From assembly GCA_025558095.1 (NCBI GenBank), contig JAIVFI010000001.1, forward strand, positions 1,488,001-1,552,000: DNA of 64,000 nt. The letters are read 5' to 3'. Below the pieces are notes generated by a model. The model was not told the origin of the DNA, made no database searches, and was given only the letters and a program-made list of their open reading frames with translations. Positions 1-64,000 of the stretch are shown here, one piece after another. A program made the translations under genes and the position numbers. The stretch comes from Hyaloraphidium curvatum SAG 235-1. Lineage: Eukaryota; Fungi; Monoblepharomycota. Position 1 is the first letter of the stretch. Each line of letters starts with the position of its first letter.

Positions 1-369
1 TCCGCCTGGCCGCCTCCGGTACCTCGACCAGCCCTTACTTCGAGGCAGGTTCATCGATGGATTGCCTTCCGCAGCGGATGAGCTGACAACGCCGCTCTCT
101 AGTGTGGTCCACTTCACTTTCAATTGTGGCAGACCTCGGGCTACACGGACCCCTCCCACTGGTGCTACCGCGGATGGCAGCTGGTCAACCCGGGCGTTCC
201 CGTGCCCAACCTGGGGTGCTGAGGCCGATCTCCGAGCCCAAGAATCCTTTCGTCGCGCTCGTAGTTCCGTAGTTCCATCGTGTACATATTGCACCTCAGT
301 CGTAACGCCTGGCAATACATCATGTACGTATTGCAGCTCTGTCGTAACGCCCGTGTCTCGGCTTCTCAT
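1..369 (-). CDS. possible 5' part of a hypothetical protein running off the window start
   Basis: Minus-strand frame from ATG at 369 (MRSRDTGVTTELQYVHDVLPGVTTEVQYVHDG...) stays open to position 1; no recognisable motif. Confidence 0.25.
   Translation of the reverse strand, partial: MRSRDTGVTTELQYVHDVLPGVTTEVQYVHDGTTELRARRKDSWARRSASAPQVGHGNARVDQLPSAVAPVGGVRVARGLPQLKVKWTTLESGVVSSSAAEGNPSMNLPRSKGWSRYRRRPGG
276..351. repeat. two imperfect tandem copies with 42-bp period
   Basis: catcgtgtacatattgcacctcagtcgtaacgcc (276-309) vs catcatgtacgtattgcagctctgtcgtaacgcc (318-351). Confidence 0.8.
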
Positions 370-580
370 GAGCTTGATGAGGATGGAACATCCACGCACG
401 AGCAAGGAGAAACGGGCTTTACTTCACAGACGAGTAGAAAGGAGAAGTAGGTGGACAGGTGGTTTGGGAGACACCGCTTGCCCGCCTTCGCCACCTCGGC
501 CGCCAGCGCCAATTGCCAAAAAGGAACCCTTGGCCGCTCGCCCAGTCCGTTTGGCCGACTGCCGCAAACTGCCGCTGAAG

Positions 581-2297
581 ATGCCCGACGGGAGCGAGTC
601 CGCCGCCCAGCGCTCGTTCGAGCCGCGCCGCACGTTCCCCGCGTGGGACGAGGTGCTCGGCGGCGGCAACCCGGATCTGTACGCTTGGCTCGAAAATCGC
701 CGGAAGTACAACGCCCGCGGGGGCGGCCTCTATCGCGTTCACGATGGGCTCTACGATTTGACGAACTTCGAGCACCCCGGCGGCAACGATTGGCTCGAGC
801 TCATGAAGGTGGGGGGCGTGCAGCGTATCGCGACAGGCCGTGATCCGATTGACGCCTCGCATGAAGGGGGCCGACATAACGGAACTCTTCGAGGCGCACC
901 ACGTCAACATCGAGGCCGCGAGGGCGATCCTGAAGAAGTACTACGTGCGTGACGCGGACTGGCCCCGCGAGTCGCCAATCACCTTCGAGCCCGACGGCTT
1001 CTACTCGGTGCTCCGCGGCCGAGTCTTCGAGGTCGTCAAGAAGCTCGGCAACCGCCCCAAGATGCTCTCAAAGGCCATCACCGACTCGTTCGCGGCGCTG
1101 TACCTCGGACTGTCCCTCGCGGCAGCCTACAGGCGGAGCGTGCCGCTCGCTGCGGCCGCCGGACTCTTCGCCGGGATGCTCGGCATCGCCTCACACAATT
1201 TCATCCATCAACGATCTACCAGGGAGAACTGGAGACGCTTCTACCCAGAGCTGACGGGCGGCTCGCACGTCGTGACGAGGATCCACCACGCTCTGAGCCA
1301 CCACATCTACCCGAACACCTCCCTCGGTCAGTTTTGCTTGTGTTCGAGCTCGCGACCAACCAGCTTTGAACTTCTTTTAACAGACGTGGAGATCCCCATG
1401 TTCACGACCATGTTCCGCATGAACTGGTTGCTCCACGAGCCTCGCTCCAAGAACTCCATGCTCTACGACATCATGCGCTTCTACTTCCGCCTCATCACCA
1501 TGGGTCCCCTCTCGGCGGTCCTCACCCCGCTCAGCTGGATACTCGGCCGACGCATCCCGAAGTTCTTCGAGACCCTCACCTACCTCGTCCTCTCGGCCAT
1601 GATCCTCGCGCGGCGGCGATCGGCGCTCCCCAACTCGCGCACTCTGCGCGGGGCGCTCGAGACCGCGGGGCTGTACCTCGTCACCCGGGCGCTGGCGCCG
1701 TGCTGGACCCTCACGGTCGGGCTGACCGTCGGCCACTACTCGGACGACGTGTGGAGGCAGGGCGAGACGGTGCCCAAGGAGGAGGAGATCCTCGACTTTG
1801 GGCTGCTGCAAATCGAGACCGTCGGCGAGCGGAAGGAGTACCACGCACCCGAGACGGACCTGCATCTGCTGATCGTGCTGATGACGCTGGGCGACCACGG
1901 GATGCACGTGGGTTGTGCGAGCGTTGGGCTTTATCTTTTGCTGACGTCGTTTCCTGCATCTTGTGACACGCTTGCAGCACCTCTTCCCTGCGTGAGTGTT
2001 CTCCCTCTCCCCGCGCCGAACGCTGGCTGATCAATCCACTCCTTTCGCCCCGGATTTTCCAGCCTCGACCACGGCTACCACCGCCACCTCTACCCTGCCC
2101 TCGCCAAGACCTGCAACGAGTTCGGCGTCCGCTTCGAGTTCGTCTCGCAGCTCGAGACCTTCCGCGCCTTCTTCCGGCAGCTGAAGCGGACGGACCCGAT
2201 CGCCGTCACGCGGAGGGTGGGGTACAGGGGGGACAACCAGAAGGGCTGGGTGGACGAGTGGAGCGGGTTCCTAAAGGACCCGAGGATCGTGACCTGA
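581..2297 (+). CDS. cytochrome b5 domain / fatty-acid-desaturase-like protein (Cyt-b5-related type), about 5 exons
   Basis: b5 motif YDLTNFEHPGG..GADITELFEAHH; His boxes HNFIH, HHALSHH and spliced DHGMH|HLFP; introns 809-866, ~1327-1383, 1908-1977, 1992-~2062. Confidence 0.85.
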
Positions 2298-2408
2298 GCG
2301 CGCGGATGAGACGAAGTGGGCGTGTGTTGTTCGACCAAGCACCAGTATATGTCTTCCATGTACGAGGAGCAAATAGTAGTCAAAGTCTGCATAGCATCAT
2401 CAGAATGC

Positions 2409-5400
2409 TCAGCTTGCCGCGCTCCGCCAGAGCGGCGCCACGCGGAACTGCCACCGGTTCCGGTCTAACCGCACGAGCCTGTACGGCCGTTCCTTGGCCC
2501 TCCGCCGCGACACGACGACGTCGAAGATGTCGTCCACCATGGACCTGTTGAGGGTGAAGGTCGAGTGCCGCAGCAGGTGCACGTTCTGGTCCAGGTTGGA
2601 CCCGTCGATGACGTCCATGCCGTGCGACAATATGTGCCGGAAGTAGGCCTCGAGCGAGTCGAAGTGCTGCACGCCCGGGAGCTGCGGATACGTGGCCGCG
2701 AGGGCGGCTCCTGAGGGGGTCGGCCGGTCGCCCCGGTCGCCCTCGAAGCGCATGGTGCCCATGGCCATTGGCGGGGGAGGCAGCACGACGACCTCGTGGT
2801 CGCCCTCGGGCACGGTCTCGGTGTCGCTTCCGCCGGCAGGGCTGGCGCCGGGCACGCTCAGAGATGCGGTAGTCATGCTTCTGCCGTTGGCTCCGGCGCT
2901 CCGATCCGCCTGCGCCTCGACCGACGCCAGCGTTGTTGTCAGCGAAAAGTTCGAAAGGTAAGGCTGCGAGCTCGCCGCGCCGTTGGCGAGCTGTCCGTTG
3001 GCGGCCTCCTCGGTGGGTGTAGCGGTCCCCGAGAGGGACTGGCGGGGGGTCAGGTCCGCGAGGATCTCGGCCGCGACGGCCTTGTCGTCCTTGTTTGCCA
3101 CCTCCTCCATCGGAATCGCCACGGATCCCGGCGGGTTCGCCGGCCTGCCCGCCGTCCCCCCGGGATCCATGCTCCGCCGGCCCAGCGCGTCCTGGCTGGC
3201 CCTCCCGGCACCAATGACCATGTTGGTCATGTTGGTCCCCGCGCGGATGACCTGCCCGGGCACCTCGCCGATTGCCGTCCCGGCGCGCTTGAAGGCATCG
3301 ATCAGGCCCGTGCCGACCTTGCCCGCCGACGCGCCCAGGCGGGCCTTCGAGTCGAAGGATTTGGCGATGCGGAGGGCAACGTCGTACTCGTCCGCGTAGA
3401 TGGTGACGACACGGCAGAACTTGTAGACGTTGACTGGCACGCGGCGTGTCAACGAACCAGGACTGAATGTCGCGAATTCACCCACTGAAATTGCTCTGCC
3501 AGGACTGCAGGTCGATCTCGGCCGCGATAAGGGTAAAAGTTGCGAGCTCCGGCAGCATCCCCTCGGTCCTGGCCGTCGCGGACTGCGGCTGCGACGCCGT
3601 GGGCTGTGGCGTCCTCGACCGCGGCCTCCTCCCAGACGTCCAGTTGGCCGCACGGCCCCCCGCGAAGGTCCCCGCGGCCGCGGGTTCCCGAAAGGCGTGC
3701 TGGGACCGCACCACCGGCCTGAACAGCCGTGACAGCGGGCACGGCGAGTCGAGGTACGCGTCGGGATTGTCGGGCTCCGCCAGGCGGGTCAGCACGCGGC
3801 TGCCCAACGAGTGCCCGATGAGGTGGAAGCTTTCGAAGCCGTGAGAGGTGAGCTTGGTGATCATCTCCACGAGGGCGTCCCGGACTTCGTCCTTCTGGGA
3901 GTTGCGGCGCGCGTTGAAGAAAGAAATGATGCTGGAGCCACCGGGCCAGGCAAAGACAAAGGGGCGGATGGTCGGAGGGAATTCGCCGAGGGTCAGGACC
4001 TGGCCGAGCATCTGCACGGCGTACTGGAGCGGGAACCGTAAGACGGATAGCGCAAAGCAATTCGCGGAAGCCCACCTTGGGAGATGTGTTGTAGCCGTGA
4101 ACAAAAATGATGCACTCGGTGGGTTGTTGCTGAGCAGGCGGCCTCGGGACGGGCGAGGACTCTTGAGCAAGCACGGCGCTGTCCCGCTTGCGTTCCGAGT
4201 CGGCAAAGATGAGACGATCGTCATCGCCCGGCGGAGAAATGGTCACGGAAAGGCGTTGCAGGACCTCCTCGCAAGTTGCTGGGTAGGGCACTTGGACGAC
4301 GGCCCCCGAAGCCGGATCTCCGTCGCGCCGCATGACGACCGCTCGCGGCAAGTGCGAGAAGAAAGTGCCGGAGACGGAGCACTCCACCGAAGTGAGAATC
4401 CAGCGCTGATCAGACGGCGGTCGGTCAAACCAAAGCAGGCAGCTTTCGCAACCGGCTTACCAATCCGTCCCGGAACGGGTCGGGCCCGGGAACGACGTAG
4501 CCGGTGTCAAAGTCGGCGACGTGACACCTCGCCACGCCGACCCTGATCGCCCTGCTCGCGCACCCCGTCCTCGACTCCACCGCCAGGTAAGGTGCCGTCG
4601 GTTCCCCGTCGACCCAGAAACCTTCAATCGACTCGCCACCCATATCGCTCGACTCCCAGGTGCCCCAGCCGTGCGGCCTGCCCCTTGCCGCCTCCCTCCC
4701 CGGCGCCCGCTCGTCCCAGATGTAACGGAAGTTGTTCTTGCGGTACCGCAGCTTGAGCGCCGTGCCGGGCTCGATGACCCGGAAGCGGTACCACCCCGAA
4801 GTGGCCTGGTGCGTGTTGAGGGCGCCGAAGAAGGCGGCGACGACCGAGTTGGAGCGCCGGAGGGTGCCGCCAAGCGCCGTGCGGCGCCGGCGGAGGGTGT
4901 TGAAGCTGCCTCCAGGGACCGCGTCCTTGTCTTCGGCGCCTTGCAGCTGGGAAACATCGAAGCGGCGCACCTTCCAGTCGGCCACCGGCCAACGGCCGAA
5001 CGTCTTGCCGAGCACCGATTCGGGCTGCAATGAATGATGGTTAGAAGAATCGACGTGATGTGCGGGCCGTGTCAACCCACGTCGAAAGCGGCAAAAAGCA
5101 ACAAAGGGAAGAAGGCGAACCAATAGATGAACCAGCCGACGAAAGCGAGCATGGCCAGGGCGCACGCCCCGCCGACCACGCCAAACACGATCTGGATCGT
5201 GAGGTTCGTCCGCAGTAGCTCGATGAACGGGGCCTCGGTCTTGTTGACCGCGTACTCGACGGCGATCACGGTTTGGCCCGCGGCCAGCAGGCAGATCCAG
5301 GCGAAACGGGCGCCGAGCGGGAGCGACATGACGTAGCGCGGGGAATAGATGAAGACGAGGATGGCGGCGATGAGGAAGGGCCAGGCGTCACGGTAAGTGG

Positions 5401-6421
5401 TGAGCCGGATGATGGAGATGGTGAGGAGCCCGGCCGCGAGGACAAAAGCCAGGATAAACCAAGTCAGGCGTTCGGTGAAGGAAGGAGGGTATCCCGACCA
5501 AAGACGGAGGAGGCGACGGTACGAGAGGATAGACAGAGACTTGATGTACCATTCGGGATGGACGTCGGAGAGGTTGACGTGGGGAAGGGTGCTTAAGGAG
5601 GTATTGACCGGGGAGCTCGGCGGTGCAAGGGGAACAGCCCGATCCGCGGCTGCTTCCTCAAGCGGTGCGTCCGGCTTGACGCCAAGGAACCAGTAGATGA
5701 CCTTGAGACCGAAACGCGGCGGTCCGAGGAGTATGTCCACCAGGTCGTTGCCCACCGAACCCGAGCTGGGACCCGTGGTCGGCGACGTGGGCGAGATGAG
5801 GTCCCCGCTGGTGGGGAACGACTCTGGCGCCGAAACCGGGGAGGCAATGTCGGTCGGGCTCGAGCTATCGGGAGCCCCCGAAAGGATCTGCTGCTGCTCC
5901 GCGCGGGCGGCGGCGGAAACATCGTTCGGAGACGAGGCCATAGCCGTCGCCGGCACCGACAGGTCGGCTGTCCCGGCACGCGTGACCGAATGATCGGCGG
6001 TCGGGGACCGTTTGACCGAAAGATCCGCCGTCGGGGACCGTTTGACGCCGAACGAAGCGCCCGGTGAAACCGACTGTCCGGTGCCCTGCCTCTTCTTCAG
6101 TTCCTTACCCGGCGGTCCGTGTTCGAGCAGCACCTCGATCTGCTCCTGAAGCTCTGCGGAAACACCGGCGGTATAGCCCAGGTAACGTGGTGCCGGGAAG
6201 CCGTTGGACTGGTCCGCCAATGGAGGCTTGGCCGACGCGTCGGACCCACGGCCCGACCGGCGGACCTTCGGCCCGCTGTCCAGGTCGTCCAAAGGATCCG
6301 GCAGCACCGCCTCATCCTGGCCGAGGTCCTCAATGACCGAGATAACGTCCTCCTCGGCTTCGTCCGGGATCGTCAACGGGGGCAGAGCCGGGAGCTCGCC
6401 GTCGGAGGCCCCAGGGTCCAT
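2409..6421 (-). CDS. multi-pass membrane protein with MORN-like segment and C-terminal alpha/beta hydrolase (DUF900-like), multi-exon
   Basis: About 5 hydrophobic helices in exon 1; PHGWGTW..GESIEGFWVDGEP; IFVHGYN, FAWPGG, nucleophile elbow GHSLG, HSTF; ORF segments joined by GT-AG introns. Confidence 0.7.
5960..6052 (-). repeat. 30-bp coding minisatellite (VKRSPTADLS-like, about 3 units)
   Basis: gtcggggaccgtttgac repeated at a 30-bp interval (~6000 and ~6030); protein reads VKRSPTADLSVKRSPTADHSVTRAGTADLS. Confidence 0.7.
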
Positions 6422-6833
6422 GTCTCCGCTCCACTGCCCACCAGCCCACTACAGCCTCTGTGCGGAAAGAGGCCGAGACAAGTCCATTTCGAAGGAGCGC
6501 AATCCCGCTGTTTTCTCAGGTCCTTGTTGTCCGGCCGGCAGGCCGTCAGCGGTTGGGCCCGAAAGCGTCCCACGGCTCTGACCGGTCGGAGGTGGCAAAA
6601 GAGCGGCCGGAAATGGCTCCTCGCCAATGTTCAAGGAAGGAACTCGTCGATCCCGGCCAGGAAACACGACGCCGGAGCGGGCAGGACCGCCGACAGCCCC
6701 GGAACGTGAGGGTTGGCCGGCTTAGGATTTTCGGGCCGGCTCGGCTGACCGCCAAATACGCGTGCTCGAACCCCCCCGGTCCTGGACAGTTCTCGAGCTC
6801 CGCCGCCTCAGCTCCGGAGCGGCGTGGTGCAAC

Positions 6834-7997
6834 ATGGGCGTCGACGACACCCGGCTTGGTCCCGGGGACCAGTCCCCCAGTTGCAGCCTCTCCCGCCTCC
6901 CGGCCGGACGCCTCCCCGGCGCCTCCCTAATGCGGCTGCCCCTGGAGCTGATAATCCCGGTCATGGAGCTTCTCCAAGCTTCCTCGCATCTAGGCACTCT
7001 TGCCGAACTTATGCGTGCCAATCGGGCCTGCCACCGCCTCGGGCGGCGCCTGCTCCACGCCGACCTGGCCGTGGGAGACTGCTGGCATGACCCCTGGCGA
7101 GGCGGCTGGCCCCTCAGCGATGTGCTCCGCCTCTCTGGGAAAAGACTGGACGACCTTGCTCTCCGGCTTTCGAGGCAAACGAACCTCCAGATCCGGACCC
7201 TGTCCTTGTGTCACGCGGCGACGCCTTCCGCGGCGATGTTGCTTGCCTCTGCCCTCCCAACCCTGGAGTTCCTCGCGCTCGACGCCCGCAGCACCTCGGC
7301 TGAGCTGTTCGGGAAGCTCTGGTCCGTCGTCGTGCAGCACGCCACGCCGAAGCTCACGGAGCTGCGGCTCGTGCTCTCCTGGGGCTTCCCGCACAGGGTG
7401 GCCTCGTTCCCGCCCGGATTGGAGAGGCTCACCCTGGACACCTTCGGACACCGGGTGGAGAGCATCGTCGAAGTATGCGCCGTCGCAGAGCGGGATTGCA
7501 TAGGGCTGAAGGCCGCGAGGCTTTCCGCCAGCCATGCCCTGTACCGCGAGCTGAGGACGGCCTGCCCCGGGTTCTTCGACAAGCTCGTGGCGGTTGCGGT
7601 GGACGGATCGCATTTGGAGAACCTGATTGCGGCGCCGCCGCCTTCGCTCAGGGCGGTGACGGTGCGGGCCGCTTCCCGGGCGGCGGCAGAGGCGCTGAAG
7701 CAGCTGGTCGTGTGGAAGGGCCTGGACGAGGTCGAGCTTCTGGATATCGAAACGACGGTGCTACCATCCATGTTTTCTGAGGGAGCTCCGGAACCGTTGT
7801 CGGTGGTGCTCAAGGATGCCAAGCCCGGCATCGACCAGGCAACTTGCGCTGACTGGAGGGCGGACGTCGCCAGATGCAAGTCTAAGTTGATCTTCCGCTT
7901 CGGCTCGGAGGACGAAATGAAGAGGTGGTCCGAGGCGTCTGCTGCAGCAGAGAGGGAGTTCTGGCGGAGCTTGCCGAACGTGGTCTGGCAGGACTGA
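6834..7997 (+). CDS. F-box-like / LRR-like protein
   Basis: LMRLPLELIIPVMELL..LAELMRANRACHRL F-box-like start, followed by LxxLxL repeats; intronless. Confidence 0.6.
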   Translation: MGVDDTRLGPGDQSPSCSLSRLPAGRLPGASLMRLPLELIIPVMELLQASSHLGTLAELMRANRACHRLGRRLLHADLAVGDCWHDPWRGGWPLSDVLRLSGKRLDDLALRLSRQTNLQIRTLSLCHAATPSAAMLLASALPTLEFLALDARSTSAELFGKLWSVVVQHATPKLTELRLVLSWGFPHRVASFPPGLERLTLDTFGHRVESIVEVCAVAERDCIGLKAARLSASHALYRELRTACPGFFDKLVAVAVDGSHLENLIAAPPPSLRAVTVRAASRAAAEALKQLVVWKGLDEVELLDIETTVLPSMFSEGAPEPLSVVLKDAKPGIDQATCADWRADVARCKSKLIFRFGSEDEMKRWSEASAAAEREFWRSLPNVVWQD

Positions 7998-8567
7998 TCG
8001 ACAAGCATACACCGCCGTGGAAGTTTGCATTTCATTAGCTCTTCAGCGCATTTGCATGAGCTCAGCTGCTAACTCTCTTTCTCGAACATCATTGCTTGGT
8101 TTGCTTTTGCCAGTGCGGCTTTGCAAATGCGGAATCGCCATGCTCTGGGAAGAGCCGTCCGCGGCGTCCGAACCCGTCCCACCATCAGCCAGCAGCGACT
8201 CGAGAATCTTTCTTTCATGTTCGGAACTCCTGGTTGAGGGCAGAAACGGTGGGGGCGTCAGATCAGCGTCTCGGAAGTTTTCGGGCCGGGGTCGAGCGGC
8301 ACCAGCCGGAGCGCCGGGCCGCGGCAGTGACGTTTGGGGTCGGCCCGCGAAGTACAAATCTCGCTGCTCATCGCGCTGCGAACCCGGTCGACGCCGCTCC
8401 GAGCCGCGCAGATCATTCGGGTGCGTCCGCCCCGCCCGCCGCCCGGCGCTCCGTCCCCGGCGAGGCCGCTGACCGGCGTCTCCCGGCGCGCCACCCTCCG
8501 CCGGACAGATCTCCGCACACACCGCGAACGCGACTCCGGGCTCACTTTTTTCCCGCCAAAACTCGCG

Positions 8568-10520
8568 ATGGGGATCCCGCAGACCACGCCCGGCCTCGAG
8601 CAGTGGTGCGTACCCCGCGGTGCTCGGGCCGCCGACGGCCAGCTCACCCCCTGCTCCCTCCAGGCCCGAGCCCATTGCCGTGATCGCCATGGTTGGTTCA
8701 TCTTTCTTTTGAAATGCCCAGAGTCTGCTGGGACGCCACTTCGCCGATGCTGACCACTCTCCGACGTTCAGGCCTCGCGGTACCCCGGCAAGGACGGCGT
8801 CAACACCGAGACGCCCGCCGAGTTCTGGGAGACCCTCCTCCGCGGCGAGGACATCCGCACCACGCCGCCGAACTCCCGCTGGGGCACCAACATCCCCCCG
8901 GAGGCTCCCATGCGTGGCACCTACATCACGGGCGCCGAGGAGTGGGAGCCGGAAAAGTTCGGCCTGACCGAGCCCGAGGCCGTCGACATGGACGCGCAGC
9001 AGAGGCTGTCGATCGAGGTGGCGTACGAGTGCCTGGCCAACGCCGGCTACCTCGGCGAGAACGGCAAGGTCAAGCCCGAGAAGGAGGACGTCGGCTGCTA
9101 CGTCGGCATCGCGCTTGCCGAGGGCCTCACGACCTGCATGCAGGTGAGTAGGGGCGTTCATTGGGATGAAGCTGCTCTGGATCACGGAGGGGCGGATTTT
9201 GCGCCCGGAGGGCGGCGGATTTGGCAGCGCCGGGGCGGCCGTGTGGCGTCGTGATCACTCTCCATGTTTAGTCGGGCTGATCACATCCTCCCTTCAGACC
9301 GAGGTCTCGCCCTACACCCTCGTCGGAAACCTTCCCGCCGGCACTCCCAACCGCGTTTCGTACTGCCTCGGCCTGAAGGGTCCCTCGCTGATGGTTGACA
9401 CCATGTGCTCGTCGTCGCTCTGTGGGTTCACGACTTGCTTGCCTCCAGTCTTCTTCCTAATCGTGGCCGCAACAGACTCGGTGCACCTCGCCTGCAACGC
9501 CATCCTCCAGCGCGACTGCGTCACCGCCCTCGCCGGCGGTGCCAACATCATCCACAACCCCGTCTCGTACACCATGCTCGCCAAGCTCGGCGTCCTCTCC
9601 CCCGAGTTCGTCCTCCGCGCCTTCGACGCCGATGCCAAGGGCTACGTGCGCGGCGAGGGCGTCGGCTTCGTGCTCCTCAAGCGCCTCTCGGAGGCCGAGC
9701 GCGACGGCGACCCGATCATCGCCGTGATCCGGGGCTCGGCTGCCAAGCACAACGGGTGGACCCGCAACATCGCCGCCCCCTCGGTCGACGGGCAGTGCCA
9801 GGTCGTCGTGGACGCGCTCACCCGCGCCGGGCTGACGCCGGACGACATCGACCTCGTGGAGGCGCACGCGACGGGCACCAAGGCCGGGGACAAGAAGGAG
9901 ATCGAGACGGTGCACAAGGTGTTTGTGGAGGGCAAGGGGGACAAGCGCGGCGACCGCAAGATCTACGTCGGCGCCGTCAAGACCATGTACGGTGCGTACC
10001 TCGCCCGCGGCGGTCGGCGATTCAACCAGCGCTGACCATCTCTCCGAATGGGTCGCACAGGCCACTCGGAGGGCGCCGCCGGCATCACCGAGTTCATGAA
10101 GGCCACCCTCACCATCCACAACCACAAGATCCCCCCGAACATCAACTTCAAGACCCTCCGCCCCGACGTCACCCTCGCCCCCGAGGTCGTCCTCCCCGTC
10201 GGCGCGCCCGTCCCGCTCGAGCCCCGCGCCCCGGGCGTGCCGCTCCGCGCGGGCGTCAACTCGTTCGGCGCCGGCGGGACCAACGCCCACCTGATCCTGG
10301 AGGAGTACGTCGGGCCCAGCAAGGCGGAGGTCAAGTTCAACAAGTACTCGTACAACAAGCGGTGCGTTTTCCGCCCTTGCCCTCGCCGACGTCGCTGATC
10401 CGCCTCCGCCACAGCCCGATCCCGCTCGTCTCGCAGCGCCCGGGCGTGAACATCTACCGCACCAAGCACATCAAGGACATGGAGGCCGCGGCAGCGCCCG
10501 CGCCCGCCGCCGCGTCTTGA
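8568..10520 (+). CDS. stand-alone type I PKS/FAS beta-ketoacyl synthase (KS only), 7 exons
   Basis: EPIAVIAMG, MDAQQRL, GPSLMVDTMCSSSL (Cys), EAHATGT (His), GHSEGAAG (His), GVNSFGAGGTNAHLILEE; stop about 45 codons after the KS; no AT or ACP. Confidence 0.85.
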
Positions 10521-10738
10521 GGGATCGAAGGAGCACATGGTAGCAGGGACGTTTGGCATTTTGCAGTTGCAGTAGGGTAGCTGTACATCGCATGGACGAT
10601 GGGAGGTCGGGGATTGATGACATAGAGCATTTTGCATTGCCATCACCGGTTTCCAACTGGCGTCACCCGGTCTCATCCCTCCCTGGGCGTGCACCCCAGG
10701 AGGGCTCCGATTTTTCAGCTACGTACAAGCGAGCCGGC

Positions 10739-11654
10739 TCACCACTGAACCTCGGCGTACCTAAACCTGGGTGCCCCAGCCTCACCCATGTCCTTCTCCC
10801 CAAACACCTTGTTGCATGCCGCCACCTGCGACGGGTGTATGCACCACTTCCCCCCGAACCCCATCCTCCTCCCCCCCGCGCACTCCTCCTCCAGCCCCTC
10901 GGTGTCCTTCACGTTGACGAACACCATGTCCAGCGGCACCGCGCCCGCCGCCCTCGCCGCGACCACGATGGCCTGCCGCGGGTGCAGCAGCGAGGAGGTG
11001 GCGGGGGAGGGCAGGTTGGCGGCGGCCTTGTAGTCCTCGGCGGCCATGGAGAGGGAGGCCAGGCGGGGGTGGCGGAAAGGGAGGCGGAGGAGGGAGGTGG
11101 GGGATTCGACGAGGGCGTGGAAGAGGAGCCGGTTCTTCCTAATGATTGAGGGCGACGTCGGGCGATTTGAATGAATAGGATAAGTCCGGAGTTTTGTTTC
11201 CCCGGAAGAGTCACCCACGTCGACGTCGGCGCCAGCGCCCTGACGAATCCCTCCACGAAATCCAGGTCCGCATTCGTCTCCGTCTTCGGAATCACGATGC
11301 CGGCCAGGCCCTCGACCGGCAGCTGTCCGATCGAGTGAGCGCCTGGCCCACGGAGCTGCTCCACCGACCCACGATGGCCTTGAGGTCCTCCACCTCCTCC
11401 CCGCTCCCGACGGCGTTTATCCGCACCCACATCTCGACCCCCCGCGCCGGCCACGAGCCGTCCCGCGCGCCCTCGAGCACGCCGCGTGCTGTTTCGCGGG
11501 CCATTTGTTTGAGCGCAGGCGCGACGGAGTCCTCGAGGTCTAGGACAAAAGACGAGGGCAGACCGGTCGCTGGGAGCCGCGTGGCCGACGCCAGAATCTT
11601 GGCGTTGCTCGCCGGGAGGAAAAGAGGCGACGGGAAGGCCCGCGGGATGCGCAT
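10739..11654 (-). CDS. citrate lyase beta / malyl-CoA lyase-like (HpcH/HpaI-CitE family), 3 exons
   Basis: LFLPAS, VLDLEDSVAP, WVRIN, GIVIPK, LVESP, AEDY, GFGGKWCIHPSQV. Confidence 0.85.
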
Positions 11655-11719
11655 TGTTGCCGGAATATTGCCGAGGCCGCGTTGAAATCTCTCAGGGCCC
11701 GATCGAGCGTCTCCGAGCT

Positions 11720-13219
11720 ATGGCGGAGGAGGTTCCGCCGCAGCTGGGCGACCTGGCGACGGAGCTGCTGCTCCATGTCACGTCCTTTCTCGTGCCGCGG
11801 GCAGGAGACGCCGATCCGCCGCGTCCCTGGCTCTACATCGGGCAGAAAGTCGCGACCGGCAGATATGCTGCTCTGCTGACCCTGGCGACGGCCTCCCGGT
11901 TCTTTTTCAGGATTGTGGTGCCGGTGCTGTACAAGCACGCGACGCCGATGCTCACCAACGAGAGGATGGGCCGGCTGCTTGGCGGGGTGGCCTCGGGAAG
12001 GACAGAGTACCTGACAGCGGTGAGGTCTGCGAAGCTGCTCTTGCCTGCCTATCTTCGGCCAATGGGCACGCAGGAGTACGAGAACTTGGTCGTCGTAGAG
12101 CGAGTCGCTGAGCGGCAGACGCGTCGGGAGTGGCTGCGCGCCTTCGGACCTTCTCTCGAGGAGCTCGAGCTCATGTACCAGACGGCCTCTTCCGCAGCCG
12201 AGGGCGAGACGGGCTACGACTTTCCCGAGAGCGTGCGGGAGCTCCTCACCCGCGTGGAAGGATCCTGCCGGGCGCTCAAGAAGCTCAATCTGTCGGGGTT
12301 CGGCCTTCACGCGCACGACGGCGGCGACGCATTGCTCTACTTTGGCGGGCTCGAAAAGGACCCGCTCCTTGCTTTGGCGGACCTCACCATTGGACCGCGT
12401 GGGGAGCGCGGCGGCGGCTGGGCGGAGCTGGCCGAGCTCGGTATCTCCCTGTGCCGCCTGCCCGACTTCCCGCACCCCATCGACGCCGGGATGCTCTCCC
12501 CCCGCGCTCCGAATCTTCGCCGCCTGTCCCTGACAATGGCTCACGCCTCGGACGCGCAGCACGCCGCCCTCGCCTTCCTCTTCGGCCGGCGCATCCCCTC
12601 GCTCTCCCTGTCGTACGCCGAGTTCCAGCTCCGCGAGACGTCTGCCTCGTCCCGGCTGTGGTTCTCAGGCTTTCCCGCCCTGGTCTCGCTGACGGTGGAC
12701 AACATCATCCTTTCCCCCCGCCAAGCCGCCGACCTCTCCCCGCTGCTCCTCCGCGCGCGCGAGATCGAGCTCCGCGTGGACGGGAACCCCAGCATCCGGT
12801 TTGGACGGCACTCGGTGACCATCCGCGACCCGGAGGGCGTGCTGGGGACGCTGTGCGACGCCGCCGCGGATAAGCTGCGGGAGGGGGAAACGGGAAGGAC
12901 CGAGGTGCGGATCGCGGTAAGGGACGTGGACTGGTTCGAGATGCCCGAGGCCGAAGGGATGTGGCGGGCAGCGTTAACCGGTGCCGCCGCGGCGCGGATG
13001 GGGTGCGCGGTGTTCGATCCCGATTCCGAACCCGGTGAAGGGCGACATGGCCGGCAGGGGATCGAGGTGCGGCTGGAGCTGAAGGAGAAGACGGCGCCGG
13101 GGAGGGCGGCGGCGCTGATGGTGGAGAGGGAGGCGGGGTTCGTGGTGAGGGACCGGGGGAGGGGGAAGGTGGTGCGGATGGGACTGAGGATGGGGTTGCA
13201 ATGGGGCGAGGGGAGCTGA
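11720..13219 (+). CDS. F-box-like / LRR-like protein
   Basis: LGDLATELLLHVTSFL..LLTLATASRFFFRIVVPVLY, then LxxLxL repeats; intronless. Confidence 0.55.
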   Translation: MAEEVPPQLGDLATELLLHVTSFLVPRAGDADPPRPWLYIGQKVATGRYAALLTLATASRFFFRIVVPVLYKHATPMLTNERMGRLLGGVASGRTEYLTAVRSAKLLLPAYLRPMGTQEYENLVVVERVAERQTRREWLRAFGPSLEELELMYQTASSAAEGETGYDFPESVRELLTRVEGSCRALKKLNLSGFGLHAHDGGDALLYFGGLEKDPLLALADLTIGPRGERGGGWAELAELGISLCRLPDFPHPIDAGMLSPRAPNLRRLSLTMAHASDAQHAALAFLFGRRIPSLSLSYAEFQLRETSASSRLWFSGFPALVSLTVDNIILSPRQAADLSPLLLRAREIELRVDGNPSIRFGRHSVTIRDPEGVLGTLCDAAADKLREGETGRTEVRIAVRDVDWFEMPEAEGMWRAALTGAAAARMGCAVFDPDSEPGEGRHGRQGIEVRLELKEKTAPGRAAALMVEREAGFVVRDRGRGKVVRMGLRMGLQWGEGS

Positions 13220-13300
13220 TGCGGACGAGGATGATCGACGTGAGCGCAAGTACGCGGGGATGATCCCGATATATTCGGAACTGATAGTGAGCCAACGCCG

Positions 13301-15411
13301 TCATGTGCGAAATGTCTCGACGGAGTCGGAGCTTGGTTGGCCCGAAGTTTTCCCCGTTGATGAGTCGGCACTGGGAAAGCCCTCGTTCTTGATGCGGATC
13401 AAGTCCCTCGCAATTTCCGCCATTGTAGGTCGCTCATCAATGTTTTGTTTCCAGCATGATTTCATGAGGTCCCACACCGCATCCGGTACTCCATAGGGCC
13501 GATCTGGGAGTTTGCCGTCGCAGACTGCCACTCCCACCTGGCGGCAGAGCGAAAGTCAGGGCAAATGAGGCCGCCAAGGAGCTCTCCACTCACTTTTTCT
13601 AGTTCACACTGCAAGTAAGGCGGATATCCTTTAGAAAATACTTGGTAGCACATCATCCCGAATGACCAGACGTCCGATTGTCGGTGCAAAGGCAGCGAGC
13701 GAAAATACTCCGGGGGCGCGAATCGAAGGGATGCACCTCCCTTGCCCTGGTACTCGTAGACTGGGTTGCCGCCCGCATCCTCCACCCTTGTGCGTTTCTT
13801 GGCCAAGCCAAAGTCGGCGATCTTGGCCACCGGTGTCGGCCGGCCTTCCTCCACGACTTCCTCCACAAGGACGTTGTCGGCTTTGAGGTCCGAGTGAATG
13901 ACGCCCTTGGAGTGAAGGAAATCGATGCCGATCGCGGCCTCTGCCAGCAAGTGCAGTGCGAGGGCGGGATCCCAATCCTTGGCAGCGAGGAACTCTTTCA
14001 TGCTTCCCCGGCTATAGAGCTTCGTGATCAAGAAAGTTGGTGAAGTGCGGTAGCCAAGAAGCGCAACGACTGCCTCCCCAAAGGATCAGTGGGCCTGAGG
14101 AAGGAGGACACTGCAAAACGCACCGTTGTCGTGACCAGGCAGCTCAGACCAGATTTTTACCTCCGTCTCGAGAAGCCTGTTGGCTTCCTCAGTGTTGTAC
14201 CTTTCCAGGTACACCTTGACGGCCACGTCTTTCAGCTGTCGGTACTTCCCACAATACACTGTGCCGAAGCCACCGTTCCCGAGGCACTTTGAGCAATCAT
14301 AGGTGACGTCGGACACCTCGACCCACAACGAAGGCTTCGGATCAGGATGGGCTGCCACTGCCGCGAGTACAGCTTCCACCCTCTTGATATCCCGTTCCAC
14401 ATGCCTGTGGCCCATTGTTGCGGCCTTCCGATACAAATCCAGAGCCTTGAGCATGTTGATCGCTATGCCCAGGCCGTTCTCGTAGCACCGTCCAAGGTTT
14501 CTCAGCCCCTCCGCGTGGTCCTGGTCTGCGGCGAAGAGGTACAGCTCTGCGGCCTTCTCAAAGTTCTTCTCGACCCCGCAGCCGTTCTCGTAGCATCGTC
14601 CAAAATTGTTCTGTCCGTTCGCGATGCCCTGGTCGGCTGCAATACGGTACTGCTCTGCGGCCTTTCCGAGGTCCTTCGGGACGCCTATGCCATTCTCGAA
14701 GCACCGTCCCAGGTTGTTATGCCCGGACGCGTCTCCTCGGTCCGCTGCGTACTCGTACTGCTTCGCTGCTCTCTCGAGGTCCTTCGGGACGCCTATGCCA
14801 TTCTCGTAGCACCGTCCCAGGTTGTTATGCCCGAACGCGTCTCCTCGCTCCGCTGCGTACTCGTACTGCTTCGCTGCCCTCTCGAGGTCCTTCGGAACGC
14901 CTATGCCATTCTCGTAGCACCGTCCCAGGTTGTTATGTCCGGACGCGTCTCCTTGGTTCGCTGCGTACTCGTACTGCTTCACTGCGTACCCGTACTGCTT
15001 CGCTGCCCTCTCGAGGTCCTTCGGGACGCCTATGCCATTCTCGTAGCACCGTCCCAGGTTGTTATGCCCGGACGCGTCTCCATGGCCCGCTGCGTACTCG
15101 TACTGCTCCACTGCCCTGTCGAGGTCCTGCGAGCCGCCCAAGCCGTTCTCATAGCACCGTCCGAGGTTGTTCTGCCCGGCCGCGTTGCCCTGCTCGGCCG
15201 CCAAGAAATAGAGTCGCTTGGCCTCAGCGAGGTCCCTGGCAACACCCGTGCCATTCTCGTAGCACATTCCGAGGCCATTTTGTCCGTACGCATCGCCCTG
15301 CTCCGCTGCCATGCCGTACCATTTCGCAGCCTCGGTCGGGTTCCTGGCCACCCCGTGCCCGAAGAAGTAGGCGTCGCCGCGCCGGGCGCATTCCGCCGCG
15401 CTTCTAGACAT
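13301..15411 (-). CDS. Sel1-repeat + TKL-type protein kinase, 3 exons
   Basis: About 9 Sel1 repeats (NNLGRCYENGIGVPKD), then GNGGFG, VAVK, HSDLKADN, DFG, FAPPE, SDVWSFG, RPTM. Confidence 0.9.
14640..15110 (-). repeat. near-identical 108-bp Sel1 coding repeats (one has a 21-bp insertion)
   Basis: ctcgaggtccttcgggacgcctatgccattctcgtagcaccgtcccaggttgttatgcccg recurs 4 times. Confidence 0.9.
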
Positions 15412-15859
15412 CGTCTGTTTGTAGCGATGCGCTCCAATGGCGGACGTCTGAAGTCAATGGCGCCTGCACAGGAGCGAGTGGCTGGTGTCTAGGGCCTTGC
15501 CTGATGAGTCGGGTGAAGAAGGACCGGCCGGCCCTATTACTCCCGTCTGATTCCACAAGTTTGATGGGCTGATTGATCACCTTCGAGGATCATTTTCGAA
15601 GATTGGGGCGTGTTTAGACTGCGACCTAGCGATTGTAGACTCGCCGCGATCACCACCCTATGCAGGCTTCCTTGAACCTTCGCTAAGCCGTGAGAGTGGA
15701 AAGCAGTGCTTGAGGGTATTACCGGCATCCGGACGGGGCTGCCTGGGAGGGTGAGTGTTCAGCGTCCTCGAGAAGTTTCGTTTCCCACCGCTTCGCCGCC
15801 GGGCGCCACTTCCAGCACACCGTCACCCGAACTTCCGCTGCCCCGCGCGGCCCCGGACG

Positions 15860-17197
15860 ATGGCCGCGGCGGAGCCGACGGTGCTCCTCCGCGCGGCGGA
15901 CGGGGCCGAGTTCCCGGTCGACGAGGCGGCGGCGAGGGCCTTCAGCCCGATGCTTTCCGCGCTGTCCCTCGACGACGAGGGCGCGACGCCGGCCTTCGAC
16001 CTGCACCTTTCGGGCCCGCCGGCGGAGCTCTTTTCCGAGCTGATCGCGGCCGCGGGCGAGGAGCCGGGAAAAGTGCTGGGGAAGGCGCGGAACAAGGACT
16101 TGGTCCCACTCTTTGAGGAGTCGAGTTTCTTTGAGGCCCCGCCACAGGTCACGGGGGCCGTTGCGAGGGCCATCTTCGACAAGGCACTTGTGGGGAAGAA
16201 GGAGGCGCTGAAAGCCGTGCTCCGGCCGGACGTGGCGGCGTGCCTGCCGAAGGTTCACGCCCGGTTCGCAGCCGAGCTCGGGCCGGAGCGGAAAACCTTC
16301 CGGAACGCCCCGTCCGAGGCCGAGTGCTCGGTTGGAGACGCCCTGGACCTTGCGGTCGCGGCCCTCGCCGCCCTGCGCGCCAGCAGCGACCCCGATCACG
16401 TGAAGAACCTCGCCGGGGCTCTGGACCGCCGCCTCAAAGCCGGCCGTCCCCTGGCACCAGACGTTCCGCTGCTGCACAAGAAGCAGAACCCCGCGATCGA
16501 CGTCAGGGAACGCCCGTTCTACCTATTTCCCCCCGCGGCGCTACCGGAGCTCGCCTCGGCGCCCTCGCCAAAGGGCGCCAAGGACATTCGCGTGGCCCGG
16601 TTCCGCGCCGAAGGCGCCTCGGGCACTCCCATATCCCCGACCACCCCGCCGGTGTTTTCCAATGTACCGCATCCCCGCGTTTACCTCTTCACCACCTCCT
16701 GCTACGCCGAGGACGGCCTGGAGCGCCTCGCAGCCGTCGCCGCCGCGGCCTCCGCCGCCTCGCTCCCGCACCGCTACGAGGTTCTGCCCCCCCGCCCCGC
16801 GGACGCCACCGAGATCCCGCACCCCTCGGGCCTCGAGCTCCACCGGACCTGCGCCGCGGTCCTGGCCGTCGCCCTCGGCCCGGCGGATCCGAGGGCGTTC
16901 GTGCCCTGGCTGCTCCACTCCCTGCGGGCGCTGCCGGGGTGCGTGCCGCCCGCCACGGCCGCCGAGCTGGAGAAGCTGCTTCTGCATCCCCTGCTGGCCG
17001 GCTGCGGGGCGCATAGCTCCCCCGAAGACGTTGAAAAGAGGGTGAAGGGGTCGACGAGGCGGGCGCTGGCCGTCGCCGCGCGAGCGTGGAGGGCGGCGGG
17101 CGGGGGTATGGATGCCAGGGAGGCATGGGAGGCGGCGGTGGCGGGGCAGGAGCAGAACGGGGCCGTGAGCACGGAGGACGAGGGGTCGGACGACTGA
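15860..17197 (+). CDS. protein with N-terminal Skp1/BTB-POZ-like domain
   Basis: TVLLRAADGAEFPVDEAAARAFSPMLSAL...LVPLFEESSFFEAP resembles Skp1 POZ; C-terminus unknown. Confidence 0.55.
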   Translation: MAAAEPTVLLRAADGAEFPVDEAAARAFSPMLSALSLDDEGATPAFDLHLSGPPAELFSELIAAAGEEPGKVLGKARNKDLVPLFEESSFFEAPPQVTGAVARAIFDKALVGKKEALKAVLRPDVAACLPKVHARFAAELGPERKTFRNAPSEAECSVGDALDLAVAALAALRASSDPDHVKNLAGALDRRLKAGRPLAPDVPLLHKKQNPAIDVRERPFYLFPPAALPELASAPSPKGAKDIRVARFRAEGASGTPISPTTPPVFSNVPHPRVYLFTTSCYAEDGLERLAAVAAAASAASLPHRYEVLPPRPADATEIPHPSGLELHRTCAAVLAVALGPADPRAFVPWLLHSLRALPGCVPPATAAELEKLLLHPLLAGCGAHSSPEDVEKRVKGSTRRALAVAARAWRAAGGGMDAREAWEAAVAGQEQNGAVSTEDEGSDD

Positions 17198-17494
17198 GGC
17201 ACCAAAAACGGGCGAAGAGCTGGATGTAGTGACAGCCGCCCCAAAGCCCGAGCGAAGTGCTGGATGTAGCGACAGCCGCCCGAGCAACGATATGAAGATT
17301 CGCAAGCACGTCATTTCGCGATCTCCTTACGCCCCCTCCGCTGGCAGAGTGTTCGAGGACGAGTGGCTCTCGGGCTTCACAGTGCCTTCGTTCCGGATGC
17401 AGAAGCCTCGGATTTCCCAAAGTCCGGACGGGCTATCGGCGGGCCGGCGGGACGAGGTCCAGCCAGTCTTCACAACAGAACCATTTCCGTCGCG

Positions 17495-19170
17495 ATGCCC
17501 GACCATTCCGCAGACGGCGCCGCCAAACCGGCCACCTTCTTTCGCCCCGATGACCTCGCTGCCGCGTTTCCGCGGCCGCTGCCCCCGGCGGGCCCATGGG
17601 ACCGCGGCAGGCCCTCGAACCCGACCGCGCCGGCGCCGTGCACAGACGATGCGCTGATGGCCGCGCTGGAGCCGTACCCAACCCTGCGCACACTCGCGGC
17701 GTGGCGCTTGGCCCTGTGGTGGATGCTGCCGACACTCCTCGTGCGCTCCACCGTTTTGGGCGCGGTGAGCGCGGCCTTCTGCGCGTGCGCCCTCGTTTTC
17801 GGCGGTGGTGCTTTTGGAGCTCGCCAGTTGGTCGGCGGCTACGTGCTTGTGGCGATCTATTGCGCCGCGCTCCCCGCAGTGTATTTCGCCGGGCAGGTGG
17901 TGAGGCTGGCGCGCGCCCTGCCGGACCTCCTCCCGTCGAAGGCGGCTGCCGCGCGCGCCGGGCTGCGTTGGAACGTGCGACCTGGTCTATTTCGTGGCAT
18001 CGTCACCAAGTACATTCTTTCGCAGCACGCCATGGTGCCTGCATGGGCGCGCTCTGTGAAGGACGGGACGGCGTCCGGGACCGCGCTCAACCACCTGGAG
18101 GGCGACACGGAGTGCACGTGCTCCGCCCCACGGTGCTCCGGCGCGCTTCTGACCGCCGCTGCGCGCGACTTGGTTGCCAATCTGGCTGCTTGGTTGACCC
18201 TGCAGCTGGCGTTGTTCGTCTTTCTCTGTTGGACGCCTTTATTCTCCCTCCCGCAGGTATGGACTCACGCGTGGAGCATCTTCCTTGGGATCTGTTATTG
18301 TATGTAGTCCGCTCGGGATCAGAATGTTTTGCCGGTGACACTGCTGACGCCATCTGTGCCGCGCGGCAGGTCTCGCAGTGTTGCACTTGGCACTCGAACC
18401 TTTTGCCTCCTCGACGTTGGAAAACATGCTCTTCAGGTTGGAAGGCCGCATCCGCCGGCGGCTCGTGCGCCGTGCGCTCGCCGCCTTCCTGGACCGGGCA
18501 CGCCAGGCTGTTTTCTCGGGGCAGCCGTTCGCCACACCGCTGGAGCTCTGGGGATGGGGATCGCAAGAGGAGCCGTACATGCTTCTACACGCCGAGCTGC
18601 GGCCGCGGTGGCAGCAGACCGTGCAGTCGGACAACAATCCTATTGTCTACCCCGTCTTTATCGGCCTCACGATCCTCCTGATGGCTGCCAGCATCGTGGG
18701 TAGCCCTGCCATCCTCGGGCCCCGCCTCATCTCTCCCCCCTCCCCAGATCATCGGCGCCTGCATCCCGGCTTGGATGCTCGCCGTCCTTGCCTATTTCGC
18801 TTACGTGCTCCTCCGCGACCTGTGGCACACCGCCGTCGCAAATTCCGAGATCGCATCCCTCGGCGACCTATACTCCTCCGCGCTCGCCGAAACCAGGGAC
18901 CTCCTCGTCGCCGCCTCCCCCCCTTCCCCGGACGCCGCCGACGCGCCCCGTGCCGCGGCGCTGCGGCGGCATCTAAAATCCCACGCCGCCGCGCTGGAGC
19001 TCTACGCGGGCGAGGCCCGCGACGCGAGGCGCCGGTTCCTCGGCGTCGCCGTGGGGTTCGGCTCCTTCAGGGGCTTGCTGGTGTCGCTTGCCACAGTTGC
19101 CTTCGCAGCCTGGGGTCTGCTGAGGGGATTCGGCGTCGCAGCGACGCTGGAGACGGTGTGCCCGGGCTGA
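17495..19170 (+). CDS. family A copy 1: 7-TM membrane protein, putative gustatory-receptor-like/DUF3537-like (7TMIC), about 517 aa
   Basis: Introns 18300-18369 and 18696-18747 give a continuous frame; 7 hydrophobic segments; ends RRFLGVAVGFGSFRGLLVSLATVAFAAWGLLRGFGVAATLETVCPG. Confidence 0.75.
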
Positions 19171-19404
19171 GCAAGCACCGGCAGATCCGTAGGGCAGGAG
19201 GACTTGGAGGCCAGGCCACCCCATTTCCCGGGTGTCTGTCACGGGTATTCGACAAAGAGGAAATACACGGCCTGGATCCGCCGTCAGCGCCCGCCGCATG
19301 TTCACCTGGTTCGCGGAATCTTGGCTGCATCGCTGCCCTGAGCAAAGCGAGGCATGCGATGGATGATCGGGACGCTGGAATCGCTCCGCGAGACTTCACC
19401 AAGA

Positions 19405-19830
19405 ATGGACACGGCCATCGAGATGCCCGATGCCGCCGGCGGCTCCTCCAAGCCGACCGGCTTCTTCCGCCCCGAGGACCTCGCCGCGGCGTTCCCGCGG
19501 CCGCTGCCGCCGGCGGGGCCATGGGACCGCGGACGGCGGTCGAACCCCGCCCCTGCCGCGCCGTGCACGGAGGACGCGCTGATGACCGCACTGGAGCCGT
19601 ACCCGACCCTGCGGACGCTCGCAAAGTGGCATTTGGCTTTATGGTGGATGCCGCCGACCCTCGTCGTGCGCTACACCGTTGTCGGCGGGGTGGGCGCGGC
19701 CTTCTGCGCGTGCGCCCTCATTTTTGACGGCGGCGCGTTCGGGCCGCGCCAGCTCGTCGTCGGCTACGTGCTAGCTGCGACCTACTTCGCCGGAGTCGCG
19801 GCGACGCTCGAGACCGTGTGCCCCGGTTGA
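19405..19830 (+). pseudogene. family A copy 2: internally deleted in frame (141 aa)
   Basis: N-terminus to TM2 is joined directly to the terminal GVAATLETVCPG* at ~19790. Confidence 0.75.
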
Positions 19831-20036
19831 TCGGCGGCATTGCCAGACCTGGGCCCTCCCCTCGTCGCGTCATTGCGTGCACGATGTGTACCGCAAACTC
19901 TTGTCGAAACAAAGCTCGATGGCAAAACGAGCAACGCGAGAGACCTGTAAAGCGCTCGATGCAGCATGTGGAGTTCGACGTTTCGATGGTCGACGCTGAT
20001 CGGCGCCTCAAAACAAACAGCAGCGAGAACAGCACG

Positions 20037-20912
20037 ATGCCGGCTCCTCGCCCTCCTCCGCACCCCGTGTTTACTTCGAAGCTCCCCGACGACGGCGAAG
20101 TTCGGCGCCTCTCGTTCTCGGAGCTCGCGACGGGCCTCTACGACGTGCTCCTCCCGCTCCTCCCTTCTGAGTCCGCGAGCACGCTGGTCCTCCACAACGT
20201 CGTCAATGTGGCCCTCGTTTGCGTCGGTCTGCGGCAGGCGTGCTTCGTCGAGTTCCGGGAGGCCTTCAAGGACGGCGCGGCCGGGGAGCTCGCGAGGGCG
20301 GCCATCAGTGCGCTTGCATCGCTGGTGTCGAATCGCGCGATCGACGGCAAGCGTGTCCTCATCATGACCGACACGCGGCCTTCGAACGCGTTCGCTCTAT
20401 ACAGAAAGGAACGCGTACAACTCGCAGACGTGCTGGCGGCGCTACCCTCCCTTGGCTACGCCACTGACGGGCCGCGCAAGGACCTGTGGCTTCCCGGAGC
20501 GCGTTCCCTGGGGTACCCGATCTTCACAGAGCACCCGGAGGAAATCAATGCCCGGGACCAATGGCGTGTGCAGTGCGCTGCGGTGTTCAAGGAGCTCGGC
20601 ACGGAGGACCGCCACGTCACGGCAAGCTTCGCGCTCTACCACGCACGCTACGGCAAAGCCGACATCGTCCGGGCCAGGAAGGAGATAGAAGAACACGCGA
20701 ATGTCCTGAACGCTGCCATCGCAGGCCAGGAAGTTGCCGGGTTCCGCATAGATCGCCTGGTTGTCCTCGTGGACAGCTGGGCCGACGTGATGGAGATCGA
20801 TCACCAGGACTTGGAGGATCTGAAAAGCATCAAGGGCGCGAAGTGGGAAGGTGGCGGCTACAAGCAGGTCCCGGGAGGCTTCGCTGAGATCGAATCGGCG
20901 ACGAGCGCATGA
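20037..20912 (+). CDS. family B copy 1: uncharacterised intronless protein
   Basis: MPAPRPPPHPVF..SFSELATGLYDVL..NVALVCVGLRQAC..LGYPIFT..ALYHARYG; paralogous to 21258, 44134 and 46977. Confidence 0.75.
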   Translation: MPAPRPPPHPVFTSKLPDDGEVRRLSFSELATGLYDVLLPLLPSESASTLVLHNVVNVALVCVGLRQACFVEFREAFKDGAAGELARAAISALASLVSNRAIDGKRVLIMTDTRPSNAFALYRKERVQLADVLAALPSLGYATDGPRKDLWLPGARSLGYPIFTEHPEEINARDQWRVQCAAVFKELGTEDRHVTASFALYHARYGKADIVRARKEIEEHANVLNAAIAGQEVAGFRIDRLVVLVDSWADVMEIDHQDLEDLKSIKGAKWEGGGYKQVPGGFAEIESATSA

Positions 20913-21257
20913 CAAGCCAATTGAGCAGCGGGTCGAGGAGGTCTTCGAGTAGGGGAGCAAAAGATCTTTCACTGATGATTCTACTTTCAGCCGACCCACG
21001 TCATGTGTAGGAGACCAGCGATATTGTCCGGCTACGCGGTTTCGTTGGCGACCAGGAGTGAGGCTGAACCGACACGTCGACCCAAACATGGTGGAGACGG
21101 GGAAGAGACGGTCTGGTCAAAGGTCGATTCGGGCGGTGAATTGTGACGGGGTTTCATTTGGAATAATGGCCTGCGCTTGCTTCTCGTTCTTCCGAGGCCC
21201 GGGGAGCGCCACGTCAACGAACAACAAAACCGACCGAGCGAAGCCCTGCGAACCGTC

Positions 21258-22199
21258 ATGCCCCCTCCGCGACCATCTCCGCACCCCGCTTTCGTCTCGG
21301 AGCTCGCAAAAGATGCCCCTGTGCCCAGCTTTTCCTTCTCCGAGCTCGCTACCGGATTCTACGACGTCCTGCAACCCCTCGTCCCGTCGCCGGCCGCCCG
21401 CCTCTTCGTGCTGCACCACGTCGCCAACATGGCTCTCGTCTGCATCGGTCTGCGGCAGGCGTGCTTCGTCTGGTTCGGGGAGGGCTTCCCCGACGACCGG
21501 GCGGCACAGCTTGGGGAGGCTGCGGCGGGGGCTTTCTGCTCGTTGCGTGCGAACGGCGTCCCCGGCACCGGCAACATCGGCATCACCATCAACCGCGACC
21601 AGTCCAACTCGTTCGTGCTTTACCGCCTGGAGCGGGTTCACGTGACCGACGTGCTCGCCGCGGCGCGGGTTCTCGGGGCGGTCACCGATTTGCCCACCAG
21701 GGACCTCTGGCTTCCTGCCGCGCGGGCCCTCGGGTACCCGATCTTCACGGTGCACCCCGAGACGATACCAGCAAAGGACCAGTGGCGCCTTCAGTGCGCA
21801 ATCATCGTCGAGGAGCTGGCGACGGGCGCGCTGAGGAGGCTGGCGCTCTACCACGCCCGGTACGGAGAAAAGGACGTCGAGCGAGCGAAGAACGAGATCG
21901 AGAGACACGCAGATGCCCTGAACAATGCGATCGCGGGGGAAGAGATCGCCGAGTTCCGCATCCGAAAGGCGCTGGTGGTTTCGCAGAACTGGGAAGAGAT
22001 CGCGGCGGAGCAGAAGATCTACGAGGAAGGGGTGAAGGGCATTGTGCGCTCGGGCGGCGGGTGGGGCGAGCTGCTGGACGACATTTCGTTCCGGAGGAAG
22101 GCCGCAGGGGCTCGCAGGGAGGCGCCCGTTCCCCGGGCACGCGTTTCCGGTCTGTCGCGCAGCAGTTCGGCCACGGACTACGAGGACGAAGGCCGTTGA
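21258..22199 (+). CDS. family B copy 2: uncharacterised intronless protein
   Basis: Same motifs as copy 1; tandem duplicate. Confidence 0.75.
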   Translation: MPPPRPSPHPAFVSELAKDAPVPSFSFSELATGFYDVLQPLVPSPAARLFVLHHVANMALVCIGLRQACFVWFGEGFPDDRAAQLGEAAAGAFCSLRANGVPGTGNIGITINRDQSNSFVLYRLERVHVTDVLAAARVLGAVTDLPTRDLWLPAARALGYPIFTVHPETIPAKDQWRLQCAIIVEELATGALRRLALYHARYGEKDVERAKNEIERHADALNNAIAGEEIAEFRIRKALVVSQNWEEIAAEQKIYEEGVKGIVRSGGGWGELLDDISFRRKAAGARREAPVPRARVSGLSRSSSATDYEDEGR

Positions 22200-22373
22200 A
22201 CGTATGCAGCTCAGAACAATGGAATCCTGAATCGCGCCATCCTGGCGCGCGCCGCCCCGAGACTGAGTGATCGGAGCGGCCGAGGGGTCGCGATCGACAT
22301 CCGTTCCGCCGCTGCCACCGCCGCGGGATTCACGGGGCCGATTTCCTAGAATTGCTATTGCTGGCGACTTGAC

Positions 22374-23078
22374 ATGCCTTCGGAAGTCACCGCGGACGCG
22401 CCTGCAGCGGCGGCGCCGGCCGCTCCGGATGCGCCGCCGAAGCGCGTCCTCGCCGTCTTCTGCCACACCCTCCGGACCACCTCCTTCTCGGGCGCCCTCC
22501 TCGACGCCGCCTGCGACGCGCTGCGGAACGCGGGCCACAAGGTCGACGTGCTCGACCTCCACGCCGAGGGATTCGACCCGCGCTTCGCGCTGGCGGACTT
22601 TGCCCAGTTCGAGGGGGCGGCGATGCCCCCCGACGTGCTCGATTCGCAGGCTCAATTGGCCGCCGCGGACGCGCTGCTCTTTGTCGCGCCGGTTTACTGG
22701 TGGTCTTTCCCCGCGATGCTCAAGGGGTGGATCGACAGGGTGTTCTCCGACGGCTGGGCCTACAACTACAGCGGGAAAGGGGGCTCCAAAGGCCTGCTTG
22801 CCGACCGCCCGACGCTGATTCTGATGCCCGGTGCTGCGAGCCGGCGGACCTACGAAAAGTACACTTACGACAAGGGGATGGCGGCGGGCATCGACATCGG
22901 CATCTTCGGGTACTGCGGGATCGGCGACGTGGAGCTGGAGCTGCTGCTCGACGTGGATGATGCGGCAGCGAGGGAAAAGCACCTGGTGCTGGCGAGGGAG
23001 AAGGCGCTGGCGCTGGTGGATCCGGGGAGGAAGCCGAGAAAGAGCGGGGTGCCGAGCCTGAGGCCCAACGACGAGTGA
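22374..23078 (+). CDS. NAD(P)H:quinone oxidoreductase, flavodoxin-2 fold (bacterial-like, intronless)
   Basis: VLAVFCH..SFSGAL..DLHAEGFDP..ADALLFVAPVYWWSFPAMLKGWIDRVF. Confidence 0.9.
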   Translation: MPSEVTADAPAAAAPAAPDAPPKRVLAVFCHTLRTTSFSGALLDAACDALRNAGHKVDVLDLHAEGFDPRFALADFAQFEGAAMPPDVLDSQAQLAAADALLFVAPVYWWSFPAMLKGWIDRVFSDGWAYNYSGKGGSKGLLADRPTLILMPGAASRRTYEKYTYDKGMAAGIDIGIFGYCGIGDVELELLLDVDDAAAREKHLVLAREKALALVDPGRKPRKSGVPSLRPNDE

Positions 23079-23260
23079 GACGTTGGCGTGGGGCCAGCAG
23101 GATGGCGAAGTCCGCAACCAGAAATTGCATGGATGCAATCGGAGGCCATAGACGTGGGGACTGAAGGTTGGATTCGAGTCCTCGTTCCTTTCCAATCCCT
23201 TGGTTCGAGGCAGATCCACTTGCCGCGCCTTGTCCACGCGCCGCCGGCGCCTCCGTCACG

Positions 23261-26200
23261 ATGGCGTCCGGCAGCAGCGCGTACATGATCGCTGCGCTCC
23301 TGGAGAAGGTGCGCGACCGCGCCCGACGCGCGCCGATGCCGCACAGACGCCTCACAACGCGCCGACGCGCTTCCCACGCGGCCGCCCCCATTCCCGCGCC
23401 TGTTCCCGCCATGCGGGTATTCCGACGCGCAGATGACGTCGGCCGACTCGGACTTTCGGTACATGGCCACGAACGACCTGATGGCCGAGCTCGCAAAGGA
23501 CGGCTTCCAGCTGGACGAGACGTCCGAGCGCAAGGTCGTCAGCGCCGTGATGAAGCTGCTGGAGGACAACAACGGCGAGGTACAGGGCGTGGCCGTCAAG
23601 TGGTGGGTGGCGGGACCGGGTTCCCGCAAAGTGTGGCCCGTTTCGGACGCGTCTCTGACACCGCCTCCTTCCCGTTCAGCCTCGCCCCGCTCGTCAAGAA
23701 GATCCGCGAGCAGCAGCTCCAGGACACCATCGACCACCTCTTTTCCCTCCTCTCGCAGAAAAAGGCCGAGAACCTCCGCGACATCGCCTCCATCGGGCTC
23801 AAGACGGTGATCCAGGCGATTCCGACGGCGGAAAAGGACAGGAACGAGAGCAAAGGGGACGCGGCCAAGTACGCCGATACCATGAAGATGCGGGGCGAGG
23901 TGGCGGGAGGGATGGTCAAGAGGCTGGTGCCGAAGCTGGTGCAGCAGCTCAAGGGGGTGGGTGGAGCTCAGGTGGCCGTTCCTGGCCTCTGGTTGATGGT
24001 GTCAACAGGAGGCGTCGGACGTCGAGCTCGACACGCTCGACATTCTCGCGGAAACCTTGAACCGCTTCGGGTCTGGTCTGCCTGTCGACACCTTCAAGTG
24101 GGTTGCCCTCCGAGAGCGCTTGCGTTTGGCATCTACTGACGACTGCTTCTCTTTCCCAGATCCATCCAATCCGCCCTCCTCCCCCTCCTCTCCCATCCCC
24201 GCGCCGCGATCCGCAAGCGCACCTCGGCGGCCATCGGCCAGCTCGTCGTGCACGAACCCGACGACATGTTCGACCAGCTTGTCGGCAAGGTCGTCGCCGA
24301 GGCCGGCGAGCGCGCGTCCAAGAAGGACTGGGAGAAGCTTAAGAGCTACGTCGGCTGCTTGGGCGTCCTGAGGTGGGGTCGCAATGTGGTTGTCGGGTCT
24401 CCAGGATCTGAAGACAGTGTCGCCACATCCCCACAGCCGATTCTCCGCCCCCCGCCTCCCCCCCCACATCCCCACCATCCTCCCTCCCCTCCTCAACACC
24501 TGGGCCCGCGCCCCCGACGACGAGCTGCGCGAGTACTGCCTGCAGACCGTCGAGGGCCTCGTCCTCCGCTCGCCCACCGAGTCCCTCGGCCCGTACATGG
24601 ACAAGATCGTCGACCTGGGGCTCGAGTACATCCGGTACGACCCCAACTACGGCGGCGACGACGAGGACGAGGACGAGGACATGGACGGCGACGGGGACGA
24701 GGAGGATGAGGACGACGAGGACGGGGGCGGGTACTCGGACGACGAGGACGTGTCGTGGAAGGTCCGCCGCGCGGCGTCGAGGCTGTTTGCCGCGGTCGTG
24801 GGCACCCGCACGGGGACCATGTGGCCGGCGCTGTGGAGCAAGGTGGCGCCGGTGCTGGTGGCGAGGTTCTCGGAGCGGGAGGAGAACGTGCGCACGGACG
24901 TGATCGCGACGGCGGGGTCGCTGATCCGGCAGACGGGCGTGGTGGCCCAGGGGCTCGGGTTCGGTGGGAAGGTCGAGGCCAAGGACGAGTGGGTTCACGG
25001 CTGGCTCCGCTGCTGTGGAGGCGATTGACGGTTCGTTGCCTTCCCCAGCCCTCGGAATCCGCTACAGAGCCAGCTGCCCAAGATCTCCAAGAGCATATCC
25101 AAGGCCCTCGTCTCCAAGTCCGTGCCCACCCGCCTCGCCGCCTTCCAGCTCCTCCGCGAGCTCGTCGGCGTCCTCCCCGGCGGCCTCGGCCCCGTCTTCT
25201 CGCATTTCGTCTCTGGCATCGAATCCTCCCTCTCCGCCGCCTCCTCCTTGGCTCACCACTCCTCTGTCGCCGCGTCGACCAACACCAACCTCCGGATCGA
25301 GGTCCTCGGCTTCCTGCGCAGCGTCTTCGCCTCGCACGCCGCGCCCGCCGAGGCTGCACAGCTGCAGCCCTTCGTGGACCGGCTCGCGGGGCCCGTGGTC
25401 GAGTGCTGCGACGATAGGTTCTACAGGATCGCGTCCGAGGGGCTGTCGTGCGGGGCTGAGATGGTCAAGATCATCCGGCCGTTCGGCGGCGAGCTCGGAA
25501 AGATCAAGCCGGGCTTCGACAAGCACGTCAAGGCGAGTTTGCAGTTTCCGCGGGACCATAGACGTTCCCTAACCAGCCGTGTCGGGAATCCGCAGACTCT
25601 GTTTGACACTGCGATCCGCCGGCTTTCCAGCGAGAGCGACCTCGAGGTCAAGGAGCGGAGCCTGCTTCTCCTCGGCACCCTGCTGTCGCAGGTCGCGGAC
25701 GTCCTGGACCCTTCGCTCGTGCAAAAGACCGTGCTCCCCCTGCTCCTGGACCGCCTGAAGAACGAGCTGACGCGGCTGGTCACGGTGCGCGTGATCCAGC
25801 AGGTCGCCGAAGGCCCGCTGGTGGCGAGCGGCAAGGGCGTCGACTTCAAGCCCGTGCTGGCGGAGCTCATCGGCGAAATCGCCTCGCTGCTCCGCAAGTC
25901 GCAGCGCCCCCTGCGCGTCGCGTCGCTCTCGTGCCTCGACACCCTCATCGAGAGCTACGGCGGGCCCAAGGCCAAGGCGATCCCCGACGACATGTACACG
26001 ACCGTGCTCACCGAGCTCAAGCCCCTGCTCTCGGACTCGGACCTGAACATCCTGCCGATGGCCATGTCGTGCCTCGCCACCGTGCTGCAGATGGGGCCCA
26101 ACAAGGTCGTGCTGCCGCCCATCACGGAGGAGGTCGTGCCGACCATCGTCAAGCTGCTCGTCGACGCTCCCCACCTGGTCGGCTCGGGGGTCGGGCTCGA

Positions 26201-28021
26201 ATCCCTGGTCAACGTGTGGAAGGCGCTCGTCACGGTCGGCGGCAGCAAGGTCTGCGACTCGTGCGTCGCGCAGCTCATGGCGCCGGTCAACGCCGGGGGG
26301 CTCAAGAAGCAGAGCCAGACGGCCATCGCCACGAGCTTGGCCACGCTTTACCTCAACTCGGAGCCCGCGGCTGCCAAGAAGTCGGTGAAGGAGCTCGTCG
26401 CGAGCATCAGCAACTCCAAGACAAAGGAGGACGTGCGGATCCTGGCCTTGCTCACGTTGGGCGAGGTCGGACGGACCATGTGGGTGCCGGCGGCGGCTCT
26501 AGTTGTCACATCTCTCACAACTCCGCTTTCCAGGGACCTGTCGGCGGAACAGGGCGAGCTCACGAACGTCATCCTCGGCCTGTTCAAGAGCCCGTCGGAG
26601 GAGGTCAAGCACGCTGCGGCCTTCTGCCTTGGCAACCTGGCCGTCGGCAACTTGGACAAGTACGTGCCGATGATGGTCAAGGAGATCCGGGACAAGGGCA
26701 AGATCAACTTTCTGGTGCTGGTGGCGCTCAAGGAGGTGGGTTTTGGGCCGTCAGCCTCGAGACAACCTTCTGACTCTTGCGCCCCTCCAGACCATCACCC
26801 GCTACATCCAGGGCTCGGATACCACCAAGGCGCGCGACGCTCATGAGATTGCTGCCGCCCTCTCGCCCGCCTCGCCCGGCTCGTTCAAGTTCCCCACCGC
26901 CAACCTGCGCCCGTTCCCATACGCCGCGGAGCTCTGGCCTCTGCTCTTCCAGGCGGCCGAGGAGGTCACCGAGGAAGGCACCCGCAACGTGATCGCCGAG
27001 TCGCTGGGCAAGCTGTCGCTCAGTAGCCCGTCCGATTTCCTTCCGGACCTGCAGTCCCGCATCGGCGCCGACAAGGCGGCCACCCGCGCGACGGTCGTCA
27101 CCGCCATCCGCTACACCTTCTCGGACCACACGCAGCACAAGGAGTACGACGGCCTGCTGGCGCCGCTGATCCCGGCCTTCCTGAAGCTCATGCGCGACCC
27201 GGACCTCAACGTGCGGCGGGTCGCGCTGGCGACGCTCAACTCGGCCGCGCACAACAAGCCGCACCTGATCCGCGACTCGCTCGGGGAGCTGCTGCCGCTT
27301 CTGTACGAGGAGACGAACGTGAGGGAGGAGCTGATCCGGGTCGTGGAGATGGGGCCGTTCAAGCACAAGGTGGACGACGGGTTGGAGATCCGCAAGGTGG
27401 GACCTCCAATGTCAGGCGTGTCGGGCGTTCGTTGCTCACCACTTTCGTCCCAGTCCGCCTACGAGTGCATGTACACCCTGCTCGACACGTGCCTGCCCAA
27501 GATCGACATCTACGCCTTCCTTTCCAGGGTCCTCAAGGCCCTCGACGACCCCGCCTCGGAGATCAAGATCCTCTCGCACCTTATGTTCCAGAAGCTCGCC
27601 TTTGCCGCCCCCACCGCCGTCGCGCAGCGACTCGACGACTCGGTCGACGTGCTCAAGGCCACTGTGGAGAGCAAAACCAAGGCCAACGCGGTCAAGCAGG
27701 AGTTGGAGAAGAACGCGGAGCTGGTGCGGAGCGGGCTGCGGTGCGCGCTGGTCGTGGGCAGGCTGAGCGAGGCCGGTGAGTTCCCGATGGCCTGGGCATC
27801 GCATAGTCCCGCCTGATCGTCCCCTTCGAACAGCCATCTCGCCAAAGTTCGACGCCTTCCTGCGGGATCTCAAGGCGCCCAACGCCCCCTACGCCGACGA
27901 CGTCAAGGCGCTCTCGGCCGAGATCGACGCGCGGGAAGCCCACGGCGGCCTAGTGTTCGGCGGGCCGGGCGCGGTGGGTGCCCGGAGCGCGGGCGGGCCG
28001 GTCGCCATGGACCTGTCGTGA
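23261..28021 (+). CDS. CAND1: cullin-associated NEDD8-dissociated protein 1 (HEAT repeats), about 12 exons
   Basis: LLEK|[34 protein letters not shown], acidic tract, [44 protein letters not shown]|[10 protein letters not shown]. Confidence 0.95.
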
Positions 28022-28089
28022 CCGCGGGTGGGAGAGGGAACGGAAGGGCTGTGGCATCTGGGTCGCTGTGGCAGGCATGGCTGACGTGT

Positions 28090-28820
28090 AGCACTCGAAG
28101 ACGTATACCACTGGCTGCATTCGCATCCGCCGCCGCCCACTTTGCGCATTAGTTTCCCGTGCCGCCACGACGACAGGCCCTCGCCCTCAGCCTTGGCCGC
28201 CTTGCGCTCCGCGTTGAACATCATCGCCGTGTACGCCGGCCCGGCGGACCGCAGCAGGTCGCGCGGGGTCTTCCCGTTGGCGTCCGGGAAGTCGGCGCAG
28301 CATCCCAGCTCGAGGAGTCGCCTGCACCGCTCCCTCGCTGGTAGCCGGCCACCGCGACGCCAACCAGGGAGAAGCCAAAGAGCCACTCGGGGCGTCCCCG
28401 GAAAAGCGCGCGCACCAGGTTCTCGGACGAGCCGGGCATCGCTTGCATCGTCCTAATCAGCACGGAGAGCTCCCTGTGCTTGGCCAGGATGGCCATCTGG
28501 CCCAGCTGCGAGAGCTGGCGCAGCCCGACCGACGTGCTCTCCCCGACGCACCACTTGCGCGCCGCGGACTCGCCCGGCCCGCCGCCGAACTTTAAATCGA
28601 CCTAGGGCTCCTTCAGATACGCGGCGGTCGGTCGCGCCGGCCGGGGCTCCGCGAACGACGGCACGGCGCGGTTGCCCGTCGCCAGGGCCTTCCTGGCGTT
28701 GGCGGGCACAACGGGGCGCGGCGGCGCCTCGAGCGTGCGGCCCAGCGGCGACGCGCCGAAGGAGGCCGCGGCATGCCGTCGGGAGGCGCGGCCGCCGGGG
28801 GGGACGAGGGTCGGCCATTG
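28090..28820 (-). pseudogene. degraded gene with an ankyrin-like segment
   Basis: In-frame TAG at ~28602 and a frameshift at ~28335 before RLLELGCCADFPDANGKTPRDLL. Confidence 0.35.
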
Positions 28821-29358
28821 GAGGCTTTGTTGACTTGATGTCGCCACCATGGTCGGTCCCCATCCCCTGAGGGCCGGCGCCGGCTCCTCGCCAGCAGTGC
28901 AGTCGCGCGCATTGGGACAAGTGTGGCACCGTGAACTGCAATTCGGGGGTCGGATTCTTCGCGGACGCTGGTGAGAACGAACGGGGTTGATCAACACGTT
29001 CTATAGCGGCCTCCATCCCGCCATCAGAAGACGCCTGGCGACGCCGTGCGAGAAATGTCATGCTCCGCTTTTGGCCCCTCCCGAGCCGGGAGGGTCAAGA
29101 TCGCCTGGGATGGCCGTGGGTTCTGGCGCCGGGCGGGCGGAAGATCCTCGGCGGTCCCCCACAAACACAGCGCCGGCACCAGCCCGTGGAAGATCCCGAG
29201 CGGCCCGCCGTCCCGCCAGCGCACACAGCCACGCGGATCATCCGCGACTGCGCAGCCGTGCATAAATGGACGCACGCAGCCGTGCCCGCTCTTCAGCAGC
29301 TCTGCATCTCCACGGCTTCCTCCCCCGGACGCCGAACAGCGCAATTCCGCCTGCCGCG

Positions 29359-30438
29359 ATGAACTCCGCTGCCCGCCTCGTACTCCTCTGCCTGGCCTGC
29401 CTGGCCGGCACCGCCTTGGCGGCTCCCGTCGCACCCGCCACCCCCGTCGCCCCCACCTCCTCGGACTCTGCCCCCGCCGACGCCACCGCCCAGCTCGGCG
29501 AGCGCTGCGTGGGCACGCAGTACTACGTCGAAGGCTCCGTCAAGGTCGTGCCCTCGGCCACCTTTGCCATCGTCTCGTACGCCCTCAAGAAGCCCGTCAA
29601 GCTTTCCACCGTCGTCTTCAACCCCACCGACACCCCCATCGAGAGCAACCTGGGCATCGGCTCCTCCCCCGTGCCCAAGACCAACTTCACCGTGCGGGTC
29701 AATGGGCTGACGCCGGGCCGGCTCTATACGTTCAAACTCCTCGCCCCTGATCCTGACTGCCCGGGAAAGGACATGATCGTGGGCAACCCCACCCTGCCCG
29801 CCGTGACGACCTGGAAGCGCCGCGTCACCTTCACCGTCACCAAGATCAAAATGGTGGACGATTCTGACGGCATCACTTGCGGCGACATCGTCTCGCTCAA
29901 GGCCCTCATCCGCCTGCCCAGCGTCAAGGGCAAGGACGGCAAGGTGGTCGACAACGAGCTCGAGCTGTCCAAGACGGGGACGGAGACCACCATCTGCTCG
30001 GGGGACAACTACTACCCGCCGACCTGGCGCGGGAAGAAGACCTTCGACAACGTCGTCGACGGTGGGTCCCTCCCTCCCCTTCCCCGTGCCGCGCCAGTCT
30101 GACCCCGATCCCCGAATCCAGAGACCTACACCGCCGGCTTCGGTGCGCTGGACGACGACACCACCCCCTTCGAGCTCGCGTCCTACGGCTGGGGCATCCC
30201 TTGGGGATCCGACTTCCAGTCGGGCCAGGTGGAGCAGGCCAACAAGGTGTTTCCGAACCAGAAGCTGCCGGGGATCAACGCCAACGACGTGCCGGGGGTC
30301 GTGACGCGGACGTACAAGGTCCTGGTGGGTCGACGGCAGCCCGCGGTTCGGGGGCTTCCGCTGATCGCGCCGTCGCAGAACGACTCGCCCAAGTTCGAGG
30401 CGACGCTGTACGTCAAGACGACGTACGTTAAGCCGTGA
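29359..30438 (+). CDS. secreted beta-rich protein (FN3-like segment), 3 exons
   Basis: Signal peptide MNSAARLVLLCLACLAGTALA; FTVRVNGLTPGRLYTFKL; introns ~30062-30121 and ~30325-30378. Confidence 0.7.
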
Positions 30439-30561
30439 GAGCGGGGATGTTGCGAAAAAAGCCCTTGCCCCATGTACTTCATCTTTGTCCAATACCCGTT
30501 ACACCCGTCGTCGAGGATCCAACGGCCCCCTCCCCCCGCTCTCCGCCCTTGCGATCCCCGC

Positions 30562-32261
30562 TCACCCCGGGCACACGGTCTCGAGCGTCGCCGCAACCCC
30601 GAACCCCCTCAGGAGCCCCCACGCCGCGAACGTCACCGTGGCCAGCGACACCAGCAAGCCCCTGAAGGAACCAAACCCCACCGCGACGCCGAGGAACCGG
30701 CGCCTCGCGTCGCGGGCCTCGCCCGCGTAGAGCTCCAGCGCCGCGGCGTGGGCTGCGAGGTGCCGCAGCAGGATGTCGTCGGGCTGGACCGAGGAGGGGA
30801 GGGTGGCGGAGACGAGGAGGTCGCGGGTCTCGACCAGCGCGGCGGAGTATAGTTCGCCGAGGGAGGCGATCTCGGAGTTGGCAACTGCGGCGTGCCAAAG
30901 GTCACGAAGCAGGAAGTAAACGAAGAGGGCGAGAACGGAGATCATCCATGCCGGGATGCAGGCGCCGATGATCTGGGCAATGACGAAGAAGGGATGAAGG
31001 TCAAATCGGGCCGACGGTCGAATCACCCACGATGCTGGCGGCCATCATGAGTATCATGAGGGTGATGAATACGGGGTAGATAAAGGGGATGTTGTACGAC
31101 TGCACGGATTGCTGCCACCGTGGCCGCAACTCGGCGTGGAGCTGCATGTACGGCTCTTCCGGCGAGCCCCAGAGATCCTTCGGTGCAGCGAAAGCCTGCC
31201 CTGCGAGGACGGCCTGCTTTGCGCGGTCCAAGAAGGCGGCGAGGGAGCGACGGACGAGACGTCGTCGAACGCGGCCTTCCAGCCTGAACAGCATATTCTC
31301 CGGCGTCGGAAAGGCGAATGGCTCGAGCGTGTAGTGGAGCAAAACGATACCTGAGGCGCAGCAGCCCACGCGGTGGAGTTGGGAGTCAACAACGCCAGGT
31401 AGTTCGAAAGCCGGCTTCGGCAGCAAACTCACAGAAGCTGACCGCAAGCAAGATGCTCCACGCGTGGGTCCAGACCGGCGGGAGGGAGACTAGCGGCGTC
31501 CAGCCCAGCAAGACCAACGAGGCCAGCATCAGGATGATGTGTCCCGCCAAATCGGCCAATTGGTAGCGAGTGGCGGTGGCCAGCAGCGCGCCGGAGCAGT
31601 GTGAGGCAGCACACGTGCATTCGGCGTCGCCTTCTATGTGGCCGAGGGCAGTGTCCAACACACTGCCTTCCCATTCCCGCACGCAGCGCGTCCACGCGGG
31701 CAGGAGAGCGTACCCTGCCAGGTTGTCCATGAGGCGGAAGGTCCGCCACGGCCCAGGCTTCACGTTCGCCTTCAGCCAAATGCGCACCGCCGCGGCCGCG
31801 GTCGGGAACTCTTCGGGGAAAAGGTCGCACAAAAGCATCACCTGGCCCGCGAAAACTACGGAGGGCATCGCGGCGCAGTATATCGCCACCAGTACGTAAC
31901 CGCCGACGAGCTGGCGCGCTCCGAACGTGGCGCCGCCGAAGACGAGCGCGCATGCGCAGAACGCCGCGAAGACTGTGTTGGAAAGAGCGTGGCGGATGAC
32001 GAAGGTCGGCGCCGTCCACCACAGTGCCAACTGCCACTTTGCGAGCGTCCGCAGAGTCGGGTACGGCTCCAGCGCGGCCATCAGCGCGTCCTCCGTGCAC
32101 GGCGCGGCAGGGGCGGGGTTCGACGGCCGTCCGCGGTCCCAGGGGCCCGCCGGCGGCAGCGGCCGCGGGAACGCCGCGGCGAGGTCCTCGGGGGAAAAGA
32201 AGCCGGTCCGCTTGGTGGCAGCGTCGGCGGCATGGCCCGCAGGCATCGCGACCGAGTCCAT
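30562..32261 (-). CDS. family A copy 3: 7-TM GR-like/7TMIC candidate, 3 exons
   Basis: Paralogue of 17495-19170 with the same two intron positions and the same C-terminus. Confidence 0.75.
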
Positions 32262-32762
32262 GTCGGTGAGGATTGGCAGGATCGACAATCGCCCGCCGAT
32301 CGTCCGACCTTCTTCGGAGAAGTGCACACCGATCCGCATCCAACCATGTGTCTCCGGATATCGACCAGCCTCCAAACTCATAAGATCGATCGGTGACGGC
32401 GATAGTAGAGAAGGTTTGGAGCACCGCGATGCCGACTTGCAATCGGACGGGCTGGGCTCCCGTTGGCACAAGGCGGCTAACCGACGCCGAGGCGAATCCC
32501 GCAGTGCCCCGGCTTCTCCTGCCCAGAGTCATTTTCCACAAGCACAGCAGGGCAAATTGTCGCGTCGGATGAGGGGGCGGACGGGGCATGATGTTTGGTG
32601 CCTGCGCGTTGATTGACGTGTCGATCGCACGCGCGCAGGTCTTCCTCTTGGTTCTAGTCTCTGTGTCACCTTCGAGACGCGATGACGCGATCCGCAATCC
32701 CAATCCGAAGCTTGCTTAGCCCCTGCCTGTGTTCGCCATACCCCATGCCCGCAAGTCCCCCT

Positions 32763-34433
32763 TCAGCCAGGACAGAAAGTCTCGAGCGTCGCCGCGACGC
32801 CAAACCCCCTCAGCAGCCCCCATGCTGCGAACGTGACCGTGGCTAGCGACACCAGCAGCCCCCTGAAGGAGCCGAACCCCACGGCGACGCCGAGGAACTT
32901 GCGCCTCGCGCCGCGGGCCTCGCCCGCGTAGAGCTCCAGCGCCGCGGCGTGGGCTGCGAGGTGCCGCAGCAGGATGTCGTCGGGCTGGACCGAGGAGGGG
33001 AGGGTGGCGGAGACGAGGAGGTCGCGGGTCTCGACCAGCGCGGCGGAGTATAGTTCGCCGAGGGAGGCGATCTCGGAGTTGGCAACTGCGGCGTGCCAAA
33101 GGTCACGAAGCAGGAAGTAAACGAAGAGGGCGAGAACGGAGATCATCCATGCCGCGATGCAGGCGCCGATGATCTGGGAAATGACGAAGAAGCGATGACG
33201 GTCAAATGGGGCCGGCGGTCGAATCACCCACGATGCTGGCGGCCATCAGGAGTATCATGAGGGTGATGAAGATGGGATACACAAAAGGGACGTTGCTCGA
33301 CAATACGGCTTGCTGCCACCGTGGCCGCAGCTCGGCATGCAGCTGCATGTACGGCTCATCTTGCAATCCCCAAAGCTCCCGCGGGGTGGCGAACGGCTGC
33401 CCTGAGAGAACAGCCTGCCTGGCGCGGTCCAGGAAGGCGGCCAGGGCGCCGCGCACGAGCCTCCTGCGGATACGGCCTTCCAGCCTGAGCAGCATATTCT
33501 CCGGCGTCAAGTTGGCAAAGGGTGTGAGTGCCAAGTGCAACGCTGCGAGGCCTGCCGGGGGGAATGAGCAGTGCCCGCCAGCGAAACAGCCGGATCCCGA
33601 GCCGCGTACCCACAGAAGCAGATCCCAAGGAAGATGCTCCACGCGTGAGTCCAGACCTGCGGGAGGGAGAACAAAGGCGTGAAGCCCAAAGAGACAAACA
33701 TGGCCAGCTGCAGTATCAACCAAGCAGCCAGATTGGCAACCAAGTGCCGCGCAGCGGCTGAAAGAAGCGCGCCAGAGCACCGAGGGGCGGCGCACGTGCA
33801 CTTCGTGTCGCCCTCCAGGTGGTTGAGCGCGGTCCCGGACGCCGTCCCGTCCTTGGCCGAGCGAGCCCACGCCGGCACCATGGCATACCCTGATAGAACG
33901 TACTCGACAACGAGGCTCCGAGACGGCCGAGGTCGCACGCTCCAACGGAGCACGGCGCGCGCGGCAGCCGCCTTGGACGGGAAGAGGTGCGGCAAGCCGC
34001 GAGCCAACGTCACAACCTGCCCGGCGAACCACACGGCGGGGAACGCGGCGCAGAAGATCGCCACCAGCACGTAACCTCCGACGAGCTGGCGAGCCCCAAA
34101 AGCGCCGCCGTTGAAGACGAGGACGCACGCGCAGAAGGCCGCGCACACCGCGCCCAAAACGGTGTAGCGAACGGGGAGCGTCGGCGGCATCCACCACAAA
34201 GCCAATTGCCACTTTGCAAGCGTCCGCAGGGTCGGGTACGACTCCAGTGCGTCCAGTAGCGCGTCCTCCGTGCACGGCGCCGGCGCGGTCGGGTTCGCGG
34301 GACGGCCGCGATCCCACGGACCGGCCTTGGGCAGCAGCCGCGGGAACGCCGCAGCAAGGTCCTCGGGAAGGAAGAAGCCGGCCTGTTTGGAGGAACCGTC
34401 GCTGGCATCGGGAACCTCGATGACCGTGTCCAT
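32763..34433 (-). CDS. family A copy 4: 7-TM GR-like/7TMIC candidate, 3 exons
   Basis: Paralogue with the same intron positions; ends ATLETFCPG. Confidence 0.75.
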
Positions 34434-34628
34434 TCTGGGGAATGTGTCGTGTTGGGCTCCTGCGCGGCTGCAGGCGCGGCTGTACCAGGTCACGTCCCGA
34501 CCCACGCCGTGCCGCCGCGTCGATCCGACGTGCGCGGACGAGCACTTGCAACGACTCCCCACGCGAATCATACGAAGCAAAACCCAAAGCATAATGGCAC
34601 CGTTCCTGTGATTGACCCGCGGGACCCG

Positions 34629-36236
34629 ATGGGCACGGACCGGTGCATCCGATTCCTCTCCGGGGACCGTTTCGGGCCCGGAACACGCGTCCTTGGAACA
34701 CGCGTCCTGTTCGCGTTGGGACTCTTCTTCGTTCTCCTCGCTTTGGGGATAACACGGACGCCGTGTCCGCCGCCGCCGGCGCCACGGGGCGGGCTGCCGG
34801 AAACGGCGGCAAAGGGCCGCGACGGAGGACCGCTGCCGATGCTGGAACCGGTGCAGCGTTCAGATGGAAGCTGGAGCCCCGGGTTTTGCCGCGATGTGGA
34901 GGCCGGCGTGCCTCTGGCTTCGAGCACGGAGGAACGTGAACGGCCGCCAAACGTCGATGACTTGCGGAGCGATTTCTCTCCCTTCTCGGAACCGCTCCTC
35001 AGGCAGGCGCAATTCGGAGAAATCGTCAAGTTCCGGGATAAGTGGGCCACGCAGTCGATTCCGGAGCTGCTTTCGCTGCGCTACGCGTGGCAGCGTCACC
35101 TTCGGACAACTGCGCTGCCTTACTCGAAAGCTTCCGAGCTATTCAACATCACCAAGGGATCGCGCGGCATCGTCACAACGATGGAGGGACGGACTCTCGC
35201 CCACGCTCTGACGGGTCTTCTTGTGCTTCGGTCGTTGGGGTGCACCCTGGACATCGAAGCTTGGCATTACCGGGGCGAGCTGACCGAGGGACAAAGACAG
35301 CTGGCCGAACGGGTACTTTCCAGCGAAAAAGGCGGGAAGCTCCGGGTTCGGGAGATTGAAGGGGAGGCGGAACGCGTTTACGCGTTGGGTCATCGGGAGC
35401 CGTTCTTCTACCTGCCCAAACGGACAGACAGGCGGAATTACCAGATCAAAATCGAGGCCATCATGGCATCATCGTTCGAGCAGGTCATTTCGCTGGACTC
35501 GGACAACGTTCCGACCATGGACCCGACGTTCCTTTTCTCCGAGCCCGAATACCTCGCTTCCTCGGCGCTCTTCTTCCCCAATTTCTGGAGGCCGGCACCG
35601 GACCACCCGATGTGGACTATATCCAACTTGCCGTGGCGCTTTGGATGGGAACTGGAAACAGGCCAACTGGTCATCTCCAAACCCAAAGCATGGTGCGGTA
35701 TATCATTGTCATTATTCTTCCTGCAATCGGATGCATATCAGCCTCAGTACATATTCGGCGATCACGACGCGTTCTACTACGGTCTGCTTGCCGCAAACAT
35801 CTTTTTCAATATCGTCAAATGGCCCCTAGCCGTTGGAGGACTGAGGTCGATCCCCACCCCGCCGGCCACGGTGGCCAAAGCGACCGAGTTTTGCGGGCTC
35901 GTAATGGTGCAGAATCATCCCCAGAGACGCAACGTATCCCTGTTTTACCACACGCACTCGCTCAAGTACGGAGCCCTGTACGGTCAAGCCTACCGCGCGG
36001 ACAACGAGACCGTTGCCGGCAAAGGACCGTTCCCGCACGTTTTGCGCTACGGAGCGGCAACGGATCCGGTGAAGATGCGGGGTCTGGGTTACCACAACTC
36101 GGCGGGGGTTTGGTGCGCCAGTTTGGGCGGCGAAGGGGAAGCGGGCGTGGAGATGGAATGGAGCGATACCGATGTTGCTTTTACAAGACGTTGGCAGGAG
36201 GCTCGGTTCAAAGCCGATACGCTATTGTTCGGATAG
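34629..36236 (+). CDS. alpha-mannosyltransferase, GT71 (Mnn1/Mnn2 family)
   Basis: Type II N-terminal TM; RGIVTT, LRSLGCTLDIEAWH, YQIKIEAIMASSFEQVISLDSDNVP..DPTFLF, ETGQLVISK, GDHDAF. Confidence 0.85.
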   Translation: MGTDRCIRFLSGDRFGPGTRVLGTRVLFALGLFFVLLALGITRTPCPPPPAPRGGLPETAAKGRDGGPLPMLEPVQRSDGSWSPGFCRDVEAGVPLASSTEERERPPNVDDLRSDFSPFSEPLLRQAQFGEIVKFRDKWATQSIPELLSLRYAWQRHLRTTALPYSKASELFNITKGSRGIVTTMEGRTLAHALTGLLVLRSLGCTLDIEAWHYRGELTEGQRQLAERVLSSEKGGKLRVREIEGEAERVYALGHREPFFYLPKRTDRRNYQIKIEAIMASSFEQVISLDSDNVPTMDPTFLFSEPEYLASSALFFPNFWRPAPDHPMWTISNLPWRFGWELETGQLVISKPKAWCGISLSLFFLQSDAYQPQYIFGDHDAFYYGLLAANIFFNIVKWPLAVGGLRSIPTPPATVAKATEFCGLVMVQNHPQRRNVSLFYHTHSLKYGALYGQAYRADNETVAGKGPFPHVLRYGAATDPVKMRGLGYHNSAGVWCASLGGEGEAGVEMEWSDTDVAFTRRWQEARFKADTLLFG

Positions 36237-36529
36237 CGGCGGGGAGAAGGGAGAAGGGGGGGGGGGGGGTGAGAGAACGCGAAACACAATGCTATCCGTC
36301 GTCCCCGGGTCCTGCAAGGGCGCCTCTACTGGAGGTTCTTCGCATGCCCAGATCCAGATCGGGATCACGGCTCAGTGGCGCTGCTAGCGAGAGGGTATGA
36401 GCATACGGTTCGATCTGCATGGCTGGCTCCCGCCAGTGGATCGACTTCCCTCCGCGTTCTTCCCCACGTCTCGCGGCCGAGCCTCCGCGCCGGGCCCGCC
36501 ACTCGAGCCTCCGCCGCACCCGCTGCGCG

Positions 36530-38343
36530 ATGGGCCTCTTCGGCGGCGAGTCGGACGGCGAGAAGCTGTTCAAGGCGTGCAAGGCCGGCGACGCCGCCCG
36601 CGTGCGCGAGCTGCTGCGGCAGCCGGGCGTCGACGTCAACTGGAAGAACTGGGCCGGCATGACCGGCTACATCTCGGCGTGCTCGGCGGGCTTCGTCGAC
36701 ATCGTGCGGCTGCTGCTCGACGACGGGCGCGTCAACGTGGACGCCAGGAACAACTACGAGTGGTCGGGGCTGGACGTCGCCCGCATGCGCGGGAAGCAGG
36801 ACGTCGTGCGCCTGATCGAGGAAAGGTACACGCCCGGCGGCGGGCTGGCGGCCGGGCTTCTGTTCGGCTCAAAACCGCTGACGCCGGTCGACGCCGGAGC
36901 GAGAGCCCGCGAAGAGGCTGCGAGGCAGGCGGAGCAAGCTAGGCTCGCGGAGGAGCAGCGGAATCGGGTGGAGGAGGAACGGCGCTTGAAGGAGGAACAG
37001 GCGAGGAGAGATGCCGCAGCGGGCGCCGCGAGGGAGGCAGAGGCCCGGCGGGCCCAGCTGGCCGCCGAGGAGCGGCGCAGGAGGGAGGAGCAGCTTCGGC
37101 AAGAGGCTATTCGCCGCCAGCAGGAGGAAGCGGACGCGAAGCGCGCCCGGGAGCTCGAACTCCGGCTCAAGGAGCTCGAAGTACGCGAGCGGGAAGCGGC
37201 ATTGCAGGCTCGGGCCAACGAAGCCATGTGGCCTCGTCCGCAGAGGGAGCCTTCCTGGAACGCCTCAGACGCCACCAGGATCCCCTCGCAGCACTCGGGC
37301 AACACCGGATCCAACGCCTCCACGGTGGCGGGCAGTCCCAGATCGGATCATGGTGCTTTTCTCTCAAAGCTCCGCATCACAAGGGACGAGGTCACATACT
37401 CGCCTGATTCGCTGCTTGGAGAAGGGTCGTTCGGCAAGGTGTACAGGGGGGTGCTGCGTGGCGCGACGCCGGTGGCCGTGAAGACGATCAAGGGCGACGT
37501 GACGCCGCGGATGGTCAAGATGTTCCTGGACGAGATCGCGGTGTGGGACGGGCTGACCCAGCGCAACAGTGGGCCGCGGCAGTGTCGGTCGTTTGTGCGG
37601 CCTTGAGCTGACCTCACGTCCCGTCCTCAGTCCTCCCTCTCCTCGCTTTCTGCGAATCGCCGCCGCTCATGATCTCCGAGCTCGTTGACGGCAGCATGCG
37701 CGACGTGCTCGACGACCACCGGTGGGACCAGGTCCTCGGCCTCAAGTGCCTCCGCGGGGTCGCCGCAGGTATGGCCTACCTCCACTCGTTCAAGATCCTG
37801 CACGGCGACCTCAAATGCGACAACATCATGATGGGTGCGTCGGCTTTCGGCGCTGCCATCGGCCAACCTGATCCACCGCCGTTCCGCAGACGCCGGCGTC
37901 CCCAAGATCGCCGACTTTGGCCTCGCCAAGGTCCGCACCCACCTCAGCCTCGGCTCCACCTCCCTGGGCGCCGAAGCAGGTGGCGGCGGCGGCACGCCCG
38001 CGTTCGCGGCGCCGGAGCTGTGGCGCGGGGCCAAGCTCCGTGCGCCGATGGACGTGTACGCCTTCGCGATGGTGTGCTACGAGGTCACGGACGAGGGGGG
38101 GATCCCGTTCATGGGGCTTTCGTTGGGGATGGTGGGCTCCGCCCGGAGCATCCGGCTCCGATGGTTTCTGACCGTCGTGGCCCGCAGCTCAAGGAGGCCG
38201 TGATCAACGGCGACCGGCCCGAACGCCCCGACGCGGCGAGCGACGGCATGTGGTCCCTGATGCAGCGCATGTGGGCGCAGAGTCCGGGGGACAGGCCGAC
38301 GTTCGTCGAGATCGGGCGGGAGATGGACGCGTGGCGGCGCTAG
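36530..38343 (+). CDS. ankyrin + coiled-coil + TKL-type protein kinase, about 4 exons
   Basis: LFKACKAGD..VRELLRQPGVDVN ankyrins; E/R-rich coil; GEGSFG, VAVK, HGDLKCDN, DFG, APE, DVYAF, RPTF. Confidence 0.88.
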
Positions 38344-38401
38344 ACTTCGCGAGCAGCCTCGGATCGGCCGAAAGAACCCGAAGGAATCAAGCTTTCCTCA
38401 A

Positions 38402-39561
38402 TCAAAGCTTCCCGCCCTTCAGCGGCCTGATCGTGTGCCTGCTCTCCACGGTCCCGAACGGCTCGTCCGCCACCACCGCGATCGTATCGGCCTCCATCCC
38501 GTCGTCCTCCACGAACGCCAGCATCGCCTCGACCACGCGCGCGGCGGTGGTCGACTTGACGGTGGCGAGGAAGGCGTCGGGGGTGGGGGGTAAGTTGGGT
38601 GGGAGCTAGTGGGGGAGGCGGTGAGCGCTGAGGAAGAGGGGGAGGGAGAGGGGCTCACGGGGATGCCGAGCTTCTTGGATTCCTCGTAGATGGACAGGTA
38701 CGCCTGAAGGTCGCGGGCGCCGTGCACCGAGCCCGTGAGCCAGCCTGGACGAGGGGCGGACATGGTCACAACGCGGCGACGAGTGGCTCCACTGACGGGG
38801 GGACCCACCGGGGCAGATGGCCGTGCTGCGGATGTTGTTCTGCTTCAGCAGGGGGTTGAGGGCGCGGATGAATGCGACCGTGAAGGCCTGCGCGCGGCAG
38901 CGGAGGTTGGGATCGTCATTCGACGAGCTGCCGGCGATGGGGTACCTTGGTGGCACCGTACGTCGGTTGAAGTGCAGCGGGATAGAAACCGCCCATGGAC
39001 GCGGTCTACCCGCAGGTCAGTGAAGCACCGCAAACGGGCAACCCGGCGGCACCCACGGTCAGGATGACCCCCGCCTTCTTGTCCTTTATGAACTCCTCCG
39101 CCGCGATCCGGCACCCGTACGCTACCGACGCGCAGTTGACGTTCACGAGCCGTTCGGTGATGGAAAAGACGTCGTCGCCGAACGGCGCGGGGACGAGACT
39201 CGACTGCGAGGAGCCGACGAGGAAGTTGCCGACCTGCCCGGCGGCAGCTGGGCACCGCGTTAGCTGCTCGGTCAACACATCGCCGGTGTCGCCTCGAACC
39301 GTTGTTAACCCAGACGTCTATCCTGCCGAAGCGGCGACGGGCGAGGTCGGCGAGCGCGCGGAGGTCCGACGGGCGGGAGACGTCGATCCGCGAGTAGGCG
39401 CAGCGCGGGCCGAGCTCGGCCGCGAGGGTTTCCAGGCCGGCGACGTTGACGTCGCCCACGGCCACGCGCGCGCCGCGGGAGACGACGGTGCGGGCGAGCT
39501 CGGCGCCGATGCCGGTGGCAGCGCCCGTTATCACGAAGACGCTATCGGAGGTGACTTTCAT
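38402..39561 (-). CDS. short-chain dehydrogenase/reductase, multi-exon
   Basis: VFVITGAATGIG, RIDVWVNN|AG, ICPG; final exon ends IRPLKGGKL*. Confidence 0.8.
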
Positions 39562-39665
39562 CGCGATAGACGCGCGCGCGGAAAGTTGGCTCTCAGAGGG
39601 CAGAGGGGGTCGGAGTCGGCGTCGGTTTGTTTATGAGGCGCTCCCGGGCCATCGACCCTGGCAAA

Positions 39666-41099
39666 ATGCGCCAGCATGGGCACGCGGACGAGGACGAGGA
39701 AACCAGGCGCGAGCTGTGGCGGCCCTTTGATCCCCTGGAGGTCGCGAAGACGGCGGCGGAGCACGTGCTCGCCCATTTTGCCCCCGAGTGGAAGCGACAC
39801 GTGGCGGTCCACTCCGACCCCGGCGCCGCCCAGATCTCCTTCCCCAAGGCCGACCACGTGCCTTCGCACGCCCACTCTGCAAAGCTGGCGGCACCCCACT
39901 GCGTCACGGGCGAACAGGCCGACTGCCTGGGCGTCGAGGCCAAGCTCATCGAGGCGCTGGCTTTCGGGTGCTTCCACCATGCCGAGGGCGGCAAGCCCGA
40001 CAACCCGCGCACGCTCGCGGCGCCGTTCTTTGCGACCCTGAAGTGCCCGATGGTCGACCCGCCCGACGACATCGCCGCCGGCTTCCTCGCAATCGTGTTT
40101 GTGCGCCTCTATCCTTTCCTCCGCTCGTGCGTCGCCGCAAGCGTCGACCCCGTCCGCCGCCGCGCGTGGGGAGCGTGGGTTCCGGGTGACCCGCCCGCCC
40201 GCAGATCGGCATTCGCCAACCTGCTCTACGACGCCGTCTTCTCCTTCCCTGCGAGCGTCGCCATCCGCATCCTCCGCGCGCTCGCCGAGTCGCGCCCCGT
40301 CCGCAGGCGCATCGCCGAGGACCCAGCCCTGCTCGAAGGCGTCGCCTCGTACGCCGCTTGCCACCCCTGGCTCTCCTCGATGCGGTACGCCGTCGCCCTC
40401 CGCGACGCCTCTGTCGGCAGGGTCGGCTCCCCGAAGCGAGCCGAGCGCTTCCGCGAGGTCCGCCACGCGGCCGGGCGCGCCCGCGAGACAATCGAACCAG
40501 CGCTGGAGCTCCTCGAGATCGCCTGCGCGGCGAACCCCCGGCCGTGGCAGGACAGGATTGCCGCCCGCGGCGCGTTCGAGATCGAGGCCGCGCTGGACGA
40601 GCTGAGGGAGGTGATCGCCCTGCGCCCGGACGCGTCGCCGGGGCCGGGTGCCGATAGCGAGGTGGCGGAGGAGTGGGACGCGCACGGGCGCAGGATCGCG
40701 TTCGTGGTGAGGAGGCTGGGACTCGAGAGCGGCGTCTTCGCCGGCAACGGAGCCGGGTCCTCCTCTACCGCTGCCGCACCCTCGGCCGCCTCGTCCGACG
40801 CTGATGCCGACGAGCTCGATGGCATCTTCTCCCGCCTCCGTATCACGGGCATCATCCCCGACTCGTGCGACGATTGCGCCGAAGAGTCGGGCGACGGCAC
40901 CCTGCTCAAGCGGTGCGGGCGGTGCAAGTCGGCCCGGTACTGCTCCTTGGCGTGCCAGAAGCGGGCGTGGCTGGCACACAAGGCGGACTGCTTCGATGCG
41001 GGGGAGCTCAAGGACGGCTACGCAGCAGGGGAGGTGGTCAAGGGCGGGTGGAGGGTGAGGGTGAAGGACCTGGTGCATTCGGGGTTCAAGTGCAATTGA
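39666..41099 (+). CDS. MYND zinc-finger protein
   Basis: C-terminal CDDC..LKRCGRCKSARYCSLACQKRAWLAHKADC; start codon uncertain. Confidence 0.8.
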   Translation: MRQHGHADEDEETRRELWRPFDPLEVAKTAAEHVLAHFAPEWKRHVAVHSDPGAAQISFPKADHVPSHAHSAKLAAPHCVTGEQADCLGVEAKLIEALAFGCFHHAEGGKPDNPRTLAAPFFATLKCPMVDPPDDIAAGFLAIVFVRLYPFLRSCVAASVDPVRRRAWGAWVPGDPPARRSAFANLLYDAVFSFPASVAIRILRALAESRPVRRRIAEDPALLEGVASYAACHPWLSSMRYAVALRDASVGRVGSPKRAERFREVRHAAGRARETIEPALELLEIACAANPRPWQDRIAARGAFEIEAALDELREVIALRPDASPGPGADSEVAEEWDAHGRRIAFVVRRLGLESGVFAGNGAGSSSTAAAPSAASSDADADELDGIFSRLRITGIIPDSCDDCAEESGDGTLLKRCGRCKSARYCSLACQKRAWLAHKADCFDAGELKDGYAAGEVVKGGWRVRVKDLVHSGFKCN

Positions 41100-41310
41100 A
41101 TCTCCATCGGAGCTGAACTGTGGTCTGATCGGCCTTGTAGATAGGATTCCATTCAATGAGACGTCTCTTTCCCGCTCGTTCGGAGTGGCCGATCGGTGGT
41201 TGCTTGGCCACAGTCGTTCGGACCCGTCGCCACCCCACGCCGCCCACTCTAACTCCGGCGTGTCTCCCACCGGCCAACGCGCCCCCACCTGCCCCAAGGA
41301 ACGACAAACC

Positions 41311-44025
41311 ATGGGACGCATTCGTGCGCAGCTCCCCCGCGCTCCCAACGGCGGCTATGCCGGCCCCGGTGAGCCGCCCGACGCCGCCGGAATCCCCGCC
41401 GCGCCTGACTTGTTGGCGCAACCCTCGCAGACCCGAAGTTCTTCTACGACCCGCTGGACGACAAGCGCCCGCTGCTCGACATTGCCGCCCCCACCGAGGC
41501 CGATGTCGAGACGTTCCACCTCGCGCCCCCGCAGCCCTACCCCGAAGGCAAGGAAATCCGGCGGCTGGACGTGACCTGCATCGGCACGGGGATGGCCGGG
41601 ATCACGCTGGCCCAGCTCGCTCAGTGGCGCCTGAAGAACGTGAATCTCAAGATCTTTGAGAAGAACAAGAAGCCGACGGGGACGTGGTGTGGGTGTTTCG
41701 TTGCTCGCGGATGAGCGGACCGGTGCTGATGGTCTCTTCGTTGCAGACGAGAACAAGTAGTTGGTGTCGACGCGTGCTGCCAGGTTTGCCTTGCCTCACC
41801 CTGTCCCCAGCCCCGGATGCCGCTGCGACCTGGCCGCGCACTTCTACGTCTGGAGGTGAGCAGCCCGCGTCGCTGCGGGCGGGATGACGCTGACTTTGCT
41901 GCAGATGGGAACCCAACCCGACGTGGACGGCCGAATGTGCGCCCGACCCCGCGATCACCCAAGTCCGCGCCGCTCACCTCCCCTCCCTCAGACGTCGAGT
42001 CGGACGAGATCGAAAAGTACTTTGCCCGCATGATGGAAAAGTACAACGTCGGCTCCTTCACGACCTACAACGCCGAGGTGCTCTCGATGACCTGGGTCGA
42101 GGAGCGCGCGGCGTGGAAGCTCGAGGTCAAGACGGCCGACGGGATCGTGGAGGACTGGACGCACGTGATCGTCAACGTGGGTGGTGTGCCGGGGATGGGT
42201 ATTGGCTCTGAGGTTGATGGCGTTCGGTGCAGGGGCACGGCATCCTGAACCGGCCCAAGATCCCCAAGTTCGAGGGCGAGGAGAACTACAAGGGCAAGAT
42301 CCTGCACACCGCCCGGTTCGACCGGTTCGTGGGACCGCGCACGACCTCGATCCGCGGCTCTGACGATCCGACAGCTCCGTTCCGCTCGAAGGCAAGAAGG
42401 TGGCCGTCATCGGCAACGGCTCCTCGGGTACGGCCTCCTTCGCCCTCACCATTTCATCACTGATGCCCACTCCTCTTCCAGGCATCCAGACCATCGGCTC
42501 GATCGGGTACAAGGTTGCCGAGCTTCATAGCTACCAGCGGTCCAACACCTGGATCACCAACCAGCTCGGCACCATCGACAAGATCGGTGCGCGGTCCTTC
42601 CCCGCCCTCCCCTTCTCCGACTTACCGCCCACCCCGCGCAGATGTGCACAAGTTCAACCCCGACGAAGTCAAGCACTTCTCGGACCGCAAGAACGCCCTG
42701 GACTTCTTCAAGGGCCAGTGGCTGGCCTTCGACTCGGCCTGGCCCATGTTCATCCTCGGGTCCGCCGAGAGCGAGGCCGCGACGATGGGCGCCAAGGTCA
42801 ACCTGGAGAAGCTGGTCAGGGACCCGGCGCTGAGGGAGATGCTCACGCCGACATGTGGGTTCCTCCTTTGCTTGGGGAGACGGTATTCGGGGGCTGACAC
42901 TGGTCCGCAGATCCCGTCGGGTGCCGCAGGCTGACGCCTCACGAGCACTACTTCGAGGTGCTGCAGCTCCCGACCACGACCATCGTCAAGACGCCCATCG
43001 AGCGGTTCACGGAGAAGGGGATCGTGAGCGGCGGCGTCGAGCGCGAGTGCGACGTGATCATCAAGGCCACCGGGTTCGACGTTGGGTGGGTTGCGGGCTC
43101 ATGAATTACTTCACCGCGACTCTGACGATGCAATCCGTGCCTTCCTTGACAGCTACGTGCCGATCATCAAGATCACGGGCAGGGGAGGCAGGACGCTGCA
43201 GGAGGAGTACAAGGAGTACCCGTGGACCTACAAGTCGGTCATGAACAGCGGGGTGGGTGGCTTGCAAAGGCGCTGCGGGATCGTGGCTAAGCGCACCATG
43301 ATGATCAGTTCCCCAACTTCTTCCACGTGATGGTGGGTCACGGTTGATCGCGGGTGACTGCAAGGGGCTCACCGTACTCTTCATCTGACCCGCAGGGACC
43401 CAACGCGCCCGTCGCCTCCAACTCGATCCACAGTGAGCCAGCCCGCACTCCCGAAACGACGACCGCTCACCACCTCTCCCCCAGTGCTCGAGGAGCAGCA
43501 AATCGCCTACGCCGTCCAGGTCATGAAGCACCTCCAGACCACCGACCTCGTCGCGCTGGACCCCAAAATGGACGTGCAGAAGGCGTGGCACGACGGCATC
43601 CAGGAGCGGCTCAAGCAGACCATCTGGCACATCGACTGCGGCGGCTGGTGCGTCGTCTCGCATCGTTCGTGCACGGGCCGCCGTTGACGATGCTGACCGC
43701 CCGCCAGGTACCGGCACAAGTCGGGGATCCTCACGAGCCACTACCCGGGGCCCTCGATCGAGTACATGGACGAGCTGTTTGCCCCGAAATGGGACGACTT
43801 CAACCAGGTCAAGCTGTCGGACGTGGGTAACGGAGCGCGTGAGAATTGCTTGCGGATACTGACTTTTGCGATCGACAGCTCAAGGACCCCGAGCAGAACA
43901 AGATCTCGAACCCGAAGTTCGGCGCGGACGTGGAGAAGGTGGCCGAGATCGGTCCCCCGCGCGAGCCCAAGATCCCCGAGGGCGCAGATGGTGTGGCCGA
44001 CAAGCTGGCGGCGACGTCGATCTGA
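41311..44025 (+). CDS. flavin-containing / Baeyer-Villiger monooxygenase, about 17 exons
   Basis: IGTGMAG, GTW|YENKY|PGCRCD, YKGKILHTARF, VAVIGNGSS|G, VGCRRLTP, ATGFD, FPNFF, CGGW|Y. Confidence 0.9.
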
Positions 44026-44133
44026 GTAATCGAGTAGAGATTCGTGTGTTTGCGAGGCCTTTGGAATGCAGCGACGTTGTTCACCGGTGATGAGTTCGGC
44101 GCCTCCAAAACCCAACGAGAGAGAAAAAGCACG

Positions 44134-45072
44134 ATGGCCGCTCCCCGCCCTACTCCGCACCCGGTGTTCACCGCGAAACTCTGCAAGGACGTCGCCGTTC
44201 CGCGCCTCTCGTTTTCCGAGCTCGCCACGGGCCTCTACGACGTGCTGCACCCGCTCATCCCCTCCGAGGACGCGCGTTTCCTTATGGTCCCCAAGGTCAC
44301 CAACATGGCGCTCGTCTGTCTCGGCCTCAGGCAGGCGTGCTTCATCTCGTTCTGGGAGTGCTTCCACGACGAGCTGGCGGCGCGCATGGGCGGCGCGGGA
44401 GCAACTGCCCTCGGCTGGCTCGAGAAGAACGGCGCGATCGACGGCAAGCGCGTCTCCATCATGATCGGGCCCAGGTTCGATTTCGTTCTCTACCGGAAGG
44501 AACAGCGTCACAACCACGGACGTGCTCGCGGGCAAGTCCGTAATGGGGTACACGAAAGACGGGCCGAACAAGGATCTGTGGCTGCCGGCGGCACGCGTCC
44601 TGGGCTATCCGATCTTTACCGTGCACCCGGAGGAGCTCGATGCAGGGGACCAGTGGCGCTTGCGGTGCGACGCGGTGTTCGAGGATCTCGGGCTCGGCGA
44701 CAGGCCCGATCGGGGCAAGAGCGCGGCGCTCTACCACGCACGCTACAGCGAAGTGGACCTCGAAAGGGCTCAGGAAGATGTGCAGAGGCATGCAGATGCG
44801 CTGAATGCTGCCATCGCCGGGGAAGTGGTCGCCGGTTTCCGGATCCACCGCGTGGACGTCCTGGTCGACAACCTGGCCGAGGCCCTGGCTGACAGCGAAT
44901 CAAGGGACCGGAAGAAAAGCGTCAAGGGAGCAAAGTGGGATCCTTCGGCGGAAGATGGCAATAAGCAGCCCGGCGAAGACCTTGCGGCGATTTGTCGGAT
45001 GCCTTGCGCAGGTTGAGCAAGTCAAGCAGCGGTGCGACGGAAATCTTCGAAGAGGACGGAGAGGCCTTCTGA
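44134..45072 (+). pseudogene. family B copy 3, frameshifted
   Basis: +1 base at ~44504 (AAG GAA CAG CGT vs paralogue AAG GAG CGC GTG); second shift near 45000 before the homologous tail SKSSSGATEIFEEDGEAF*. Confidence 0.7.
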
Positions 45073-45159
45073 AGGCAGTTTGAATGGTGGGCTTAGATCG
45101 CATATTGAGACCAGTTACATCAAGGCAATCAGTGTGTATGTCTCCAGTTCCCTCCGCCG

Positions 45160-45636
45160 CTAGAATGCCTTCAGCTCGCTCTTTGGCGCAAAGTTGCACT
45201 TGACGCCCGCCAGCAACGCGGCGCCCCTCACGCGCACCCATCTGTCCTGTGCCTGGTCCGCGGACACCCCGGCGTAGAACACCCGCTCGTCCCGGTACCC
45301 GCCCAGGATCCCAATGCCGTCCACGACGACCTTCACGTCCGGGGGCGCGACGACGCGCACAGAGCCGCAGAGAGCGTACGCTTCGACGACGGTCTCGCCG
45401 GGAGGGAGCAGTGCGCCGCGGAGGTCGACGGTGGTGCCGCCAGCCAGGGCGGCGGCGACGATGTGCCGCGGCGGGGCCTTGCCGGCGTACCGCAGGTGCG
45501 TCTTTATGGGAAAAGTGGAGAAGCCGAAGGGCGCGCCGGTCTCGGGCGCGTCGGTGCGGGGCGGCGGGGGCGGGGCGGCGGTGTAGGCCGGGGCAGCCTC
45601 GAAGGCGGGGGCGGCGTCGGTGTGCTTGGAGTCCAT
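45160..45636 (-). CDS. small protein resembling the bacterial LiaF-C/DUF2154-type beta domain, copy 1
   Basis: ALAGGTTVDLRGALLPPGETVVEAYALCGSVRVVAPPDVKVVVDGIGILGG..VRVRGAALLAGV; intronless. Confidence 0.65.
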   Translation of the reverse strand: MDSKHTDAAPAFEAAPAYTAAPPPPPRTDAPETGAPFGFSTFPIKTHLRYAGKAPPRHIVAAALAGGTTVDLRGALLPPGETVVEAYALCGSVRVVAPPDVKVVVDGIGILGGYRDERVFYAGVSADQAQDRWVRVRGAALLAGVKCNFAPKSELKAF

Positions 45637-46053
45637 CGCGGTTTCGGTTGGTTTGAGAGAAGAGAGGCGACAGGCGAGAGGTATCAGAGAAGGCTGCTTC
45701 GCTTGATGATGCTCCGACAGTCCATCGGGCCCGTTTATCTATGTTTGTGGGGTTCTCGCGGCGGAACGTTCGCGGGCGGTGCGTTGCACTGCCTCAGCCA
45801 CAAGGTCGCGAGAACCTCGCCGTCGCAAAAACTCCCACGTCTGCGGCCGTCCAGACATCGCAGGAGGGGCGACGATAAACCTGGAGAACCGCAGCAGCAG
45901 CAGGGGTAATCTTTCAACCGAAGTGGAAGCACGGAGTCCTTCCCAGTCTACGGCTCAAATGGTCATCGCAAGGCAAGGGTATCTGTTTGACCTTTCGCAG
46001 TCTCAGTTGCTCACTACTCGTTGATGAGGTTCCGCTTACTACTCCTTGTGTGC

Positions 46054-46977
46054 TCAGACGTCGCCTTCACCATCTTCGAAGACTTCCGTCTTCCCGCTGC
46101 TGGACTTGCTGAACCTCGCCGCGGCCTCCGCCCCAACCGAGCTGAAGACTTCGTAGGGCTGCTCGCTCTCCTTCGCCAGGTGATCCCACTTGACGCCCTC
46201 GATGCCCTTCAGGTGATCCAACCAATCCCGGTTCGCCATCGCCTCGGCCCAGTTGGTCTCCACCCGATCGATCCGGAACCCGGCGATCTCCTGTCCGGCA
46301 ATGGCCGCGTTCAGCAAATCCGTGTGCCGTTCGACCTATTCCTTGGCCCGCTCGAGGTCCGCCTTGCCGTACCGCGCGTGGTAGAGGGCCGACCTCGTGG
46401 TCCCCTCGTCGCCGGCGTTCCCGAGATCCTTAAACACCGCCGCGCACTGCACCCGCCACTGGTCCCCGGCTTTGAGCTCCTCAGGATGCACCGTGAAGAT
46501 CGGGTAGCCCAGCACGCGCGCCGCCGGGAGCCACAGATCCCTGCCCGGCCCGTCCCTCGCGTAGCCCATCGCCCGCATGCCCGCGAGCACGTCCGCGGTC
46601 GTCACGCGCTCCTTCCGGTACAGCACGAAATCCTGCCTCTGGCCGATCATGAGGGAGACCCGCCGGCCGTCGATCGCGCCGTTCTTCTCGAGCCAGCCAA
46701 GGGCGCTGACGGCCGCGCCGCCCATGCGGTTCGCCAGCTCGTCGTGGAAGCACTCCCAGAAGGCGATGTGGCACGCCTGCCTGAGGCCGAGACAGACGAG
46801 CGCCATGTTGGTGACCTTGGGGAGGACCAGGGTGCGCGAGGCCCCAGAGGGAATGAGCGGGTAAAGCACGTCGTAGAGGCCCGTGGCGAGCTCGGAAAAC
46901 GAGAGGCGTGGGACAGCAACGTCTCTGCCAAGTTTCGATGTGAACACCGGGTGCGGAGGAGGGCGAGGAGGGGCCAT
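46054..46977 (-). pseudogene. family B copy 4 with a premature stop
   Basis: In-frame TAG at 46336-46338 (AKE*VERHTDLLNAAIAG vs ARKEIEEHANVLNAAIAG in copy 1). Confidence 0.7.
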
Positions 46978-47494
46978 CGTGCTTTTCTCGGGCTTGTTTA
47001 CAGCGAGGCGTTCGCTCCCCGCGACGCTTCGAATCACGACCAAAACAAAGCACCAAACACAGTTCTCGAACCGGGCATACATTCGTATTCTTTCATTTCT
47101 CATTGCTGGACGTGATTTCAATTGTCTCCCAACTCCCCCCATTGAGCGGCTTTGTTCTGTGCCGTTCTTCACGAACGGCCTGTCCGCAACCAGTCTGAAA
47201 TGTATCCTCCGTCGAAGACTTTATCTGCTATGGCCGCGGCGGCCCAATCTTTGTGGTAGGCCACATCTAGGAGCGTCCGGACGGCCGCGAGACGTGGGAG
47301 TTTTCGCGACGGCGAGGTTCTCGCGATATGTGGCTGAGGCAGTGCAGCGCACCGCCCGCGAACCTTCCGCCGCGAGAACCGCCGCGTACATAGATAAACG
47401 GCCCGGGTGACCGGTCAGAGCATCATCAAGCGAAGCAGACTTCTCTGCCAACTCTCAACTCTCCCCTCTCTTCTCTCAATCAACCGAATCCGCG

Positions 47495-47971
47495 ATGGAC
47501 TCCAAGCACACCGACGCCGCCCCCGCCTTCGAGGCTGCCCCGGCCTACACCGCCGCCCCGCCCCCGCCGCCCCGCACCGACGCGCCCGAGACCGGCGCGC
47601 CCTTCGGTTTCTCCACTTTCCCCATAAAGACGCACCTGCGGTACGCCGGCAAGGCCCCGCCCCGGCATATCGTCGCCGCCGCCCTGGCCGGCGGCACCAC
47701 CGTCGACCTCCGCGGCGCACTGCTGCCCCCCGGCGAGACCGTCGTCGAGGCGTACGCGCTGTGCGGCTCGGTGCGGGTTGTCGCCCCCCCGGACGTGAAG
47801 GTCGTCGTCGACGGCATTGGGATCCTGGGCGGGTACCGCGACGAGCGCGTGTTCTACGCCGGCGTGCCCGCGGACCAGGCGCAGGACAGATGGGTGCGCG
47901 TGAGGGGCGCCGCGCTACTGGCGGGCGTCAAGTGCAACTTTGCGCCAAAGAGCGAGCTGAAGGTCTTTTGA
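47495..47971 (+). CDS. LiaF-C/DUF2154-like small protein, copy 2
   Basis: Near-identical inverted copy of 45160-45636. Confidence 0.65.
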   Translation: MDSKHTDAAPAFEAAPAYTAAPPPPPRTDAPETGAPFGFSTFPIKTHLRYAGKAPPRHIVAAALAGGTTVDLRGALLPPGETVVEAYALCGSVRVVAPPDVKVVVDGIGILGGYRDERVFYAGVPADQAQDRWVRVRGAALLAGVKCNFAPKSELKVF

Positions 47972-48368
47972 GCTGCCGGGCGAACTCGCGGAGGCCTTGC
48001 CGGACCCCAACACCTCGATGTGAACGTCGAATGTGATTGCATCATGCGAATACCAGTGCCAGAAGAGCTGCAAGTTGCCCATGTGGCCGACGTCCATCGC
48101 CCGTTTGTTCGATGTGGCGGCGCAGGACCAACCTTGCGAATGGCCCGACACGACGAGCCCCACCTTGCCCTGCGGCTGCCATCCATGCATTGTCAGAGCA
48201 GCAGCGTGTTGTAGGATAAATTCCTGTCCGCGCGAAGTCGCCGGATCAGGCCCACTGCCCCTTTTTCTTCCTTCCGCACGGTCTCCCGGAATCGGGGATC
48301 CACCAACGCCACCTCCGCGTCTCCATTTTTCCCCCCGGCCCGCCCCCGCACCGCATCACCGCCCCGCC

Positions 48369-49165
48369 ATGTCCGACTGGCGCTCCGACAGTGCGCGGCC
48401 CGCCGCTCGCCGCGCGCGCCGCTGACCGTCCCGTTCGACGCCGGCAGACCGCGGCTACGGCCAGCAGCAGCAGGGCTACGGCCAGGGCGGCTACAACCAG
48501 GAGTCGTACGGCAGCTTCAACCAGCAGGTGGGCGCTTAAAGGCGCGCTTAACCTGGGAAATGAGTCGCCTAACTGTTGCCCCCTCTCCCCTCCTTTCCGG
48601 GTGGTGCCCGTCGTCAGTCGCGCCCGCGCAGGCAGGAGGCCGCCCCCGGCACCAAGTGCTACGTCGGCAACATCTCGTGCGTCTCGTGCCTCCGTTTATT
48701 GTTCTGGAGCGGACGCCTGACTCTCCCCGCTCCCACTCCCATCGTGGCTTCTTCGCGTCGACCGGAACGGCAGCTGGAACACCGACCGCGACTCGCTGCG
48801 CCAGCAGTTCGAGCAGTGCGGCAACGTCATCGACTCGGTCGTGATCACTGACAGGGAGACGGGCAGGTGCGTCGGGGTGGCCCGCTGCAGACTTGCCTAT
48901 TGCTGATCTGCGATCCACGTCCTCTGCCGTCCCCTTTTCGCACCTTTCGCCCTCTTTTTCTTTCTCGTCTGCCTCCTTGCCGCCCCTTCTTGCACCTCGC
49001 GTGCACCCTGTTCGGTTTCTCCTCCGCTCCATCTCCAGGTCCCGCGGCTTCGGCTTCGTCACCTTCTCGTCCCCCCAGGAGGCCGACATGGCCGTGCAGA
49101 CCCTCAACGGCGCGCAGGTCGACGGTCGCAGCATCCGCGTCAACATCGCCCAGGACAGGCAGTAG
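48369..49165 (+). CDS. single-RRM RNA-binding protein with G/Q/Y-rich N-terminus, 5 exons
   Basis: RNP2 CYVGNIS, DRETGR|SRGFGFVTF (RNP1), VDGRSIRVN. Confidence 0.9.
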
Positions 49166-49845
49166 CCTCGTTCGGGCTCCGCGGCGCCGGTCGGGCCGGC
49201 ACCGCGGCGGGAACACGGACGGATCGCCAGGATACGAATGGACATTCTCCCCTCTTCTGCAACGGAAGGAAGGGAACCCCGCGCCCGCGGGGCGAAAAAG
49301 ATAACCCGAAAAAACGGCGCCCAGCGCTCGCACTTCTCCCTCTTCTCGCCGACGACGACTCTGACTGGATTCGAAGACCGATACCCGGCCTCAGCGACCT
49401 GCTCACGTGCGCGAGTGTATTGTTTCAATGGATGGCGGATCTGAACACTTTGACGGGCGGCGATCTGTCCGTGGGGAGGTGTTTGAGTCGGGCAGAGCAA
49501 GCAGGGCCTGCTCGATGGGCGGGAGACGATGTCCGTCCACGCAGGCGGTCCGAATGATGTGGATGATGCTCCGCTGGACGAGCGATCTACGGCCCGCCTC
49601 ACGAGGAGGCAGGCTGTAAGCGATGAAGGCTGACTAGGCCGTCCGCCAATCAAGCAAACACCCTCGAACGGGCCTCCCCTTCCTGCACCAAGGAGGGCCG
49701 CTCTCGGCTTCGTTTTCGTAGCACCTTCTTCTGACTTGGTCCGTGGCCAGCTGCGGAGGGAAGAAGCTTGCTCTTCGAGCCGGAGGCCTGCTGACGAGGC
49801 CGGAGAACTCTCGAGACCCGGTCAACCATTTCCCAGAGCCCAGAG

Positions 49846-51006
49846 ATGGCTGCTCAACCCGGAAACGCCCCGGCATCGCCGCCACCATCGCCCTCTTTCC
49901 CCTGGACCTTGGAGGACCCGGCCGGCTCGCGATGGAAGGGCCACCGCGACGCCGTGCTCACTTTAGACGCGTTCTCCGAGCCCAACGGCCCGCGGTGGCT
50001 CGCCTCCGGCTCCGAGGACGGCACTGTCCGCGTGTGGGACGCATCTACTGGCCGCACAACGAGATGCTACGCGTGCTTCGGCGGGGAGCCCGTGTCGGCG
50101 GTGGCGTTCGGCGACGGCTCGCGGCTCTTCGCCGCCGCGGGCCGGGACGCTTTCGAGCTAGATCTGCGGGCGCCGGGGGTGGTGCTCAGGGAGCCCAAAG
50201 CCAGATTGGAACGGCTGGCGTCGGACGAGATCAACCAGCTGGCCGTGCAGAGGCACCCGCGGACGGGGGCGCCGCAGTACCTCGCCGCCGCGGACGACAG
50301 CGGCAAAGTCACCGTGCTGGACGCCAGCGTGTCGCCGCCGAAGCAGTACAAGACGCTGAGCAGGAGGGGGAGGGACCAGGCCATGTGCACCTGCGCCGCG
50401 TTCAGGCCGAGGGGGCAGTGGGACCTCGCGTGCGGCTATCTGGTCCAGGGGGAGCTCGGGCTGTGGGACTTCGGCCGCGCGCGGTGCCGGACTGTGGACG
50501 CTGGCGCCGCCGTGCGGTCGGGCAACCCGCTGGAGGACCAGGGCGACGGGACGGGGCTGCCGAACCAGATGTTCAACCCACCGTACCTGCACGGCCTCGC
50601 GTTCGATGCGTCGGGGAGGTGCCTTGCCGCCGCGCTGGGGAGCGGCGACGCGGTGGTATACGAGTGGGCACGGGCGGAGGAGGGGCCGCTGGCAGTGCTC
50701 AGGGGCGGGCACGCGAGCTCGTTGGCGGGGGTGTGCTTCCTGGACCGCGAGGGTGGGACGGAGGGCGGATTGTTCCTGGCGACGGCGGGGAATGACCGCG
50801 TGGTGAACCTCTGGGAGTGCTCGACGACCGTGGAAGGAGGTGGACTGGCTTCGCGGGTGGTGCGAAAGATCCACGGGCTGCCGGGCAAGCCCAACTGGAT
50901 CGCAAGCGTGTGGGATGGGGATGGCGGGTTGAGGCTGTTTGTCGCCTGCACGACGCCCGAGATCGCCGTGTATCGGTTGGCTCCAAGTGTGGTGGGCACG
51001 GGGTAG
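49846..51006 (+). CDS. WD40-repeat protein (WDR53-like)
   Basis: KGHRDAV, LASGSEDGTVRVWD, DEINQL, LAAADDSG, QMFNPPYLH, ATAGND. Confidence 0.8.
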   Translation: MAAQPGNAPASPPPSPSFPWTLEDPAGSRWKGHRDAVLTLDAFSEPNGPRWLASGSEDGTVRVWDASTGRTTRCYACFGGEPVSAVAFGDGSRLFAAAGRDAFELDLRAPGVVLREPKARLERLASDEINQLAVQRHPRTGAPQYLAAADDSGKVTVLDASVSPPKQYKTLSRRGRDQAMCTCAAFRPRGQWDLACGYLVQGELGLWDFGRARCRTVDAGAAVRSGNPLEDQGDGTGLPNQMFNPPYLHGLAFDASGRCLAAALGSGDAVVYEWARAEEGPLAVLRGGHASSLAGVCFLDREGGTEGGLFLATAGNDRVVNLWECSTTVEGGGLASRVVRKIHGLPGKPNWIASVWDGDGGLRLFVACTTPEIAVYRLAPSVVGTG

Positions 51007-51403
51007 CCGACTGTCACCCATCCGAGGCCCCATGTGGAGCGATAGAGGAAGACTCGATGCGATCATGAAGAGCCTTCTACGATCCACAGTCCAAGTGGCT
51101 TTCGAGGCCAGATCGGCACCTTTACGGCTCGGCAGCTCGCTTCCCGGTCCCGAAGGTGAGGGTACCCTTCAACGTGCCTCCCCCCGGACTTCCTGATCGA
51201 CCAGGGCCAGAGATTCACTCATCTGCATCTACATAGTCCGACCCGGTGAAACGAATGGGGCTTTCTCGTCCTGCAGCCGTGGAAATTGGCACACGAGAAG
51301 TCAGTAAATCAGCCTCACCAGCCCGCGTCCAGGGACCGATCCACGATCCACGACGCCCGCTGCCTTCCTTCCGCTCCAGTTTGGCCCTGGGGACTTCTGA
51401 AAT

Positions 51404-53604
51404 ATGTCCGGGGGTGCGGAGGAGTGCTTTCTGCGGGGCCGCAAGTACGAGACGGGGGACGGCGTGGCGCAGAACTACGCTACGGCCGTCGAATGGTATC
51501 GCAAGGCCTCGGATAAGGGGCACGCAGTCGGGCAGAACAACCTAGGATGGTGCTACGAGAACGGGAAAGGTGTCACCCAAAGTTTCTCTGAGGCCGCGAA
51601 ATGGTACCGCAAGTCGGCCGATCAGGGTAACGCACTCAGGCAGAACAACCTCGGCGCGTGCTACCAGGACGGTCAGGGCGTCGCAAAGGATCTTGCGCAG
51701 GCCGTGAAGTGGTATCGCATGTCGGCCAATCAGGGCAACATGTTGGGGCAGTTCAACCTAGGAAGGTGCTACGAGAACGGGTTGGGTGGCCTCACGAAGG
51801 ACCTTTCCTTGGCTCTGGACCTGTACCAGAAAGCCGCCGCCCAGGGTCAGAAGGAGGCAGAATTGGGCATCTCGAGGGTTCAGGCTGCAGTCGCTGCAGA
51901 GGAGTGCTTCCAGCGCGGCCGGAAGCACGAAATGGGGGAAGGCGCGGCACAGGACTACGCCGTAGCTGCAAAGTGGTATCGCCAGGCCGCGGATAAGGGG
52001 CACGCAGTCGGGCAGAACAACCTTGGATGGTACTACGAGAACGGGAAAGGTGTCACCCAAAGTTTCTCTGAGGCCGCGAAATGGTACCGCAAGTCGGCCG
52101 ATCAGGGTAACGCACTCGGGCAGAACAACCTCGGCGCGTGCTACCAGGACGGTCAGGGCGTCGCAAAGGATCTTGTGCAGGCCGTGAAGTGGTATCGCAT
52201 GTCGGCCAATCAGGGCAACATGTTGGGGCAGTTCAACCTAGGAAGGTGCTACGAGAACGGGTTGGGTGGCCTCACGAAGGACCTTTCCTTGGCTCTGGAC
52301 CTGTACCAGAAAGCCGCCGCCCAGGGTCAGAAGGAGGCAAAGCTAGCTGTTGAGAGGGTGCAGCCAAAGGGAGTGGAAGCCGAGGCACGGCGCCGCCGGG
52401 AGGAGGACATTGCACACGAACGTGAGAAGCTGGAGCTCCACCGCCAGCGAACTGCGGAAGAGGAGAGAGCCCTTCGGGTGCGCTTGGAGCTCGAGCACGA
52501 AGCCAAGGCCAAAGAGCTGTCGCTCCTTGCGGAGCGGCTCAAGCTGGAGAAACAGCTGGCGGACCTGAAGACCGCGCAGCCGACTGCCCAAGCGGCGTCA
52601 CCGGGCAACCCCGGCGGGCTATCTTCCCACGGTGCGTACGAGATCCTCCCCAACAATCTAGAGAAGGGCAAATACCTCGGCTCGGGCGCCTTTCGCGAGG
52701 TGTTCGACGGGCTCTACCAGAAGCACACCCGGGTTGCCATGAAACTTGTCAAGATTGCCGGATCACCGCGCCAGCTGGAGCGGAAGCGGGCCGATTTCGA
52801 GCAGGAGATGGCGGTTTGGGGAACTTTGCCCTACCACGACAACGGTGAGCTTCCTCCCTGCTGACCTAATCATATCGGACGTCGTGTTGACGGCGGAGGC
52901 AGTCCAACCGCTCATCGGCTGGTGCAAGGAGCCCTTCTGCATGGTCACGCGCTTCATGGCCAATGGCACCGCCGCGGACTACCTCGCCGCCAAGCGCTGG
53001 GACCCCGCCGTGGTCGTCGATGTCCTGTTCCAGATCGCCAAGGGGATGAACCACCTCCACTCAAGGCCGATGCCGATCCTGCACTCGGACCTTAAGGGTG
53101 CGAACGTGCTGGTGGACGAGAACGGGGTCGCCAAGGTCGCCGATTTCGGGCTGAGCAAGATCCGGTCGGGGTCGACGAGGCAGACGATGTTTGTTGGGGG
53201 AACGCCGTACTACATGGCGCCCGAAGGTAGGCACCCCGCGGCGGCCCGTGCCAGATCCTCTTGCTCATAACGTTGCTTGACCTGCAGTGTGGGACGGACG
53301 GCGCGGGCGGCCCTCGGACGTCTACGCCTTCGGCATGATGATGTGGGAGTTCCTCTCCGAGGGCGACACACCACTGGAACAGGAGATGATGGACGAAGAC
53401 ATCGGGTCGGCGCAGAGGCTCGGGGAGCGGATCAAGGCGGATCCCGACTTCCGACCGCAGAGGCCGGATAGGTGCCCTGAGGCGCTGTGGGCCCTGATGC
53501 GGAGGTGCTGGGACTTCGACGCCGCGAAGAGGCCCACGTTCGGGCAGGTCGCGGACGAGCTGAAGGCGATCATCGACCGGAAGGACAGTGCTTTGGCAGT
53601 ATGA
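51404..53604 (+). CDS. Sel1-repeat + coiled-coil + TKL-type protein kinase, 3 exons
   Basis: 8 Sel1 repeats; GSGAF, VAMK, HSDLKGAN, DFG, YMAPE, SDVYAFG, RPTF; introns ~52845-52901 and ~53227-53287. Confidence 0.9.
51410..52340 (+). repeat. 480-bp tandem duplication of a four-Sel1 block
   Basis: 51510-51860 matches 51990-52340 at offset 480 with only a few substitutions. Confidence 0.9.
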
Positions 53605-53824
53605 GCATTGCTTTGTTACTCGGATATCAATCCGGAGTTGTTCTTTCGCGAGTACATCCACGGGGGTCCGAAACGGCGGCGCGCGTCAGCCGCAGTAGCT
53701 GTGCCCGCCCCGCCGCTATCAACCGCGAACCGCCCAGCCCACGTGACACAGCGATAGCCGCGCCCTCGCCTCCAAATCTGCCTCTATCGATTGCCGCCTC
53801 CTCGACAGTCGCCCGCTCCGCGCG

Positions 53825-55273
53825 ATGGACCCCCTCGCGGTCGCCCAGGGGCTCGTGGAGGTCGGCATCATCATCCACCGGATCGCGATGACCGTGAAGG
53901 AGAACCGCTCCGCGTACGCCGCGCTGGCCCACCGCTGCAAGACGTGCACCGAGACCGTGCGGGGGCTGGTGCTCGAGAACGAGAAGCGGCGCGAGGTCGA
54001 CATAAACGACTCGGTGGACCTTTCGGCACCCGCCGCCGCAAGCCCGCTGCGGCAGCTGCGGGAGCTGCTCGAGGAGATAAAGGACGCCGTAGAAAAGGCC
54101 GCCAAGCGCAACTTCCTCAAGCAGCTCGTGTTCTTTCTCCGCTGGGAGCAGGAGATCAAGGACCACCACGAGAGGCTCCAGCAGCTCCAGCAGGATGTGC
54201 AGCTGGCTCTGTTCCGCGACCTCGCCCGGGATAACCGCAAGGCGTGGGAGCGGCTGGAGCGGGAGCAGAGGAAAGTGGAGCGGAGGATGGCGGAAAACCA
54301 CAAAGAGCTCCTCGAGGCCCTGGACAAGGACCGGAAGCGGACGTTCGAGTCGGCGATGGACCTGCCGATGGCCAAGGTGCTCGAGGTCAAGGACCTCGAC
54401 GACCTCGTTAAGACGCTGGTGGACGTGGAAAAGACGGCCGAGGACGCCGAGTACCGGACCGCAATCAAGATGTCGCGCAGGGTCGTCAATCAGGTCCGCA
54501 TGGTCAAGAAGACCGCGATCACGGTCGACCTGGCCTTCCTCGTCGACTGCACGGGCTCGATGGTGGAGTTCCTGGACTACACCAAGAAGGTCATCGAGAA
54601 CATCCTCGACGCCCTCACCGAACACTTCCCCCAGCTCACCCTCAAAGTGGCCTTTGTCGGCTACCGCGACTTCGACAAGAACGGCAAGTCCGAGTACGAA
54701 GTCGCCGACTTTGCCCCGCCCGCCGACACCCGCCGGCGGATCGCCTCGGTCAAGTGCCGCGGCGGGTGCGGCAGCGACTGGCCCGAGGACCTCCTCGGCG
54801 GGCTGGACCGCGCCTCGAAGCTCTCGTGGAGCTCCCCGGCGAGGGTGCTGGTCCACATCGCCGACGCCCCCCCGCACGGCAAGATGTTCTTTGACCGCGG
54901 CCGGCACAACGATAGGTACTACGACGACGACGAGCCGGATCCAAACGGCATGCGGCCCGACTCGTACCGCGGCGTGCTCGAGACGCTCAAGCAGCGCGGG
55001 GTCGAGTACTACTTCTTCCCGCTCAACGACACGACCAAGGAGACGGAGACCCTGTTCAAGGGCGCTTCGAAGGCCATGGGGCTCCCTTTCGAGGTCGTTA
55101 AACTGGACGCGGAGGGGAAGGAGCATCCGGACTACAAGGCGCTGCTGGCGGGGATCGTACAGCGGACCGCGGGGAGCATTGTGCATTCCTTTGCACACAT
55201 GGTGTTGGGCGACGGCGCGGGGAAGAGGTCGCCCATGTCGCCCGTGTCGCCGGCGTCGCCAATCATTCGGTAG
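53825..55273 (+). CDS. MLKL-N-terminal-like four-helix bundle + von Willebrand factor A domain protein
   Basis: MDPL..IHRIAMTVKENRSAYAALAHRC..LRQLRELLEEIKDAVEKAAKRNFLKQLV..EIKDHHERL; MIDAS VDLAFLVDCTGSM, FVGYRDF, GGCGSDWPED, LVHIADAPPHG; intronless. Confidence 0.8.
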   Translation: MDPLAVAQGLVEVGIIIHRIAMTVKENRSAYAALAHRCKTCTETVRGLVLENEKRREVDINDSVDLSAPAAASPLRQLRELLEEIKDAVEKAAKRNFLKQLVFFLRWEQEIKDHHERLQQLQQDVQLALFRDLARDNRKAWERLEREQRKVERRMAENHKELLEALDKDRKRTFESAMDLPMAKVLEVKDLDDLVKTLVDVEKTAEDAEYRTAIKMSRRVVNQVRMVKKTAITVDLAFLVDCTGSMVEFLDYTKKVIENILDALTEHFPQLTLKVAFVGYRDFDKNGKSEYEVADFAPPADTRRRIASVKCRGGCGSDWPEDLLGGLDRASKLSWSSPARVLVHIADAPPHGKMFFDRGRHNDRYYDDDEPDPNGMRPDSYRGVLETLKQRGVEYYFFPLNDTTKETETLFKGASKAMGLPFEVVKLDAEGKEHPDYKALLAGIVQRTAGSIVHSFAHMVLGDGAGKRSPMSPVSPASPIIR

Positions 55274-55309
55274 GAATTGGACTCGTTCGTGTTTGTATAC
55301 CGTTGAATG

Positions 55310-57804
55310 CTACGTACTATTTGCCCTCTTGATGTGTGCCAGGCCGCACGGGTGCTTCTCCATCATCTCCAACGTCGCCAGCCTGCTACGGCAGAACCCG
55401 CACTTGTCGCAGAAGTAGATCCGGGAACCGTCCGCGGCGGTCGGTTTGGGCTTGGAGGAAGGTTGCTGCGGCGCCGGCGCCGGAGCCGGACGCGGCCTCT
55501 CCGCGGCCTCGACGACATCCTTGGGCTCGCGCCTCCTTCTCTCCAGCACGTAGTGGTGCCACTCCGAGGCCAGATCCCTGAGCAGCCCCCCGGAATCGCG
55601 GAAGCTCTCGTCTCCCAGCAGCTTTCGCAGCTCCCTCTCGGTCTTGCCGTCCCTCCGTGGCCAGATCCACGCAAACTCGGCGGTCCGGGCCAGCTCCTGC
55701 AGCACGGCCTTTCCGTGGCTCAAAAGACCGGTCGTGAGGAGGTTGTGGAGGCGTGAATCCGCCTTTGCGGTTCCGGCGCGGGAGACGGCGGCGCCCCAGC
55801 CGTGCGCGCGGACTACAGCTTCCGCCGCGGCCCGGAACACGGGGCCCTCTGTACCAGGCCACCCGATACGGGAGCCCCGGGTCAGCAAGGTGCGCTGTTC
55901 CGAAACATCCGAGGGAAAGAAGCGGGCGAGCGCCGGATCGGCGGCCAGCACGGAGGCCATCCACGCCGAAAGGCGCCTCGGATCGTTGGAGAAACAGTAG
56001 AGGGCTTCCGCGGCATCCAGGGGCATCCCCGCGGCCGCGGCTGAAGCCAGGCGCTGCGCCAGGATCTCCAGGACCGTGGTGTTGCGCTCCTTCCTGACCA
56101 GCTCGTGCAGCTTCTGGTGCGACACGGTCTCGGGAATCACCAGCGCCGCCTCGGGCGGCAGCGCGGCCAGCAGCTCCTCGGCATCGGGGAGCACATCGGG
56201 GTCCAAAAGTTTCTCCCTGGCCAGCGTCGATCCGCCCGAACTCGCGAGTGTCCTGCTGACGAGCTTCTCCACATGGCCGGCCAAGGCGAGCGCGGCGTCG
56301 CTCCGGATCTTGCCGCACAAGGTCACGCGGAGCTGCTCGTCCAGGTAATCCAGCTCCCCGTCGGCGGGCAGCGTGCGGCGGGCGCCCTCGGGGATCACCC
56401 TGCGGCGGCAGAAATCGGCAACGGCCTGGTCCGCGCCGACGAAATCCTCGTCCACGTCGGGGAGCTCCTCCCAGTCCCCCGCACGGTACTCGAAGTCGTC
56501 CTCGTCAACGTGGAACCGCCGCATCACGTCGTCGCGCGCGTCGGCGATCACCTGCTTCCAATCTCCCCAGAGCGTGCGCTCGACCGACGAGGGTCCCTCG
56601 AGGTAGGCGCCAAGCCGAACGGAGCGGAGGATTTCCTCGGGCGCGGCTTCGGGGAAGCGAGCGAGGGCGAGACCGAAGAGCCGGGAGAGGGCGGGATCGG
56701 GCAGGGCTAGCGAGGGGAAGGCAGAGTCCCAGGCTCGTGCGGCCAGGGTATCGCGCTCCGACAGGGCGGGCAACTTCTCCTCCAGGTCCGCGCGACGCGC
56801 GGCCCACCATGCTGCCGGTTCCTCCAGCACGCCTTCGGGGTTCAAGTTGAGAGCCTGGGGGAAGCGTAGGCCCCACGGATTGGCGTCGGTGGCGAGGGAG
56901 GCGAGCACGCGTCCGGCGAGGCGGGCGGGGTCGATCCCGCGGTCCGTAGAGTCGATGACCGGATGGGTGCCGTCGAACGTGAGCGGGATGCCAATGGCCT
57001 TCGAGAGAGCGGGGAGATGCTCCGCGACGAGGGCGGTGGCACGGGCGCGGGTGGAGGCGATCTGGTGCGCAACAAGGCGGCGGAAGTTGGCGGGGCCGCC
57101 AAAGCTCATGTTCACGAAGCCGTCGAGCTCGCTTGCAGGCTGAGGGAAAACGGCGTCACCACACGGCTGCGAGTGGGGACAGCTCATCGAAATCCCACAA
57201 CTACGTATCCGGAATCGTCAAAGAAGCCAATGGGCGACTCGCCGCTGTTCTCGCCGGACGTGGTCGTCACCAGCTCCGCGAGGACGCTGCTGCTGATCCC
57301 CGGCAGCTTCGCCAGGGCAACAACGTCGAGATCCGCGTCCCCCTGGACGGCCAACGGGTCCGCGTGCTCGAGCAGGCCGACCTCCCCGTCCTCGGGCCAT
57401 TCGTGGCCGCAGCGCCCGATGGTCGCGACGCACCTGATGCACAGACGCGCCTGGGTCCTGTCCTCGTGCTCCACGGTCCAGATCCGATCGCGCCGAACCA
57501 AGTCGCGGCACCTCGGGCAAACGGCTTTCCACACCCGTTTCACGTAGGCGGAAACAAAGGACGCGCTCGCCCGTTGCCCCGGCCCCCTTTCCCACCCCTC
57601 CTTGTCCGCCAATCGAGTCCAGTACGGCAGCATTTCGTAGGCATCCCACAGGGCGCGGCACAACAGGCCGACACGGAAGGCGGCCGAGGTGCCCTGCGAA
57701 TCGCAGACGAACTTGAGGACGCGCGTGCGGGTCTCCAGCGCGATGCCGTCGAGCGTCGGCCGGACGGCCGCGACGTCGTCTTCATCGATATTGATTTCCG
57801 TCAT
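55310..57804 (-). CDS. large hypothetical protein (about 810 aa) with F-box-like N-terminus and Cys motifs, 2 exons
   Basis: A phase-0 intron 57140-57198 (GTGGGA...CCTCAG) joins the two ORF-track ORFs; LDGIALETRTRVLKFV..LLCRALW, CPRC..CIRC, C-terminal CDKC. Confidence 0.6.
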
Positions 57805-57854
57805 GATGGGCGATGGGCCGAATGCAGCGGGACATGAGAGAGGTCGCGGTTGAG

Positions 57855-58411
57855 ATGTTGAGACGTCCCAGAGCGAACTGGCGGCGCTTCTCAACTCCTG
57901 TGCCTCCGGCAGGATCTTCCATGCGCTGCTTTCGCGGCCCGCCTTCCAGCCCGAAACCATCGAAGTATCCGGCTCGGATCCCGACGGGACTGTCGCGGAC
58001 CTCCCCGTGTTTCGGGATCTCTTCAGGCTGCCTTCGATCAAGCATCTGCACCTCAACGTGATCGAAGCCGCCAACCACCTCGCCGACGTCGCCCTCCCGC
58101 CGTCCCTGCAGACCCTCCGCATCCACAGGTTGTGGATCCACAACCTGGACAGGCCGTGGAGCGTCGCCCGGTTCGTCGAGAAGCTCCGCAAGCTCCCCTC
58201 TCGCCCCAGTCTCGGCATCCACGAAGACTGGATGCTCCAATTTGTGATCGAAGAGTACGGAGACTTGAAGACCACGCGGCGCATGTACAGGTGCATGGAG
58301 GTCCTTTGGACTTGCGGCATCGCGGACATGACCGTCGCTAGGTGGAATGGGGGAAACGGGAGAACCAGTGCGGATGCGAGTGATGCGGATCGGAGGGTTG
58401 GATCTCGATGA
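57855..58411 (+). pseudogene. 5'-truncated LRR-like gene fragment
   Basis: LPSIKHLHL..LPPSLQTLRIHRL; frame bounded upstream by TGA with no early ATG. Confidence 0.3.
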
Positions 58412-58539
58412 ACAGCCTCGTTGCGCCCACCTCGCACGGCGGCATCGCTGCTGCTGATTCGAGGCCTCCGATCGCGGCCCGGAAGCGGCGCCCGTGCTTC
58501 AATCAAGTTCAATTGCCGACCACGTTAGTGACATCGCAT

Positions 58540-60147
58540 TCACCTGATCGGACAGAACGTCTCGACTGTCGCAAACACCCCCGCCGACCGCAATATGCTC
58601 CAGAGCCCCACTCCCAGCGTGAACAGGGTCGCCAGCAGCGTCCTCAGCACCGAATACCCGACCGCGAACCCCAAGAACCGCGCCTTGTACCTCCCGACCT
58701 CGGCCTGCACCGCCAGCACCTTCTCGTGGTACCCCAGGTCCTCTCGTATCCCGGGGGCCGCGCGCGGGGAGCGGGCGAGCAGCAGCCCGAGCTCGTCCCG
58801 CGCCTGGGCGTAGAGCAGCCCGACGGCGTCCACCTGCGCGTTGCTCACGGCGAAGCTGGCCAGCTCGAAGGCCTGGTACGCCAGGCTGATGCCCAGCGCG
58901 CCGAGGGTCCACATGGTGATGCAGGAGCCGGTCGAGGCGGTGATGACGGAGCACAGGACGACGTTGCCCAGGGTTGACCACACGAAGAAGGCGAGGACGC
59001 CCTTGCCGTCGTCAAGGCGGTTCTGCCAGACCCGCATCAGGATCTGGTGCAGCCCTACGTGCTGCTCGTCCGCGTCCGGGCGAAGGGGATGGCCGCTTTC
59101 CAGAGAGCGCCTGGCGGTCTCGAGAAAGGACGAGAGCGAGAGGGACACGGCCCTGTGGTGGCCCCGCAGGAGGAGCTCGAGCAGCCCGGGGTTCCAAAGC
59201 TGCAGCTGCATCATTGATCCAAAAAAGACGTAGAGCAGGCCGCAGACGATCACGACGCAGGCGGGCAGCGCTGTCCACCACGTGGTCCAGGTGCGGCCGG
59301 CGAACGTCACCATCGGCGTCCAGAGCGAACCCAAGATCGTGACCAGCTGGGGCAGCCCGACGACAACCGTTCGTAGCAGTGCGTGCCACGCGGAGCGCGT
59401 GACGAGGCCGCCGGCGCAGCGGGGAAGGGGGCAAGGGCAGAGTTCGGGGCGGGATGGGTCGTGGTCGAGGAGCCTGACCATCCCCTGGGGCGGTATGCAC
59501 CCGCTCTCGGCATTTTGCGAGAGCGTTTGGAGGTTTGCACACGAAAGCTGTGGCTCCCGAGCGGTATTGCTTGCTGGCTTTCCCCGCTCATCCGGGCATT
59601 CCTGCACGCCGCCTCCCAGGCGGCCGTTCCCCACCAGCTCGAGCCACCTGACAATGACGGCCCACGGCACACTGTTGAGCCCATCGTCCGGTCGCGCCCG
59701 GCCCATGGTGTACCAATACCTCGATATGGCCTTGGTGGCGACAAAGAAGAGCGCCGAGCATGTCCAGTTCCACAGAACGGCGGCGGTGCCCGCCACAAGC
59801 TGGCTGTGCCCAAACTGCCCGTCGTTGAACAGGAACACCGCGGTGCAGAGTGGAACCAGGGCGAGGACCGCGGCGGCGCTCAGGGCGTCGTTATGTACGG
59901 TGTGTGGTCCCAGCGAGAGGGACACCCGTGCTACCGTCCTCGTCGCGGGGAACGGTATGAGCGCGTCCAGCAGCCTCTTTGGCGTCACGGCATATGCTTT
60001 GCGAAAGTCTGCGGCCGTATCCGCGGGCCCCGGGGCGCCGGAGAGCGAGGGGGGGATGCGCGGCCAGGAGGGGAAGAGGAACGTTAATTCCTGCGGCGTG
60101 AAGCCGACGGGGCGCGGAGGCGCGTCTGGCACAGAGTCTGAGGCCAT
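58540..60147 (-). CDS. family A (subfamily 2) copy 5: intronless 7-TM GR-like/7TMIC candidate, 535 aa
   Basis: 7 hydrophobic segments, CPCPLPRCAGG loop; ends KARFLGFAVGYSVLRTLLATLFTLGVGLWSILRSAGVFATVETFCPIR. Confidence 0.75.
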   Translation of the reverse strand: MASDSVPDAPPRPVGFTPQELTFLFPSWPRIPPSLSGAPGPADTAADFRKAYAVTPKRLLDALIPFPATRTVARVSLSLGPHTVHNDALSAAAVLALVPLCTAVFLFNDGQFGHSQLVAGTAAVLWNWTCSALFFVATKAISRYWYTMGRARPDDGLNSVPWAVIVRWLELVGNGRLGGGVQECPDERGKPASNTAREPQLSCANLQTLSQNAESGCIPPQGMVRLLDHDPSRPELCPCPLPRCAGGLVTRSAWHALLRTVVVGLPQLVTILGSLWTPMVTFAGRTWTTWWTALPACVVIVCGLLYVFFGSMMQLQLWNPGLLELLLRGHHRAVSLSLSSFLETARRSLESGHPLRPDADEQHVGLHQILMRVWQNRLDDGKGVLAFFVWSTLGNVVLCSVITASTGSCITMWTLGALGISLAYQAFELASFAVSNAQVDAVGLLYAQARDELGLLLARSPRAAPGIREDLGYHEKVLAVQAEVGRYKARFLGFAVGYSVLRTLLATLFTLGVGLWSILRSAGVFATVETFCPIR

Positions 60148-60588
60148 GAGAGCGGTTCTCGAGGTCGGAATAAGGATGCAACGTCCGCGGTTGAGGTGGT
60201 GTTGACTAGAGGTGGCTCGTCAAACGTCCGCGTCCCCGGCTCCCAAGGCTTCGGATCGGGCCTGTCGATAACTTCGAGCATTGCTCTCGAGTGCTACGCC
60301 ATCAATTGCTACGATTCAGGTCGCGAGCAACCGACGAGCGGTGTTTTGTCCCTCCTGGCGCGCTTGACTGGTTCCTCTGCGTAGTATCTTTGTCCTTCCT
60401 TAGGTTAAACTTGCTTTCTCATACCTACTTTCGAATGACTGTGTACTGGAGGCTTGCGGCGTCTTTCCAGTTGATGGAGCGGGGCGTTCCGGTGCACAGT
60501 GCCGAAGCATGGAACATTCCGGGCGGGGAACAAATCCTCAACGACCTCATCTCTTCTCACCACCGTGCCGACCTCCGAAACCGTTTAC

Positions 60589-62191
60589 ATGGCGTCGGAA
60601 TCCTTATCGGACGCGCCTCCGTGCTCCGCGGGCTTCACTCTCCAGGAATGGGCCTTCCTCTTCCCATCCTGGCCCGTCATTCCCCCCTCCCTCTCCGGCG
60701 TCCCGGGGCCCTCGGATCCGGCGGCAGACTACCGGAAGTCGTACCCCGTGACACCACAGACGCTGCTGGACGCGCTGAAACCGTTCCCCGTGACGAGGGC
60801 GGTCGCTCGGCTCTCGCTCTCGCTGGGCCACCACGTTACAAAGAGCGACCTCGTGAACATCGCCCTGCTTCTCTCCATGGTGCCAATCTGCACCGCGGCG
60901 TTCCTTTTTGACGAAGGACAGTTCGGCCGCACCCAGCTTGTGGCGGGCACCGCTGCGCTGTTTTGGAACGCGAGCTTCGTTGTCCTCTTCCACGTCGCCG
61001 TAAAGGCCATCTCGCGGTACTTATTCACCATGGGGCGTGTGCAAACGGACGAGGCACTCAATGGGCTGCCTTGGGCCGTCGTGGTCAGGTGGCTCGAACT
61101 GGCCGGGAGCGCCCCGGAAAGTGCCCCGGATCGGTGCAGCGTGGAATCAACAGGGGCTGGCAGCACCGCCCGTGCGACGCACCAGTCATCCGCGTACCTC
61201 CGCACGCTCTCACATCGCGCTGAAGGCCGCGGCAAACCCCCCCGGCGGGCGGGACAGGCTCCTCGCGCACGATCCCGCCTGGCCCGACCTCTGCCCCTGC
61301 CCGCTCCCCCGCTGCGCCGGCGGCTTCGTCGCCGGCGCGTCGCGGCACGCGCTGCTCCGCATGATCGTCGTCGCGCTGGCGCACTTTGTCGTGTACCTCG
61401 GCTGGCTCTGGACGACAGCGGTCACGTTCGCGCCGCGGAGCTGGAGCACCTGGTGGACGGCGATAGCGGCCTGCGCCGCGATCGCGTGCAGCATCCTGTA
61501 CGTCCTCCTCGGATCGCTGTTCCAGGTGCAATTATGGAACCCTGGCCTGCTCGAGCTCCTGCTGCGGGGCCACCACCGGGCCGTCTCGTTGTCTCTCTCG
61601 TCCTTCCTGGAGGCCGCCCGGTATTCCCTCGAAACGGGGCGGTCGCTCCCGGACGACGCGGACGGGCTGCATGTCGCGCTGCACCAGATCCTGACGCAGG
61701 TGTGGCAGAAGCGCCTCGACGACGGCAAGGGCGTCCTGGCCCTCTTCGTATGGTCGACCCTCGGCAACGTCGTCGTCTGCTCCACTATTACCGCCTCGAC
61801 CGGCTCCTGCATCACCATGTGGACCCTCGGCGTGGTCGGGATCAGCCTGACCTACATCGCGTTCGAACTCTCGAACTTCGCGGTGAGCAACGCGCAGGTG
61901 GACGCCGTCGGGCTGCTGTACGCCCAGGCGCGGGACGAGCTCGGCCTGCTCCTCGCCCGCTCGCCCCGCACGGCTCCGGGGATCCGGGAGGACCTGGGGT
62001 ACCACGAGAAGGTGCTGGCTGCGCAGGCGGAAGTGGGGAGATACAAGGCACGGTTCTGCGGGTTCGCAGTGGGATACTCGGTGCTGAGGACGTTGCTGGC
62101 GACGCTGTTCACGCTGGCGGTGGGCCTGTGGAGCGTACTGCGGTCGGCGGGGGTGTTTGCAACCGTCGAGACGTTCTGTCCGATCAGGTGA
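60589..62191 (+). pseudogene. family A copy 6, +1 frameshift in a C7 run (61237-61243); pseudogene or sequencing error
   Basis: Codon alignment to copy 5 (ATA CCG CCC CAG GGG vs AAA CCC CCC C GGC GGG) needs one C removed; otherwise intact. Confidence 0.65.
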
Positions 62192-62337
62192 ATCATTGTC
62201 GCTCCAAGGTTGGAAATGAATGTCCGCTTGTTGTCTCTAGGGTGCCTGTTGCCGTTGCTGGACGAGACACATCGGCCAATTCCGCCGCCCTTTCGCCGCC
62301 CCGTACGAAACCTCCTCCTCCCGTCCGAGAGACCGCC

Positions 62338-62833
62338 ATGTCCGCCGTCCGCGCCTCGCCGTACCTCCTCTTCGCCGACGGCTGCGAGGCCGCACTCTCC
62401 TCCTACGCGGCGCACGGGCTCGGCCGCGTGACGTCGCTCGTCCGCCACGGCGAGGGCGGCCTGCCCCTGCCGAACCCCGCAATGCGCGGCAAGGTCGCGC
62501 ACGCGCTGTTCGAGGGCCCCGGAATCATGCTGTTTGCGTCGGACAACGACGACGCGGAGCCGATGCGCGGCCACGCGATGTTGCTGGAATTCGGGGACGC
62601 GGGGAGGGCGCGGGCGGTGTTCGACGGGCTGGCAGAGGGGGGGCGGGTGACGACGGCGTTTGAAAAGCAGCCGTGGGGGGATCTATACGGCAAGCTGGTG
62701 GACGCGTTCGGGGTGCAGTGGATGGTGAAGTGCGGTGCGCCCCCTGAGGTGCGTCCGGGAGGGCGTCGGAGGGCGAGCATTTCGCTGAAGAAGTTCGATC
62801 CCGCTGCAGGTGCAGCTGACCGGAGCGATCTGA
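62338..62833 (+). CDS. VOC/glyoxalase PhnB-like protein (bacterial type)
   Basis: SPYLLF..CEAAL..Y, KVAHA, LFASD, FDGLAEGGRV..FEKQPWGDLYGKLVDAFGVQWMV; probable 3' intron 62749-62809. Confidence 0.8.
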
Positions 62834-62946
62834 CAACCACGGAAAAGGTCGTCGCTGGTTCCAAAAGCTCGATTCGCCGAAGACAGCGGGCTTCCTGTAC
62901 GACCATTCCCGCCCACCCTTGTCGGTTCCGTCGCCGCCCGCCCCTG

Positions 62947-63633
62947 TCAGTCCAAATCGCCTCCAAACATGGCCGCCAGCACCGCGCCGTAGTCGGCAAA
63001 CCCGTTGGGGATAACGTACACGGGCAGCGGGGCCAGCTGCGCGTCCATCACATTGGCCGCGGCCCACCACACCTCCAGGTACCGCGTCACCCCGTCCAGC
63101 GTCGTCTCGGGCATGTCGTCCAGGAACCCCAGGATCGACACGGTGATGGGCTGCTCCTGGTTGGTGCCCTCGCCGTTTGTCACCTGCGCGACCGCGACGG
63201 CGCGCTGGGACGGCGCCCAGGCGGCGTAGTTGGCCGCGCCCGGGGTCTGGAACGAGAGCAGCCACGGCTCGAGGTCGGAGCACCACTTTGCGTCCACGCA
63301 GTCCCCGTCGAGGCAGCACCCCGCGCAGCTTTCGGGGGCGCACTGCGGGCACCCCTCGGCACTGCACTCGCCCATGGTCTCGCCAGGGGGGACTATGCAG
63401 CAGCCCGCCTTGCACAGCGGCAGCCCCGCTCCGCAAGGTTCGCCGTCGGGCGGCGGCGGCGGCGAGGGCGGCGCGCAGAAGAAGGGGTCGGCGCACACGC
63501 CCTCGGCGATGCAGCCCGTCGTGCAGGGTGCGCAGCTGCCGGTGGCGCAGACGGTGACGGTGCACTGCGCGTGCGCCGCGGGGAGCAGGCAAAACACGGA
63601 GAGCAGCGCGGCGAGGAGGGCAGCGGTCCGCAT
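62947..63633 (-). CDS. secreted cysteine-rich protein
   Basis: Signal peptide MRTAALLAALLSVFCLLPAAHA; about 20 Cys in the N-terminal half; Pro tract. Confidence 0.7.
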   Translation of the reverse strand: MRTAALLAALLSVFCLLPAAHAQCTVTVCATGSCAPCTTGCIAEGVCADPFFCAPPSPPPPPDGEPCGAGLPLCKAGCCIVPPGETMGECSAEGCPQCAPESCAGCCLDGDCVDAKWCSDLEPWLLSFQTPGAANYAAWAPSQRAVAVAQVTNGEGTNQEQPITVSILGFLDDMPETTLDGVTRYLEVWWAAANVMDAQLAPLPVYVIPNGFADYGAVLAAMFGGDLD

Positions 63634-63898
63634 CGCGTCGGAAGCAGGCGATGTAGGTAGTGGCCGCAGCACCCGCGATCGCTCCCCGTCCCCCTTTCCC
63701 CGGCATCGCAACAAGAGACGAGATCAAAATCACTTGATTGAATCTGATTCCCCCTTCGATCTTCCGAGTTGACTAGAGAGCTGCCTCCGGCGCGCAAGGA
63801 CCAGCGCCAAGCCCGCAGGAGAGCGAGATCATCAACAACCTCCTCAACAACCAACTTGCGGGCCCTCACACTTCGATTCCGCCTTTGAAACCGTTTCG

Positions 63899-64000
63899 AT
63901 GGCGTCAGAATCCTTATTGGACGCACCCCCGCGCGGCGCCGGCTTCACGCCGCAGGAATGGGCGCCGGCTTCACGCCGCAGGAATGGGCCTTCCTGTTCC
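63899..64000 (+). pseudogene. family A copy 7 (5' end only), disrupted by a 26-bp tandem duplication
   Basis: MASESLLDAPPRGAGFTPQEW matches copy 6; ggcgccggcttcacgccgcaggaatg at 63935-63960 and 63961-63986. Confidence 0.65.

Follow-up and report, generated by a model that had tools for sequence, protein, structure and literature searches.

Seven members of one gene family lie in the window, the 64,000-nt stretch of Hyaloraphidium curvatum DNA analysed here, which has the composition of eukaryotic DNA at 65% GC and belongs to a 31.9-Mb assembly of 55 contigs. The stretch also holds expanded groups of Sel1-repeat, ankyrin-kinase and WD40 genes. The preliminary description had listed seven paralogues, and six-frame scans, repeat finding and a family profile confirmed that each listed start is the ATG of a family member (Table 1). 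A profile built from 159 paralogues matches copies 1 to 6 piecewise, with E-values between 1e-15 and 1e-132, and matches copy 7 in a locus (L083) that extends just beyond the window end. As a tally, however, "seven copies" holds only in part: all seven belong to the family, but only four are intact, and the family as a whole was understated about 60-fold.

Table 1. Family members in the window and features of copy 5
Feature	Position	Strand	Description
Copy 1, intact	17495..19170	+	517 aa; subfamily A; predicted introns 18300-18369, 18696-18747
Copy 2, mini-copy	19405..19830	+	141 aa; in-frame internal deletion
Copy 3, intact	30562..32261	-	519 aa; introns 31432-31351, 31030-30973
Copy 4, intact	32763..34433	-	516 aa; introns 33613-33552, 33231-33174
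Copy 5, intact, intronless	58540..60147	-	single 535-aa ORF; structure predicted
Copy 6, frame broken	60589..62191	+	C7 tract 61237-61243; head-to-head with copy 5
Copy 7, decayed pseudogene, start only	63899..64000	+	runs past window end; JGI DFJ74DRAFT_701074
S7 hairpin (RFLGFAV) and pore helix S7b of copy 5	58588..58680	-	T510 at the T of TYhhhhhQF, I518 at the gate residue (from structure alignment end points)
H229-x7-C237-x-C239-x4-C244 of copy 5	59416..59463	-	first cytosolic loop; putative zinc site
Approximate TMs of copy 5	residues 88-108, 116-140, 256-276, 292-312, 386-407, 412-432, 500-520		

The division into two subfamilies stands. Copies 1 to 4 carry a CTC-x4-C motif and two introns in shared phases (those predicted in copies 1, 3 and 4 are all GT-AG), and copies 5 to 7 are of an intronless CPC-x4-C type or derived from it. 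Database and profile comparisons of copies 1 to 4 were made exon by exon, the exons being joined only for the reading-frame check and for scoring against the family profile built here; the alignment of exon 1 of copy 4 to the genome-wide family has a probability of 99.4%. Copies that are intact, truncated or decayed stand next to one another, a pattern that birth-and-death evolution would produce. Copy 2, in which the N-terminus through TM2 is joined in frame to the final 11 residues, cannot form a 7TM fold, and the lesions of copy 7 comprise an in-frame stop, a deletion of about 310 nt and two single-base deletions. Copies 6 and 5 share 65-79% identity, and since both halves of copy 6 show dN/dS values of 0.24-0.38, the frame break is either recent or a homopolymer assembly error. 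Contigs from a single public run, guessed to be RNA, cover copies 5 and 6 at uneven depth, with holes between some genes; they also cover most of the spacer between these two copies, include no splice joint and do not visibly span the C7 tract. We considered whether the long variable stretch at residues 175-222 of copy 5 might be an unspliced intron but found no support for this: paralogues without introns show a continuous range of lengths here, and a public contig runs through the stretch with no joint.

Size, distribution and evolution of the family

A single query recovered about 80 loci, distributed over most contigs of the H. curvatum genome; the majority are ORFs of 470-540 aa without introns, with identities of about 30%. 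When a profile of 66 members was run against 1.84 billion proteins, it matched 478 clusters at 50% identity, 312 of them at E<=1e-30, and all 19 clusters looked up from the best 150 of the 478 are from H. curvatum. In the genomic DNA, the pattern for CPC-x4-C-x-G occurs at 249 sites (19 in the control) and a TM7 pattern at 231 (5 in the control), with recall among known members of about 0.5-0.65 and 0.42-0.53, respectively; the precision of these counts rests on reversed-pattern controls and on motif co-occurrence, both motifs lying on the same strand 770-980 nt apart at 40 sites on contigs 1-14. Capture-recapture yields about 400 and 485 copies, with a bootstrap range of 333-499 for the first estimate, and the union of the two motif sets sets a floor near 325; pseudogenes are among the copies counted, and divergent subfamilies, copies 1-4 for example, may have escaped the count. 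The family thus comprises roughly 400-485 genes, about one per 66-80 kb of genome.

Outside H. curvatum, a region search found one relative, on a 2.9-kb metagenome contig. Because it is 50% identical, differs in composition (GC 54%, and GC3 0.60 against 0.85 in H. curvatum) and has a stop in TM7, it is probably a decayed copy from another organism. A metagenome search with one family protein as query found nothing. The word-based protein search, with 2 matches per query, is near-blind for this family, and the region search found more.

The copies are under purifying selection, with dN/dS between 0.10 and 0.43 in all exon-wise pairwise comparisons. In copies 3 and 4 the last intron and exon have been homogenised (dS 0.18, against 0.69 in the other exons), which indicates recent gene conversion of the segment that encodes TM6-TM7. 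The lineage-specific birth and death proposed from the window is thus borne out by hundreds of copies, pseudogenes, gene conversion and purifying selection.

Topology, predicted fold and conserved sites

The family-averaged hydropathy profile has exactly seven peaks, in agreement with the seven hydrophobic segments originally counted. Among the 159 paralogues, the positive-inside bias of K and R and the lengths of the loops place the N-terminus inside and the C-terminus outside, with short loops on the extracellular face (medians of 7, 15 and 4 residues) and longer ones within (90, 77 and 68). The long loop noted between TM2 and TM3 is therefore the first intracellular loop, and the paralogue alignment likewise bears out the conserved CxC-x4-C, A/S-N and RFLGF-x-V hairpin. 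TM7 is two to three times as conserved as TM1-6. In the copy 5 model, short helices (18-24, 46-51 and 56-62) and an amphipathic lead-in precede TM1, where a re-entrant helix (TM0) would be expected in a 7TMIC; TM4-TM6 extend into the cytosol as a long anchor domain (helices 290-351, 362-407 and 412-459, with a similar arrangement in the second model), and TM7 is split into a helix at 465-482, two short strands near 489-494 and a helix at 498-521. A TM7 divided into S7a, a beta-hairpin and S7b is also found in GRs (PMC12635824).

Two models were made independently, each with its own query and alignment, and in both the whole length matches insect OR/GR structures, above any other solved fold; all eight OR/GR representatives top the structure list with near full-length alignments. 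About 330 residues are aligned at 6-11% identity with an rmsd of 5-6.5 A, and the Foldseek E-values are weak. A shape search returned animal Grl/7tm_7-type clusters and not PHTF. None of the contrary outcomes named in the preliminary description (an unrelated fold, an N-out topology or a TM count other than about seven) occurred, and we consider it very probable that the family is homologous to the 7TMICs and shares their fold.

Searches of Pfam, NCBIfam and PDB with family sequences and profiles gave no meaningful match, as is also the case for many accepted 7TMIC members in direct profile comparisons. A KCNQ1 match at E 0.2 was set aside as a low-complexity chance match. Of the Pfam families suggested for comparison, 0/66 members match the insect GR family 7tm_7 (PF08395), and 0/66 match DUF3537 (PF12056). 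We therefore reject membership of DUF3537 and, since TYhhhhhQF is not kept except at the T position, of the insect GR family. Membership among the GPCRs is rejected on the N-in topology and the lack of any GPCR among the top 50 VIA structure matches. We file the genes as a probable 7TMIC family, of either class A or class B. The label "gustatory-receptor-like" carries a class A assignment that is not established, the long TM2-TM3 loop being a class-B hallmark.

The register of TM7 was inferred from alignment end points and not from a printed alignment. In three of four of these, residue 518 (V/I/L in 94%) falls on the gate residues V468 of MhOR5 and F444 of BmGr9; the fourth is off by one. In this register T510 (97%) would correspond to BmGr9 T436, the T of TYhhhhhQF, with T503 at T429, S/T/G517 at Q443 and G/A514 at I440; the pore and gate residues of BmGr9, and the leakiness of its I440A mutant, have been described (PMC11100771). 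From these correspondences, the hydroxyl rings that stabilise cations seem to be kept while the gate chemistry is different. The reported absence of TYhhhhhQF needs qualification: TY-x5-Q[FL] occurs anywhere in only 2/159 paralogues, but the motif is degenerate rather than lost, its T position being retained.

Two further sets of residues are nearly invariant. H229, C237, C239 and C244 are all present in 154/159 paralogues, and this conservation, together with their cytosolic position in loop 1, points to a putative zinc site. The pair C409 and C532 is found in 150/159; both are extracellular and both lie in or beside short strands of the models (409-411 and 525-527), which suggests an outer disulfide between the C-tail and extracellular loop 3. 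The His/Cys loop and this cysteine pair are family-specific features.

A proposed channel model and its alternatives

With insect ORs and GRs (MhOR5, 7LIC; BmGr9, 8VC1; DmGr43a, 8JM9; Orco, 8Z9A) the family shares the predicted fold, the order of helices, the N-in/C-out topology, the long cytosolic TM4-6 anchor, the sequence of S7a, beta-hairpin and S7b, a conserved pore threonine, and a large, divergent repertoire in which TM7 is conserved. Unlike them, it has a long loop 1 with the His/Cys3 motif, a conserved and structured N-terminal region of about 90 aa, and a C-tail cysteine probably bonded to extracellular loop 3, and it is without the Y, Q and F of the TM7 motif; no sign of an Orco-like co-receptor has so far emerged. 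The nearest fungal comparison is GRL1 of Spizellomyces punctatus and S. palustris (PMC7746228), a 7TMIC candidate in which a similar G-F-x-V hairpin and, after it, a TM7 ending in W-x-x-x-R can be recognised by eye; also judged by eye only, GRL1 differs in its lack of CxC-x4-C and its short loop 1, and it is one gene per genome as against hundreds. Plant DUF3537 proteins are class-A 7TMICs with a TM7 motif as unrecognisable as in H. curvatum, and are feature look-alikes at 0.90-0.92, but they form families of 4-12 genes and their long loop is IL3 rather than IL1.

We suggest that the family most likely works as insect OR/GR receptors do, as tetrameric cation channels gated by ligands, in which the pocket varies and the pore is conserved (probability about 0.5). 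That the proteins are tetrameric ion channels is likely; that they are ligand-gated sensors of outside chemicals is an even proposition. Four subunits would be joined through the conserved cytosolic ends of TM4-TM6 and S7a, with S7b lining a central cation pore in which T503, T507 and T510 form hydroxyl rings beneath an aliphatic outer gate at V/I/L518. The divergent TM1-TM6 bundle would hold a ligand pocket that differs among paralogues, so that the repertoire could read many dissolved small molecules and convert them to ion fluxes. The cytosolic His/Cys3 site, probably occupied by zinc, and the C409-C532 disulfide would be structural or regulatory add-ons. Because the cell is unable to swim, its output probably lies in metabolism or development, for example in nutrient uptake, sporulation, dormancy or a response to algae or bacteria.

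The same channels might instead have diversified for the recognition of molecules from parasites, predators or microbes, setting off defence or cell death. Great numbers of copies, birth and death, and gene conversion, all found here, are also typical of immune receptor families; chemotaxis would be of little use to a non-motile cell, and the expanded Sel1-repeat, ankyrin-kinase and WD40 genes in the window could be read in the same way. We nevertheless regard such non-self or danger sensing as unlikely, given that there is no sign of positive selection (dN/dS <0.45 in all pairwise comparisons), no fused repeat sensor domain in the family and no 7TMIC acting in this manner in the literature examined.

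The long first intracellular loop (median 90 aa) raises the question of whether these are class-B proteins, PHTF-like or TMEM39-like, that reside in the ER or the vacuole and act as channels or adaptors, constitutive or regulated by metal, rather than as surface receptors. PHTF1 is ER-localised (PMC9998090), TMEM39B heads the named feature look-alikes of two queries (0.93 and 0.94), and G/A replaces the second hydrophobic gate, a position at which I440A makes BmGr9 leaky (PMC11100771). However, the PHTFs are highly conserved, with 1-2 copies in the animals described and a loop of >300 aa (PMC9998090), no H. curvatum member matches any PHTF family in Pfam, and the shape search led away from PHTF. 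Low atlas recognition scores make the feature look-alikes weak, and hundreds of divergent paralogues ill fit a housekeeping function, so that an endomembrane role appears rather improbable.

It is very unlikely that the resemblance to ORs and GRs reflects only the shared helix arrangement of a lineage-specific multipass protein. The lack of sequence signal, the weak Foldseek E-values and the high rmsd would fit such convergence, but the OR/GR representatives lead the lists for two separately built models at near full length, and the topology, the split TM7 with its hairpin and the pore threonine agree independently. Least probable of all is that a dispensable gene was amplified neutrally or selfishly, for although the copies are dispersed, mostly intronless and damaged in 3/7 cases in the window, at least 66 long intact ORFs keep the invariant residues at about 30% mutual identity, no transposon hallmarks were seen around the window copies, and purifying selection (dN/dS 0.1-0.43) largely refutes this idea.

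Implications for the 7TMIC superfamily

What 7TMICs do outside insects is a question posed by the authors who defined the superfamily. So far, the members described outside animals occur singly or in families that reach at most about 12 genes, and those reported from other fungi are single genes. Benton et al. (2020) give one GRL for each of two Spizellomyces species, six apiece for Thecamonas and Vitrella, and 4-12 DUF3537 genes for each plant. Himmel et al. (2023) distinguish classes A and B, class B having a long loop 1, in a text that does not include Hyaloraphidium (10.1101/2023.08.30.555482). Our search, which left most subscription literature outside its reach, found nothing linking Hyaloraphidium to 7TMICs or TMEM39 structurally to PHTF. 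The fold is known; the scale of the family and its His/Cys loop appear undescribed in the literature searched.

Hyaloraphidium is an early-diverging fungus near the Monoblepharidomycetes that has neither flagellum nor rhizoid (PMC6899921), and why such a cell keeps so many receptors is a puzzle. The estimate of 400-485 genes is above the numbers of GRs quoted for Drosophila (68) and Helicoverpa (197). We tentatively propose, at somewhat less than even odds, that a repertoire of ligand-gated 7TMIC channels as large as that of insects or larger (400 or more) arose independently in this aquatic, non-motile fungus, and that its members carry a new, putatively zinc-binding loop and an outer disulfide. 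Because the organism can be cultured and offers hundreds of natural variants, gating by ligands, the use of heteromers and the ancestral function can be tested directly. If the proposal is correct, this would be the largest 7TMIC repertoire found outside animals, and it would be evidence that insects did not invent chemical sensing by the 7TMIC fold, this use being either ancestral or recruited more than once.

Gene conversion between two putative receptor genes

Within the family of predicted 7TMIC-fold membrane proteins, the last intron and exon of two intact two-intron members, copies 3 and 4, are near-identical (97% at the amino acid level). Because dS is 0.18 across this segment, compared with 0.69 in the remaining exons, we infer that the anchor/pore exon of these two copies is homogenised by gene conversion.

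Features of the window
Feature	Position	Detail
Last intron and exon, copy 3	30562-31030	
Last intron and exon, copy 4	32763-33231	
108-nt repeat array	14421-15309	
108-nt repeat array	51404-52864	Sel1-repeat protein
Second paralogue family, four copies	20004-20760, 21249-21963, 44125-44846, 46260-47010	70-86% DNA identity
Inverted pair	45168-45744, 47388-47963	95% identity
Ankyrin-plus-kinase ORF	36419-37606	near receptor genes
WD40 ORF	49846-51006	near receptor genes
vWA-domain ORF	53825-55273	near receptor genes
Small cysteine-rich protein	62947-63723 (- strand)	start resembles signal peptide

Other duplications and neighbouring genes

The two repeat arrays share a common repeat on opposite strands, and the Sel1-repeat array (Pfam E 1e-75) contains an internal 480-nt duplication. 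The tested ORFs of the second, unnamed paralogue family gave no Pfam or NCBIfam match, and the ORF of the inverted pair matched a bacterial LiaF C-terminal model weakly, below cut-off (E 2e-4). The ankyrin-plus-kinase, WD40 and vWA-domain ORFs are possible signalling or defence genes; the cysteine-rich protein had no Pfam match.

Relatives and look-alikes beyond H. curvatum

The sole family member seen outside H. curvatum lies on an ENA metagenome contig (L084:1-1200), where it has a lower GC content, a TM7 interrupted by a stop codon and a weak SNF2-like gene alongside; its protein cluster also includes JGI and Logan members.

In the Atlas feature search, whose matches are weak evidence, TMEM39B (PF10271) was the best named look-alike of both queries, the intact intronless copy 5 and P0004 (0.93, 0.94), ahead of the DUF3537 and 7tm_7 clusters; unnamed ciliate clusters scored 0.95. 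Two published screens of the 7TMIC superfamily make no mention of TMEM39; it could be a 7TMIC-like protein that has so far escaped recognition, or its match to these queries could be due to chance.
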